Translations under genes and position numbers: made by a program
The notes under the pieces: model-generated
Databases searched by the model: none
What the model was told of the DNA's origin: nothing
What the model saw: only the letters and a program-made list of their open reading frames with translations
From: Eutreptiella sp. 'Long Island Sound 2002'
Lineage: Eukaryota; Protista; Euglenida
Length of the DNA: 64,000 nucleotides
Reading direction: 5' to 3'
Assembly: GCA_964036045.1 (NCBI GenBank)
Contig: OZ038379.1
Span: 65,534,001-65,598,000 of the forward strand
In this document: positions 1-64,000 of the stretch, in pieces
Position numbering within the stretch: position 1 is the stretch's first letter
How the letters are laid out: each line of letters opens with the position of its first letter

Positions 1-1200
1 GGTGGGAGTTGATCGCAGCTATCGGTGGGGCCATTGAACCATGGGGTAAACGCGCACACACCCCCCTTCCTATGGGGCATCGGCATGGCCGACGTAGGTG
101 ACGAGGATATGGTTGCCATGGGCCATATTTGGGCTCAGGGGCGGCAAGTTGGTAGTGTGCATTTTCGTGTTCATAAGTTGTTCATAATTTGCGCGTTCAT
201 AATTCGAAAAGTGCCGTCATAAAACGCCGTGCTGCCGATTTGTGAATTATGAACACGTTTTTTGAACACCAGTTATGAACAGGCTTTATGAACACAGGTC
301 GTGCAATCCATTATTGACTGCAAAAAATTTTACTCTTGCGACAGCTCGGTGCCGGCAGCGGTCATCCTTGGTGGGGAGCAGCCGTGGCTGGCGGCTGATG
401 GGCATCAGCGTGGCTCCCCAATTGGGAGCATTTTCAACGAGGCCGTGCGGGACAATATGGCCAAGCGGTTGAATGACGTCGCTGCTCGGAGGACAACTCA
501 GTCGGATGCCAACAATCATTGTCGTTTTTCAGGTGACCCGCAAAAGTTTGGATGCGGCAGGATGCACCGGCGAGCCGTTGCTGGTCATAGCCAGAAACCG
601 GGTATTTTTGTGCATTTTGCACTGTTGCATGGCCTTCGGGAGGCTTTTCATGGCCTTTTTGGAGGCGCAGGTGGGAAATCATCCCCTTGAGGTTGCCGGG
701 GGGGGGTACAAAAAACCGGTGTGGCGTGTGGTTTGGGGCGCAGAACGCACCGGACCGGGAGGACCTGTTCTGGGACTGGGAGCAGATGGCTCCGCTGCCT
801 GCATGCGTCGAGGAGGACCCACCGTGGCAAGCGGTTGTGGGGCTCTGATCATTGCTACGCACTGTGTACTAGCCCCTTCCGGTTGTGCCACGCCCTTCGT
901 GCCGACTTGTTACTGCTGCGTTTCGGGAACACTGCTGCGGGGAGTCGGGGTCGCACTTTTTGTTGTTACTCGAAGAGGACTGTGATACAATGCTTGAGAG
1001 TGCGGATGCATGCGGGGTGGGATTGGCTGCCATGTCGGGGGATGTTGTGGAGAGCACAAATTTCATTTTTGAAGGAGGGATACAATGGGCATATTTCCAG
1101 GGGTGGGGGTGCGGGTAACAGTGCAGTGTAACGGGAAGGAATGGTCGTGTAGCACGTTTGGGAATGGTGGTTTCCAACCTTTGACCTGCCGTTGTTGCAC
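1..1200 (+). pseudogene. Family A DDE transposase (RAG1/Transib/Chapaev-like), frameshifted, with intron 148-297
   Basis: Motifs read across frames: AVAGDKDMVAMG, LGGEQPWL.RLMG, FLCILHCCMAFGRL, SHFLLLLEEDCDTML...GLAAMSGDVVESTN. These match family B at 30572-31620 and resemble the RAG1 motifs LHCDIG and GAWASEGNESGN. The GT (148)..AG (297) intron is in phase 0. Confidence 0.7.
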
Positions 1201-1315
1201 TATAACACCCCACACACCGCGGCGTGCACCGCCGCTTCTCCTCTGAGCACCACCCCCCAAGCACCCTCCACCCACGCGCCCTCTGCGACCCAGCTTTATT
1301 ACTCTTCACCCATCC

Positions 1316-3286
1316 ATGGATTCCGCCGAGCTGAGGAAGCTGCTGGAGGAGAGTAACATGGCGACCTCGCCCTGGTGGTATGCTGCCTGTCGGCTGTCGT
1401 TCGCGTTCATATTGCGTTCATAATTTGGTGTTCATGGCCCCGTGGTTGAGGGGGGAGGCCGGCCATGCATGGGGCCTGAGCCACGCCAACTAGCGCAATG
1501 TGCTGACCCTCCCCTGGATGCAGGGAGCGCTAAACAGTGGGTACTCCCCCGATGCCCCCCTTTCTTCGAGCCCCGTGGTCACTTACATTGCCCTGCGCTA
1601 GGCAATTCGCCGTCTTTTGCGGCATCGCATCCGCAACAAGGGTGCGGGGGGGGGCCTGTCGGCACACAGGGGGGGCATCGGCATGGAAGCCCCTGCCGGG
1701 AAAGCCCTTGTCCCCCATCCCCGAACCAATTGGGGCTGGGGATTTGACGCAGCCCAAAATTTCTACGGGCCCACGGGGGGCCTTGACGCGGGGGTCCCAT
1801 TGAAAGCCGTGCTTCCTCCACTGGGAGGAAACGGCGTGGGTGAAGCTGCAGCGCTCCGGGCGCAAGTTGGAGTGCATACCCCAGTAGGAATCAATTTTCG
1901 CGGGGCTATATGTCCCGGGACAGGTGGCCTCGTACCAGGGGGCTGTCGAGCCATCCCATGAAGCCCCTTGGCCGGGCAGCCCCGGCCACCACCAGCACCA
2001 TGGCCCCCGGGGGCGCCCCTCGCAGCGCAGCTGCGCATTTCCGGACCCCCCTGGGCGCCATGGGCACCGTCAGACCATAGCCGGATTTCGAGGTATGTGC
2101 GTTCATAATTCGTTCATAATTCGTTCATAATTCGGCGTTCATAATTCAGCGACCCTGCACTGTCCATTTATGAACGATGAACGCGTTTTATGAACGCGTT
2201 TGATGAACGCGTTTTATGAACGGCACTGTCACAGGTCATGGACATGGAAGTGAACCCTGCGGACGTCGCGGGGGTCTGCATCCGCTACTGGCTGGGCACC
2301 GCCGAGTACACCATCGCCCTGTCTGCCCTGTATCAGCTGCTGCTCCTCAACCCGCAACGGGGGTGCTCTTGCGGGAGTAGGAACGGTCCCGCTGCCTAAC
2401 GGACACTTGGGCGGTGAATACGCCCTGCTGGGCTAGCCTGGGTGAGTTGGGGTGGGACGGGTGTGTTGACCAGGAGATCCTGCTGTCCAGTTGTGGGTTA
2501 AGCCCACCCAGCTCCGGCAGCCCCCGCAGCACCTCCCCGGCAAAGCCCCCCCCTTCCCCCGAGAAACCCAAGCCCCCTACCCTGCCCCCCCTCCAAACCA
2601 ACCCAACCCAAAAGAACCCCCACGCAAAAAGGCAAGTCCTTCTAATTGGGCAGCACCTCATCGTCGGACCACGAAGTCCACCGTGGCCATGGGAAGGCGG
2701 TGACGGGGAAGCAGCCGCGGCAGCAAAACCGCCGCGAGGAACCCCCCTCTTTGGAGGGGGATGAGTCACCTGACCCCCTGCTTGGTGAACAGGTGTATGT
2801 GCCCGAAACCGGTGGTGTCTACCTGGGGGTTGTAACCTTGTTTGCGGGGGGGGGGGGGCGGGGGGGAGAGTGTGGTTGGAACACCTAGGGGAAAAGGCGA
2901 TGTCTCGGGTTGAGAGGCATCTGTTGTATGCCTCCCATGCTGCACCATTGACCCATTGGGAGCAGCAGAAGGATGCAGCTGCAGGTAAGAAAGCCGCCAA
3001 GGCCAAAAAGAAGCTTAACCCCAAATCAGACGATGACCCGCCAGCCGAGCCTGCCCCCAAGCCAGCTAACCCTGAACCCGAGGCTGAGGCTAAGCAGGCC
3101 CCTTAGGCCAAGCCCAAAGCTGCTCCTGATGCCCCCCCCATGGAGGTGGATGCCCCAGCGCAACCCTCGGCCCAACCGGCAGCCCAACCACCTGCCCAAA
3201 CCCCTAACCAGGCCCCTCATGGCGGCGAAACCCAAGCCACGGCCCCCCTTTGGGAGGACCCGACAGGCCCCGGCGCTGAGGTTTAG
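1316..3286 (+). pseudogene. Family A ORF2 (accessory gene, Tudor/KOW-like C-terminal domain), copy 1
   Basis: Starts MDSAELRKLLEES. Intron 2093-2234 (GT..AG) precedes exon VMDMEVNPADVAGVCIRYW. The domain LGEQVYVPETGGVYLGVVT...SRVERHLLYASH precedes a Pro/Ala/Lys-rich tail. Homologous segments occur in families B, C and D. Confidence 0.65.
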
Positions 3287-3667
3287 GGCGGCAAGAACAA
3301 GCAAGGACAAGGGACAAAGACAAACAGTGAAGTGGACAGGACATATTGAAAATTGAGCGAATTTTGTGTGCCTGTGCATCTGCTCATAGAACGCGTTCAT
3401 AAAACGCGTTCATAAAACGATCGGCGCGTTCATAAAACGAAGAGTGAATGATGAATGGAATCATGAATGGAATTATGAACAGGGGAGGATGTTTTCATCA
3501 TTTGCAAAAGAATGGCGAAAATGGCAATTTTTCCAAAAGAACCCCCGGTCGACAAAAAGAAATTCACCTCGAGGGTGTTGACCCAACCCTCCAAGTTTTG
3601 AACAAAAATTGCCCATGGGTACCCTAGCAAGAGCAAAATGCGTTCATATTTCATTAAGCGATTTATA

Positions 3668-3702
3668 ATGAACAAAACTACCTTTCATATAGGTACCAAG
3701 GG
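3668..3702 (-). repeat. Family A right TIR (35 bp)
   Basis: Reverse complement CCCTTGGTACCTATATGAAAGGTAGTTTTGTTCAT matches the left TIR at 12783 at 28/35 positions. Confidence 0.85.
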
Positions 3703-4637
3703 TGGGGGTTATTGGCTTTTTTTGCCCATGCCACGCCTAGATGGTAGGCGAAAAACCCCTGTATTGCTGACTAATGGCATTTGACGTGTTTGCGCGTTGT
3801 ACACGGGGATTGGATGCACAGTTGAGGGTATTATGTAAAAACCAGGGGACACCGCAACCAATGGAATAGGAAAGGGGTCCATCGGGGACGGGTAGTGGGA
3901 GAACCGCAAGGCACAAGTTGAACCCTTTGCGGGTTATTGGCTTTTTTTACCCATACTACCCCTCGTTGGTAGACGGAAAACCCCTGTAGCAATGACTAAT
4001 GGCATTTGACGTGTCATGTGTTGCCCACGAGGAGTTCATGCACAATCGAGGGCATTGTTTGTAAGCCAGGGGACGCCGCAACCAATTCAAAATGAATGGG
4101 TTCCATCGGGGATGGGTAGTGGGATACCTGGAAGGCACAAGTTGGACCCTTTGGGGGTTGTTGCCTTTTTTTGCCGATACCACGCCTAGTTTGTCGGCTA
4201 AAAGCCCCTGCAGTGTTGACTAATGGCATTTCACGTGATGTGCGTTGCCCACGGGGAGTTTATGCACGGTTGAGACCCTTATGTGTAAGCTAGGGGACGC
4301 CACAGCTAGTGGAAAAGAAGGTGGGTCCACTGGGGATTGGCACGCGGAGAGCTACAAAGCACAAGTTGCACCTATTGGGGGGTGGTTGGCTTTTTTTTGC
4401 CAATGCGGCGCCTAGTTCGTAGAATGAAAACCCCTGCACTGCTGATTGATGCCATTTGCCTGTTTTACCTTGCCCGCGGGGAGTTGATACACAATTGAGG
4501 GCATTATGTGTACGCTAGGGGACGTAGCAGCCAATGGAAAAAGGAATTGTGCCCCTAGGGGACGGGCACTTGGAGAACCGCGACGTACAAGTTGCACCCT
4601 TTCGCCGTATTGGCCCTTGTTGCCTGCTTCTTTGCAG
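3703..4637. repeat. ~225-bp diverged tandem repeat, ~4 units
   Basis: The anchor TTATTGGC recurs at 3709, 3934, 4158, 4383 and 4607. Units share AATGGCATTTGACGTG, GAGGGCATTATGTG and GCACAAGTTGGACCCTTT. Confidence 0.9.
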
Positions 4638-5930
4638 ATCAATGTTTGGTTCACAAGCAAGGCGTTGAGGGGGTGGCCCCCAAGCTGTGACTAGAGCAAC
4701 CGGCGGAGGGACCACTGGAGGAGGCACCAAAACAACAAGCGAACGGAGCACCGAAGGAGGCACGAACTCAGCACGGGCTAGCAGAGGCAACACCAAAGGA
4801 CACAAGAAAGGAACAAGCAAAGACGGCAAAAAAGAAGGCACCAAAGCAAACACTAACGGATTGAAGCCGCAAGCGCCAAAGAAGGCACCAAAGCAGGCAA
4901 GGAGGCAGCACCACGGAAGGTACCAAAGGCGCAAGTGCCAAAAGAGGTACCAAAGCAACCAATAGAGGCAACACCATGTGAGCCGCAAGCGCCACACGAG
5001 GCACCAAAGCTGCAAAGGCAGCACGAGAGGATGCACCAAATTAGCCAGCAAAGGTAGCACCAAAGGACACAGCCAAGCAGCCAGAAAAGATAGCAAAAAA
5101 TAAGGCACCAATACACCCGGCAGAGGCACCTCCAACAAAGGAATCAAAGAGACAAGCAGCAAACGAGGCACCACGGCATCCAGCAGAGCAACATGGGGAA
5201 TGGTTCACATCCGGGTTCTTCATACCCCGTTCGGGTCCCGACTCCGATAACTCCACTTATGCCCGATGAGGCGCCAAGTTGTCAAAGGATGAATTCACCA
5301 AGCTTACGGATCTCGAAAGGGAGGCATACAAGAAAGGCGGCCCACTAGAACGTCCCCACAACACGTGTAATTGCCCCAATTGGCCACTCATCGCAGCACA
5401 GGGAGTGGAGAGCAATGTAAAGGGAGGAGTATCGTTATGCCGCAAAGAAAGCGGTAGGGAAGGTAACCAGAGGTGGTCGGCCCGTCGGTTTCTATGTCAC
5501 AATAGCAAGGGACACAAGGACAGGAACCGAACGCGCCAGTGCCGTATTTTTACCTTCATGGAACCATGGAGGTGACGTGGGATCCCAGCGAGTTTCTACA
5601 AGCAGGTCATTGGCTGGAGCAGCATGGGTTGGCGGCAGAGGCAGAGGTAGAGGCAAAAGGACCGGGGAAGGGACATGCCGCACACCACCCGCAAGCACAG
5701 ACACAGCAACCGCAGACACGACATGCCGCGAATCAATGAGAAAAGAGATCGCAATGCAAGCATCCCGAAAATCGACGCAAAAGCTTGGGAGCAGAGCAAG
5801 CCGCCCACAATATCGGCCCCTGACCCAACATCGGCCCCTGACCCAAGAAGGCAAGGGCAATGGCAAGGGCAAGCCCGGCTTGAAGAAGGCGCGCTGCACA
5901 TCCACGGGAGCACCACTAGTGTCTGAGTCG
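4638..5930 (+). pseudogene. Degenerate ORF with APK-rich low-complexity region and GRF-like zinc finger
   Basis: Follows a TTTGCAG acceptor-like site. At 5365-5560 it reads CNC...ARRFLCH...RQC(P)YFY across a 1-bp frameshift, resembling zf-GRF (CxC...GRxFxC...CxFF). Duplicated at 20547-21850. Confidence 0.4.
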
Positions 5931-5944
5931 GACCTGGAGAAGTC

Positions 5945-8672
5945 ATAGTCTAGCAAACCGTTTTTTTTTACGCATGGCCGGATATTGCTAAGTGCCTCGG
6001 CATTAGGCCAAGCACGGCCAAGTACAAGGCCACCGCGAACATGTGGGACCTGCTGCAGGCCCTCTATTGTACATATCAGGGCCCTAACCCATAGAAGTGT
6101 ACTGCTGTGGCCCGCGATTTCCGGCGCCACTATACTGTTGGAACAGCATCATGGTATCTACTAAGCCTTTAGCATGATGTAGATACCATGTTGCAGAACA
6201 TTAAGCCATTTGGCCTGGTCTAGCGAACCGTTCTAGCGCTGATCTAGCCACCGCCGTACCGCCGCCGCTAGAACGTCGCTAGAACGCCGCTAGAACAGTT
6301 GCCTAGAACGCCGCTAGAACGCACCTGCATTTTGTTTGTGTCTTCAGGTTGTCAGCGTGCAGACTTGTGGAGCCGACCCCCGTGGGGTGCGCGTGGAGTG
6401 GCGTGATGGCGGAGGGCGGACGCGCCTCGTGGGGGTCACCGAGTTGAGCCGGATGATTGGGACGAACCCCAATTTGGCCCTCTCGGTGCCGGAGGGTTTG
6501 GGGAGGTGGGAAGGAGGCAGGAGTGCAGGGGGCATGGACCCGCAGCGCAAGGGTTGGAGGAGGTTGCAGGAACGGGCGGGGGATGACAGCAGCATCAACA
6601 CCACCACCACCAGCAGCAGCAGCACCACCACCACCACTAGCAGCGGGGGGAAGACACCCCCCCCCCCCAAGGCCTCTAACCCCCCCCCCCCCAAACCGAC
6701 CGGGCCGGACCATGGCCTAAGGTGTAGAGGAGGGCAGTCATGGTCAGGTTAAACCAAGTGCGAAGCTCCTCACGACTGGGCGTGGGTGCCTCTTCGGGGC
6801 ATGGTAACGGAGTGGGGTATAAGCGTCAACGGGCGCGAAACACCGCATGCGCCATATTTTATCCACACATCCGGCACTTCCCCCCCAAGAGAACGTCGAA
6901 TAATTGAGTTCATCCCAGTGCCTGCCTGCTTCCTGTCACACGCCACAAGTGGTAGAGCACGCCCAAAAGTCAGTGCATGCATTGACAGAGTAGACAGTGC
7001 CGGGCGCCGCCTGCAGCGACGCTCACGCCTCTCCGCACCGTCCGCCGCTGCGCCTCCGTCCGCACCTGTGCCCCTCCTGCCGATCCCCGCCTTCGATCTC
7101 CCATCTGCTTGTGTGTATGCCCTGTCGCCTCCACTCGGGGGATTGCCCAGTGCACTGTGCTGGCCATCGACCCCACCCTGCTTCACTCCCATACCGACAC
7201 TGGTGCCTGTGGGGGGGGGGGGGCAGGCACTGCTGAAATTGCCCTAAATTGTGCCAGTACCGAATCCAGTGCACTGTGCTTGCTGGCGTCCCTCCTTGTT
7301 GCGTCCTGCCCTGGTGCATGTGAAGGAGCCCCTGGGTGCTGGAGCCGCGAGTGCGGCCACCTGTCCCCCCCGCTCCTTCACAGCAGCCCACTCATGCCTG
7401 ATTTTTGCTCACTCGGCGCTCAACCCTAGAGAGAAGCGATCACCCCCGCCGAGGTGTGGGTCGTCAGCAAGGTGTACAAGCAGCAGGGCGCCCTGTTGTG
7501 CAACTGCATGTACGGCCCCAGCAAGACCGACGTCACAGCGGTACCCGTGACAGATGCCATCGTGCGATCGTTCGGGTGGTGGTTCTCGGTGCTTCGCGCC
7601 ACTATCATGCCTCTCATGCTCGCCCTTGTCAAGGAAAAGTTCGGGGCCTATCTGTGGATGTCCCTGGCCCAACTCACAGACGCCATTCGGTCGCACGTAC
7701 AGGCTGTCACCCCAGATGACGAGATGCGTTTTTGCTCCCAGATGGCAGAACATATGGCGTCGAAGCCGGCTCAGCAGGAGTTCCGCGACTCCGTGGAAGC
7801 CGACCCGGACACCTTACGTGAAGTGCTGTCTCAGCGGCGACCACCAAACCCGACTTTAGGACGGCCTCCGCGTGGATAAATATGTGGGTTGCCATGTACT
7901 CGGCCTGGGCCGATCGGATGTCTCTGCAGGTTTCCTTGGCCGCCTCGTTTGACGCAGCAGGGCTCCCGACGCCGCCCCCCTGTGATCCGGCAGTCCTGGG
8001 GTCAACTATATGCGCCCTAGCGACCACGGCGAAGCCCTTCCGCGCTATCCCGCCGCATGCCCTGGCTGCCCGTGCAGCCCCAGGCGCTGGTGCACCCGCT
8101 GCTCCCAGCCAGCCTGTTGTCACCGACACCTCTGCTCTACAGCAGGAGATGGATCTCGCCCTGGCGGTCTGCAGGGCGCTGGCCCCGGAAGCAGTCCACA
8201 CAGCTGCGTCCAGCCTCCGCCTCCACCTGTCCCCACTGCCGTCGGCCGTATCGGTGCCGATCGCCATCAAGGCGAAAATAGGCTCCCAGCTGGCCACCAT
8301 CATGTCGTCGAACCAGCTCCTTTTCGGGGCGGACGCGGCTGCAGCGGCGACGCAGCTGAAGCAGTGGCGCAAGTACATCGCCGCCAAGCCGCCATCTGCG
8401 CCGGCTGCCCCCCCGCAACAGCAATTGCTCGCAGAGCTGCAGGCAGTGCTGAAGGGTCTCGCTGACTCTACCGACTGGCCTGCAGTGGTGGGAGCCATCG
8501 CCCCTTTCCTGTCCGGCAGTGTTGCCACGAGGCAGCAGCTGCTGGATGGTTCCTCTTGGGCTGCAGAATGGTGCGCCAAGGGGTTCTGGGCTACAACCAT
8601 TCTAGGCTAGAACATCTAGGCTAGAGTGTTCTAGGCTAGAACAAGATTGGGTCTTTTACCGTGTGCCAGGGG
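5945..8672 (+). mobile_element. Family C transposon derivative, copy 1 (transposase fragment, ORF2 exon, LINE-derived cargo, terminal TIR)
   Basis: 5956-6222 encodes MWDLLQALYCTY..DFRRH...SWYLLSL.HDVDTML, homologous to the A and B transposases. An intron of CTAGAAC repeats ends at AG 6347. The exon VVSVQTCGADPRGVRVEW follows. Ends ...GTGTGCCAGGGG at 8672. Confidence 0.65.
8636..8672 (-). repeat. Family C-type TIR
   Basis: Reverse complement CCCCTGGCACACGGTAAAAGACCCAATCTTGTTCTAG; 32/37 identical to the terminus at 26890-26926. Confidence 0.75.
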
Positions 8673-10823
8673 TGATGGCCAGAAATGGTATCCGAATAAA
8701 TGAAAAAGGTATATGTTCTTGTTGTTTTGTGTCGGTAGGGTTTTTTTAGCAAGGGTTAATTTTTGCATAAAAGACTTAATATCTGGCACGTTAATATCTA
8801 TGCCGGCGACTCTTTGATTTTTAGTATTTTAAAAATTAATCCAAAAATTGAAATCACAAATTAAAAGGAGGACCATTTTAATCCGTTTTGCAAGGAAAAC
8901 GGTGACACCGCCCCCCCGACCCCCGGTTGAACATGGCACCCGATCCCGAAAGGCACCCTGTGGGGGTGCGCCTTTTATCCTCAAAATCCCTCAACCCCCC
9001 CCCCCCCCCCCCGAAAGGGTGCACTTTTAGTGAACATATTAATTTTTCAGCCAAAACTTAAAAACATTGGTTTTAACACAGGTCTGTAGGGAGGCGGGGT
9101 GGGGAGGTTGCCTACCGGGTGCCAGGGTTTGGGAAGACAGTACCGTTGGGCAAGATGCGCATTCACATTATGTTCCATGTGTACTGTGAAACACTCCTTT
9201 CTCTTTGCTTGGGTTTCTTGGGGATTCTTGTTGCGTTTTCTCTATGCCCCGTGTAAAGTGGATATGGGGGCTGAGGCGCAGCCGCTTTATGCGCAAATAC
9301 GTTTTTGTTGTAAGTTCGGCATGCGGGCAGCATGCAAGGAGGGTGTGCAAGATCTGCATGTTGAATGCCCCGTCGACGGTTGCGGCTGTGTTGGCAGTGG
9401 GGGCACAACATGCGCCCCCAATGTGGGGAGCAACACTCGGACCTCTAGGTGACTGATGAACGCGCAGAGCAAAGGGACCGGGGCCTGTGGAGCTTGTTGT
9501 CTTGGGGGAGGGGGAGGGGGCTTTTGGGGACAATAAGAGGAAATCTGGGTGGATGAAGCTCGAAAGGAAGCAGAAGCGCACAAAAAGGCGCACTACCATC
9601 CGCAGTGCCCTGAATGGCGACACGTAGGAGAGGGTGGAGGAGGGGGGGAGCGGCCTTGCGACGCCTAGGCGCTGGGTTGACGAGTTGGACAACTCGGAGG
9701 CCCCAGCAACCCTTGAGAGGGGATTTGACCAAGTGCGGAGGAACCTAAGGCGGGCAGAGGCACGGGACCTCGACTTTGTGCGTGGTGACTCCTCGTGCAA
9801 CTCGCAATCCTTCCCGGGGTCCCCTTCCTTTGCATCGCCTTCAGATGGAAGTAGGGGCCCGAAACAAAACATTTCCCAAGGTTTTGCAATGCCAAGGGAC
9901 CCGTTGGCGGCTCGGTCAACTATCTCAGTGCCTAGTACGGGTAGTTGCCCCCCCCCCCCCCCTGCCCCTTTTCGTGTCCCCCCACCCACACTCCACTGGC
10001 CTGCCAAGTAGGCTGCTGGCACCTCTGACCCTCTCTATACAGCTCGGCATGATGTCAAGCCCTATCATCGTGGCTTCTTCAGTGCCCTGCAGCCCTTCCT
10101 TGCGACACGAGGACCTCGGCGGGGGGGACATACTTGGGGGGTTGTGGGGGGGATGGTGGTTGCACAGTGGTGGCCATCAGCGCCTTTGCCAAGGCTTCCA
10201 CTTCCCCCTGGTATGGAGTTAATGAAAGGTCGGGTCTACGAGGAGGACTTGCTTTCGGTGGCGGGGGTGTTGGTGCCTGGATGGATGGAGGGAGAGAGGG
10301 GGGTGGTGTCAACATCAGGGGCTGGGGCGAGGCCCATTCGCTGAGACACCTCTCAGCCTCAGAGTCACACGAGGGCGATGGGCGTTGGTGCCCAAAACGT
10401 AGGACCTCTTGCAAATACCCAAAGACCCCCCCACCCCACAAAACCCACTTTCCAGAAGTTCTACGGTACCAAGACATTGCAGCTCATCCGGGATATCCAC
10501 AAGGGGGGGGGGGGGGTTCAATATTTTGTAGACGGGATGTTGAACCGCCGAGCCATGTATCGGTTTGCGGTTCCATATCCTACGAAGCAACCCCTGCTCA
10601 TGTGACATGGGGGCATGCGGATTGGCCGTTCACGTTTGCTCAGCAGGGACGAGGAGCACGCAGCACGGGTGCTCGAAACCCTCTTTGCTGCCTCCAAACC
10701 CCCCGTGTATCTCCAAGCCCACCCAACCCCCCGCCGTTCGCCTCGTCGACCACTCCCCTCATCCCCCCCCCCCCGCCCCCGCCACTAATCACATGAGGTT
10801 GACCCGGTTTACCCGCCACTGCT

Positions 10824-11384
10824 GTGCATCACTGCTGCCACTTTTTTCAGCCCCAAAGCCGCTGTGGACCGCCTTCGCCTCCTTCCCTGCTTACCGGTGG
10901 CAGTTTGGTTGGTTGCTACCACAACCCTCCTAGTCTTCTCCCCGCCACAGCGGCCCCCATTCGGGTCGTTGCTCCGAGCGCAAACCCCCAAATAGCGACG
11001 CCGGACTTCAATGCATCACTGCTACCACTTTTTTCAGCCCCAAAGCCGCTGTGGACCGCCTTCGCCTCATTCCCTGCTTACCGGTGGCACCTTGGTTGCT
11101 TGCTGCCACGACCCTCCTAGTCTTCTCCCCGCCACAGCGGCCCCCATTCTGGTCGTTGCTCCGAGCGCAACCCCCCAAATAGCGACGCCGGACTTCAATG
11201 CATCACTGCTGCCACTTTTTTCAGCCCCAAAGCCGCTGTGGGCCGCCTTCGCCTCCTTCCCTGCTTACCGGTGGCAGCTTGGTTGGTTGCTGCCACGACC
11301 CTCCTAGTCTTCTCCCCGCCACAGCGGCCCCCATTCGGTTTGTTGCTCCGAGCGCAACCCCCCCAATAGCGACGCCGGACTTCA
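10824..11384. repeat. 187-bp tandem repeat, 3 near-identical copies
   Basis: TGCATCACTGCT starts at 10824, 11011 and 11198. Confidence 0.95.
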
Positions 11385-11439
11385 ACGAGACGTTCCAGTC
11401 TCCAAGTCTTCGGCGACACCTGAAGAAACAAGTTTTTAC

Positions 11440-11928
11440 GGTGCTTTTCAACACCACCAGCCAATTGGTCACCATGGAAAAACGCCACAGTATTGGCTAA
11501 TGGCATTTGACGCGATTCGCCCTGCCAACGGGCAATGCATGCACAAGTGAGGGCATTATGTGTACTCTAAGAGACGCCGCACCGAATGGAAAAGGAACCG
11601 GGTCCATTGGGGCCGGGCCCTCGGAATGTCGGGGGGGGTGGGGGCACAAGTTGGACTTTTTGGGGAGTTGTTGGCCTTTTTTGCCCATGCTGCGCCTAAT
11701 TGGCTAGAATGAAAACCCTTGCAGTGCTGACTGATTCCATTTGACGTGTTGTGCCTTGCCAACAAGGTATGCATGCACAGGTGAGGGCATTATGTGTATG
11801 CCACGGGACACTGTAGGGAACAGAAAAGCAATTGGGTTCATCAGGCCGCGCACTTGGGGAACCGGGAGGCACAAGTTGGACTTTTTGGGGCGTTATGGGC
11901 CTTTTTTGCCCATACTCTATGGCATTAG
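11440..11928. repeat. ~225-bp repeat family, ~2 units, ending at a splice acceptor
   Basis: Same motifs as 3703-4637 (AATGGCATTTGACG, GAGGGCATTATGTG, GCACAAGTTGGAC). Confidence 0.85.
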
Positions 11929-12192
11929 ATCGACATAGCAGGACAGAAGAAGGAGAAGCGGCAACGGGATAAGACATGGAAGGTAGAGAACGAGAAGAAG
12001 GAGAGGGAAGACAAGGAGAAGGAGCAGAAGGAGAAGCGGCCGAAGGATAACATTGTGCCGTCGGAGGAGAAGGCGGACAATGAGAAGAAGGAGAAGGAGA
12101 AGGAGAAGGACAAGGAGAAGGAGAGGGAGGAGCACCCCACCCCCGCCGCCCTCATGGAGGAGCGGCTACTGCGCAGCATTCCTAGCGATGAG
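11929..12192 (+). CDS. Host exon, 88 codons, Lys/Glu-rich (IDIAGQKKEKRQRDK...ALMEERLLRSIPSDE)
   Basis: Bounded by TTAG| and |GTGCGG, 264 bp, phase 0-0, no stop codon, strongly coding-like composition. Confidence 0.7.
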
Positions 12193-12339
12193 GTGCGGAT
12201 CCCCCAACAGCCCTCATCCCCGCCTTTCGGCCTCCCAATAGGCCCACCGGATGAAGATTCTCCAGTTCCAAGTGTGAGAACCTCGACACCACGGTGCCAC
12301 AACGCTGCTTTTCAACGCCACTATTCCACTCTCTACTCT

Positions 12340-12782
12340 CTACTTTCGTGCATGCCCATACTGCGCCTAGTCCATGGCAATGGGAACGCCTGCAACACTG
12401 TCTGATGGCATTTGTTGTGAAGTGCCTTGCCAACGTGGAATGCATGCATAGCTGAGGGCATTATGTGCACACCAAGGGACGCCGGAGCCAATGGAAAAGA
12501 AATTAGGTCCATCAGCGACAAGCAGTGGGAGAACTGGAGGCCACAATATGGAGCCTTTGGGGGGTTATTGGCTTCCTTGCCAATAATGCGCCTCGCTGGT
12601 GCAATGAAAACCCCTGCACCGCTGAGTGATGGTATTTGACGTGTTATGCCCTGCCCACGGGAAAGTCATGCACATTTGAGGGCATTACGTGTGCGCTAGG
12701 GGACGCCCCGGCCAATGGAAAGGAATGGGTTCCATCGGGGACGGGTACTGGGAGAATCGGAAGGCACAAGTTGGACCCTTTG
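12340..12782. repeat. ~225-bp repeat family, ~2 units, interrupted by family A insertion
   Basis: The unit reads ...GTTGGACCCTT-TG|element|TG-GGGGTTATTGGC. Joining the flanks restores the normal unit GACCCTTTGGGGGTT seen at 4145. Confidence 0.85.
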
Positions 12783-12817
12783 CCCTAGGTACATTTATGA
12801 AAAGTAATACTGTTCAT
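12783..12817 (+). repeat. Family A left TIR (35 bp)
   Basis: CCCTAGGTACATTTATGAAAAGTAATACTGTTCAT. Confidence 0.85.
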
Positions 12818-12904
12818 AATTCATTTTTCATATCTGAAAAATTCATATATGAACCATGAATTTTGAACAGCCTTTATGAACGCTTCTTTGTCCACAAATT
12901 TTTT

Positions 12905-14680
12905 ATGTCTTACCCTTGCTCCATCTTCACGGAGCCGAACATGATGCTTGGTCGGCTTAGTGGTGCCACCAGTCTTCGGGACAGCAAGTGTTATGACCTG
13001 TTGGACCAATGGATGTCATCGTCCCCCCTCATCTTGGCATGTTTCACGTAGGCAATGGACCACAATCCCCTTCTGGCGGTCCACAAAACCAACGTGCAGG
13101 CCATCCGTACGTATGCGGAGGCCCTCTTTCCCGCACCCTATCTGATAGGGCTCCTGTTCGAATTGGGTGCACCTCGGTCCGGCTTCCGTGTGTTGTCTGA
13201 GTACATCACTTGCCGGGGTGACGCCTACACCGCCCGCACCGGGCTGCCCTTCCCACAGCCCATCCCCACACGGGACCAATTTGACGCAACGTGGAAGTCA
13301 TTGACCGCTCCGCTTGCGTTGCCCCCCCCCCGGTGGAATATGCCGACCCCCCTTTGTCGGGTCGCTGTTGGCCCCTACGGTCATGGGCACAATACGTGCA
13401 CTCCCGGCCAGCCCTGTACCACTCTATTGACGGCACCCGCCCCCTCACCTTTCTTGTGCGGGGTGACGGGTGACCTTGCGCCCGTGGGAGTTGATCGCAG
13501 CTATCGGTGGGGCTATTGAACCATGGGGTAAAGGCGCGCACACCCCCCTTACTATGGGGCATCGGCATGGCCGTCGCAGGGGACAAGGATATGGTTGCCA
13601 TGGGCCATATTTGGGCTCAGGGGCGGCAGGTTGGTAGTGTGCATTTTCGTGTTCATAAGTTGTTCATAATTTGCGCGTTCATAATTCGAAAAGTGCCGTC
13701 ATAAAACGCCGTGCTGCCGATTCGTGAATTATGAACACGTTTTTTGCACACCAGTTATGAACATGCTTTATGAACGCATGTCGTGCAGTCCATTATTGAC
13801 TGCAAAAAATTTTACTGTTGCGACAGCTCGGTGCCGGCAGCGGTCATCCTTGGTGGGGAGCAGCCGTGGCTGGCGGCTGATGGGCATCAACGTGGCTCCC
13901 CAAGTGGGGAGCATTTTCAACGAGGCCGTGCGGGACAATACGGCCAAGCGGTTGAATGACGTCGCTGCTCGGAGGACAACTCAGTCGGATTCCAACAATC
14001 ATTGTCGTTTTTCAGGTGACCCGCAAAAGTTTGGATGCGGCAGGATGCACCGGCGAGCCGCTGCTGGTCATAGCCAGAAACTGGGTATTTTTGTGCATTT
14101 TGCACTGTTGCATGGCCTTCGGGAGGCTTTTCATGGCCTTTTTGGAGGCGCAGGTGGGAAATCATCCCCTTGAGGTTGCCGGGGGGGGTACAAAAAACCG
14201 GTGTTGCGTGTGGTTGGGGGCGCAGAACGCACCGGACCGGGAGGACCTGTTGTAGGACTGGGAGCAGATGGCTCCGCTGCCTGCATACGTCGAGGAGGAC
14301 CCACCGTGGCAAGCGGTTGTGGGGCTCCGATCATTGCTACGCACCGTGTACTAGCCCCTTCCGGTTGTGCCACGCCCTTCGTGCCGATCTGTTACTGCTG
14401 CGTTTCAGCAACACTGCTACGGGGAGTCGGGGTCGCACTTTTTGTTGTTCCTCGAAGAGGACTGTGATACAATGCTTGAGAGTGCGGATGCATGCGGGGT
14501 GGGATTGGCTGCCATGTCGGGGGATTTTGTGGAAAGCACAAATTTCATTTTTGAAGGGGGGATACAATGGGCATATTTCTAGGGGTGGGGGTGCGGGTAA
14601 CAGTGCAGTGGAACGTGAAGGAATGGTCGTGTAGCACATTTGGGAATGGTGGTTTCTAACCTTTGACCTGCCGTTGTTGC
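12905..14680 (+). pseudogene. Family A DDE transposase, full-length but disrupted
   Basis: LGRLSGATSL..., AIRTYAEAL...GLPFPQPI, TFLVRGDG (putative D1), intron from 13630, GGEQPWL (D2 position; D in family B), CILHCCM, VESTN (putative E). Several stops and homopolymer frameshifts. Confidence 0.72.
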
Positions 14681-14797
14681 ACTATAACACCCCACACACC
14701 GCGGCGTGCACCGCCGCTTCTCCTCTAAGCACCACCCTCCAAGCACCCTCCACCCACGCGCCCTCTGCGACCCAGCTTTATTACTCTTCACCCATCC

Positions 14798-17077
14798 ATG
14801 GACGCCGCCGAGCTGAGGAAGCTGCTGGAGGAGAGTAACAAGGCGACCTCGCCCTGGTGGTATGATGTTCGTCGGCTGTGGTTCGCGTTCATATTGCGTT
14901 CATAATTTGGTGTTCATAAAACCGAATGGGCCAAAAGCCCCTCCACCCCACCACCCCCTGCGTCCCCCTCCACTGCCACGTCCTTGATCTGTTGACTCCT
15001 CACTCGAGGAGTCGGTGGCGGATCGGGAGCCGGGGTGAGCGGGGTGGAGTCGCCCGGAGGAGTTGGCTTCACGAGGTGGAGGAGCTTGAGGTGGAGCTTG
15101 AGCTTGAGCTGGAGCTTGGGCTGCCAGCTGCTACTCCTGTGGATGTGGGTGAAGCTCTTCATAAAAGGGTTCATAAAACCGGTTCATAATTCATCAGTTC
15201 ATAAATCGGTTCATAATTCATTCATGACCGCAGTTGTGGTTGAGGGGGGAGGCCGGCCATACATGGGGCCTGACCCACGCCAACTAGCGCAATGTGATGA
15301 CCCTCCCATGGATGCAGGGAGCGCTAAACAGTTGGTACTCCCCCGATGCCCCCCTTTCTTCGAGCCCTGAGGTGACTTACATCACCCTGCGCTAGGCATT
15401 TCGCCGTCTTTTGCGGCACCGCATCCGCAACAAGGGTGCGGGGGGGGGGCCTGTCGGCACACACGGGGGGCATGGGCATGGAAGCCCCTGCCGGGAAAGC
15501 CCTTGTCCCCCATCCCCAAACCAATTGGGGCTGGGGATTTGATGCAGGCCAAAATTTCTACGGGCCCACGGGGGGCCTTGATGCGGGGGTCCCATTGAAA
15601 GCCGTGCTTCCTCCATTGGGAGGAAACGGCGTGGGTGAAGCTGCAGCGCTCCGGGCGCAAGTTGGAGTGCATCCCCCAGTGGGAATCAATTTTCGGGGGG
15701 CTGTATGTCCCGGGACAGGTGGCCTCGTACCAGGGGGCTGTCGAGCCATCCCATGAAGCCCCTTGGCCGGGCAGCCCCAGCCACCACCACCACTGTGGCT
15801 GCCGGGGGCGCCCCTGGCAGCGCAGCTGCGCATTTCCGGACCCCCCCGGGCGCCAGGTGCACCGTCAGACCATAGCCGGATTTCGAGGTATGTGCGTTCA
15901 TTCTTTGTTCATAATTCGTTCATAATTCGGCGTTCATAATTCAGCGACCCTGCACTGCCCATTTATGAACGACGAACGCGTTTTATGAACGCGTTTTATG
16001 AACGCCTTTTAATCAACGGCACTATCACAGGTCATGGACGTGGAAGTGAACCCTGCGGACGTCGCGGGGGTCTGCATCCGCTACTGGCAGGGCACCGCCC
16101 AGTACACCATCGCCCTGTCTGCCCTGTACCAGCGGCTGCTCCTCAACCTGCAACGGGGGTGCTCTTGCGGGAGTAGGAACGCTCCCGCTGCCTAACGGAC
16201 ACTTGGGTGGTCAATACGCCCTGCTGGGCTAGCCTGGGTGAGTTGGGGTGGGACGGGTGTGTTGACCAGGAGATCCTGCTGTCCAGTTGTGGGTTGAGCC
16301 CACCCGGCCCCAGCAGCCCCCGCAGCACCTCCCCGGCAACCCCCCCCCCCCCCCCCCGAGAAACCGAAGCCCCCTACCCTGCCCCCCCTCCAAACCAACC
16401 CAACCCAAAAGAACCCCCACGCAGAAGGGTACGTCCTTCGAATCGGGCAGCACCTCATCGTCGGACCACAAAGTCCACCGTGGCCATGGGAAGGCGGTGA
16501 TGGGGAAGCAGCCGCGGTAGCAAAACCGCCGCGAGGAACCCCCCTCTTTGAAGGCAGATGAGTCACCTTACCCCCCGCTTGGTGAACAGGTGTATGTGCC
16601 CGACACCGGTGGTGTCTACCTGGGGGTTGTAACCTTGGTTGGGGGGGGGGCGGGGGGAGAGTGTGGGAGGAACACCTAGGGGAAAAGGCGATGTCTCGGG
16701 TTCAGAGGCATCTGTTGCATGCCTCCCATGCTGCACCATTGACCCATTGGGAGCAGCAGAAGGTTGCAGCTGCAGGTAAGAAAGCCGCCAAGGCCAAAAA
16801 GAAGCCTAACCCCAAATCGGACGCTGACCCACCGGCCGAGCTTGCCCCCAAGCCAGCTAAGCCTGAACCCGAGGCTGAGGCTAAGCAGGCCCCTTAGCCC
16901 AAGCCCAAAGCTGCCCCTGATGCCCCCCACATGGAGGTGGATGCCCCAGCGCAACCCTCGGCCCAACCGGCAGCCCAAGCACCTGCCCAATCCCCTAATC
17001 AGGCCCCTCATGGCGGCGCCACCCAAGCCACGGCCCCCCTTTGGGAGGACCCGACAGGCCCCGGCGCTGAGGTTTAG
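14798..17077 (+). pseudogene. Family A ORF2, copy 2 (retains an extra exon ~14930-15148)
   Basis: Same structure as 1316-3286, plus a ~310-bp segment (PCVPLHCHVLDLLTPH...EVELELELEL) between TTCATAA clusters. Confidence 0.65.
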
Positions 17078-17598
17078 GGCGGCAAGAACAAGCAAGGACA
17101 AGGGACAAAGACAAACAGTGAAGTGGACAGGACATAATGAAAATTGAGCGAATTTTGTGTGCCTGTGCATCTGCTCATAGAACGCGTTCATAAAACGCGT
17201 TCATAAAACGATCGGCGCATTCATAAAAGGAAGTGTGAATGATGAATGGAATTATGAATAGAATTATGAAAAGGGGAGGATGTTTTCATAATTTGCAAAA
17301 GAATGGCGAAAATGGCAATTTTTCCAAAAGAACCCCCGGTCGACAAAAAAAAATTCACCTCGAGGGTGTTGACCCAACCCCCCAAGTTTTGAACAAAAAT
17401 TGCCCATGGGTACCCCAGCAAGAGCAAAATGCAATCATATTTCATTAAACGATTTATAATGAACAACACTACCTCTCATGTAGGTACAAAGGGTCGGGGT
17501 TATTGGCTTTTTTTGCCCATGCCACGCCTAGATGGTAGGCGGAAAACCCCTGTATTGCTGACTAATGGCATTTGACGTGTTGCGTGTTGTACACGGGG

Positions 17599-19715
17599 CC
17601 TGCCGGGAAAGCCCTTGTCCCCCATCCCCGAACCAATTGGGGCTGGGGATTTGATGCAGGCCAAAATTTCTACGGGCCCACGGGGGGCCTTGATGCGGGG
17701 GTCCCATTGGGAGCCGCGCTTCCTCCACTGGGAGGAAACGGCGTGGGTGAAGCTGCAGCGCTCCGGGCACAAGTTGGAGTGCACCCCTCAGTGGGAATCA
17801 ATTTTCGGGGGGCTGCATGTCCCGGGACAGGTGGCCTCGTACCAGGGGGCTGTCGAGCCATCCCATGAAGCCCCTTGGCCGGGCAGCCCCGTCCACCACC
17901 AGCATCACGGCCCCCGGGGGCGCCCCCCAGGGCGCCCCTCGCAGCGCAGCTGCGCATTTGCGGACCCCCCTGGGCGCCAGGTGCACCGTCAGACCATAGC
18001 CGGATTTCGAGGTATGTGCGTTCATTCTTTGTTCATAATTCGTTCATAATTCGGCGTTCATAATTCAGCGACCCTGCACTGCCCATTTATGAACGACGAA
18101 CGCGTTTTATGAACGCGTTTTATGAACGCCTTTTAATCAACGGCACTATCACAGGTCATGGACGTGGAAGTGAACCCTGCGGACGTCGCGGGGGTCTGCA
18201 TCCGCTACTGGCAGGGCACCGCCCAGTACACCATCGCCCTGTCTGCCCTGTACCAGCTGCTGCTCCTCAACGCGCAACGGGGGTGCTCTTGCGGGAGTAG
18301 GAACGCTCCCGCTGCCTAACGGACACTTGGGCGGTGAATACGCCCTGCTGGGCTAACCTGGGTGAGTTGGGGTGGGACGGGTGTGTTGACCAGGAGATCC
18401 TGCTGTCCAGTTGTGGGTTGATCCCCGCAAGCCCCGGCAGCCCCCGCAGCACCTCCCCGGCAAAGCCCCCCCCCCCCCCGAGAAACCCAAGCCCCCTACC
18501 CTGCCCCCCCTCCAAACCAACCCAACCCAAAAGAACCCCCACGCAGAAGGGCAAGTCCTTCGAATCGGGCAGCACCTCATTGTCGGACCACAAAGTCCAC
18601 CGTGGCCATGGGAAGGCGGTGACGGGGAAGCAGCCGCGGCAGCAAAACCGCCGCGAGGAACCCCCCTCTTTGGAGGGGGATGGGTCACCTTACCCCCTGC
18701 TTGGTGAACAGGTTTATGTGCCCGACACCGATGGTGTCTACCTGGGGGTTGTAACCTTGGTTGGGGGGGGGGGGGAGGGTGTGGGTGGAACACCTAGGGG
18801 AAAAGGCGATGTCTCGGGTTGAGAGGCATCTGTTGTATGCCTCCCATGCTGCACCATTGACCCATTGGGAGCAGCAGAAGGCTGCAGCTGCAGGTAAGAA
18901 AGCCGCCAAGGCCAAAAAGAAGCCCAACCCCAAATCGGACGCTGACCTGCCGGCCGAGCCTGCCCCCAAGCCAGCTAAGCCTGAACCCGAGGCTGAGGCT
19001 AAGCAGGCCCCTTAGCCCAAGCCCAAAGCTGCCGCTGATGCCCCCCACATGGAGGTGGATGCCCCAACGCAACCCTCGGCCCAACCGGCAGCCCAACCAC
19101 CTGCCCAAACCCCTAACCAGGCCCCTCATGGCGGCGAAACCCAAGCCACGGCCCCCCTTTGGGAGGACCCGACAGGCCCCGGCGCTGAGGTTTAGGGTGG
19201 CAAGAACAAGCAAGGACAAGGGACAAAGACAAACAGTGAAGTGGACAGGACATATTGAAAATTGAGCGGATTTTGTGTGCCTGTGCATCTGCTCATAGAA
19301 CGCGTTCATAAAACGCGTTCATAAATCGATTGGCGCATTCATAAAAGGAAGTGTGAATGATGAATGGAATTATGAATGGAATTATGAACAGGGGAGGATG
19401 TTTTCATCATTTGCAAAAGAATGGCGAAAATGGCAATTTTTCCAAAAGAACCCCCGGTCCAGAAAAACAAATTCACCTCGAGGGTGATGACCCAACCCCC
19501 CAAGTTTTGAACAAAAATTGCCCATGGGTACCCCAGCAAGAGCAAAATGCGTTCATATTTCATTGAACGATTTATAATGAACAAAACTACCTTTCATATA
19601 GGTACCAAGGGTGGGGGTTATTGGCTTTTTTTTCCCATGCCACGCCTAGATGGTAGGCGGAAAACCCCTGTATTGCTGACTAATGGCATTTGACGTGTTG
19701 CACGTTGTAAACAGG
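17599..19715 (+). repeat. Tandem duplication of ~15487-17598 (right half of family A plus flank)
   Basis: Junction ACACGGGG|CCTGCCGGGAAAG at ~17598. A second right TIR ends at 19611, followed by TG. Confidence 0.9.
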
Positions 19716-22649
19716 GATTGGGTGCACAGTTGAGGCTATTATATCAAAACCAGGGGACACCGCAACCAATGGAATAGGAATGGGGTCCATCCGGGACGGG
19801 TACTGGGAGAACCGCAAGGCACAAGTTGAACCCTTTGGGGGTGATTGGCTTTTTTTGCCCATACTACCCCTCGTTGGTAGACGGAAATCCCCTGTAGCAA
19901 TGACTAATGGCATTTGACGTGTTGTGTGTTGCCCACGAGGAGTTCATGCACAATCGAGGGCATTGTTTGTAAGCCAGGGGATGCCGCAACCAATTCAAAA
20001 TGAATGGGTTCCATCGGGGATGGGTAGTGGGATAACTGGAAGGCACAAGTTGGACCCTTTGGGGGTTGTTGCCTTTTTTTGCCGATACCACGCCTAGTTT
20101 GTCGGCTAAAAGCCCCTGCACTGTTGACTAATGGCATTTCACGTGATGTGCGTTGCCCACGGGGAGTTTATGCACGGTTGAGACCATTATGTGTAAGCTA
20201 GGGGACGCCACAGCTAGTGGAAAAGAAGGTGGGTCCACCGGGGATTGGCACGCGGAGAGCTACAAAGCACAAGTTGCACCTATTGGGGGGTTGTTGGCTT
20301 TTTTTTTGCCGATGCGGCGCCTAGTTGGTAGAATGAAAACCCCTGCACTGCTGATTGATGCCATTCGCCTGTTTTACCTTGCCCGCGGGGAGTTGATACA
20401 CAATTGAGGGCATTATGTGTACGCTAGGGGACGTAGCAGCCAATGGAAAAAGGAATTGTGCCCCTAGGGGACGGGCACTTGGAGAACCGCGACGTACAAG
20501 TTGCACCCTTTCGCCGTATTGGCCCTTGTTGCCTGCTTCTTTGCAGAGCAATGTTTGGTTCACAAGCAAGGAGTTGAGGGGGTGGCCCCCAAGCTGTGAC
20601 TACAGCAACCGGCGGAGGGACCACTGGAGGAGGCACCAAAACAACAAGCGAACGGAGCACCGAAGGAGGCACGAACTCAGCACGGGCCAGCAGAGGCAAC
20701 ACCAAAGGACACAAGAAAGGAACAAGCAAAGACGGCAAAAAAGAAGGCACCAAAGCAAACACTAACGGATTGAAGCCGCAAGCGCCAAAGAAGGCACCAA
20801 AGCAGGCAAGGAGGGAGCACCACGGAAGGTATCAAAGGCGCAAGTGCCAAAAGAGGTACCAAAGCAGCCAATAGAGGCAACACCATGTGAGCCGCAAGCG
20901 CCACACGAGGCACCAAAGCTGCAAAGGCAGCACGAGAGGATGCACCAAATTAGCCAGCAAAGGTAGCACCAAAGGACACAGCAAAGTAGCCAGAAAAGAT
21001 AGCAAAAAAGAAGGCACCAATACACCCGGCAGAGGCACCTCCAACAAAGGAATCAAAGAGACAAGCAGCAAACGAGGCACCACGGCATCCATCAGAGCAA
21101 CTTTGGGAATGGTTCACATCCGGGTTCTTCATACCCCGTTCGGGTCCCGACTCCGATAACTCCACTTATGCCCGATGCGGCGCCAAGTTGTCCAAGGATG
21201 AATTCACCAAGCTTACGGATCGCGAAAGGGAGGCATACAAGAAAAGCGGCTCACTAGAACGTCCCCACAACACGTGTAATTGCCCCCATTGGCCACTCAT
21301 CGCAGCACAGGGAGTGGAGAGCAATGTAAAGGGAGGAGTATCGTTATGCCGCAAAGAAAGCGGTAGGGAAGGTGTCCAAAGGTGGTCGGCCCGTCGGTTT
21401 GTATGTCACAATAGCAAGGGACACAAGGACAGGAACCGAACGCGCCAATGCCGTATTTTTACCTTCATGGAACCATGGAGGTGACGTGGGATCCCAGCGA
21501 GTTTATACAAGCAAGTCATTGGCTTGAGCAGCAGGGGTTGGCGGCAGAGGCAGAGGTAGAGGCAAAAGGACCGGGGAAGGGACATGCCGCACACCACCCG
21601 CAAGCACAGACACAGCAACCGCAAACAGGACATGCCGCGGATCAATGAGAACAGAGATCGCAATGCAAGCATCCCGAAAATCGACGCAAAAGCTTGGGAG
21701 CACACCAAGCCGCCCACAATATCGGCCCCTGACCCAACATCGGCCCCTGACCCAAGAAGGCAAGGGCAATGGCAAGGGCAAGCCCGGCTTGAAGAAGGCG
21801 CGCTGCACATCCACGGGAGCACCACTAGTGTCTCAGTCGGACCTGGAGAAGTCACAGTCTAGCGAACCGTTTTTTTTTGACGCATGGCCGGATATTGCTA
21901 AGTGCCTCGGCATTAGGCCAAGCACGGCCAAGTACAAGGCCATCGCGAACATGTGGGACCTGCTGCAGGCCCTCTATTGTACATATCGGGGCCCTAACCC
22001 ATTGAATTGTGCTGTTGTGGCCCGCGATTTCCGGCGCCACTGTACTGTTGGAACAACATCATGGTATCTACTAAGCCTTGAGCATGATGTAGATACCATG
22101 TTACAGAACATTAAGCCATTTGGCTTGGTCTAGCGAACCGTTCTAGCGCTGATCTAGCCACCGCCGTACCGCCGCCGCTAGAACGTCGCTAGAACGCCGC
22201 TAGAACAGTTGCCTAGAACGCCGCTAGAACGCACCTGCATTTTGTTTGTTTCTTCAGGTTGTCAACGTGCAGACGTGTGGAGCAGACCCCCGCGGGGTGC
22301 GCGTGGAGTGGCGTGATGGCGGAGGGCGGACGCGCCTCGTGGGGGTCACCGAGATGAGCTGGATGATTTGGACGAACCCCAATTTGGCCCTCCCGGTGCC
22401 GGAGGGTTTGGGGAGGTGGGAAGCAGGCAGGAGTGCAAGGGGCATGGACCCGCAGCGCAAGGGTTGGAGGAGGTTGCAGGAACGGGCGGGGGATGACAGC
22501 AGCAGCAGCACCACCACCACCAGCAGCAACAGCACCACCACCACCACTAGCAGCGGGGGGAAGACACCCCCCCCCCCCAAACCGACCGGGCCTGACCATG
22601 GTCTAAGGTGTAGAGGAGGGCAGTCATGGTCAGGTTAAACCAGGTGCGA

Positions 22650-25469
22650 AGCTCCTCACGACTGGGCGTGGGTGCCTCTTCGGGGCATGGTAACGGAGTC
22701 GGGTATAAGCGTCAACGGGCGCGAAACACCGCGTGCGCCATATTTTATGCACACATCCGGCGCTTAGCCCCCCCAGAGAACACCGAATAATTCAGTTCAT
22801 CCCAGTGCCTGCCTGCTTCCTGTCACACGCCACAAGTGGTAGAGTACGCCCAAAAATCAGTGCATGCATTGACAGAGTAGACAGTGCCGGGCGCCACCTG
22901 CAGCGACGCTCACGCCTCTCCGCACCGTCCGCCGCTGCGCCTCCGTCCGCACCTGTGTCCCTCCTCCCGATCCCCGCCTTCGATCTCCCATCTGCTTGTG
23001 CGTATGCCCTGTCGCCTCCACTCGGGGGATTGCCCAGTGCGCTGTGCTGGCCATCGACCCCACCCTGCTTCACTCCCATACCGACACTGGTGCCTGTGGG
23101 GGGGCCCCAGGCACTGCTCAGCGCCAGAGAGAAGCGATCACCCCCGCCGAGGTGTGAGTCGTCAGCAAGATGTACAACAGGGCACCCTGTTGTGCAACTG
23201 CATGTACGGCCCCAGCAAGACCGACGTCACAGCGGTACCCGTGACAGATGCCATCGTGCGATCGTTCGGGTGGTGGATCTCGGTGCTTGACACCTTACGT
23301 GAAGTGCTGTCTCAGCGGCGACCACCAAACCCGACTTTAGGACGGCCTCCGCGTGGATAAATCTGTGGGTTGCCATGTACTCGGCCTGGGCCGATCGGAT
23401 GTCTCTGAAGGTCTCTAGGGCCGCCTCGTTTGACGCAGCAGGGCTCCCGACGCCGCCCCCGTGTGATCCGGCAGTCCTGAGGTCAACTATGTGCGCCCTA
23501 GCGACCACAGCGAAGCCCTTCCGCACTATCCCGCCGCGTGCCCTGGCTGCCCGTGCAGCCCCAGGCGCTGGTGCGCCCGCTGCTCCCAGCCAGCCTGTTG
23601 TCACCGACACCTCTGCTCTACAGCAGGAGATGGTTCTCACCCTGGCGGTCTGCAGGGCGCTGGCCCCGGAAGCAGTCCACACAGCTCCGTGCAGCCTCGG
23701 CCGCCACCTGTCCCCACTGCCGTCGGCCGTATCGGTGCCGTTCGTCATCAAGGCGAAAATACGCTCTCAGCTGGCCACCATCCTGTCGTCGAACCGCCTC
23801 CTTTTCGGGGCAGACGCGGCTCAAGCGGCGACGCAGCTGAAGCAGTGGCGCAAGTACATCGCCGCCAAGCCGCCATCTGCGCCGGCTGCCCCCCCGCAAC
23901 AGCAATTGCTCGCAGAGCTGCAGGCAGTGCTGAAGGGTCTCGCTGACTCTACCGACTGGCCTGCAGCGGTGGGAGCCATCGCCCCTTTCCTGTCCGGCAG
24001 TGTTGCCACGGGGCAGCAGCTGCTGGATGGTTCCTCTTGGGCTGCAGAATGGTGCGCCAAGGGGTTCTAGGCCTCTGGCTCATGCAAACCCTTGACATCG
24101 CGCCTAGGGATGTGTGCGGCACCATTGCTGATAACCTCGCCACGTCCTTTGGCACCACTGGTGGTTCCCCCTCGCACTGCGTGTGGGTGGACGCCATCCG
24201 TCGCCATTACGCCAGCTACTTGGCGGATGGCCCCATAAAAGAATTCTATGTGCCTGCGCAACATGACACGCGCCGCCTGGACCTGGTTGCAAGCCGGCAC
24301 GCAGAAGCAGACCGGCTGGCGAAAGCTGGCCTCCGTCTCGCCCGGGCGCGTGTGATTCCCCTCCCTTCCCTGCTAGCGGACCTCCACCTCCTGTACTGTG
24401 AGGGCCGTCTAGTGTGCAATGTGGTCTCCACCCTGGATGCCCTGTACACGCAGACCTGTCAGGCGCGTGCCCCCTCCCTTGAAGGCTATGACACTGCATG
24501 CCAGGAGCGGTGCCTGCTATCCTCCCTCCTCCCCAACAGAGCGCTGAAGTTTGCATGTTGGCTCCGCATGGCCCCCCGCACCCATGTATCCCCCAAAGCA
24601 GAGCTGCACTGCTACCTCTGCCGCGCCCCCTGTCACTCTTGGGGCCAGCATCTGTACTCAGACTGCATGTCCACAACGCTTGCATGTCTGCATGGCTTCA
24701 AGACTTTGGCATTGTCACTGCAGCTAGAGTCCCCCGTCTAGTGGCTCGCAGTCGACCACATCAGGGTGTCCGTAGACGGCGGCGCCCTGCAATGGACTCT
24801 GGTGCATCCGGCAGCAGCCCCTGAGTCTGACCCGCTGACACATGTGGCACTGTCCTGGTCACGGGCGATCGCTGTGCGCCCAGGGGCGCCACTGCCAGCG
24901 GAGCCCTGTGACGCGGCTGTGCGTACATTTTTGTCTACCATAGCTCAGTGGGAGGTTCTGGATCCTCTATCGCGCCGGGAAGCCATGTTCGAAGCGCCTG
25001 ACCCCCCCCCCACCGCTGGCCTGGCCCGTTTCCCTGGGCGGCGTTCGCCGTCGCCTCGGCGTTTGCCCACCTAGGGGCTCCAGCCTGCAGCCCCAGAGAC
25101 TCCGTGCCGTTCGGCCACTCCTCACCCCCTCCCCCCGACGTACACCCCCCCCCATGGCCCTTCGATGTGCGCCTGGCGACGGAGGCACCACCCCCTGGAT
25201 GGGCGGGGGTCTGGTTCAAGCCCAACCCAGATGTGCTCCTGGCCCCCCCAGACTGGGTACACGTTACACTGTCCCCATCCCTCGCCCTGACCTACCCTGC
25301 GCGTGTGTTGTGTCCTGCTCTCGGGGACGCCCTCCTCTCTCTGACCCGCGATAGCTGGGACCCCAGACAGGCCGCCGCAGACGCTCCAGAAATAGAGGAC
25401 CCAGCGCACAGAGCAAACGAATTGGCTGCCCTGTCGTGCAGCTCAGACTCTGATGAGGGGGATGAATAA
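22650..25469 (+). mobile_element. Non-LTR retroelement derivative (ORF1-like + RNase H + CCHC finger, no RT) nested in family C ORF2
   Basis: GSSWAAEW..., TIADN and FYVPAQHDTRR...RHAEADRLAK (RNase H, 23990-24330); CYLCRAPCHSWGQHLYSDC (24610-24666). Boundaries are approximate. Copy 1 (6750-8590) is truncated inside RNase H. Confidence 0.6.
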
Positions 25470-25855
25470 GCGAGAACGTGCAGCTCCCGTGCCCGTGTTC
25501 GTGCCCATGCCCGTGCCATGATCAACCCTCGTGAGAGGCCACCGGGTGGGGGGGCCGGTGGCTGTCCGATGCCCATATCACCAAGTTTGCAAATGCAGCA
25601 CGCTGGGACGTTGAGCAGCCAGACCCACGTGCCTGGGTCCCTGGGATCAGCCCCCGGCAAAGCTCAAGATATCCATCCATCCATCCATCCCCCCCCCCCC
25701 AATGCCCCCAAGAAAAGACCCCGCCACTTCGAGAGTAGCCACGAAGAGGTGCCCCCCCCCCCCAAGGGCAGCCCAGCAAGCCGAAGGCCAGGGAGGCCCC
25801 AGGCCAAGGGCAAGGGCAAAGCCACCCCCCCCCCCCAAACCCCAAGCCCCCCCCC

Positions 25856-26308
25856 TTGCAAGAAAGGGGCCGGGACCCCTATGGCAATGTGCCGGATGTG
25901 GGGGACACCCGGTATGTCCCTTGGGCGGAGGCGGGCAATGGGGGTACCGTTAGCGAAGTGACGATGTTGGGGGATTGGAATGAGGAGTTGGACACGGGGA
26001 ACTGGTGGGTGGTGTCGCAGGGGTCCAATGGGGAGGGGGGCGGAGGGAAGAAGGGGAAGAAGGGGAAGAAGAGGAAGCGGGGGAAAGAGAGGGGCACCTT
26101 CCGGGTGCCGGGAGAGCTTCTCTTCCGCACCCGGGAGGAAGCGGAGGCCCACCTCCGGGTGGCCTTTGGGGCCTGGGACGACGGGCGCGACGGGGATGAC
26201 GGGAATGACGAGGGGCACGAGGGTGGTGACAAGGGGGAGGGGGGTGACAAGGGGGGTGAGGTGGGGGGTGACAAGGGGGGTGAGAAGGAAATGGACAGGG
26301 GGGGCTGA
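25856..26308 (+). pseudogene. Family C ORF2 C-terminal Tudor/KOW-like segment
   Basis: VGDTRYVPWAEAGNGGTVSEV...NWWVV...FRVPGELLFRTREEAEAH aligns with family A LGEQVYVP...VWVEH...RVERHLLYASH. Confidence 0.55.
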
Positions 26309-26412
26309 GAAGGGGGTTGCCGGGAGCAAGGATGAGCCCCGGCAACCCCCCAGCTCGCAGGAGGGGTAAGCTGCGTGTCGCGACTCGCGAATGGGGGCAT
26401 GGGGGGGCACAT

Positions 26413-26532
26413 GGGCTAATCGGGCTAACCGGGCTAATCGGGCTAACCCACCACCAAGTGACCCGGCGCCGGCTCGCCAAGTGACCTTCCATGTGACCTA
26501 TGGGGTGCGGTGGGGGGCTAACCGGGCTAACC
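26413..26532. repeat. GGGCTAA(T/C)C 9-bp tandem repeats
   Basis: Four copies at 26413-26448 and two at 26515-26532. Confidence 0.85.
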
Positions 26533-26889
26533 GGGGGATGGGGGGGGGGGAACCCGGCGCTCCGTGAGTCAGGTCCAGCATTGGGACCCTGTGATTGGCC
26601 ACGGCTGGCCATGGTAGCCGGTGCAGCTTCTCTTTGAGGAGTGGCGGAGCATTCATATATACTGTTCTAGCGGCGGTCTAGCGAACCGTTCTAGGGGCGT
26701 TCCAGCGACGCTCGCTAGAACGTCGCTAGAACGCCGCTAGAACGAAACATTTTTCGACTCAAAAATCAGGCGAAAACAGTGAAATTGTGAAAAAAAAAGT
26801 ATGGGCCGCCGAGTACGGATAGGGGGGTCTAGGTTAGACACCTCACCCCTCTTTTTCTATCCCCTCTAGCCGCTCTAGCCGGTTCTAGG

Positions 26890-26926
26890 CTAGAACGAGA
26901 TTGGGTATTGTAGCGTGTACCAGGGG
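26890..26926 (-). repeat. Family C right TIR
   Basis: Reverse complement CCCCTGGTACACGCTACAATACCCAATCTCGTTCTAG. Confidence 0.78.
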
Positions 26927-26932
26927 TAAGGG

Positions 26933-28850
26933 ATGTGCGAAGCAGAAGTTGAGGAGTCGGAGAGAAAACTAGCGAGTATGGGCACGGGGGAACATGGAGT
27001 GAAGGGAGAGGAAGGGTGGGCCGAGGTGTCGCCAGGCGTGGAGGGGCACCACGAGGTGAACAGTGTTGTTTTTGAGGCGCTAGAGGTCCACTCACTTGCA
27101 TGTCACTGAGCGGATGCGCGGGTTGTTGGTGTCAACTATTGCAGCCAAAGCTGCCACCTTCCCTTGGACAAGGGAGACGGTGGCCCCCCCTTGCCCTTGC
27201 ATGCTTGCATCCTGAAATCCCCCTACCCCGCCATCTACACCCTTCGTTGCCTGTTGCAAAACTTCATTTGGAAACAGTTGCACATCAAGCCTCAAGCCAT
27301 TGCCCGTGCCGCTGGGAGGATTGCGACGCACCACATCGGATTTCAGTGATGTGGGTGATAAGACCATGGTCGAGGTACCCAACACCCCTCCCCAATGACT
27401 CGTACCCTACTAACGCACCGGACACACGGCTTGACCACCTTAACACGGTGCGAGACAGTTCCTGGCACAAGGAGAAGATGCCGTGTGCGTAATTGCGGCA
27501 AGTCCGAGCCGCGCTGAAGGAGAACGTGGACATGCGAGTGCACGTATCCCCCTTTGCCGCAAGCCTTATGGGCCAATAGGGGCAGAAAACTGTGTTTCGT
27601 TCTCGCCTAGGACCTGTTCTGGCGAAGTTCTAGCAAGTTGTACTGCCGGTGATCCATTTTCTAGCGCTAATAATCCCTAGAACGTCGCCGGAAGGTTGCC
27701 GGAATAAGTTACTAGAAAGCCACCGGAACACATTCTTTTGGCTGTCCTTTTTGTAGGTCGAGTACATCCCGATTAACTGAGATGAGGCGCGAGCACAACG
27801 GTTCATCATGCAGCGACCGGGCTACGATCCCCGGCCCATCCATGTCACCACCGTGCTGCAGCAACTGCACGTGCAGCCAATTTCACCACTCGACGTGCTG
27901 ACTGCCTTGGCCGACCACTTGGCCTCCCGTACTAGCCTCCTCGAGACACAAGTGGAGGGATGGGGAAGCATCCACGACTTCTCCCCACACCCCGCTCACC
28001 GCCACCAACTTGTAGCCAAGGTCATTGGTGTCCCCCCCCAAGACCCCCACCTTGGTCCCAAAACCTGGCCCCTAGTCTAAAAGAAACTCCAAGCCCCAAG
28101 GCAAAACAAATTTCTACTCCCAAGAGAAAACAAACCCCACCCAAAACCCAAAGCCCCCCCCAACCCCCCCCAACACAAGAGGAAGAGGTTTCTAGGCGAG
28201 TCCTCCACGGAGCCCTCCTCAGAGTCCTCATCGGACACCTCCTACTACTCCTTCTCCCCCCTTACCTCGAACTTATCCGCTTGCTTCGTGGACTGGCCTG
28301 TGCGACGCAACAAGAACCCCGAGCCACCAAAACATAAGACCCACCCCCCTCTAACGCCCCAACAAGGCGCCCAAGCCCGGCCCAAAGACAGCCTGCTCGC
28401 CCCACCCCCACACCCACGTCCCCAACGGTAGACATCTCCACGGAGACCGCCCCGCCCAAACCCAAGCCCAAGGCCAACGCGAGAGGCGCGGAGGGGTGTT
28501 AGTACAAAGCAAGCAAAAACATTTATGTTGTTTTTTGCGACCAGGGGTTGTGGGGGATGGAGAACGGCAAGCAGGCCCTTGCCGCGGGTGTACACTCCCC
28601 AAAAAAGGGATGTGTGAGGTTTTCGGAGGACAATGAATTTTTTTGCGTGCCAAATGCCGCCCTGTGGCGGACCCGAAGGCAAGACGAAAAGTTCCTTGAG
28701 AAGAAGAACGAAGGAGAATGTGGCGGGTGAAGCGAGGGAGGGTGACGAGGATGAAGGGCGCGGAAGCCAACGGCTCGGACGCGGACGGGAATGGGGATGG
28801 GGATGGGGATGGGGCAGATGAAGGGGATGGGCCAAGGGTAGGTGCAAGTG
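26933..28850 (+). pseudogene. Family D ORF2 remnant (fourth related family; termini not found)
   Basis: ILKSPYPAIYTLRCLLQNF resembles A FLRAPWSLTLPCARQF. A TTCTAG/CTAGAA-rich intron ends TTTGTAG at 27756. The next exon is VEYIPIN...IHVTTVLQQLHVQP. NIYVVFCDQG...FCVPNAALWRTRRQ matches C FRVPGELLFRTREE. Confidence 0.55.
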
Positions 28851-29631
28851 CACCGGGGGCTAACCGAGATGACAGTATGAGGCTCTAGATCGCCGGGATG
28901 GAGGGTGACGGGGCGGAGGGTGACAGGGTGGTGGTCGGCAATTGAGAAGGGAGGTAAGTTCCGGGGCGCCCTGCGCCCCGCCGACCGCACACCACGCACA
29001 GTTATGGGAAGTACAACGAGACTATCCCCATGTCCCCTTGCTGGCACCCTAACTGGCGATGTATGCTTACTTACCCTGTATCTGCACTCTGCTTTTTGTG
29101 TCGCTTGCCTCTTCTAATGGTGTTCTGGTAATTTGTTGCGGCGGTTTTTGATGGTTTTCCGGCAAAAATTGTCTTTGAACGTAACTATTTTTCGCACAAC
29201 AACATGGAAGACAACAAGTGTGAACGTACTAGCGGGCTGCCCCTAGGCTAGCAAACAACACAATTTTCTAGCATGTATGGCTGTCCTTTGTTGGGGGGGG
29301 AACGAACTTTGACCGTTTTTTGTTCGGGCCATTTTGCTTTGAACACCGCAAGCATTTGGCTCGAACAACCTTCCAGTTCAAGCGCGAATCAATGGACAAG
29401 CCTGATGGTCATCTAATTTTGATTTTGTCACCCGATCTGAAGGTTTGGAGACCATCTAGATGGCAAGGGTTTTTTTTCCTTGCTCTATGGCTCCCAGCTC
29501 CAAGTAATGGTAACCCCGGGTACCTGTCTGAAACATAATGACGTTCAAAAAAGGAGCATTCAATATTGAAACTTTCACTTTCGAACTTTCAATTTCAAAC
29601 AGTTTTTTGAACCAAATTTTGTTTTTCGAAA

Positions 29632-29787
29632 TTTTTTCTTTGAGCTAATGGTACAGCATGATGCATGTTGTGCACCCCCGACGGTACACCCTAGTTTTTT
29701 CAACAAAAATTTATCTTTTGAACTTTTTTTTTTGAGCTAACAGTACAGCATAAGGCATGTTGTGCACCCCCGACGGTACACCTTAGT
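29632..29787. repeat. ~65-bp direct repeat pair in family B left subterminal region
   Basis: TTTGAGCTAA..GTACAGCAT..GCATGTTGTGCACCCCCGACGGTACACC.TAGT at ~29632 and ~29724. Confidence 0.85.
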
Positions 29788-29899
29788 GTGCTTCATTTGT
29801 TATGGGGGAGGTTTGTTTGATGATCCTTTGGTATTCGTGCCCTGTGCATACCGCTGTTTGTATAGCCCTTCAGTTTGTTGTTTCTTCTTTGGGGCCAGC

Positions 29900-31700
29900 A
29901 GTATGAGCGCGCGCACGGCACCGCTCCATGGGCGGGACGTGATTGCGGAGCTCCGGGCGACATTGGTTCGTCTGAGCGGGGCGGCCAACCTATGGGATGC
30001 ACGAGTCGGCCACGTATTGGCCCAATTGCGGGTATCCTCCCCTCATTGCAAGGCACGGTGGGAGCAAGCCACCGTGGAGGGTGGCCACAAAGTGGTCCGT
30101 GCGGCGGAGGACGCCGCCATACGGGAATACCCGGAGTCGTTGATCACTCCGCTTGGCCCCGTAGAACTTGTTGTGGCCTTGAAGGCCCCAAAGTCCCGCT
30201 TCCGTGCCCTGTCAGAGTTCTTCATCCGGCAGGGTCTACAGTATTCCTTGAAGACCGGACGGCCGCTTCCGCGGCCCATTTGTACCCAGGAGGCCTTGGA
30301 CGCGGACTAGCGCACTCGTTGTAACCCTCTCCACCGTCGGCCCCTGTCACCGCCGGTAGCCCGCCTTCGTCGGGCCGCTTGGGGCCCATCGCTTCTTGGG
30401 TCAATTACGTGCAATCGCGCAACGCTCTGCGCGATTGCATTGACTTGTCACACCCCCTCATGCTCATTATGCGGGGCAATGCGTTCCCATGCGTAGCGGA
30501 AAGCTGGAGGCATCGCGTGGGCCAACCAATGTGCCCGCGCCCGCCAACCATCGTACTGCTGGGTCATCGGAATGGCGGTATACGGTGACAAGGAGATGGC
30601 GCGACTTGGTGCCATATGGAAGGACAACCTGCAAGTATGGTTTGCACGAACACATAGGTATTTTGTTTCCCTATCTAGTCGTTCAAATTGCAATGTTCAA
30701 ATTTCCAAGCACATTCAAGAACGGGCAAAACTGCCCAAGTTCTATTTTTTGAACTTCAAAAAAACATTTTTGAACGTTCAAAATTAATATTTGTTTTCAC
30801 ATTTTGCACCACATCTGCGACACCGGCCGCTTTACGTGGGCCAACATGGAGCCTGCTGCCACCGTTCGCTGCGCCGGAGATAGCCCTTGGATCCGCCGCT
30901 CGGTTGGTGTCTCAATTGCCCCCCAAGTGGGGTCAATCTACAATGAGGCAATATGGGGTTCCACCACCAAGCGGTGGCGAGGTAGCCAACAGCCCCACAC
31001 CCTGCAACAGGATGCACACCACCACGTGCAATACTTGCTGCATGGCCATAGCCTGCAACATGCCGCTTGCGTCGGCAAGCCCCTGGCGCGTATGGCACGG
31101 CAACACATTTTCATGTGCATCCTGCACTGCATCATGGCAGTGGGCCGGTTGGTGGTGCAGTTCCTGGAAGCCCCATGCAGTGACCTGGATAAGGTATTGC
31201 GGGCTGGGGTGCAATCCGTTTTGGTTGGGGCACGCACCGGGATACGCCTCGGCTCTGCGGCCTCCCCATTTTGGGAGGAGGTGTACCGTCTGCTGCAGGC
31301 TTGGGGGCACGTATAGGAGGCGGACTGCCCCGACGCCACACACCGCGGTGGTTGCGCGGTACTGGAGATGCGGGAGCTGTTGTCGCAGCTATGCCGCACT
31401 TACCAGCATGGGCCGGCCCCGCATTGTCGTGGCCCAGCGAGCCACTTCCGGGAACACATGGCCGCCAAATTTGGGTCCTAGTACCTCCTATTTTCGGAGG
31501 GGGACTGCGATGATGTCTGGGCGGCACTACAACCCCACGGCATAGCCTTGGTGAGCCAGGCCTTTGTCGAATCGGTGAATAGGATTTTGAAGTTGGGTTA
31601 CAACGACCATTGGAGCGTGGGGGCGGCTGCGCGGTGCATCCCACACTCCGGGAGGCCCGTTTTGTGGCGCAAGTGTGGGAATGGTGGTTAGTATAATTCG
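29900..31700 (+). pseudogene. Family B DDE transposase, disrupted, intron from 30635
   Basis: LVRLSGAANL, AIREYPESL...GRPLPRPI, LIMRGNAFPC, AVYGDKEM, RCAGDSPWIRRSVG, FMCILHCIMAVGRL, YLLFSEGDCD, FVESVN, VWEWW. The intron donor (LQ|GTATGG) is at the same codon position as in family A. Confidence 0.75.
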
Positions 31701-31728
31701 ATCGATGAGTTGGGCTCAATGGGGTCCG

Positions 31729-33598
31729 TGGAGGACATCGGGGCGGCCCCATAAACCTGGATCCACGAGGTGGTGCCCACCGGCGCCCTCTCCAAGGTGG
31801 TCGCGGTGCCCTGCCTGCCCGCAGCTCTTCACAAGGAGCCACCTGCCCTAGACGCCCCACTGGGTCGGGGCCCCTTGAACGCCCCTTCACGCTGCAGTTT
31901 GTGTTGCAGTTCACGCTGCAGGGTGCCATCCAGCACGTGAAGCCCCCTAGGACCTGGTTGTGGGTGGAGTCCGAGGAGGGGGCTGGCTGGCGCTGGACAA
32001 TGGGCAAGCGGGCGGCTGCATTGCCTACAATGCTTGGCTCCTCGGGGTATTGGAGCGTCAGATTGGGGCAAGCTGAGCGGGTTTGTGCTGTATAACCCTG
32101 CCCAGGCCCACAGGTCTGCAAGCTGCCATCCGGGGACAACGTTGACGCGGCCCGAGACTAGGCGCCGCTTTTTCCGGGAGGCGGACGCCGTCGAGGAGGA
32201 GGCCCAGACACGGCAGGGCCAGTTCCGCGCCGGCGTGGCATCCCTGCGGGCACATGCCAGCAGCCAAGAAGTACGGGTTTGCCTACCCCCCCCCCCCCCC
32301 TGTGGTGTGCCCCGTAGTGCGCCAATTTAACTGTCGGTGACTTATGATAGGACGTTCAAAATTTGAAAGTTCAAATTCAAAAACGAGCAATCCTGGTACA
32401 ACTGTCGTTTTTGAAAGTTCAAAAAGGAAATTGAAAAAACCAAATCTGTACCTTTTTCCCTGCTGTGCCTGTCAATTTTTTTCAAGTGACCGACATCCAC
32501 GCGAAAGCCTCGCATGCGGCGGGCGTTCGTTTGGAGTACTAGCGGGCGGAAAGCGGCACCGAAGACGTGGTCGGCATTGGCGGCCTCTACCGCCTCCTCC
32601 TCAGTCTTTCGACCGCGGGCCTGCACGTCCTGCGCTGCCTCCCCGAATGGCAGCAGGGCCGCGAGCTCGGCGCCGCCGCAGCCATGGGTGCCGCTGGTGG
32701 AGGTTGGCAAGACCTCCAAACCCGCGGGCAAGGCGCCCCCCGCACCGGCCCCCGTGAAGGCGACAGAGAGCCCGCCGCCAGCCCCGCCAGCCCAACTCAA
32801 GTGTGCGTCCGACGACCAGGGGCGGGTGTGCGGGCAGAGCCGGCCCCGCCGGCCCCGCCCTTCCTCTTCCTCTTCGAGCTGGAGCTGCACCGAGAGCACA
32901 AGCGAGGTGGAGGGGGTCAACCCTGTCGCGCCCAAGCCGCCGCAAAAAAAACAGCGGCAAGCTGCAAGCGCAAGGGGAAGGCCACGCGGGAAGGGGGGGG
33001 GCAGGCAGCGCAAGAGGGGGTCAAAAAGGAGAAGGGGGCACAAGGGAGGGGGACCGCGGAGGGGAAGCCGCAGGGGGTTGAGGGCAAGGAAGGGGGGGGA
33101 GGGGCAGCCGTAGGTCCACCGGTTTGGGTGCCGTACCTACAAGGGGACGAGAAGGGGAAGGTGGTTGGGATCGTAAAGGGGGGCGGCAAAAGTAGGTGCG
33201 GTTCGGCAAAGGGGAGACACCGTACAATGTGGCGGCACATTGGTGCTTTGCCACTGAGGTGATTGCCACGCTGCGGTGGCCAAAGGCCACAGGGGCAAGG
33301 GGGGGGGGAAGGAACCCAGCAGCCCCCCCCCCCCCCACACACACAGGGAGACAAGGTGGCTAGCAAGACCCCAACCCCCCAACCGAAGGAGGCCTTCGCA
33401 GAGCCCACCATCGCGGGGCCCGACACCGGGTACGCGCCCGCGGATTCTGCCACCTTGTCCGTCCAAGAGGCCCATGACACCCAAAATCTTTGGGAGTCTG
33501 CCGAGTCCCACGAAGTCTCAGGGACAACCGGAGCCCATGGGGGTGTCCGCGGAGGATATCCATGTGACAATGGGGCTGCAACACGTCAAAGGCTGTGA
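31729..33598 (+). pseudogene. Family B ORF2
   Basis: Intron ~32271-32485. Exon VTDIHAKASHAAGVRLEY*...GIGGLYRLLL matches A AGVCIRYW...LSALYQLLL. Tudor-like VGPPVWVPYLQGDEKGKVVGIV at ~33110-33180. Confidence 0.62.
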
Positions 33599-34369
33599 TG
33601 TTTTGCATGTGTGTATGCTTACGCTATGGGAAGGTTGTTCAATTTTGAAAGTTCAAACGTCAAAAAACAGGTCAAAATCCTCTTTTGAAGCAATTCTGCT
33701 GGTTTTGGAACGACTTTTGCAACGATTGAAACATGTGACAAACACCACCACCGTCTCAAAAACACACGGGCATCCATTATCAATCACGAAAAACCGCCAC
33801 GGCAATAGGTCGCAAAATTGGTCAAAAGCACTATGCAAGTTTTGAAAAATAGCGTTCAAACGTCAAAAAACTCCGATTCCCTTGAACGTCGTTATCTTTT
33901 AGACAGGTTCTCGGGGAAGCGTTATGTTCCTAACGGCCCACTGGTGGGCCGCGCGTTATTTTGTCCCTGTGTGTGAAGCTTTGGGCATGTGCAAGTATAT
34001 GTATCCATCAAGACCCACAACAAATAGCCAGCTGCAAACAACAACGGGATCCACCATCACATGAAATAAGTGTACTTCCCATTCCGTGATTATCGCGAAT
34101 AGCGATGGTTTGATACCCAATACATACGTGCCCCAAATTGTTTTCATTATACAGGGTACACCCTTACCAAGATTGAATTCTCGGCCTGAGCTAGTGGGGG
34201 AACAAATATTGTTGCGGAGACTTCAACGGCAAATAAGCTGCACATTGCAATAGTAGATGAGAGCGGTACAAAAGGTGCTCCATATGAAGTGTATCGAGCC
34301 CTTTTAGCACGCAAGCTAACCTAGGATCATTCCGGAAAACCATGCTTTTCGACCTTTTTTTAGCACTTT

Positions 34370-34550
34370 CGGGTCCCATTTTGGCCCTTTTTCAAGGCCC
34401 TTTTTGTCTTCAGAGTGGCCAAAATAGCTCAACATGGGCTCCAAATGGGCATATCACACTTCTTTGTGCACCCCAAATAATCCAAAAGTATCTTTGGAAA
34501 ACACATTCTTGATCGATTATTGACCAATTTTTGGTCCCAAAACAACCCTA
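34370..34550. repeat. Diverged dispersed repeat, related to 36855-36990
   Basis: Shared blocks GGCCAAAAT, GCTC.AAATG, CTTT(T)GAAAA.AC.CATTCT, GACC.ATTTTGG. Confidence 0.4.
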
Positions 34551-35940
34551 AATAGAGGGCCAGGTAAGACATTTTCCAAGATTGCGTTTCAAATGACAAT
34601 TTTTCTTCGCATACACATGAAGCTTTCTCAACTACCTAAATCAACCCCCCATGTCAACTAATTTCAATAATGTTGCCAAATTTCGAATCGTGTTTGAAAA
34701 TGATTGATATCATATCCATTATTGGCCACTTTCACGTCGAATGAGACACGACGTTTCCCTACTTCTTCAATATTTGATGATTTCATTTTCTTCCTTTCAA
34801 TGGTCATCTGTGATGTGTGTTTGTATGGTGTCGTAACCAATTTTAAGCCTATGGTTTTTTTTCGTGAGTCGCGACATTTTTTTTACCCACCTTGTTCATT
34901 GATCTGAGGCACGTTCATGTGATCCATTGCCGTGAGTTGTCCACAAGCGATGCATCGTGCATTGTTACGTGTGGTTGTTGTTCAACCGGAATTTCAAGCT
35001 GCAGAGGAGTTGTTGCCAAGTTTTGCGAATGGTGGATCTGCTAGATTACTTGCCGTATGGGCGGTTGCCATGCGAACTAATAGACGAACTTGGAAGGATC
35101 TTAAGCCACTGCTCATGGTGTCCGCAAGAAGGCCCGCTTTTGCAATGTTTTCTCAAATCAATTCATCTGCCTTGGCGGACTTCTTTGAAGATTTGCCGCT
35201 CCCCAGATTCAATCACAAGCTGCACTAGTGGCAATCCCTTTGAGCCGGAGGACAGGCCGATTGTTGGCTCCAACAGTAGCTGTGGTTGCAGCCATGCTCA
35301 CACTACCAATAGAGCACGCCAGCAAGCCACATGGCTTTGGGAAAGCATGCAGAACCGCTAGACTTTGCTTTGGTATGACGATTGGGTGAACCGTTTCCGC
35401 GTCATGTCTCGTTGATGGATGCCGTTGAAAACATTGGAGCACGCGTGGAAGGTTTGCACGCACTCATGGATATTTGTTTCGGCGTGTTTATGCCTTGCCG
35501 GCTATCAACCAGCGGACATTTTGTCCCTGCAGCTCACTTGGAAATGCGAAGTGGAGGGTGGGTTGAGGCTCATATATGGCTAAGTCGTGTTTTTTAAGCG
35601 GGTGAACCTCAAAAGTTGCGGCTTTCAGGGGTTGCGAGGGGCTTTAGGATGTTCCAAAGTTGATGGCAATCTCTACTACAAGCGGGCTTTACAAGGGGGA
35701 TACTTTTTGACCGCTCACTGTGCTCTCACTTAGCTCTCACTTAGCTCTCACAGTGTGCGCCGTGCCCCCCCCAAAATGTTGCTCCCTGTCAACATTGACC
35801 AATTGAAGATGGAAACCATCAAACAATATTGGAGGCACATTGCCTAGCATGCAAAAAGCACAAGAAACGAGCGCAATGACACCGCTTAGTTTCGAGCTCA
35901 CTTGGCGCTCACCCAACTTCACATCACCACGTAGCCACTA

Positions 35941-36789
35941 ATGTGCCGCAAGTACATGGTCGGAGTGCCTTTGAACATTGTACGTGAGAGCGTCCTCCCC
36001 CTTCACTGGCGACCAATGATGCTCTCGGAGTTGCGGTGTGGGACCGAAATAGATCACTTGAAAGTGCTGAACATGGTCCGTTACCTTCGCTACACCACCA
36101 GATCTGATTTGCCACTGTGTGTGCATATGAAGATTCATTATGAGCTTCTCAGGTACTTATTTGGGCAAAGCTATACACCATGCAACTTCCATCTCCACTG
36201 GGCGAGTCTTCCCCTGATTTGTGGAATTGGGCACCCCTACAAACATATGATTACATTGTTGTACCAATTCTTTATGCCGATCAGCTCGCTCCTTGAGAAA
36301 ATGCACACTGACTTCAAAGTGAGGGATCATGTACCAACAAAGGTGAAGTGCATTGACATGGAGAATACGATACTTGCCCTGCGTCTCAATGCAAGTGCCT
36401 ACCTCCCCGGAGTTCAGGCAACAATGGATGCAGTCAGTGTGGCAACAAGGAACGGCGCACCTACATATATGCAGGCAACTGCTAAACAGCTACTATTGGG
36501 TTTGCAAGTACTTTTGAAGTGATGGTTCCTTGCTGCTTTTAGGAGTGGTGTCCTTGTTCGCGATTGTAATTGGACTACTAGAGGCCCTGGCAGTGGGAGG
36601 AACGCTTTGGCGGTGCTGGAGTCCTCCTTATACATCACGTTTGCCATTGTGGGTATTGAGTGGGAAAATGTGGAGTGCATCAAGACGTTGGTGTGTGCTT
36701 TCATGACGTGGCAAGGGTGGCATTCACCGACCCCAACCTGCATTCACAATGAGGAATATGAGGAGGTAATGATTTGGATTTTTTTTTGA
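35941..36789 (+). pseudogene. Degenerate long reading frame, possibly transposase-derived
   Basis: A 193-aa ORF continues after one stop. LPLICGIGHPYKHMITLLY resembles the 'lG.fH..m' motif of RNase-H-fold DUF6589-type proteins. Weak. Confidence 0.25.
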
Positions 36790-39700
36790 ACCTAGGAATT
36801 GTCCTCGTTTCGCACAACCCCCCCGGCCTGGGCAGTTAAGGCCTCCCAAGTTTATGAGGGCCAAAATGGGCCACCAAAAGCTCAAAATGCATCAAAAACG
36901 TTTGACATTTGTTGACGTCTAGGATCAACTTTTGAAAAAACTCATTCTCTTGCACCCAATGGACCTTGTAGACCCATTTTGGCACCCCCTTTTTGGGCTC
37001 TCTCTTGCATTTTGCTGGAGCCCACTGGGCCTAGGTATGGGGGCCTAGGCGTCCGTTAGGACAATTTCGAGGCGTGGAAACTACCCAGAGTGGGTCGCTG
37101 CGGGTGGATTAGGTGCACTTGAAGTCACATTTTGGGGCACGTAGCCCAATACATGTTTTTGGCTTCGGGCTGTCGATGCCCAATGTGCACAAATTTTGGA
37201 GTCTTTGGGGGCCTTCTTGGGGGCCGTTGGTGGATACATTGTGGAGTTAGAGGGCCTTGGAGGGCCCTGCGGCACAGGGCAGTCTATGTGCATGTGCAGA
37301 GTGGCCTCCATCATCCTTGGTTTGGCCGTTGTTAGGAGGTTCTAGGGCGGTTTAGGGGGGAAAAACCATGGGTTTGGCCCCAAAATGCAGATTTTGACAT
37401 GATGGTCTGGCAATTGCGACGCCCGTTCCCGGTTGTCACCGGTGATTTTCTGCGTCATACTTTGTGTGGTCGTCCCTCCCCTCACACCCATAGGTAGCAT
37501 CCACCAAAATTTTGGCCAAATCCGAAGCACCACAATGTAGCTGTGATTTTGCGCATTTCCCACGTGATTGCTAAACCCGTTCGGTCCTACGTAGACCCCA
37601 AAGAGGGTTATAAAACCAAGACTGTTTGCACCAGCTCGTTGACCCTAACCCTAGCCCTCATCCACACCCTAACCCTCTTTCTACCTTCCAAACATAGGAA
37701 CACCCGTCTCTAGTCCGCAAACATTGTTTTCTCCAAGTAGCCGAGGTTTGCTAATAGCAGACATTGTTGGCACGTTGTAGTCGCGACCCACAATTATTTG
37801 GGATGTTGGCCAAAGGCAACCTCCCCCGAAATCGTCCGCTACCATTTTTTACGTGTGCCAATAGGCATGGCGGTCGTTAATTTGTAGGTGCAATATGCTC
37901 CAAGCCAACCGGAACCTCAGTCCCATCGTGAACGGTTTGTGTTGGGGTGCAAAGTAACACACAACTACTGTCACCGCATTCTCATTTTGAAAGAGGACTG
38001 GCTTAGAATTCGTGGTAACACACAACAACCCGGACACCCTTTCCATTGCGACAGGGATTCTGCTTCGCATCAGACAACTACCGTCAACCCATTCCCCTTC
38101 TAAAACAGGATTGGGGTAGGGCTCTTTGTAGTAGACAACGACCCTAAACCGAAACCCATCGTGGAAGAGATGAGGGTTAGGCCTGCATCTAACCACCTTA
38201 ACCCGAATCCCATCATGAAACAGAATGGGTTTATGCTTTCAAGCAACGGACAATTTGTGTTGTCACCCACTTTGAAGTGTCAGGGAGCCGCACATGGCAG
38301 GGGTGGTGCATCCAAACTACCCACTTGTGGGCTACTTTCGATTTCGTTCCCCGCATTGAAGCAGTGGGTATCCCGGAGGCAGCATGAGTTATGTAGGCAG
38401 CGGGCCCGCTCATGGGCAAGTGTTAGTTTTATGCCCCGCTCTAAAGTGTTGGGGGGGCGTTGCGTACCAACCAAGCCCATGTGTGGGCCACCTGTACGTT
38501 GGCCCCCTACTCTCCGTTGTTGCAGAGCTTGTAGACGCTAGGGTGCCTGTACGCAACATGCCCATTTATGGGTCTTTTCTTATGTTCTCCCTCGAGTTAA
38601 GGCGTTATGGAGCCCCCGAACTTTCGGGGGTACGTTAGCGGCCGTGCCACTCGTGGGCCACATGTCAGTTTTTGCCGTGGTCTACACTTAGGGTTGCAAA
38701 GGTGTGGTGCATTGAAGAACCACAAATGCGACATGACAAATATGACATGCATCTAACATGGGTTTTTGCCAGTTTTCAAACCAAGGGACAATACAAGCAT
38801 TTAAAAATTAAATAGCAAAAAAACACTTGTTGCAATGGTGTATAATTGGTTGGTTTCCTAAAGTAAATATCTTTGTGTCAAATGCCTAGGAGTTGCAACA
38901 ATGAGCCCTGCCACCCGTTGTTTTTTGCGTGCTTATTACTCCAGCGAATGCAGGTCACATCATGCAAGACGACGCAGGTGTGCATATTTTGCCTTGTTTT
39001 TGCAATGTGCCATACTACATTGCACAACACACTGATTGCATACGTTTCAATTTTTTTTGTTTTGGTGTTCAATATGTCCAATGTATCAGCAATCCCCAGT
39101 CCATTGCCATTGATGAAATGGTCTTGGGTCACTTTGTCTTGGCCTTTTCGGTGTCTCGCAGCTTTGTGAGTCTAATTGCTACCGTGGATGGTTCGCGAGC
39201 ATTTTTGAACGGTGCTTTGACGAGCATTTTAACGGGCATTGCCGAACAATGCCGTGAAGCCGACACTTGTTCGCTGCAAGATTTATGGTCATTCTGCTGC
39301 GTATGTTGTATGCTTTTGACATGGTGAAAGGAAAGCATGTGGTTGTGGCACGTCCCTTTTGCATGGGTGTGATGCATGTCTGCACTTGTTTTTGGGGATC
39401 ACCACTCCTTTCAACCGGCCGTGATTTCACGGACCTCATCCCGCAGTTTCTTGGCAGAAACACTTTTTGCTGAAAGAGTCTGAAGATGTTTGCACATTTG
39501 GTTCGTGTTAGACGTCTTATTTGATATGGTTTTTTCAAACAATTGACATGAAACTTACTGTCTTTGTCCCGTTTGTATCCCTGGCCCTGTCCAGCCCCTT
39601 GTGGCACTGAGCGAACTTGAGGAACTCCCATAGGTGAAGCAGGCTACATAGAACGCACCACGATATTTGTAGGCTAGATTACACACCATTTGCTTAATGC

Positions 39701-40189
39701 ACACCTTTTTGTGCTTTTGTGTGTACGGGATTAAACAACAACGTCCATGAACAATGATGCACGAGATGCCCAAGACTTGGAGCGCATGCCCAAAATCAAT
39801 GTGTGCAGACTATGTGACTATGAAGTCTCCGACAGTAGACCCCAATGGTCTAGCACATTTCAGGCAGGCTTAACTGGTAAAGGAAGGCGAGGGTACAAAA
39901 AGAGCTGGCATGAACCAAGAGAAGAGGGCGCGAGGAAGTTGACGATTACGGGGTGGGCAAGAAAGCATCACGCCCAAGCGAGCCATCCATCCGCCCCAAT
40001 CTGTTGGCGTACTGACTGGCGCTGGTTTCGGGCAGTCCATCGCTGATGACATCTCACTGCTAGTGAGGAGATCAAGGGGTCCGGTGTCAGCTATGCTTTT
40101 CATAGTGTCTTGTGGTTTCCTCGACATGCCTCGCTTTCTGTATAGTTAGGCAAGGCAACACCGGGCTTAGGAAGGGTCGCAAGCTTTGT

Positions 40190-41020
40190 GGCTTGTGCCT
40201 CAGGGACAAGTACCCCCCCCCCCCAATTGGATAGGAGAGGGGTCAAGAAAGGGTGCCCGCTAGGGCAACGGGTTTCTACGAAGACATTGTTTTTTGGACG
40301 TTGTCGGCTCATCAACACTTCGGGACCTCCTTCGCACCAAGTTTCCTGCTCCGGATGCCAGAGACTTTGCACGGGGAGCGTGGGCAAGGGCAAGGGCAGT
40401 TTGTCGCATGCAGGCCACGGACTTCTCCATTGTACAATACCGGGTAATGGGGTCCCGTGTTTCTTCAGCATGTGTCCTATCAACGCTCGCGAAACCGGAT
40501 AATTGGTCAGCATCAAGGATGCCATCCCTTTGAGTGAAAGTGGTAGCAAGAGCATGGTGGAGATGCCGCCATGCATGTGTTTGTTTCAGTCTACCATATG
40601 GTTCAGTGGGCCCGTGGAATTTGGTTGCCCTTGCCATATTGCCTCTCTTTTTTTTGTTGTTGCTACCAAGTCCAATGTAGGGATGGTATTTTGCCAGATG
40701 TGTCACGAGTGCACCAAGGAACACCGGGACACAATAGGAAAAACGTCAGACAATTTTTGGTCATCGCGGTGATTGTTGCAGCTACGTCACTGTGACACAG
40801 CAATAAGCATCGCGAAGTTCCTGCACAGTCTGAACACACATGTCCCCTTTGGTCAAGGAAGCCAAGCCACTGAGGGTTGTCTCAAGCTTTTTCGTCACGC
40901 ATGCACATGCAGGGCCGGCCTCATGACGAAGCAAGCAAGCAAGGCACACAACAGAAAGGAGGAAAGACCGGAGGAAGAAGAGGGGGAACAGGAACTAGCG
41001 CAAAAAAGAAGAAAGCGCTA
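40190..41020 (+). pseudogene. Zisupton/KDZ-like transposase relic
   Basis: A Cys/His-rich N-terminal part is followed by LFQSTIWFSG..FGCPCHI and CDTAISIAKFLH. These resemble the Zisupton motifs VFxKIWGASGG..MCPCGI and YDFARGLATH. Several stops. Confidence 0.45.
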
Positions 41021-42799
41021 AAGAGGAAGAGGAGGAAAAGGATAATAAGAGAGCAACTAGATGAGAAAAGGATACCCATGTTGAGCACACACATGATGGT
41101 AAGCGCACCACGGCACTCGTGACCGCTCTGCGGCGTGCCCTGTGGATGTTGAGTTGGTAAGTGTAGCCCGTCATTGTGTGGTTGGCGGGGGCCAGACCGC
41201 ACGGACCCCCACACTAACATCCCTCTCCACTGTGCGCACACTGTGATGGAGAAGGCAAGCCCGCTAGTGTAGGGTGGTGGGACCACGGCCAATGTCGGGG
41301 AAGTGACGTGTGCCATGGGTTGGCCCCAGTGTTGGAGCAGCGGGACCAAGAGGGGGAGGACAAGGGTGCACATGAGAACCGGAGGGTTTATGGTAGCCAA
41401 AGAAGCAAAACAAGGGCAAAGAGTGGAAGAAGGAAGCAGATGGGAGTGGGCAGGGGCGATGCAAGGGCGATGCATGTGCCATGTCAGGGCGCCGCACCGG
41501 TGATTCAAGGAGGACCCCGCGGATTTACCCTCGCGGCCACACGGAATAAGAGCTAACGTGAGGTGGAGAAGGAGGTGGGAGGAGGAGGTCAATGCGCTTG
41601 TGCGGTATTAGCAACTACTACACAGTACAAGGGTTGCTAACCAGGACAAGGTACGTACAACGCGGCAAACAGGCCAAGTGACTGGGACCACGACCCACTA
41701 CAGGTCGGAGGGGGGGGCAATCACATGCCCTTGATCGCGGGAAAAACTCTCACAGCGTTGCGTTTACAACCCCCTAGCCCGCCGCCATTCCCCGTGCCCC
41801 CTTCCAACCGGTCCCTTTTGTCAACCATCTTCTCCACCCTTGTTCCTTGGCGGCGGGCCTACCCCCTCACGTCCTTCCCCCTTCCCTCTTTTCCCTCTGT
41901 CCACTTCGTGATTGTTGCCCCCCCTTCTCGCTACCACCCATCTCGCCTTGGCCACGTGTGTCCATGGTAGCCGGGGCAGCCTTCAGAGAAATTCCGTGCA
42001 TTCACTTATTTTGTGTTGAGGTGGCGGAGCAAGGGGGAGGGGTGGCGTGCTTGTCGTGCATGTCGTCCATGTTCTTTTGTGTTGGGTTCGCCAGCAGTAC
42101 ACCACAGGCAAAGTGCGCCCCAGAAGTTGATACAGAGGTGTTGTACTCATTGCTTTCTGCAACAAATTTTGTCGTTGCCATCAAACCATCCTTGAGCAAC
42201 ACGTCGACTGGTCCTCAAGTTAACCATGGCTGCCTTAAAGACCAGTGTCGGCAGTGCATCTTTGGATGGCACTCAAGACAAGAGAAAAACAGGTGTGTTG
42301 GCGTGCCGGCACAGTGTGCGCAGGATGGAGGTTACAAGTCTTGTGCATGGGAGTACCAAGTGCAACACAGTGCTAAAGGGTACAATTGCCTTCTACGATT
42401 TTGCACGTTGAGCGGGGGCTGTAGTCTATTCTCTTTGAGGGAGTGATGTTGTCAAAAGGACAATGGGCTCGTATACATATGTGAACAAGCGATCAAATAG
42501 TTGGCGCTCGTGCGCTTGGAACTCGGCGCTCCGTGAGTTGGCCCCAGGATTGGGGGCAGCCTCCATACAAATTCTGTGGAGGCGGGGGAACAAGGGGGGT
42601 GGTGTGCGGAGGGGGGGGGGGGGGGGGCTCTACGGGGGAGGGCTGTGCGACAAGGGGGGATAATTGGATGAGGGTAGAGAAAGCCCCCCATGGGTAGAAA
42701 TTTTTATATACAGGTTTTTGGGGGGACACGTGTCACGTTTGAAAAAATTGTTCACCTCGTGGGGGAATTTTCTTTCGACCCTCCACCTATCTCGATGTT

Positions 42800-44400
42800 C
42801 CATGCCGATCCCACGTTGAAGACACTAGTCACGAGGTTTAGCAGTGGTTACGTTGAGAAGGTTTGTGCCAAGGTTGCTCCGTGTATTCTATTGTGTTCCA
42901 AGACTCGGTTGAGGGGGTCACCATAGTAGCGCGTGCTTCGGGGACCGTTGTGACAGGCATTGTTTCGCAATGTTCTCTTCCATGGCTTGGTGACAGTGAC
43001 CCGGTTATTGTTCGACACCGTGGAGCACATTTTTTGCATAACACTAATTGCTCCAGTTGGACGAGTGCGGCTACTGCTTCTTTGAGAAGGTGATCCCCTT
43101 GGGCATGTTGGACGGGGTGGTGGGAAAGGTCGACACCGTCCTGATGGAACATAGGTACCTCATTCTCTAGAAGTACCTGGGTGTACACCAAGGATCTCAT
43201 GCTGGTGATCGCCGCATTTTGACTGCTAGGCTGTTGCGGACGTGGGCCAACACGTGGTAATCCGAGATCACATAACAGGACCTTCTTGCGACCATGCAGC
43301 TTTCCAACTTCATTATCCACATGATCAACAAGGATTTGGATGACGAGAACGACCTATACATCACTACTCAATCGGGTGCCCAACACCATGAATGTCATAT
43401 CCCAAACCGGGACATGCACAAGGGTTCCACAGGCCTCCGCGCGCTAAGCTTGTTCTCTGCAAAGTGCTACTATCTCGCCGCGAATGATAGGACGGACACG
43501 ATCATCCTCCCAGGCAGTCCTAGCGGGCTTCCTGAATGGTGGGACTTAGTGACAGTCGACTTGTGCCATGGACATTTCTTTGTCCGGTATGCGGAGCTCG
43601 TTTTTGTTGATGGACCAATACCCCTTTTGCTTTCTTCCCACTGATGGCGCAAAGTGGGATTCTTCAGTGTGGCTAGCTTGCCGGTGGCTGATCAATTTAC
43701 CGAGGGAATGCATGTGCTATTGGGGGATTTCGAGAGGCACCCACTCTGTCCACAAAGCCGCATTACTCCATGTAATGCCGCAAGCATCGCATTGAGAAGT
43801 GCGTTCCACGCAACAGGAGTCCTATGTGCGAGGACAATGCCAGCTGATTATGCCTTCTTTGTGGGACATTGTGTGACACTACAACCAGAACAAGCACAAC
43901 CTGATACCTGGACAACGGATCAACAAGTTAGTTTGGACTCTTGGATCACGTGCTACATTCCTGGGGACCCCACCGTGCAATACCTCCCTCCCCACCCCTT
44001 GCTTGAACAACCTCCGTGCCCATTCCGCGTAGACCAACCGCTCAAGGCAACTTAGAGCCCCGTCCGAGAATGGGTTCACGAGGCCGAGCCTGTACCACCC
44101 CCCACCCACTGGAATGTATGGTTGTTGGCCTGTCAACCTCGTACAAATGTGGCCGTGTGCGAGCGCTTTGGGGGCTTTGCAGTGGTACCAAGTGGTGGTG
44201 AGCGAGCAAGCAGTCGTATCGCACGGGGATATTCCTCTTGTTGACAATCCCCTCTTGGACTACCACATAGCTTTGACGTGTGGATGGCCGTCCCCGTCTC
44301 TAAAGCAGGGTGTGTGCATTTGTCGCTACGGGTAGGTGTAAAAATGTGCACAGGCACGCACCATGCACTGTTCGCTTTGTAGCTAAGATCTCGCCCGTTA
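42800..44400 (+). mobile_element. L1/Tx1-like LINE relic (RT thumb and zf-RVT region)
   Basis: KYLGV (~43170), LRTW...QDLLATM, HKGSTGLRAL (GGLGL-like), HWNVWLL...PRT, GCVHL...THHALF. No YADD motif recognised. Confidence 0.45.
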
Positions 44401-47400
44401 CCCTACCAAGAACGTGTTGTAGATCACGTTCCTTGCTTTGGATGCTAGATCAAGAAGTTCTTGGAGATTATGATGCACATTGGGGATGCGGAATCGAGTT
44501 GCAGACCAAAAACAATCAGTAGATTGCGCTTTTTGGTTAGGTTGCTAACCGCTGTTGCACACTTGTCCTTCTTTGTAGGCCAAAATGCACCTCTGGCCCC
44601 GCGTTGCCGTGCACGATGACCTAGCAGCCACTCTGTGAGCAAAATGGAGCATGCCCCACATACGGAGGTGCCCCCAACCACGCTGGCTAGGGGGATGAGG
44701 CATGGTATAAATGCGCGTCTACCAAATGGATCTTTGGACCCTTTCGTGCCTTCGAGTTCCACCTTAGTGTTATTGTCCTGAACCAATGCCCGTGGCCTTG
44801 ACCCATGATGGCATCTGCCACACTGTCAATGGTGAGCAGGGCCTGCACCCCCCTCTATCAATATTTGTCCACAATGCCAGCGGTTGTGGTCCCAAGGGAT
44901 TACGAGGGCAGCAAGACTTGGAAGTTCACAGTGTATGGTGGCCCCTCGGATGGCCACTTTGAGCATCATGTACGAGAACAGGGTAGTTGCTCGGAAGGCG
45001 GTACATGGTTGCAAGAGGATGTCGGCATTGGTATCAATAGTGCACCCCGCGCTGCCCACGGCTGCACAGTATATGCACCAAAAGGTTGCTCATTACGTTG
45101 GAGGGAAGGACAAAGGTATCCCACGTGGTCATCCTCATGTCGAAGAAGAGGACAGCTACATGGACGAAAGGAAGGCGAAACAGAAGGGATCGAAGAAGGA
45201 CGTGGGCAAGCAACACAAGAGCAAGACAATTGCCCGAACTGGTGCTTGTGCAGGCAATTCCTTGGATGGTGACACCGTTCTGCAGAAAGTTGTAGATGGA
45301 GTTTCCCGTGCGGCTGATGAGGCATGCATGCAAGCTTTTTCTGCGTCGCTCGAGCAATGGAGACAAAAGTAACACGGCCGGAAGCGGACAAGACCCTAAG
45401 GTGCACGATCCTGCATCTCAAGGGTGTTGAGGAAGGTGAACGTGCCGGTACATGGAGTTGTTGGACAAGTTCGCATTTTCTGCGAGTCTAATGAACCAAC
45501 CAGAGCCAACACATCAAGAGCGAGAGGGACATTCCACGTGCGGGGTAGGTGGAGGTAGACACGGAGGTTACAAGGCTTTGGGCTTTGCTAGATGTTCGCA
45601 CTTCAGAGTCGTCCCTATCACAATCGGAATCCCCGCGCTTATTTCTCACGGAGCATATTGTTATGTGGCGGTCTGCACATATCCCCCCCAACTACGATTG
45701 CACATCACGTTACACCACGCCGCCCCAACACAAGTGGTTGCACGGCCTACGCGTGGCACACCGTATAAAATGCGCACGGCAGCTTACGCGTCCCCACAAA
45801 TTGTTGAAAGTGTCATCGAAACCGGGTACAACCGGACTACACTACTGCGGCAACCCCGTTGTAGATGGTTTGGGAGCGACGCTAGGGTTGGTGATTTGTC
45901 ACTCGCCACCTATTTTGATCACGCTTCTTCTTTCGTATAAGAGAAGGGGTGTGTCCCTTGTTTTTCGGCGTGGGGGGCGTCATCGGGATTTCAGGGACAA
46001 GGGGTGCCCCCTGTGATGTTGCATCTTGTGCTACCATCATTTGGAGGGATCGAGGCCGCATCCCAATGGATGTGGCTCAACATTGTGGTGGAGAATGCCA
46101 TAAGGTATGTGTTGGTGTGGCCCAATGTTTGAGTTGTACCCCGTCCCACGCCTAGCCGCCATTGCCCCCCCCCCCTCCCCCCATGTTAACCCCCCACCCC
46201 ACCCCACCCCATTCAGACGCAGTCCATATAACCCCCCCTCCTCCAAGTCAACCCAATTGGAAGCATTTCTGGACGCAAGTCGAAAAGGGTGCTAAGCCTC
46301 ATGTTCCTAAGCAAGAAGCACAAGCGGCAACCCCATTCAGGAAGACCTTCCCAATCAGGATGTGTGGTCAGCGACCCAAGTCAACAACCAATTTCAGGTT
46401 GGCAACCCCTTCCTAAAGGCAGCTCCCGGTGAACTTGCTGGTTTGGAACACCTTTGTGTTTATCCTTCTTGGCACACTTTTTGTCCACAACATTTACACC
46501 ACCATGGAGTGCCTTGTTGAAAGGTTTGAAGCTCATGTGCTCCGGTTGATGCGCAAACCTTTTGCAACACTCAAGCGCGAGGCAAAGGCCGAGCGTCTAG
46601 CATAAGTAGAGGGTGTAACGTGCGCCCTTGTGAACGCTAGGGCCGTCCTGCTATGGGCGATGTCCACGGGTGTTGCCAGTGTTTGCGTGGCCAATGAGTA
46701 TGGCGTGTGTGATGGGGAGATGGGACATGATCGTTCTACCGTGGACATTTTCGTGACAACACAATCCATGATCTTGTGTGTGCGCCAGATGCTCCAAGTG
46801 AGCCGCCCCTTCACCCGTGAGAAATTGTTGGAATCACAGCAACCACTTATGGCCTATACGGCCCCACCTATGGTTGTGGTTGGTCCGGGGAACAAGGGTC
46901 GGCCGCATGTGTGACACTTTCCGACCTTGTCCAACACGAAGTTGGGTTGGCAGAACAAGCGAGCGTACTCGTGGTTCCACATGGATGGCGATATATGTAC
47001 CCATCAACCTTTTTTTGGATGTTTGCCCGTTGTGGTCAACTTGGGCCACTTGGGTGGACATGTTCGTGGGGATATGGCTAGGGGGGCCTTGTGCAGAAGG
47101 CGTGCAAGCCAAATAGACCATTTGGTGGGTAATGCCTACACCCTTGTGACCAAGTGCCGGACCTACGAGGACGGGAAAAGCTTAGAACCGCACAACAACT
47201 TGGCCCGGGTACCCCGATCGGACGCATTCTTAAGAGCAGTGGGCCGGACCAAAATGGTGGGGGATTGTGCACATTGTGCTGCATGGCTTTGCAATGCAAT
47301 TGGTAAGGGACTAGTGATTGACTTGTCAGCATGGGTAGCAGAAGGGGATGGACGGGGGGTCCTAGAACACATGCAACAAGTGTGGTAGGACTTTATGCGA

Positions 47401-50400
47401 GAAGTTGCACATGTACCCTTGGCTGTGCTCGTTCCCCTGAAAGATACATTTCACTTCACGGCTGCTAGAGTATTCCTTGAGACAAAGCAGTGCCAAAAGC
47501 ATGCGGTGGACTTGTTGAACGAATGTTACCCGAATGGCACTATGGAGACAAAAAATGTTAAAGTGTACACTACTATTTTTGGCATTATCAAGAGTGTCCA
47601 TACCTGCACACATTGTGGTGGAAAAAGGCATTCTTGAGCGACGCGGAGGTGTCGTCTACGGACCACGCAACCTAACAACTTGTTGTGTGTTGGTACCTCA
47701 TGAGCTGCAAGCTTACTTTGTAGTTTCATTGGACGGTGATGCTAGTGCAGGGGATCTAAGTTTCTGAGTACGTACATGTTTAGTTCCGTACCAACGGATA
47801 GACGGAATCCACCATGGAAAACTCATCTTCAAAACTGCTTTAGGGGTTGGTCCGTGCGAAATCTCCAAATTTAGCAAAAGCGGAATGTTACATTTCCGAA
47901 AGATGTGTGCCTTGCCTGAGGAGTTAAAGGGGGTACAAAGGATGGGTGGTGTGAAGCACCAAAGTCGCAAGCGGCAAATAATAGAGTAACGAGTATATAC
48001 AAGTCAACCATTGTACTATGGATTGTTTGTTGTGCCGATTGTTGTGTGTGTCCCAAAATCAAGGAGTATCCTTTGAAGTGCAATCGGTAAGGGGTTGTTA
48101 ATTAGGACGTATGGTCTACATCCCCATTTAGCAACACCTTTTTGGCCTGTCCTCATGCGAAGCGTCCCATACCTCCTAGGAACTAAAATTGCAAACGTCC
48201 CAATTGCACCATTTGGGTTGAGAAACATAGTTTTTCCAACAAATCATGATCCCATGGGTACAAAAACACTTAGTCTTAGGTTGCTAGCCCTGCTATCTTT
48301 CCATGGGCCCAAACAACTTTTTTGCGTGCTAAGCGGGGTGTTCCCGGCACCCCCTTCCCGGGGATGCCCCCCGCGCATCTGTGTACCGAGCTAGTACACC
48401 CGTGCATGGCATGTTGGCCGGAGGCATGCCCATTTTTTGCCCGCTCCCCTTGCACCCCCACGTGCAGCACCGTCTCTTTTGTGCCTTAGTTCTTCCAAGC
48501 TCATTGTGAAGGCTGTGCCGCTTCCCCTCCCTGCCCCCCGCGCATACCCTTTTTTTTGGGGGGGTTGGTGTCCTTCAGTGGTGGCATGGCCAAGCGGAGC
48601 AGTCCTACCCTTTGCCCACCCTTGGACTGTAGTGAGGGGGACTACACCCTTATCCCCTGCATGGATTGGGCCTCGAGGATTTGCTCCTAGCGGCTTGCAA
48701 TAGATGGCACCCATTTGCCAACCGCTCGAACAAGTACACTGTCTAGCTACATGCCGTTCCGGGCCGCTCTAGATACAATTTGGGCGCCGGGAGCGCCATG
48801 GTGTATGCGGCAGTGTCCTAGAGCTACCTTGGCACCTCTTTCACCCGGGGTGTGCGCCCCAACTCTTGCACCGTTCGTCATCCGCCGACCTGTAGCTTGT
48901 ACGTCGCGCCGTTGTGGTGGGACGAAATCTGTCCCCTTGTGTGGCGCTACAAGGGGCAACGGTGGCACTCCTGCCCGGCAACCTCCGGCAAACTTCGAGG
49001 GCAAGAACGGCAATGGGTGGGACCACGTGGTGGGGACAAACTAGTGGGGGCGGGTCGGGGACAACCCCCCCCCCCCCCCCGTGCGTTTGTTGGCAAGGTT
49101 GGCCCCCTCCTCTCTGGGCGGTGTCACCCACATGTAATAAGGGGTTCTCCATGAGGCCGGCCATATTGCAACGGTGACCGTCCCGGATGCCTGCGCCGCA
49201 CGCCCGCACCCAGCTGAACCCCATGTAGGAGGCCCGCGCGGAGACCATCCCGGTGCGGGGAAGTGCGAACTAGGGCACCCTCCATTTCACCAAGCGCTTT
49301 CTCTCTGGCCGACTAGTGCCCCCCTCCCAACCTGTTCGCCTTTGTAGTTCTCTTCTTCTTGATGACCCATGTAGTGGCCGCCTCATGGGGGCCGCCTCAA
49401 CGACTCTTGCGGGCCCAAGTGTCTTGAGCCGGTGCCTATCCCTGCTTTTGCTTATGCTGTTCCTCGAGTAGGGATTTAGCATGGTTAGGCGGTTTTGTAG
49501 CCCAAGGGGGGGGGTTGAGGAAATTTGCCCCCCTTCCCCGCACGGCGCAACCCTGCCCCCTTCCACCACACTACGCCTCCCCGAGCGGCGGGAGGCTTCA
49601 AGGGGGTTATTGCCGGGTGTCTCTACGCCCTCGGCTTGCGGGAGCTTGAGATGGCCTGAGGGGTACTCCGGGACGGTGCGTTGGGGTGTGGCACGTCAAC
49701 ACCCTGACTCTCCAATTGTCCCCGCCAACTCCCTGGTCTCCTTCCCCCACGCGGCAGGAGGTGTGCACCACATGTGCTACGCGCACATGATGCACGCTAG
49801 TGTCGTGGGTGATGTACGTCCCGACATGGAGTTGCGTGGCGATCCCAAATGTGACCATGGTGCATGCACGAGGCGGACATATCCCTCGTGCACATTTGTC
49901 TCATTGTAACTAGGCACGGAGTTGTTGCCGTCCGGGCGCACAAGCCGGGGTGGCAAGCCTTTTTCGAGAGCATTGCCAGATTTGCAAGGCGGTGGCATTT
50001 GGGACTGCCAGCCAAGAGGTTTGGGGATTGTGGTCCGTCAAGGGTGGAAGGCCCGCTAAGTGCAGCTCTAGGCTGATGTGCTGTAGGGCGACAAAGGGAC
50101 TCAGCTCTAGTACTCCACCCCTGTGCTGGTCACCCTAGGCACAAGGAGGGACACCCTCCACATACAGGCCGTGTATGGGTTTCCTTCCCTGCCGGTGCTC
50201 AAGAGGGCGCCGCGGGAACGCGTGTTGGAATACATGCCCATTGTTGTGACGGCTCGCTTAGTGGCACCTCAAAAGTTTTGAAAATTTGATTTTTTAGACC
50301 CGTTTGATCGCCGTTGGGATAGGTTTGTGTGATCATTTAGGTACGCTACAAATACGCCAACCGTGTTTGGAGTCACATAGTGACCACTCGTCCCATTTAG

Positions 50401-52319
50401 CCTCACCCCCCCCCCCCCCGCCGCTCCCATCACAAGCATCAAAAGTACCATTCCTTATCCTGTTCCATGGCACTTGAAAATTTTGGAATTTTTGACATTT
50501 GACGAAAATCTTCTCTCGTCCTTTGGACTGGTTTGGGCCATCATTCATGACAATACGGGGACTCACCCAAGGCACCCAAGGCCCACGTAACCCACGCCAT
50601 GAGTCATACAAAACCCCCAAAATTGCTTTTGTTCAAGTGCTTTGTGCTGCGCCTTCCCAAGGTTGCACTTCTTGTTGACCACAACACCATGGATTTGGAG
50701 GGAATGCAAGTTGCCCGCAGGCCGGCAATGGGCCCCTTGGTTTGGGGAGCAATAGCGTCGGTGCTGGCGTCACCCAGCCAGTAGCAGGTTGCTGCCTTGG
50801 CCGCAAGTCGTAGGCGTGGAGATTATCAAGGGCATCGTTCCGTTAGGGGGTGCTGTGGTGTGTGCTCGTGTAGTGATGCAATTGGCCGAGTACATACTTG
50901 CGCTGTGGTGTGGACACGAGGCGGAATGCAGTGCGGTGCATGTTGGGATAGCTGTTTCCGGACGAGGCGCACGTTTGCCGCTATGCCATGGGTGCCATGC
51001 TGCTATGCCCATGATACTTGACTCCAGCTAGGCCATCGACGTTGTCTTGGGGATGTTAGCTGAGCCTTGACGCTACCTGTTGTGTGCTGATCTTGAGCAT
51101 GACGGGCAAACACCGCGTGTTGGGTGCGGGACCAAGTAGAATTCAAATTTTCTACAAAAGTGTGTATGTGCATCAAAATTTCCAGCCCCCGCGTGGGTGC
51201 CAATCCCCAACACCGCATTGTACACCTTTGGATAGCCGGCGAAGCAGACCCAAAAAATCAAGGCGTTTGTTATGTTGTAGCTACCGCATGGATACTACTA
51301 CCTCCACAATGGTGTGTTCGCCCTGCACCACTGCCTCTTGGGCGGCTGATTGCGTTGCGGCAGCGGCGACTATTGCACACACTACCGTTGCAGAGGCCCC
51401 ATTGCTGGCCACTGCAGGTGTGGGCTGTGCACACAATATCTCAAGCTGTCGCAGTCACACCATCCGCTCCGCTGTTGTAGCGGCTGAGCCACATGCGGCT
51501 GGTCAGGCTGGGGCAGGGCGGGCCACACCTCACTAGAGGTGGCGGCTAGGCCCCCTGCAAACATGTCCGTCCTAGCACACCGGCCCGGGAGCGAACCTGC
51601 CCCACGGGGGGGGCTCAAGTTTTTTGGTGGGCACAACACGTCACATTTCAATGTGAATATGGCAGAATTCACTCTCTTTAATTCATGCCCAGAGCCAAAT
51701 TTTGGGACATCACATTGCAAGCTATCCCCTTCCCCCTCTTGTGCCCTTGCCTAGTCCCCACGCTTGATTAGTCTTAGGGCGGTCGGCTGGGTGGGTTGGT
51801 TGTAGGGAGAGGGCAACCTCAGTGAGGTAACAGCTCTTGTTGTACATAGATTTACCCTTGACCCTGGGAGACAGTTGACTTGTGTACATCAGCTAATAGT
51901 CTCGGCTTTCGGCTCGCCACGACCGCTCAGATTGCCCATGGCTAGGCTGCTATGGAGTTATTGTCCTCTTCTTGAAAGAAAAAGTGCAACCTATACAGCA
52001 ACTGAAGGTCCTTCTATTACTTGGCGTGTTCTGTGATTTTTTTTTGGGGGGGGGGTAATCAAATATTCTTCCCAAGGGCTGCTTCCCCTTCGAAGTGTGT
52101 GTTTTGTGATTGGTTGCATTAGAGCAAATTTTTTTTCTAAAACGGCCTTCGGCCTGTGGAACCGAGAACATCAATGGAAGGCGAGTTCTCAAAAGGAACA
52201 ATCACACTTGTAAATGAGGTCGGCCTGTGTGTCTTTGGGGCTTGATTGTGCAGCCTTCAACTTGGCTTTAAGCAGGTCCCGAAGAGCATTGAGAGACTTG
52301 TCATCCTAGTATTCAATCG

Positions 52320-52390
52320 CCTGTTTGTCGCTTGCTTGCTGATTGCCGCTGCTGATTGCCGCTTGCTGTTTGTCGCTTGCTGTTTGTCGC
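52320..52390. repeat. Short imperfect tandem repeats (CTGTTTGTCGCTTG / CTGATTGCCGCT)
   Basis: Visible directly in the sequence. Confidence 0.7.
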
Positions 52391-53645
52391 ATACGTGAAA
52401 ACCGTCACTTTCATATTTTTTCCTTTTTGGGGAAGACGCAGGAAGTTTTGCTTCATGGCTGGTATTCTTGATCAGAAATGGCCCCAAGCCAAGCATCCTG
52501 CCCAACAGCATGGCACCATGCAAAACCTGCAGCTAAGGCAGAGCCGAGCCGGCAGCCAAACTTGCAGCACGCAGGACCATTCCTGTGGCCCCTATTAAGG
52601 ATGCCCAGCTTGTCAAGGGGGATTCCCAGCACAAAACGTGCCATGCAGAGCCACTTTTTCACTAGAGGGGGCCACACATCACAGAGTACAGTTTGATACT
52701 CATCGTGTGTGTCTTGTGCTCTTGCTTTGTCCATTGCACAAAGTGCAACGTGTCCCTGATTATTCTTGGGGTTCGGGGACCGTCACTTTCACTTTGGGCA
52801 TGTTCCCCCTGGGTGTGAGACAACTGTTGCGTGCTAGTGTGGACTGGACAAAGGGCCGGGAGCCGGGGGCTGGGGCACTACCAATGGTGCATGATAGAGG
52901 GTTTCCACCCCTCACTAGTTTGACACAGCCATCATCCTTGGAATGGGAAACCAAATCCAGGACTACAGCCCCCAAGAAGGTCGCCACAAAAGCCAGGTAC
53001 CTTGAACTCCTTGGGCTTCTTGAAAGCCATGTCAAGGCCTGAAAGCAGTTACAGGTGACAGGTGACAGGGGATGTACACAATGGTGAGGAACACATCTCA
53101 AGCAGGTTAATATAATTTCCCCTCCCGTGACCCCCCGTTTGGGCTGGGTATGGGCTCCTGGCTGGATCCTGGGCCCTCCCACCCTTCAACAAACATCACC
53201 TACCCAGTGGCTGGCAGCTAGCACCCACTCTCGGCCAGCCAAGGGGGGGCTCCCAGTACCAAGCCTTGTTGGGGTGTAGTGTTACAACAGGCAGCCACCC
53301 ATGTGAAGGGCATCCCAATCGGGACTGAGCTGGCAAGAACTTGTTGATGAAAAAGAGAGGCCAGCATGATGACAATGGACTGGGAGAGGCGAAAAGGAAA
53401 ACAAGGGGCCCTGTAATTCAATGATTTGGCGAATTTTTGAACAGGGGATGACTTGAGGGTTTGGAGGCTGCAGAGGGCGAGGCATTATGAGGGTGGTTTT
53501 TGGGGAGGGGGTTGGTGAGGGTGTTGTAGGTAGAGGGCAGAGGTGGTAGCAAAGATGGATTCATTGTGCCGAGCACTGTGTTTCCGTGATAACCTGGTTC
53601 TGTGCACACACCCAAATGTGCGATGCCCCATCCTTTGCTGTGCAG

Positions 53646-53838
53646 GGGCTTGAAGTTGTGTTTGTGAGCCGCGATAATGACGACGCCACATTCAAGGACT
53701 ACTACGCAACCATGCCATGGACAGCGCTGCCGTTTTCTGAGAAGAATGCCAGAGAAACGCTTCAGAAAAAGTTCAACATTTCAGGGATCCCGACGCTTGT
53801 CATCCTCGACACTGACGGGCAATCCATTACGACTGATG
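53646..53838 (+). CDS. Host exon of a nucleoredoxin/tryparedoxin-like thioredoxin-fold protein
   Basis: TGCAG|GLEVVFVSRDNDDATFKDYYATMPWTALPFSEKNARETLQKKFNISGIPTLVILDTDGQSITTDG|GT. The EVVFVS-D, MPW-ALPF and GIPTLVI motifs are typical of this family. 193 bp, phase 0-1. Confidence 0.88.
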
Positions 53839-56800
53839 GTACCCATCCTCCTAAGAATCCAATCTTAGTCAAGCCTTATGCCCCATTCCCCCCTCCTGGC
53901 CTTTCGGGCCCAACATAGTGCAGCTACGGCAAGAATCTGAGCCTATTTTGAGTGGTGGTGCCCTTACTGCTTGCTCCTTGGGGGTTGGTCCATGGCCCAT
54001 GGCCGGTGTGATGAATTCAGACACTTTTGGATGCAGCTGTTGAAGTTGGCCCTGGTTTCTGGTGAAGCCCCGCACATGGCCCAGGCAAGGCAGGTTGGGA
54101 GGTTGAACTGTGTAGTGACACTCTTCAGTTTGAGTCAGCCGGACACCCGCCCCAGCCCATCGATGCCAAAAGGCAAAATTACCCTTTTTTGTGCACGCAC
54201 TGATAACGCTGGCAACGGGGACATCCTGGAACACCGAGGGTGCAATAAATCCCTGCCAACCCTTCATCAGCCATCCAAAAAACGATGAAAGAATTTTGAG
54301 CAAGCGGCAGAATTGGGGCTTCATCTCGAGGCGACCATCATCTACCCCGACACATCATTGGAACCTTATCCAGAAGTGGGGCACGTTGGGGGCTGCCGAG
54401 CCTTTTTCGGTGATCACAGAGACAGCAGAACGCAATCCCGTATCTGAGCCTCAGACGAATATTAGGGGAGAACAGAGGGCAGCACTGCATGGGCTGCAGA
54501 GGCATGTCAAAGGTCAGCAGTTCTTGATCTGCCCTGACTGGAAGATAGTAGTAGAGGAACAGGAGGACTTCCACATGAAGAGGTCTCCAGTTGAGGTGTG
54601 AAGAAGAACCCACCACCACCACCATCACCACCAACAGAGGAACAGGCGGACCTTCTTCGTCCCCAAGGCACACCAGTGAGGCCCACACCGCCGAGAAACA
54701 GCCAGCATGCCCGAGCGCTGTTTCAACTCTGTGGGATGCATGACCATGTACCCCAGCCCTTATGTGCACGAGTAGGAAGCTAAACCCACCTACACCGGTA
54801 ACTCACATCGGGTTTTTGGCCCAACGGCTTCAAATGGCGCAGAACTCGCAGTCAACACCACGGGGTTAGAGTTGTATATTACACTGCAAGTAGTGGGCCT
54901 GGCACGGCACATTTTTTGCACCACAAAACTGCCTTCCCCCCTCCCGCCACGAGCATGCCTGCAGCCGTTTGAAGAACTAGAGTTGGTAGGTATGAGGGGG
55001 GCGGGGGCCCTTTTCCCCAAACTAAATTTCTGGTCCACCTTCGATGAGGGGTTTGACGCAACATCAACCCTGTCATGTAGCGGAGTGTGTTCTAGCTGGT
55101 CTACACCATGAATGTTGTATGTACACCGACCTCCTAACCAGTAGCCTATGCCAATTGGGTTTGTAAAGCTAAGATGCCAAACAATGCCCTACACAGTTTG
55201 GGCCTAGTGGGGCTGTTTAGCGCACATAACTACTAGATGACCTCTTACCGGGATGTACGCTTCACTTTGTAGAGTCCATATTGCCAATGCTCCACGTTGT
55301 TAAAATGAAAAAGTCGAGCCAGCAAAGGGCGGTAAAGGGAGTGGATAGGGGATGCAACAAAGCACATTTATGGCACAGTGCATTTGCAAGAGAGTGGGGT
55401 GCTACTATGTGGTGCATTACGACCTTTAACCTGTGTACCAAAACTTCTTTTCCTAAATCAAAGTTGTATGAAGCTATTCATGGCCTCAGAGTGTGGTGCT
55501 CTGCCAATGGGCCTCCTCGTTGGATGAACTCCTTGAAATGAGTGGAGGCCATGCAAAGGCTTCAAGAACCCAAGTTGCTTTGGACCGCGAGTAACCCATC
55601 ATCCCGGCGGCCCGAGAAGTCCACTACCGGGACGGCGCCGGGCAAGCGTGGGATCTGGCGACCTGGGTCCCGGAGCGTTTTGACCCGACCGCCTATGAAT
55701 GGGGAGCTCGGCCAGCTATGGCCAGATTTGGCCCGGGGGGGGCCTGCTATGGCCCGTCTGCGACCGTGGGCGGCTCTCTGCCGTCATGCCTGCGGGGCAA
55801 CAGCTGCCCCAGTTGGTCCCCGCGTGTCTTTTGGTACTCGGACCGGCCGCTGCCTAGGACCCCGGGCCGTTGGCCCTGCGCGGTGCGGGGGGCCCAGGTG
55901 GTTGTCATCGACGGGCCGGGCGGCCTCCCCGCGCGGCGGCTGGTTTTGCTCATCGCCTATGGGCCGCCACCCCGCTTAATGGGGCTATATGAGACGAGAG
56001 AGCCCCACGACCGTCGGATGGTGCGCCGGCTGCGGGACATGCTATTGGCCACATTGTGTATGGCCGGGTACCAGCCAGAGATCACTTACGAGCTATTGGG
56101 ACTCGCCCTTCGACCCTCTCGCTAGCCTTCACGGCACATTCCAACCCGGGTACGTTCCCGGGAACGGGGCCAAAGGGGTCTGAGGGTATAGGTCCGCGTA
56201 CGGGCACCTCCGGTAGGAGTGCGGTGCGGCCGGGGGGGGGGGGGGTCAGGCCTAGTAGCGTGTAGGGCGGGGGTGCGTGCACATTGCGGGGCTAGAGGAC
56301 CATGGGGAGGAGACGAAGAGGAGAGCCTTCGCCACCCCTCTCGGTCGCGTTCAGACCAGAGTTGGCCGGCGGGCACCATGGGTTGTGTGGCGAGTGCGGC
56401 CTTCCAGGGCACCGCATCTTCTCCTCCTCCTCCAAGTTGCAATTGTTCAGTGCTTTGATTGGGATATGCAATTTCAAGGAGAATCTGTCAACAAGGGCTC
56501 ATGCCACAGAGCACCAGCAAGGGACCAATGTATTTGGTCAGCCCCAAACAAGACTTCTTGCTCATAGTTTAGTCCGAGGTGCGCCCTTTTCAACGATGGT
56601 AACCATTGTAGGTATGTTCTCAAACATTTTCGATGTTTTTGCTGTCAATTTTTGCCTATTTTTGGTGTTAATTTTACCCTAAATCTCACCTACTTGATGG
56701 CCCAAGTTTAACTCCACCTCCTAGGCATTCTAAGTTCAACCAAGAATAATGGCAGCCGGTGGTCCCCCACACATGGCCGTAGTGTTTGCATGCTCCCTTG

Positions 56801-59269
56801 GATGCCTCTCGCTGAACCATAATACCTTATCTCTTAACAAGCTTCTACCTCGCAAACCAAGCTAGAAGCCGTTGGGCACACCTTGCTCCTCATAGCAGGG
56901 TGCTTGCTTGACATAGCAATGTGGTCACAATCTTGGTAGTGCCTTTTCATAGCTCTCTAGGCCCTCCAAGCCACTATCATAGGGTCGCAGTTACTTAGAC
57001 ACCACCCATGTACCGGCCGTCATGGCCCTGTGTACAGCATGCTGTTGTACCCAACCGGAGCCCCCCACCCTGGCATTGTTTGCTAGCATGAGTGTACATC
57101 GTGTCTAGCTGTTGGTGGCCGAACGTGGACCTATTTGTCCATATAATGTAGACACATGGCATGTCATGCATAGTGTTTGTTGGGATGTGTCGCCGTTTCA
57201 TCAAATGGACACGGGCAAGTGCCAATACATTTTTTTTGCCAATGCTTGTCTCATGTGTTGACCCTGGAGATGCAGATTAAAAGTAATTTGGTTGATTTTA
57301 CTTTGAAATGCATCAAAGGGGTTGATTAAACCAACCAAAAATTAATCCGTTAACGCGATTTAGGGTGATTTCCAAATCTTTGCCCATGCCCAAACCATGG
57401 CCGCCAATGCTTTTTAGTTGCTAAAGATTTTCACCGGGATGTTAGAGGGGCGGCATTGCCTTTCATTGCGGTTGGTAGGAGTTCATCCCCTCCCCAAGCC
57501 CACTACCCACTCCGTTCCAACCCACACCCCCGTTTTCCAGTGTATATTGTGCTTTGTTAAGCTTAACGGTCGAGGCACCCTTCTAGACCTTAGTATGACG
57601 TTTATGCGTTTGAGTGGTCCCAAAAGTTTGTGTGACCCCTTGGTCTCACAACACCAAGGTGAATGGGTGGCCTTATCCCCTTTGACCAAGGCCCCATTGG
57701 TCCGGACCACTGAGGTTGCCTAACTCCCCTTGATTCACATTAAGCAAATAGAGGCCGTCAGGCAATATGCCTTCCACCTCTCTCCTATGACCCACAAATA
57801 GGTCGATGTGCGGCCCCATGTGTCGTTTTTGAGGACCCCAGCTACCACTGGCACACCACTATGCATCCCTACACACAATGAAGGTGAGCGGCCTCTTCCA
57901 ATCAATGGTGTCGACTAGTGATAGACTCTATTGGATGCAGTCGGCACATGATTGTAGTGACCAAGAGCGGCCACTTGTAGGAGGATTGGCGACAGACATG
58001 GGCAACCCTAAGTCAAGGGGCTTGGCCATCTCCCTCCAAGTGTCCGTGAAGTGTTGTTGTGTATGGATGAGCGGGAGGGATGGCAGGCATGTTGGGGCAG
58101 TGTACGCCCCCCGGCCTCATGAACTCCCGCACGTACTGGACACTGCCCTTGCCCTAGAGACCCAAATTGAATCCAACATATTTATTATTGGCCAAAAATG
58201 AATTCATTAAACCAAAGTATGCACTTTTTGCGGGAGCTTAGGGGCGTCGCTTGGGAAAATTTTCACCCCGACGGGGTGCCTTGTGTGTTTGTCGACCATT
58301 TTGCCCCTTGGCTTGGGGGGGGGTTCACCCATCTTGATGTGTAAAAATATTTAAATGGCTATCGGCTTTAAAATTTGAGATCAATTTTTCGTTTAAGATT
58401 TGTAAATGTTAAATATTATGCGTGGCCGGGATTAAAAAGTAAACCAAGAAAATTTAGATAAACTTTTCGAAAATGAAACCTCCCTACACAAGCACAACCA
58501 CACGTAGAACACAGGCATTAGCCTTCGCGGCTCGTGTCCTTGGCCATTCCGGCCATTGTTGGCGTATTGCATCTCTCGGGAGCCCGTTTCCGGGTCCCAT
58601 AGTGCCGGGGTAGCTTGGGTTTCGGTTGGGGGGTTAGGTGGGTTAGTAGGGATATTTGGTTTGGGTTGAGGGTTTTCTTGGGGGTTAGTTGGGGGGTTTA
58701 CCGTCTTCGTTGGGGGGGTTGGTTTTTGGTTTTGGGGGCCCAGCACGTGCCGCCGGGAAAGTGGCCGACACGCTCTCCCTGGGAAGGGCGCAAGGGAGCA
58801 GCGCTCGTACGACCCCTCCGGCCGGGAGGGCGACGGATGCACGCTGGTTTCCGAAGGGGGGGGAGGTTGCCTTGAATAATGTCGGGTTGGGGTCCGGCTG
58901 TGCACGCGGCGGGCCGGTCGTGCGCGTGGGGGTGTGTGTTCGGGGCTGGGTCGGGCGGCCAGGCACAACGGGGTCCGCAGTGTGCCACGTCACCGCGCCT
59001 TGCCCCAACATGCTTCACCCAAAAGCCGTGCCCTCATGGATCCGGGGCCTAGAACGTGCTGCCGGTGTCGGGTCTGTTTAGCCAGGGGAGGATTTCGTGG
59101 CTGGGTGGCGGCCCGTAGGTCGTTTGGTGGGCCTAGCGGGTGCTGTTGAGCGGCGCCTCGCATGGGGCACCATGTGTCCGTCTTCCATCCCGGGGGGTCC
59201 ATGCGCTGTCGCCTGCGGGGCTGGGATGCGGGGATGGCAGGTGCAGGGGTGGGGGCAAGCAGACACTGG

Positions 59270-62200
59270 TAGGCACAAGACGAGGTAGTCGTTGTTTTGG
59301 TCGCTGCCCGTGTCAGTGCGGTGTGCGCTGGGGGCTGCGGCTAGCAGCCTACTGGAGCTCTAGGTTAACCTCGGGGGTCGGAGGGGGGGTGCTCGGGCCT
59401 TACGGGGGCGGTTTCCCAGGTGGACGTGTCCAGCGGGGCGCGCCGGGCGTTGGTGGGTGTGCAGCGGTTCGGGGCGGCCGACCTGCACAGCGTTCAGGGC
59501 GGAAGGGTTGGCGAGGAGGACAATCGCCTCGTGCGGGAGGGTTGCGGCCAGGAGGTCTAGGATGGCCCGCGCCAGGGCTGAGGGGCCACACACGACGTGC
59601 GCAGTGCTGAGGCCCGCGGCCGGACGGGGGGGGAGGGGGAGGGGTGGGAGTGGAGGCCGAGGCGCCAGGAGTGCGTGCTGCGCAGAACCCAGTGTAGGGC
59701 GGCGCTGTGGAGGAGGGTCATGGTGGCGATGGTGAGGGGGGGGGGGGTGTGAGCTGGTGGCGCGGGAGGACAGGGCGTGAGGTGCGCGGGGATGCGCTCG
59801 ATGGCGTCACGGATGTTGGGGGCCGGGTCGGGGAGGACGTCCAGTAGGCGTGTCTTGAGCGACACACTCTGCGCGGCGGGCAGGAGGGGGAATCGGCCGG
59901 GATCCTGGTCGACGTGCCAGGCGCCGAGGAGGCTGAATGATAGTTGTCGTGTTGGGGACCGGGGGAGTGGCGGGCGAAGGCCGGCGCATACGAGACCCGG
60001 GCAACGGTGGTGTCGACCGAAAAGGAGTCGGTGAGTTTTGGGGAATGACGAGCCGTGCGCCGGAACACTGGGGCTGCCGTGAACAGCGTCCCAGCGAGGA
60101 GCATGTGGAGGGCGTAGTACGGCGGGCAGTGGAGGAGGAGGTGGGCGTTGGGGTCAGAGTGGGGGCGGTGGCAGGAGGGGCATGTGACGCCACCGTACTT
60201 TGGAGGGTGCCGTTGCGCATGCAGAAGCCGCAGGTGCATGACGCGGCGGTGGGCGAGGGGGGGCACCTCGGCGCGGTCGAACGCCGCACGGAAGATGTGG
60301 GCGGACCAGCTGGGGTGCACATGGGGATGCCGGGCCGCGATCTCCGTTTGTACGGCGGCATCGTACGCCGTGTCAGCGGCTCGGGACGGGCTGAGGAAGA
60401 CCGCGCCACCCCGGAGGGCCACGACACGGCCCTCGAGCAGCGGGCCAAGGGTGCTGTGAATGGTCGGGCCGACTCGAGTCCCTGGTTTGCCAGGGAGTCG
60501 GCGTGGGCGTTGAGGAGGGCGAGGAGTGATCGGTCCCGAGAGTCGTGCTGACCTTGGAGCCACACCTTGTGGCGGGTGGCGCGGAGAGAGAATTGCGCTT
60601 CCCGGTAGGGGATGGATAGGGCGGAAGACGGGTGGGGGGGCGCGGGTGGTGTCGCACAGCAGGTTCCGTTGTAGAGTCGGTTTCGAGGAGGAGGTCACCG
60701 TTCAAGGAGCCGAGGGCGAAGAGGAGGGCGAGCAGGGCGTCGCAGGACTGGGCGTGGACTGTCGCGATGACTTGGATGGCGGCGTGGGTGCTGCGGGGGG
60801 AGGAGGTGGTGCTGGAGAGACGCGACGGGGCCGGATAATAAGACGTAGCCGATGGGGGTGGCGCGGGGTGAGCCAAGAACGGTGGTGAAGTTAGTGGCTG
60901 TGCCGGGGGGGGAGCACCCGGTGCTAGCGGGACATGCAGCCGTGAGTGCCTAGTACCTCGCTCAGGGGGATGCCGGCTGTGTTTTTGCTGTTGAAGTCCC
61001 CCATGACGACGGAGAGGTCCGGGCGGAGCTTGGAGTGGAGGTGGGTGATGTTCTTTGCTTCCGCGACCTACGCGGACCTAGGCCTAGGCGGAAAAGGAGA
61101 GGTAGGGATGTAGGTGGGTGTCGACCACCAGGACGCGGCCGACCGTGTGTAGGTGAACAAGGGAGGCCATCAAGTGCTCGCCGTCATAAGCCAGGACGGG
61201 TGGTGAGTCCTCCAAGCGGGTGGCGCGGCGCTATGCCGTCATGAACCCGGTGCCGGTGCCTGCTGCCGTGCTGAGGTGGTGCTCGTAGTAGTCGATGAGG
61301 GAGGAAAGGCCGGCCTGCAGGTCCCATAACTCCTGCCACCCGACGTGGTCGGGTCCAGCGCCTCCGGCCACGCTTGAGCGAGGGCTACTTGGGCGGTGAT
61401 ACCTCCCCAGCTGTGGCAGAAGAGGGAGAGAGTGGTAGGCCTGAGGGCTTCGGCGTCTGCGGTGGACGGTGGCGGGAGGGTTCCGTTGATAGGGGGGAGG
61501 GGTAGGAGTATGCCGGGGGGCTGTGGGGGAGCAGGGCTAGTCCCAGGGCAGGGGAAAGACCCGAACGGCCGACGGGATGGCGCGGCCGTGGAAGGAGGAG
61601 ACGCAGCGGGGTGCGAGGGGCAGGGTGATGAGGGGCGGGGCGCGGTGCGTGCACATGCAGAAAACGTGGGGCCGGTGACTGTGGGCGCGAGCGTCGTGCG
61701 GGAGAGGCTTGTCGCCGGAGGGGCATGCGGAGGAGGCCACTAAGACCGTGGGTCCGGGGTCCGGGATCAGGTGCTAGGGGGAGGTGGGCGACCGGAGGCA
61801 GACATACGGCGAGGAGGGTGGCTAGAGGGGTGAAGTGAGGGGGCATTCGTGGGACAGAGCGGTGTAGCGGGGGCCTACGTGCAGCGGGGGGGGTGACCCG
61901 AAAACTGGGACCGTGGGCGCGTTTGTGGAGGGAGCCGAGCCACTGGGTGACGAGAGGGAGGGAGTCGAGGACTGCTGCGTGGCGGACGTGGGTCGCGGTG
62001 ACAGAGAGGCTGGGCATAAGTGTGGCAAGGGCGCATGGCAGTTGGGGCAGTGGCGGTTGCACGGGGACTGCAATATACGTGGAGGCGGCGCAAGTGACGC
62101 AGGGGCGAGGGCCGGGGGCGTGGCCAGGGGACGCGATAAGGTGCCGCAGTGGAGGCAGGCTAGGAGGGAGTCAGTCGCGCGGTGCGGCGGGATTTGGGGC

Positions 62201-64000
62201 CGGGCGGGTTGGGAGGGCACCTCCAACGGGGGGTATCGCCGAAGGGTTGGGGTAGTCTAGGGCCGGGGCCGTGGCCACGGCAATGGCGGCGTTGTCAGGG
62301 GAGCAGCATGAGGGGAGGCGGTCCGGGAAGGCCAGTCGGCAACGGCGCCGGGCACCGGAGAAGAGCGCTTCCTGTACGGTCTTGCCGGCAGGTTCTCTGG
62401 TGTGCGTGTGGCGGGCGTGTTGCGGGAGTGAGCTCCGGGCGGAGGTGCGGGGTGGGGAGTCATGGCGGCTGCGTTTGGGTGGGAGGGCCGCGGGCTCCGG
62501 TGGCCGGCGGAGAGACGGGGTTGTGTTGCGCGTGTTGGTGGGGGCAGTCCACGGGGTGCCGTCGTCTCGGTTGCCCGACACTATGATGGACCTGCCGTAC
62601 GGGTGGGGGATGGTGCGTGTGGGGTGTCAGGCAAACAAGACCTGGAGCATACGCCGGGGGACGGTGGCGAAGCCGTAGTCCTTGTGGGCGTCGTAGGGGT
62701 TTATGTACAGAACGGTCTCGAGGTTGTGGGTGAGGGTGGCGGTCATGGCTTTGGCGTGCGGGGCGCAGGCCCGTTACGCGCACCACGCGTTAGCGGGGGC
62801 GAGTGGGGCCGCGGGGGCAAAAGTGGGGGCGGTGGGCTGGGAGAGGGGGGAGCTGGCCGTCAGTGGCGGGGCGGGGGAGGACGGCGACGCCATGGCGGGT
62901 GGTGGCGGGGGCAGGGCGAGCGACGGTGGCAGCATGAGCGTGCTGCGGGGCGGCGCTGGCGGGGGGGCCGCCGCGCCCAGTTGGAACCAGTCGAGGTTGG
63001 TGGGCTGCTGCTGGGGGAGGGCGAGCTTGACGTGGGCGACCAATTGCTGGTATTGAAGGGGGCCGGAGCGCAGGGTGTCCGCGGTGTGTACGCCGGACAG
63101 GTCGTGGTTAGCCTCCACGGGGAAGGAGGGGGGTCCGGCCACGGTGAGGGCGGCTGATTGCCCGGAGGTGGTCGGGTAGGCGGCTGCAGCGGCGATGACA
63201 GGCTGGATTGCCTGCAAGGATGCGTCGCAAAGGGGTCGCGGCGGTGTTGCCATACTTGTCGCCCACTAGTTGGCGCAAGCGCTCGAGGCTGGGGCGCAGC
63301 GCAGCCTTGCGGGCGCAAGGGCACATGTGGCACGTGCCTTTGGCCGCCTGGACCAGGAGGGCTGAGGTGGAGGCGAGGCTGAGGAGCTGGGTGGTCTTCG
63401 CCGGGATGTGGAGGGGCTTGACCATGGAGAGGATGACTCCCGCGATGTGATGGGCGTCGCGGTCCGGTACGGCTGCGAGGGACTCCAGGGAGCCGAGCAT
63501 GTCGACGGAGCTGGGCTGGGGGCCGGCGTGGAAGAGGGACTACCAGGAGGGCACCGCGGTTGGGGCTAGCGACGGGGCGCACGTGCTGGCGTTGAGCAAG
63601 GGTTGGGTAGCCGGGGGGGCGTTGGAGGCCGGGGGGGCATTGGAAGCCGGGGAGGGCGCAGGAGGCCGGGGGCTCATCCGGCGGGGCCATGGCTTGGGCT
63701 TCGGCGGCTGCGATGGTGGACACCGTGGCCAGGTACCGGAAGGAGCCGTCAGCCTTGCGTTGGCTGAGCTCGGTGTGCCAGCCTTGGCGTTGTAGGGGGC
63801 AAGGGGCGGGGATCCTGATGCTGGGGGTGACAGCGCTGGCGACGGCTTGGAGGGGGGGGCACGCTGGGGAGGCCAGGTGAAGGGATGATGCGCGTCGAAT
63901 ATAGCGCGTTGCTGGGCGGTGATCTGCTATGTGAAGCAAAACCACCAGAGGCGGAGGGTTGCTGTCAAGGGGGGTGTCGCGGATGGTGATCGACACTACG
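59270..64000 (-). mobile_element. APE-type LINE derivative: ORF1 (RRM-like, Cys/His knuckles), APE endonuclease, RNase H, CCHC finger; RT absent
   Basis: Minus strand motifs: HKDYGFATV (RNP1-like, ~62680); CLHCG and CPNCH (~62010-62160). APE motifs: LSLFCHSWGG, DHVGWQE, VVMGDFN (~61010), IGYVLLS, STH. These run straight into RNase H LLALLFAL...LETDS and WLQGQHD...NAHADSLAN, then CPSCHRPHSDPNAHLLLHC (60125-60185). The 3' boundary is approximate. Confidence 0.78.

Follow-up and report, generated by a model that had tools for sequence, protein, structure and literature searches.

Why would the introns of a transposase gene be built from the same short motif that marks the ends of the transposon? 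The question is raised by a 64,000-nt stretch of DNA (the window) from a probable euglenid host, in which cut-and-paste transposons form a nest, related elements having inserted into one another. The original prediction for this locus held that introns in these elements are inverted arrays of the element's own end motif, that intron and end motifs change together between families, and that the arrays might act as internal binding platforms, as aids to splicing resembling the structured introns of euglenids, or as nested miniature copies of the ends. The window was compared with other loci, among them L001, L002, L007 and L010, giving approximately 150 kb of sequence in all. The elements are real, many-copy transposons. 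Their inverted ends measure about 36-45 bp and begin with CCC, all families having CCC...GGG at their termini, and a 2-bp target-site duplication flanks seven of seven complete elements (three of family A and one each of B, C, E and F). The transposase is matched by at least 310 protein clusters, formed at 50% identity, some of which contain 22-55 near-identical members. An Rfam scan of the window returned no match.

In family A, the inverted end reads CCCTTGGTACCTGTATGAAAAGTAGTATTGTTCATAA, as delimited by a three-way comparison with two other copies, and the motif GTTCATAA begins exactly at position 30, as had been predicted. This motif occurs 49 times in the window against an expectation of 1.0, a count reached in none of 100 shuffles; every copy lies inside a family A element, with none in 8673-11475 or 33918-64000. 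Element copy 1 (1..3702, forward strand) is about 95% identical to 13484-19611. The window edge removes its first ~700 bp, transposase homology extends over 1-1332, and its right inverted end (3663..3702, reverse strand) was located by way of L001 and L002. Element copy 2 (12783..19611, forward) retains both inverted ends and a TG/TG duplication, together with internal rearrangements, an additional right end at 17454-17493 and a broken transposase gene. Its left subterminal array (12812..12881, forward) consists of forward and then reverse copies of GTTCATAA, and begins within the inverted end at position 30. Family A sits inside a 224-bp satellite, since the satellite array flanking copy 1 (3703..4602) recurs at 12353-12782 and 19612-20511.

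The transposase gene is split by segments of roughly 115-220 bp, nearly all of which begin with GT and end with AG. In family A copy 1, I1 (148..297, forward) is a 150-nt GT...AG segment containing three forward and three reverse exact copies of GTTCATAA, plus degenerate copies; conserved coding sequence stops at 147 and restarts at 298 with the frame unchanged. Its counterpart in copy 2 lies at 13630..13779 (forward). I2 is a remnant in copy 1 (1378..1435, forward), with a GT donor, three forward GTTCAT and no reverse half. In copy 2, the I2 region (14860..15215, forward) contains two forward arrays (14887-14918 and 15169-15215) separated by a stretch that is inverted relative to L001 and L002. 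A complete family A I2 is present in L001, L002 and L007. Rearrangements end within an array in both window copies of family A, at I2, and also in L007. I3 of copy 1 (2093..2234, forward; GTATGT...CACAG) is 142 nt long and carries four forward and three exact reverse copies plus two ATGAAC-only copies, at 11- and 13-bp spacing; its downstream exon (VMDMEVNPAD...) shows conservation in families B, C, D and E. In copy 2, I3 lies at 15888..16030 (forward), with a second copy at 18012-18154 in an internal duplication. Finally, I4 of copy 1 (3366..3483, forward; GTGTGC...AACAG) has three forward copies of GTTCATAA and reverse copies of the form (T)ATGAA(C/T), and its equivalent in copy 2 (19275..19392, forward) likewise has a second copy at 17157-17274. 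The borders and motif counts originally given for 148-297 and 2093-2234, as well as the presence of the same motif in the subterminal arrays, are confirmed.

Other families repeat this arrangement with motifs of their own. The family B element (29514..33917, forward; 4.4 kb) has the inverted end CCCCGGGTACCTGTCTGAAACATAATGACGTTCAA, with GTTCAA near position 30, an AA/AA duplication and stops in its transposase gene. Its I1 (30635..30800, forward) shows a GTATGG donor and GTTCAAA/TTTGAAC arrays, with AG missing, in two copies, from the place where the 3' end is expected, and its I3 (32271..32490, forward) shows a GTACGG donor, GTTCAAA arrays and a TTTTTTTCAAG acceptor followed by the conserved exon. 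The arrays, at 30681-30782 and 32354-32423, are those foreseen for this family. Family E, found at locus L001, uses GTTCCGG, and its I1 (GTGTGC...TTTTTTTCTTAG) occupies the same junction as in A and B. Family F, found at locus L010, uses the palindromic motif TAGCGCGCGCTA in tandem arrays rather than two inverted halves; it lacks I1 and has an array-built intron elsewhere. For the element of L011, the search for inverted ends yielded only low-complexity false pairs.

Families C and D are less well preserved in the window. A family C transposase exon fragment (5957..6217, forward), recognized by tblastn with relatives and by translation, stops just short of the part bearing the third catalytic residue. 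It is followed by a hairpin segment (6218..6347, forward; GT...TCTTCAG) with GTTCTAG/CTAGAAC arrays at 11-bp spacing. Judged by exon order, this segment is a deletion junction and no ordinary intron, because the two exons that it connects are not neighbours in other families. A duplicate, consisting of exon fragment 21813-22127 and hairpin segment 22128-22257, lies at 21813..22257 (forward); the coordinates predicted for the duplicate segment held, but the start proposed at 6220 was 2 nt off, the GT being at 6218. The terminal ~80 bp of a family C-type element (8592..8672), with GTTCTAGGCTAGAAC motifs, closes copy 1 of the duplicated block. A subterminal hairpin array (26664..26743, forward) has a 30-bp string in common with the segment, present at 26715 and 22176 as originally reported, and a right inverted end (26882..26926, reverse) matches the end of a family C insertion in L002; no left end was found in the window. 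The family D remnant (26927..29469, forward; bounds uncertain) is decayed and related to family E of L001. Its segment at the I3 position (27620..27756, forward) has the predicted 3' end, TTTTTGTAG followed by the conserved exon, but its arrays are decayed and it folds no better than shuffles (z = -0.55).

Each segment contains forward followed by reverse copies of its family motif, be it GTTCATAA, GTTCAAA, GTTCTAG, GTTCCGG or TAGCGCGCGCTA, and that motif recurs in the subterminal arrays and within the inverted end, where the four GTTC families have it at position 30. In the ends and the hairpin segments, the family 7-mer reaches a density of 10-50 per kb, as opposed to at most ~0.7 per kb elsewhere, and cross-family use amounts to one or two stray copies at most, all of them GTTCAAA. 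The intron motif changes together with the ends across five families. The co-variation proposed for A-D holds there and in two further families, E and F, the latter repeating both the confinement and the co-variation with an unrelated motif. Array spacing is 11 bp in A, C and E and 21 bp in F, corresponding to one and two turns of the DNA helix; such spacing is expected of protein-site arrays, and an RNA stem needs none. Arrays within a family also have spacers in common, such as the 30-bp string of family C and GTTCCGGCGACGTTCC in three arrays of family E, and are therefore copies of one another. In family A, motif columns were variable in 11.4% of cases and spacer columns in 15.2%, a difference that was not significant in an unbiased test (p = 0.24); an earlier test of motif against spacer conservation was dropped owing to a biased definition of motif columns.

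Several features argue that the segments are true spliceosomal GT-AG introns, although splicing itself is inferred, from a shared phase-0 codon, a donor consensus and relatives that lack the segment. GT-AG borders are seen in I1-I4 of family A, I1 and I3 of E, I3 of D, the segments of C, F and L003, and I3 of B, with I1 of B as the exception. Protein conservation between A and B halts at 13629 and 30634, respectively, and restarts past the segment, in phase 0 in both; I1 occupies the same codon, again in phase 0, in A, B and E. The position of I3 is common to A, B, D and E, with the in-frame check there covering the downstream exon. The segments contain in-frame stops and so cannot be coding. 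Two related families, P0154 and P0153, lack the I1 segment, and their reading frame continues unbroken past the junction; at that point, the protein is equally long whether or not the gene contains I1. The donor GT(A/G)TG(C/T) recurs in I2, I3 and I4 of A and in I1 of E, the GTATGG of B I1 departing from it at the last base, and acceptors are mostly YAG. A search for transcript-derived relatives found none, all relatives in the protein database coming from genome assemblies. An AGGT target duplication was also considered and set aside; two family A introns have AGGT on either side, and the remaining introns do not. It is highly improbable that the segments are merely unspliced clusters of internal repeats in dead copies, with GT and AG there by chance. 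The transposase gene is indeed broken in every window copy, and substitutions between the two family A window copies gave no signal of a codon pattern, but this reading does not sit well with the in-frame junction that three families have at one and the same codon, the repeated donor consensus, segment-free relatives that read straight through, and the long open exons on both sides of the segments in better-kept copies.

The predicted folding was borne out for both family A introns of copy 1, each of which forms a single long hairpin, with z = -3.1 for I1 (148-297) and -4.9 for I3 (2093-2234) relative to dinucleotide shuffles. Values of -2.2 and -3.5 were obtained for family A I4 (3366..3483) and the family C segment (6218..6347), respectively. 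The hairpins as a set range from -2.2 to -4.9, four of the five at or below -3.1, with nearly perfect stems of 45-50 bp and the splice sites at the stem base, and every copy of family A has retained the hairpin. No compensatory base-pair changes were seen within family A, where there is too little variation.

What, then, might the arrays do? Of the three functions originally offered, an internal binding platform fits best, given the identity of the motifs and their 11- or 21-bp spacing. We consider it about an even chance that the segments are true introns doubling as internal arrays of protein sites that evolve with the ends. The body of each intron would be an array of the element's own recognition motif, which is also present once per inverted end and in the subterminal arrays. 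A protein encoded by the element, either the transposase itself or whatever the downstream exons encode, would bind this motif on DNA, so that docking sites would be spread along the whole element. We propose that arrays reside in introns because these are the only intragenic places where they spare the protein. Once bound, they could help to pair the two ends, or could soak up protein and limit its activity. The arrays of one lineage may change with its ends through having to fit the same protein and through exchanging sequence by recombination; co-variation could come from such exchange alone, with no function. At the RNA level, the forward-then-reverse layout would fold the pre-mRNA and bring donor beside acceptor, which probably aids splicing. 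It is also conceivable, albeit doubtful, that the arrays are a copyable module, moved or copied into new sites of their own gene and creating introns there, which would explain both the presence or absence of I1 by family and the array-built introns elsewhere; on that view, the same protein might even bind the arrays in its own pre-mRNA, tying dosage to splicing.

The same observations can be read in other ways. One possible reading, to which we give a minority share of the probability, confines the function to RNA: the inverted arrays would serve to fold the pre-mRNA, no protein would bind them, and the match to the end motif would be a by-product of a subterminal origin followed by exchange. 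Hairpins far beyond the shuffled expectation, splice sites at the stem base, retention of the fold throughout family A and the copying of arrays within a family all suit it, and so does a probable euglenid host, as euglenid intron ends are often paired (PMC4770533, PMC11282704). Yet any inverted repeat would do for folding, and five families each use their own end motif. An RNA stem has no use for a spacing of 11 or 21 bp, the arrays are also present in subterminal regions that are not transcribed or not translated, and the palindromic, tandem motif of family F has no two inverted halves. Hairpin-assisted splicing, as originally suggested, is compatible with the folds but fails, taken alone, to explain why the intron motif is the end motif, or to accommodate family F. 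Processing of the spliced hairpins into small RNAs, in the manner of mirtrons, for family-specific silencing (either self-restraint by the element or defence by the host) is unlikely: the long stems with intron ends at their base and a target motif in every copy of a family would favour it, but the introns exceed typical mirtron length and the helical spacing would be left unexplained.

An equally unlikely origin of the segments is as miniature copies of the element's ends, nested in the transposase gene after insertion in the manner of MITEs or introners and tolerated there because splicing removes them. Related elements do nest in one another, intron positions vary by family (I1 is missing from F, P0154 and P0153, and F has its intron elsewhere), and the 5' portion of I1 in E and B looks like the inverted end from roughly base 6 onward, the distance to the first motif, 24 nt, being the same. 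Against this, no segment has the terminal CCCTTGG...CCAAGGG or a 2-bp duplication, families A, B and E have I1 at one codon and in one phase, I3 has a common place in A, B, D and E, and the protein has the same length at the junction with or without I1. Furthermore, no free-standing family A arrays were found outside family A elements in the ~150 kb of window and other loci. This part of the original prediction is disfavoured.

Arrays bound by protein remain the preferred reading, and parts of it have parallels among known transposons. In En/Spm-CACTA elements, 12-bp subterminal motifs are bound by TnpA. Comparable plant cut-and-paste elements, including Ac/Ds with its subterminal repeats (PMC3260210), Lemi1/Emigrant (PMC1636448) and soybean CACTA (PMC2613891), resemble those described here in having a short, family-specific motif near their ends, in direct and inverted orientation, that differs between subfamilies. 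The plant arrays are bound by an element-encoded protein, whereas binding is a proposal here, and they are limited to a few hundred bp beside the ends, whereas the arrays here also fill every transposase intron. Internal transposase-binding sites that help to build the end-pairing complex are familiar from the internal activation sequence of phage Mu, the P-element and Sleeping Beauty. Those sites are single and lie in non-coding DNA; here there are at least four arrays, in introns.

Likenesses to known introns are also partial. Introners and other transposon-derived introns have been described in Micromonas, Aureococcus, Amoebophrya and Polarella (PMC11282704, PMC7789003), and they too are short, repeat-built, hairpin-forming, tied to cut-and-paste transposons and variable in position between lineages. 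Introners, however, spread in host genes and have inverted ends and target duplications of their own, whereas the present segments lie in their own transposase gene, at common positions, and have neither. Nonconventional and intermediate introns of euglenids (PMC3935182, PMC4770533, PMC12501133) come from what is probably the same host group, and RNA structure joins their ends as well. The nonconventional class is non-GT-AG, and C(A/G/T)G at +4..6 base-pairs with a complementary sequence 5-6 nt upstream of the 3' border (PMC12501133). At +4..6, the segments have GGT, TGC, TGT, TGC, TGC, CAT and TTA, and they show no CAG/CTG signature at +4..6 and -8..-6. Where euglenid introns pair a few bases, the segments form long stems of motif arrays and have GT-AG borders with a GT(A/G)TG donor, such that the originally suggested kinship with euglenid structured introns stands in part only.

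Transposon ends with subterminal binding arrays, hairpin introns and transposon-derived introns are each known separately. What appears to be new is that every transposase intron is built of the element's own end motif, at common positions, and that intron and end motifs change together in no fewer than five families. Should an element-encoded protein prove to bind the arrays, they would represent a new layout for cut-and-paste transposons, with docking sites along the full length of the element and hidden in introns, and would offer a clear example from nature of numerous sites co-evolving with the specificity of a protein. Euglenid structured introns have long been suspected to derive from a transposon. 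The segments offer a sequence-defined candidate for studying how such introns arose, and the copyable module, if real, would amount to the birth of introns from a transposon's own protein-binding arrays in a euglenid host.

The transposase itself bears on a wider question. Pfam found nothing in the first 34.5 kb when all stop-to-stop frames of at least 100 aa in the window were scanned, and beyond that point it detected a thioredoxin-like exon only. When a host gene in the window was modelled from a transcript-derived protein, a single exon could be placed. Pfam scans of longer relatives of the transposase and a profile search against solved structures were likewise without match, the sequence searches having taken exons one at a time rather than as a joined spliced model. 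Of a putative zinc-binding pattern, the transposase shows a conserved C-x-x-H-C, with no second histidine pair identified. An AlphaFold model of P0154 (pLDDT 78, pTM 0.79) matched RAG1 in Foldseek with E = 3e-9 and a TM of 0.50-0.55, and Transib with E = 1.5e-3, Hermes being far weaker. The enzyme is therefore predicted, from this model, to be of the RAG1/Transib structural type, nearest to the RAG1 core, the amphioxus RAG-like protein and Transib. The CACTA-Mirage-Chapaev-Transib group has target duplications of 2-5 bp and termini of the form 5'-CA...TG-3' (PMC12730594). The predicted fold and the 2-bp duplication agree with that group, but the elements here end in CCC...GGG, their duplication differs from the 5 bp of Transib proper, and at the sequence level their transposase matches neither a Pfam family nor a solved structure. 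A large transposon group with no Pfam match and a predicted fold of the RAG1/Transib type would bear on the history of that enzyme family.

The window is a nest of several elements rather than a single one, and a self-comparison shows about 95% identity between stretches 2-8591 and 13484-24072. Immediately past 297 lies a reading frame with at least 30 relatives, at 45-94% identity, on different megabase contigs of ENA ERZ25074135. A search of 1.8 billion proteins with its profile recovered 310 clusters at the 50% level, each consisting of short reading-frame pieces. Loci were fetched around several such relatives (L001-L011, each with its own coordinates), and a three-way comparison set the bounds of family A, with a left end at window 12783 and right ends at 3702, 17493 and 19611. 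The basic family A element is about 4.4 kb long and carries inverted ends of about 36 bp (CCCTTGGTACCTGTATGAAAAGTAGTATTGTTCATAA), flanked by 2-bp target duplications that read TG in the window, AG in L001 and AA in L002. Additional related elements adjoin family A or are inserted into it. Family B occupies window 29514-33917 (motif GTTCAAA, duplication AA), while family C is represented by an insertion at L002 7147-9500 (GTTCTAG, duplication CG) and, in the window, by ends only, at 8672 and 26926, with the same motif. Family E lies at L001 4472-9438 (GTTCCGG, duplication CA) and family F at L010 5435-10611 (TAGCGCGCGCTA, duplication TG). Families A, B, C, E and F all start with CCC and end with GGG.

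The surroundings of family A consist of a 224-bp satellite, with units about 75% alike, at 3703-4602, 11476-11916, 12353-12782 and 19612-20511. Because the satellite flanks family A on both sides, the element must have been inserted into it. A further satellite piece at 17494-17598 separates two partial family A copies, and a 187-bp unit is present in three tandem copies, at 95% identity, between the duplicated blocks (10825-11385).

Within the family A transposase gene, the two segments proposed as motif-built introns are present with the expected GT and AG borders and the expected order of forward and then reverse copies. The first (148-297) holds three exact copies of GTTCATAA followed by three exact copies of TTATGAAC, and the third (2093-2234), which starts with GTATGT and ends with CACAG, holds four forward copies, three exact reverse copies and two shorter ones. 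Two further segments share this build, one at 3366-3483 and the other, the second in the gene, whole in other copies only (L002 11031-11164) but rearranged in each window copy, by loss in one and by inversion in the other. The window contains 49 copies of GTTCATAA where 1.0 would be expected, a count that none of 100 shuffles came near; all 49 lie below 19390, and a scan of the window found none in the 30 kb beyond 33918. The same motif starts at position 30 of the family A inverted end, as had been claimed and as the three-way comparison of copies confirmed. The predicted ability of the segments to fold back was also borne out, since the RNAs of 148-297 and 2093-2234 are predicted to form single long hairpins with both ends at the base (z = -3.1 and -4.9, respectively, against dinucleotide shuffles).

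The central claim of the original prediction, that intron and end motifs change together from family to family, was upheld in families A, B, C and E. Each family's 7-mer was counted on both strands in the terminal 150 bp, in the hairpin segments and in the rest of the element, as occurrences per total bp. For family A, GTTCATA was found 7 times in 300 bp of ends, 25 times in 521 bp of hairpin segments and never in the remaining 4016 bp of the L002 copy, with corresponding counts of 4 in 300 bp, 17 in 410 bp and 0 in 3564 bp in the window. GTTCAAA in family B gave 3 in 300 bp, 8 in 336 bp and 2 in 3768 bp, and GTTCC(A/G)(A/G) in family E gave 5 in 300 bp, 12 in 293 bp and 3 in 4373 bp. For GTTCTAG in family C, the counts were 7 in 300 bp, 14 in 280 bp and 0 in 1720 bp (L002), and 2 in 150 bp, 11 in 225 bp and 2 in 6014 bp (window). 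Families hardly ever use one another's motifs; the strays in ends and hairpin segments are isolated GTTCAAA copies (at most 2 per compartment) and one GTTCC-type copy in a family C segment. Family E had not been seen when the prediction was made and is thus an independent confirmation, and family F is a stronger one because its motif is unrelated to the others. In a coarse survey of L010 and L011, copies resembling TAGCGCGCGCTA turned up inside the family F inverted end, inside a GT...AG intron (L010 5877-5990), immediately past the main reading frame, and at another three internal sites. Three more families, on short metagenome or read-assembly contigs, likewise have arrays of their own motif (CGTTCAAAG, TTCTAG and CGTTCTAC) beside exons. 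Within a family, the arrays have not only motifs but also spacers in common and are therefore copies of one another: the 30-bp string reported for family C does occur at both 22176 and 26715, and in family E GTTCCGGCGACGTTCC is common to both introns and the subterminal region.

Good comparative evidence indicates that the segments are introns. In a translated comparison, families A and B share a colinear conserved gene whose homology stops at 13629 (A) and 30634 (B), with the upstream exon ending on a complete codon in both, and resumes past the segment. In the first family A copy, one frame is kept before 148 and after 297, and the intervening 150 nt contain in-frame stops. The family E gene, on the other strand of L001, has the identical junction: its first exon ends in ...LWEDNIE (...IWAQGRQ in A, ...IWKDNLQ in B) and is followed by GTGTGC...TTTTTTTCTTAG and then by the conserved second exon, with the frame kept. 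Two relatives, P0154 and P0153, read contiguously without the segment, and their residue count across the junction is unchanged. The exon start after the third segment is also conserved, being VMDMEVNPAD in A, VEDIQVNPSD in E, VTDIHAKASH in B, VVSVQTCGAD in C and VEYIPIN in D, the last read by eye from sequence rows. Donors recur as GT(A/G)TG(C/T), and acceptors are mostly YAG, several of them preceded by a pyrimidine run. For the first intron of family B, no AG was found at the site demanded by the conserved exon, either at window 30780-30810 or in a second B-like copy (P0042), and this 3' border may be unconventional. In family C, the exon upstream of the segment at 6218-6347 stops just short of the third catalytic residue, and the one downstream is the exon usually found after the third intron; since these exons are not normally adjacent, this copy, from which a large internal part is missing, is a deletion derivative with the segment marking the junction. 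Exons were searched separately and by reference rather than as a joined model. That the segments are not introns at all is, given these junctions, very improbable.

Our favoured reading is that true introns double as internal arrays of binding sites: a protein encoded by the element would bind the motifs inside the introns, and the RNA hairpin would be a helpful side effect. Were the hairpin alone at work, as an aid to splicing, its halves would need to match each other and not the element ends. The agreement between intron and inverted-end motifs in five families points instead to a shared reader of the sequence, to steady sequence exchange among the arrays of a lineage, or to both. In addition, the family F arrays are tandem repeats of a palindromic site, not two inverted halves, so that the constant feature is the site and not the hairpin. 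The stable predicted folds notwithstanding, a purely hairpin-based role is thus doubtful. Array spacing is 11 bp in families A, C and E and 21 bp in F, or one and two turns of the DNA helix, and looks like that of protein sites arranged on one face of the DNA. Two tests in family A, both low in power because the copies compared are mostly dead, gave null results: motif columns were not measurably better kept than spacers (11.4% vs 15.2% variable, p = 0.24), and no compensatory pairs were seen among the copies.

The original prediction had also offered nested miniature copies of the element ends; the segments possess neither ends nor duplications of their own and occupy positions common to families, making this origin quite unlikely. 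Intron positions also differ between families, and some form of gain or loss has therefore happened. That the segments serve as a source of small RNAs seems comparably remote. Rearranged copies, both those of the window at the second intron and L007, have an end inside an array; the arrays are therefore recombination-prone, which would also drive their joint evolution. Specifically, the stretch beside the second intron in window copy 2 (14860-15215) is inverted relative to L001 and L002, and in L007 (6013-6881) the inverted stretch runs from the left part to the first intron.

Transposase regions lie at window 1-1332, 13348-14832 and 30361-31631. The reading frames of the elements and their relatives had no Pfam matches and no sequence matches to solved structures (PDB). 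Conserved stretches of the transposase (RGDG(Y/F)P, GGD.PW, C(I/V)LHC, DGEE and D..ES.N..LK) are of a type known from acidic-triad transposases. The 434-residue P0154 was modelled with AlphaFold from an alignment with 36 relatives (pLDDT 78, pTM 0.79); in Foldseek, the model was closest to the RAG1 core (E = 3e-9, TM 0.50-0.55), then to an amphioxus RAG-like protein and to Transib, with Hermes far behind. Under the definition in PMC12730594, the predicted fold and the 2-bp duplication put these elements close to the CACTA-Mirage-Chapaev-Transib group; we do not file them as members because their termini are CCC...GGG, not CA...TG, and the zinc-motif pattern is unconfirmed. The exons after the third intron (L002 12401-13453; window 2235 onward) start with a conserved V.D..VNP.D, and encode long low-complexity acidic and basic runs and a stretch that, by eye, resembles a small beta-barrel reader domain; Pfam gave no match. 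Binding arrays near transposon ends are already known, as are hairpin introns, transposon-derived introns and RAG1/Transib-type enzymes; what appears new is their combination, and the literature searched contained no description of such elements or introns.

Every transposase gene in the window is broken. The counts of breaks are approximate, because introns overlap some of the aligned stretches. Measured against intact relatives, the transposase part of each family A copy shows two or more frame changes and three or more in-frame stops; family B has two or more in-frame stops and no more than one frame change. Some clusters from other parts of the assembly comprise 22-55 near-identical members, whose frames stay open for 420-730 residues. 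The relatives form at least 310 clusters at 50% identity, nearly all from this single assembly.

The host is probably a euglenid. Only one piece of an ordinary gene is present in the window, a thioredoxin-like (Thioredoxin_8) exon at 53550-53915 that is 94% identical to a transcript-derived protein of MMETSP0810, a sample we take to be a Eutreptiella; the remaining exons of that protein were not placed within window 48-57 kb. Runs of at least seven G or C are very frequent across the window (307 overlapping 7-mers), often at repeat-repeat junctions. The stretch 58001-64000 reaches 62-70% G+C, with a strong G-over-C skew (0.26-0.36) on the + strand and long proline- and arginine-rich reading frames on both strands that match no family. 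Neighbouring repeats (L010 1-4196, L011 2394-3425, L009 5091-5817) include a LINE-like unit with endonuclease, reverse transcriptase and RNase H, a piggyBac-type transposase frame and RNase H frames. Finally, other forward-then-reverse arrays, with the unrelated motifs TACGAAAG, TTGCGTGG, GGGGATCC and CGTGGAT, lie outside the studied elements at L001 2534-2709 and 3458-3625 and at L008 7798-8122, 8511-9036, 9199-9465 and 11015-11208, and arrays of this build may be common in the genome.

Follow-up and report, generated by a model that had tools for sequence, protein, structure and literature searches.

The transposon ancestry of RAG1 is a classic question, and the known relatives of this recombinase (Transib, ProtoRAG and CMC elements) come mostly from animals, fungi and plants. 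In CACTA elements, two genes are accompanied by arrays of subterminal repeats, and typical EnSpm transposases are much longer than the ~600-aa euglenid protein described here. Canonical Transib elements produce a 5-bp target site duplication (TSD), although TSDs of 3 bp and of TA are also described, for Transib-lineage elements that InterPro does not hit (bioRxiv preprint 10.64898/2026.08.26.747230). Chapaev elements have CAC..GTG ends and a TSD of 3-4 bp (PMC4079192). An initial annotation of the DNA studied here had credited both groups with CAC ends and longer TSDs; this holds for Chapaev and for canonical Transib, but TSD length within Transib varies according to the 2026 preprint. The CMCT clade (EnSpm-Mirage-Chapaev-Transib-RAG1) also takes in ESTA, Plavaka and Lanisha and covers TSDs of 2-5 bp. 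Its members are described as having a C(2)C and an H(3-4)H motif in common, with 5'-CA..TG-3' termini in most lineages; ESTA is also reported to be RAG1-like at the HHpred level (Kojima 2025, PMC12730594). A literature search returned no paper connecting Euglena with RAG1, Transib or EnSpm.

The window, a stretch of 64,000 nucleotides from the euglenid Eutreptiella sp. 'Long Island Sound 2002' (contig OZ038379.1), contains two elements, A and B (Table 1), which probably represent two families of a single group of euglenid class II DDE cut-and-paste transposons, an unnamed lineage of the CMCT clade. Both possess the CCC..GGG ends and imperfect 35-nt terminal inverted repeats (TIRs) of the initial annotation. 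Element B opens with CCCCGGGTAC and closes with ..CTCGGGG, its TIRs being 86% complementary, while element A opens with CCCTAGGTAC and closes with ..GTACAAAGGG, with weaker TIRs (~2/3 identity over 35 nt, with small indels). The left boundary of B is confirmed by contigs of other copies, which part from it exactly at 29514 as loose ends, and the 5' 1.7 kb of B reaches 30-80x the flank depth in DNA runs. The 2-bp duplications proposed earlier, AA at B and TG at A, also stand. AA flanks B on both sides. At A, the right-hand copy has the altered dinucleotide listed in Table 1, TG-gggg follows both duplicated copies of its right end (3703-3704 and 19612-19613), and a paralogous copy of the flanking satellite's unit, not interrupted by an insertion, has cccttTGgggg at 19832-19841, where the two flanks of A map by BLAST to the neighbouring bases 19837|19838. 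The empty satellite unit and the TG at the duplicated right ends together prove that TG was duplicated at A and that one copy mutated later.

Table 1. Features of the elements in the window and of copies at other loci (the latter in coordinates of their own locus).
Feature	Position	Strand	Remarks
Element A	12783..17493	+	ends complete, coding regions dead; 224-bp satellite flanks both sides
A left TIR	12783..12817	+	CCCTAGGTAC .. TGTTCATAA
A right TIR	17459..17493	-	
A left TSD copy, TG	12781..12782		left flank ending ..cccttTG
A right TSD copy	17494..17495		TC in this copy (TC-gggg)
Paralogous empty site, single TG	19836..19837		satellite unit
A transposase exon 1	12941..13629	+	start MMLGRLSGA; D1 motif RGDG ~13459-13470
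A intron	13630..13788	+	GT..AG, phase 0; full of direct and inverted GTTCATAA copies
A transposase exon 2	13789..14838	+	D2 motif mutated to GGEQPW, then CILH, ESTN
A ORF2 Tudor-like domain	16521..16834	+	frameshift in G run near 16650
A'	1..3702	+	96% segmental duplicate of A, truncated by window start
Tandem duplicate of A's 3' 2 kb and flank	17599..19611	+	
Third-family transposase fragment	21873..22127	+	profile positions 220-306; C-type motif arrays after it
Family C ORF2 Tudor-like domain	25883..26173	+	Lys-rich insert
Family C right end	26865..26926	-	..GTACCAGGGG; subterminal GTTCTAG repeats
Element B	29514..33916	+	ends complete, coding regions dead
B left TIR	29514..29548	+	35 nt, 86% complementarity
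B right TIR	33882..33916	-	35 nt, 86% complementarity
B left TSD copy, AA	29512..29513		
B right TSD copy, AA	33917..33918		
B transposase exon 1	29903..30634	+	start uncertain; D1 motif mutated to RGNA
B intron	30635..30800	+	same codon position as A's; filled by GTTCAAA arrays
B transposase exon 2	30801..31702	+	AGDSPW, CILH, ESVN
B ORF2 Tudor-like domain	33110..33260	+	frameshifted
E-type pieces	57570-58050 and 8752-9001		
L007 copy	6839-9309		TSD AA; deletion derivative
L009 family-A copy			TSD TA
L009 family-C copy	4786-9513		TSD GG
L011 copy	6841-11986		TSD CC

A and B have no similarity at the DNA level. Their transposases are collinear (35-58% at the amino acid level in nine tblastx blocks), both are interrupted by an intron at the identical codon position, and in each a further gene, with a conserved domain of ~55 aa, occupies the same place, which bears out the shared gene order and intron position first read from the two elements. 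The intron boundary in A was inferred from intronless relatives; the B intron has GT at its 5' end and no AG near the expected 3' end, so that its 3' boundary is approximate. Both copies are pseudogenes, with the D1 motif mutated in B and the D2 motif in A. In exon 1 of A, the frame shifts within a C10 run (13322-13331) and a stop follows at 13471-13473, while exon 2 of A is broken by several stops and frameshifts; in B, exon 1 contains a stop at 30307-30309 together with frameshifts, and exon 2, besides a late frameshift, has stops at 31314-31316 and 31479-31481. Near 13320 in A and 30320 in B the two have a frame change in common, for which a tiny intron and a programmed frameshift were weighed and rejected, since the intact family-A exon 1 P0155 runs in a single frame throughout, as does the intact P0162, the shift in A falls in the C10 run, and B has a stop as well as a shift. 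Ten ORF pieces of A and B gave no Pfam match.

The window also contains large duplications. Positions 1-8591 match 13484-24072 at 95-96% as a segmental duplicate, and a tandem repeat of 15487-17598 lies at 17599-19716. A and A' thus go back, together with the additional right end at 19611, to a single insertion event, multiplied by segmental and tandem duplication and not by transposition, and the window copies are inactive relics that were later copied through segmental duplication. Neither the pseudogene state of A and B nor these duplications had been noted in the initial annotation. An occurrence of CCCCTGGTAC at 15727 (paralogues at 1932 and 17839) lacks subterminal repeats and was treated as a chance match, not a terminus. 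Further families, whose fragments had likewise been noticed, are represented by a right end and ORF2 of family C, a third transposase fragment with a paralogue at ~5963-6220, and E-type pieces. All five families seen start with CCC(C/T)N and have the complement at the other end; the 10-mer CCCYDGGTAC occurs eight times in the window against 1.3 expected, a count reached by 0 of 100 shuffles. Subterminal repeats of 7-8 bp are family-specific (GTTCATAA in A, GTTCAAA in B, GTTCTAG in C and TTAATAT in the L011 family). When autonomous, an element spans ~4.4-5.1 kb, with TIRs of 35-38 bp opening with CCC(C/T)NGGTAC, a ~600-aa transposase gene with one intron and, downstream, a gene for a low-complexity protein in which a Tudor-like barrel comes last. 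Rfam had no match within the window.

Further copies occur at other loci of a related public assembly (L007, L009 and L011), where four more insertions extend the 2-bp TSD beyond A and B. In all, six independent insertions each match over 2 bp (TG, AA, AA, TA, GG and CC) and none over 3 bp. Locus L010 (flanks GT and AT) was left out of this count because a left end and its flank occur three times there, making the pairing of ends unreliable, and L008 has no recognisable right end. One copy at L009 is nested inside another, deletion derivatives retain both ends, and copy number is high, with unrelated flanks. An exhaustive phmmer search gave 186 matches to the transposase and 153 more to its N-terminal half. 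The search for an intact copy, suggested at the outset, succeeded in part: the L011 copy is nearly intact, a fully intact two-exon copy was not recovered, and five runs contain transcripts of an intact relative without introns. That transcribed relative, and the fact that A was copied in large segmental and tandem duplications, could be taken to mean that the sequences are a dispersed host gene family, a domesticated recombinase spread by segmental duplication. Such an origin is highly improbable: it is contradicted for A, B and the L007, L009 and L011 copies by TIRs and exact 2-bp duplications at six unrelated sites, the empty site, end-keeping deletion derivatives, the nested L009 copy, the high copy number and the unrelated flanks, and could at most apply to the transcribed intronless L001 gene. 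The elements have been mobile, as their TIRs, six 2-bp TSDs, empty site and high copy number attest.

The transposase was modelled from the L001 transcript, a member of the intronless subgroup ~30% identical to A and B, and not from A or B themselves. The AlphaFold2 model (pLDDT 87.3, pTM 0.86) matches RAG1 in Foldseek with an E-value of 1.3e-12 (TM 0.62/0.57), followed by BbRAGL (1.4e-7), HzTransib (1.7e-6) and Hermes (0.02). In VIA, 428 residues align to RAG1 with a Z-score of 23.4, placing model 7-479 on residues 470-1004 of mouse RAG1; the Z-score is 20.2 for HzTransib (model 2-500 on residues 24-494) and far lower for the P element (13.7) and Hermes (9.7). In the ESM Atlas, cnidarian proteins reach a TM of 0.81, Mucoromycota proteins 0.74 and RAG1 0.71, and the nearest protein-language-model neighbours (0.94-0.95) are RAG1 and arthropod RAG1_RNase_H clusters, none of which carries Transposase_21. 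In the predicted structure, the architecture of RAG1/Transib extends from the dimerisation/pre-RNase H region through the C-terminal domain, with an RNase H-fold core in which a long helical stretch is inserted between D2 and E. The motifs singled out in the initial annotation find their places in it: RGDG is D1, GGDxPW is D2, CILH is C(2)H and ESxN contains E. The predicted triad D(81)D(~232)E sits at canonical positions in the model, with D115 in (R/K)GDG on strand 1, D196 in GGDxPW after strand 4 and E427 in ESxN at a helix start. The RAG1/Transib likeness proposed from these motifs is therefore supported by fold and by language-model neighbours.

At the sequence level, the transposase matches no model in Pfam, be it RAG1, Transposase_21 (PF02992) or another CACTA-associated one; for RAG1-family models this holds across 16 members at E-values up to 10. 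A profile searched against all PDB sequences produced chance matches alone, RAG1 and Transib not among them, and word-indexed searches with P0089 and profile A3 returned euglenid-type entries and no named relatives. As no sequence-level link to named families was found, homology of the transposase rests on predicted structure. Two cysteines in C(2)C arrangement within 45 aa after D2 are present in 0 of 47 members. Of 21 members, 3 have H(3-4)H in the 50 aa preceding E, at non-conserved positions; alignment A3 has an invariant C(2)H ~80 aa after D2. The zinc motif of the clan was either lost or never present in the euglenid lineage.

Fold similarity alone does not fix the branch, as EnSpm-type (Transposase_21) proteins have the same fold at similar TM. 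One reading makes the elements divergent members of the Transib superfamily proper, direct relatives of RAG1 with a shortened TSD. The best solved-structure matches (RAG1, ProtoRAG and HzTransib), the Transib-like size of ~600 aa, the RAG1_RNase_H neighbours and the variable TSDs inside Transib, including 3-bp and TA (10.64898/2026.08.26.747230), all agree with it, yet we consider it unlikely: RAG1 and Transib sequences in Pfam and the PDB are unmatched even by profile, the ends are CCC and not CAC/CACAATG, the 2-bp TSD shows no TA preference and both zinc motifs are absent. Being closest to Transib is, moreover, biased by the content of the PDB, which holds no solved CMC structure. Placing the elements in CMC proper, as divergent relatives of EnSpm/CACTA or Mirage, would account for the shared fold, for the 2-bp TSD (CMC TSDs are 2-4 bp), and for the two-gene layout and subterminal repeats typical of that group. 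Such a placement appears rather improbable in view of ends that are not CAC, missing zinc motifs, a short protein, the failure of Transposase_21 and CACTA-associated Pfam models to match any member, and language-model clusters of RAG1 type. The undescribed lineage within the CMC/Transib clan put forward initially is instead supported by the fold match, the lack of Pfam or PDB sequence matches, and the differing ends and TSD. The lineage looks unnamed, and it differs from EnSpm, Mirage, Chapaev and Transib as described in lacking their zinc motifs, in its CCC ends and in its Tudor-like ORF2. It would be an offshoot, as yet without a name, of a transposon group already known, and ordinary sequence searches do not recognise its enzyme.

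The second gene, ORF2, encodes a domain conserved in four families. Only the better-preserved L011 copy, used as query, revealed this domain; a tblastx comparison of the 3' halves of A, B and C had missed it. Amino acid identity between B and L008 is lower than nucleotide identity in all frames, indicating decay. The predicted structure (pLDDT 80) is a four-to-five-strand SH3-like barrel followed by a helix, with a conserved Y (VPY) and W (VWVE); outside the barrel, the protein is low-complexity and Pro/Lys-rich. The top Foldseek matches are PHF1, SMN, TDRD3, the LBR Tudor domain and the MRG15/MSL3 chromo-barrel, at weak E-values (0.01-0.05), with a target TM of 0.72-0.75 and an rmsd of ~2.4 Å over 53-57 residues. 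Pfam and ESM Atlas searches with the ORF2 candidates returned nothing. By its model, ORF2 ends in a Tudor-like barrel.

With the ends, the 2-bp duplication, the fold, the placement of the triad and the copy number established, a cut-and-paste cycle can be sketched. Firstly, the transposase would bind the TIRs and subterminal repeats as a dimer. It would then nick the DNA and, in the manner of RAG and Transib, excise the element by way of a hairpin on the flank. Finally, integration would occur at cuts staggered by 2 bp, without a strong target sequence, and ORF2, with its Tudor-like barrel, may anchor the complex on marked chromatin. A more far-reaching view, possible but doubtful, would raise the group to a superfamily-rank lineage outside both Transib+RAG1 and CMC, with a RAG1 architecture that lacks the zinc module and a chromatin-reader partner gene of its own. 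If so, the RAG1-type fold would be older than the zinc module and present in early-branching eukaryotes (Discoba), and ORF2 would be a targeting factor with a role analogous to that of the RAG2 PHD finger. Under the preferred placement within CMCT, the elements are no new kind of mobile element. They do widen the known range of the fold to a euglenid in which the family is abundant and appears to have been active recently. The compact ~600-aa enzyme could serve the comparative biochemistry of hairpin-forming transposases, and for annotators of euglenid genomes this is a family that standard domain searches miss entirely.

Compared with known systems, the euglenid transposase has the same architecture as RAG1/ProtoRAG over ~430 residues and the same triad order, with spacing on a comparable scale (D81D232E here, D108D254E there), and its elements are bounded by TIRs where those systems have TIRs or RSS. 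Identity is 11-12%, without a sequence-level match; the C(2)C/H(3-4)H zinc ligands, a RAG2-like partner and the N-terminal RING/NBD are absent, and a 2-bp duplication and CCC ends replace the 5-bp duplication and CAC ends. Transib (HzTransib, 6PQN and related) is likewise a cut-and-paste TIR element with the same fold and a similar protein size, but it is a single-gene element with zinc motifs, whereas the euglenid elements have two genes and no such motifs; its canonical form has a 5-bp TSD and a CACAATG-like heptamer, CAC(A/T)(A/G)TG, in contrast to 2 bp and CCC here. The CCC..GGG ends and 2-bp TSD also differ from those of Chapaev. For EnSpm/CACTA (CACTA/CAC termini, 2-3 bp TSD), the TSD is compatible and the termini are CCC, not CAC; the initial annotation had ascribed CCC ends with a 2-bp TSD to animal and fungal EnSpm elements. 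The TSD length also agrees with the 2 bp of Mirage. For ORF2, the barrel resembles Tudor and chromo-barrel readers (PHF1, SMN, TDRD3, MRG15), with an identity of just 13-20% and no Pfam match. The closest predicted structures to the transposase are unnamed cnidarian and Mucoromycota proteins (TM 0.81 and 0.74 by query, rmsd 3.8-3.9 Å over 430-476 residues; AFDB match E 1.6e-15 for A7SJ52 and others), which lack names and a described element anatomy, are only ~12-17% identical and were not reached by sequence search. The zinc motifs and CA..TG ends of the CMCT clade are absent from the euglenid elements, and Transposase_21 does not match, but fold and architecture agree with the clade, the TSD falls within its 2-5 bp range, and accessory genes and subterminal repeats, common in CMCT elements, are both present here.

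Elements A and B both retain two ends with imperfect 35-nt terminal inverted repeats (TIRs), as the initial annotation proposed, and their coordinates are confirmed, along with fragments of further families in the window. The TIR of B shows 86% complementarity across 35 nt, while that of A is poorer, with approximately two thirds identity across the same length. A terminal 10-mer, CCCYDGGTAC, is common to the elements; the window contains eight occurrences where 1.3 would be expected, a count reached in none of 100 shuffles. Subterminal regions hold arrays of family-specific motifs: GTTCATAA in family A, GTTCAAA in B, GTTCTAG in C and TTAATAT in a fifth family represented by the retrieved locus L011. 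Elements A and B share no nucleotide similarity; tblastx aligns them in nine collinear blocks at 35-58% amino acid identity.

Coordinates of the elements, their parts and neighboring features (L-numbers denote retrieved loci; TSD, target-site duplication; ORF2, second gene)
Feature	Locus	Position	Detail
Element A	window	12783-17493	start CCCTAGGTAC, end GTACAAAGGG
Element B	window	29514-33916	start CCCCGGGTAC, end CTCGGGG
A intron	window	13630-13788	GT..AG, phase 0
B intron	window	from 30635	GT at 5' end; codon position as in A, 25-35 codons before D2
Motif-filled intron, A	window	13640-13790	
Motif-filled intron, B	window	30660-30800	
Motif-filled intron	L011	7903-7999	
ORF2 domain, A	window	16521-16834	~55 aa
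ORF2 domain, B	window	33110-33260	~55 aa
ORF2 domain, family C	window	25883-26173	~55 aa
ORF2	L011	10588-11556	322 aa
Family-A copy	L007	6839-9309	TSD AA
Family-A copy	L009	~6843-9257	TSD TA; nested within family-C copy
Family-C copy	L009	4786-9513	TSD GG
Fifth-family copy	L011	6841-11986	38-nt TIR, 89%; TSD CC
Fifth-family pieces	window	57570-58050; 8752-9001	72-78% identical to L011 type; the two at 57570-58050 in opposite orientations
~224-bp satellite arrays beside A	window	3703-4624; 11477-11916; 12353-12782; 17496-17598; 19612-20533	units 72-88% alike
187-bp tandem unit	window	10825-11385	three copies, 95% identity
GC-rich segment	window	58001-64000	GC 0.62-0.70; strong positive GC skew, +0.26 to +0.36; rest of window differs

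Target-site duplications are 2 bp in all six insertions with both ends. Element A is surrounded by the ~224-bp satellite, whose arrays supplied an uninterrupted unit and thus an empty site: in BLAST, the left flank of A matches 19752-19837 and the right flank 19838-19931. The empty unit reads cccttTGgggg and the filled site cccttTG[A]TCgggg, and both duplicated copies of the right end of A read GGG-TG-gggg. Because the empty unit and both duplicated ends show TG, we conclude that TG was duplicated at A and one copy mutated afterwards. B is flanked by AA on both sides, and contigs of other B copies, from four DNA runs, part from B exactly at 29514. The independent TG and AA duplications noted initially are therefore borne out, the first by its empty site. 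Further insertions were sought in loci of ENA ERZ25074135, a public assembly holding the family, and four were found with both ends. Flanking dinucleotides match in all six insertions, and none extends to 3 bp; by our estimate such agreement lies far beyond chance (~0.07 per site, ~1e-7 overall). No target consensus is evident across the six. The nested family-A copy in L009, with its TA duplication, sits at a GTTCTAG repeat of its family-C host.

A and B are both pseudogenes. In A, the reading frame shifts within a C10 run (13322-13331), a stop immediately follows the RGDG motif of the first catalytic position (D1), the second (D2, GGEQPW) has E in place of D, and more shifts and stops occur. 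In B, D1 is mutated (RGNA), stops lie at 30307, 31314 and 31479, and shifts are also present. A frame change common to A and B was considered as a family trait and rejected, as intact family-A exon-1 proteins are uninterrupted. Window 1-8591 is a segmental duplicate of 13484-24072 (95-96%), and 15487-17598 is repeated in tandem at 17599-19716 as a 2.1-kb unit, so that parts of A are copied with flank; both A' (1-3702, a duplicate of A) and an extra right end at 19611 thus go back to a single insertion. Read depth along B (29100-34300) is uneven, at 15-80x the flank over the 5' 1.7 kb and 3' 0.6 kb and 4-5x over the middle; most B copies are thus internal-deletion derivatives.

An exhaustive phmmer search with the B exon-2 piece (1.84 billion representatives) returned 186 proteins, and an N-terminal-half profile 153 further ones. 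Among the matches listed, all are unnamed and without a Pfam domain, and where a source was given it was a single ENA assembly or Logan contigs; P0082, a 1275-aa repeat protein, was excluded as unrelated. Members match no Pfam model, RAG1 models and Transposase_21 included, and the family profile finds no real match among all PDB sequences. The spliced transposase is ~600 aa. Intact exon-1 products, P0155 (251 aa) among them, run from MLVRLSGA to IWAQ, and exon-2 products, including P0011 and P0008, span GGDxPW to ESxN, the motif of the third catalytic position (E), plus RGGG. The intron position that A and B were said to share is indeed the same codon position; no AG was found near the expected 3' end of the B intron, so this boundary is approximate. 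The introns consist of direct and inverted family-specific 7-8-mers, as in the subterminal regions (GTTCATAA, GTTCAAA, TTAATAT). Relatives P0089, P0151 and P0102 form a subgroup without the intron. An intact intronless relative, with all three catalytic motifs and an open frame of at least 478 aa, occurs on an identical ~1.8-1.9-kb contig in five runs (L001-L005, Logan contigs of SRR21130503, -05, -06, -15 and -16). This relative may be expressed, as a transposase that is either still active or domesticated.

The modeled protein is neither A nor B but the longest uninterrupted relative, the intronless 502-aa reading frame of L001, predicted from an alignment of 134 sequences (pLDDT 87.3, pTM 0.86). 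RAG1 is matched with a Foldseek E-value of 1.3e-12 (TM 0.62/0.57) and a VIA-align Z of 23.4 over 428 residues (model 7-479 on RAG1 470-1004), followed by ProtoRAG (BbRAGL; E 1.4e-7, Z 20.6) and HzTransib (E 1.7e-6, Z 20.2). All three rank above the P element (Z 13.7; not among the Foldseek matches listed) and Hermes (E 0.02, TM 0.25; Z 9.7), and the predicted fold thus supports the RAG1/Transib likeness first read from motifs. The putative triad places D115 within strand 1, D196 right after strand 4 and E427 at a helix start, with offsets compatible with D600, D708 and E962. Language-model neighbors are RAG1 and RAG1_RNase_H clusters (0.94-0.95). Closer matches in AFDB and the ESM Atlas are unnamed proteins of cnidarians (TM 0.81) and Mucoromycota (TM 0.74), and also of red algae and other groups.

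Both A and B do have a two-gene layout, and the gene order attributed to A and B holds, with the ORF2 domain located downstream in both. ORF2 was not detected by tblastx among A, B and C; it emerges from the better-preserved L011 copy, where the C-terminal ~55 aa of the ORF are conserved (VPYPxGVxxGxV..VWVExPG..V.R.LL) and matched in L007 (E 6e-11), L009, L010 and L008 as well as in A, B and C. ORF2 has no Pfam match. An AF2 model of the domain (pLDDT 80) forms a barrel of four strands plus a helix, and its best PDB matches are Tudor/chromo-barrel domains (PHF1, SMN, TDRD3, LBR, MRG15; target TM 0.72-0.75, rmsd ~2.4 A, weak E-values), suggesting that it is probably a Tudor domain.

Our literature search found no paper linking Euglena to RAG1, Transib or EnSpm; a 2025 paper on viral insertions in E. 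gracilis mentions only abundant HHpred-predicted transposases/recombinases. In the CMCT clade (EnSpm-Mirage-Chapaev-Transib-RAG1), the region from D2 to E contains C(2)C and H(3-4)H motifs; the elements mostly have CA..TG ends, and their TSDs measure 2-5 bp (PMC12730594). The euglenid family matches the fold and TSD range of this clade but differs in its CCC ends and in lacking the zinc motifs: C(2)C follows D2 in 0 of 47 members and H(3-4)H, in 3 of 21, is not conserved, while an invariant C(2)H stands in their place ~80 aa past D2. Chapaev elements end in CAC..GTG and duplicate 3-4 bp of target (PMC4079192), unlike the family with its CCC ends and 2 bp. The canonical Transib TSD is 5 bp, and a 2026 preprint describes 3-bp and TA variants without InterPro hits (10.64898/2026.08.26.747230). 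EnSpm-type proteins have the same fold as the family transposase, so fold alone is insufficient to place the branch. Given a fitting fold and TSD range, absent zinc motifs, CCC ends and a fold that is not branch-specific, we file the family, in agreement with the initial annotation of a protist lineage, as an unnamed lineage of the CMCT clan, assigning it to none of the named superfamilies as these are described.
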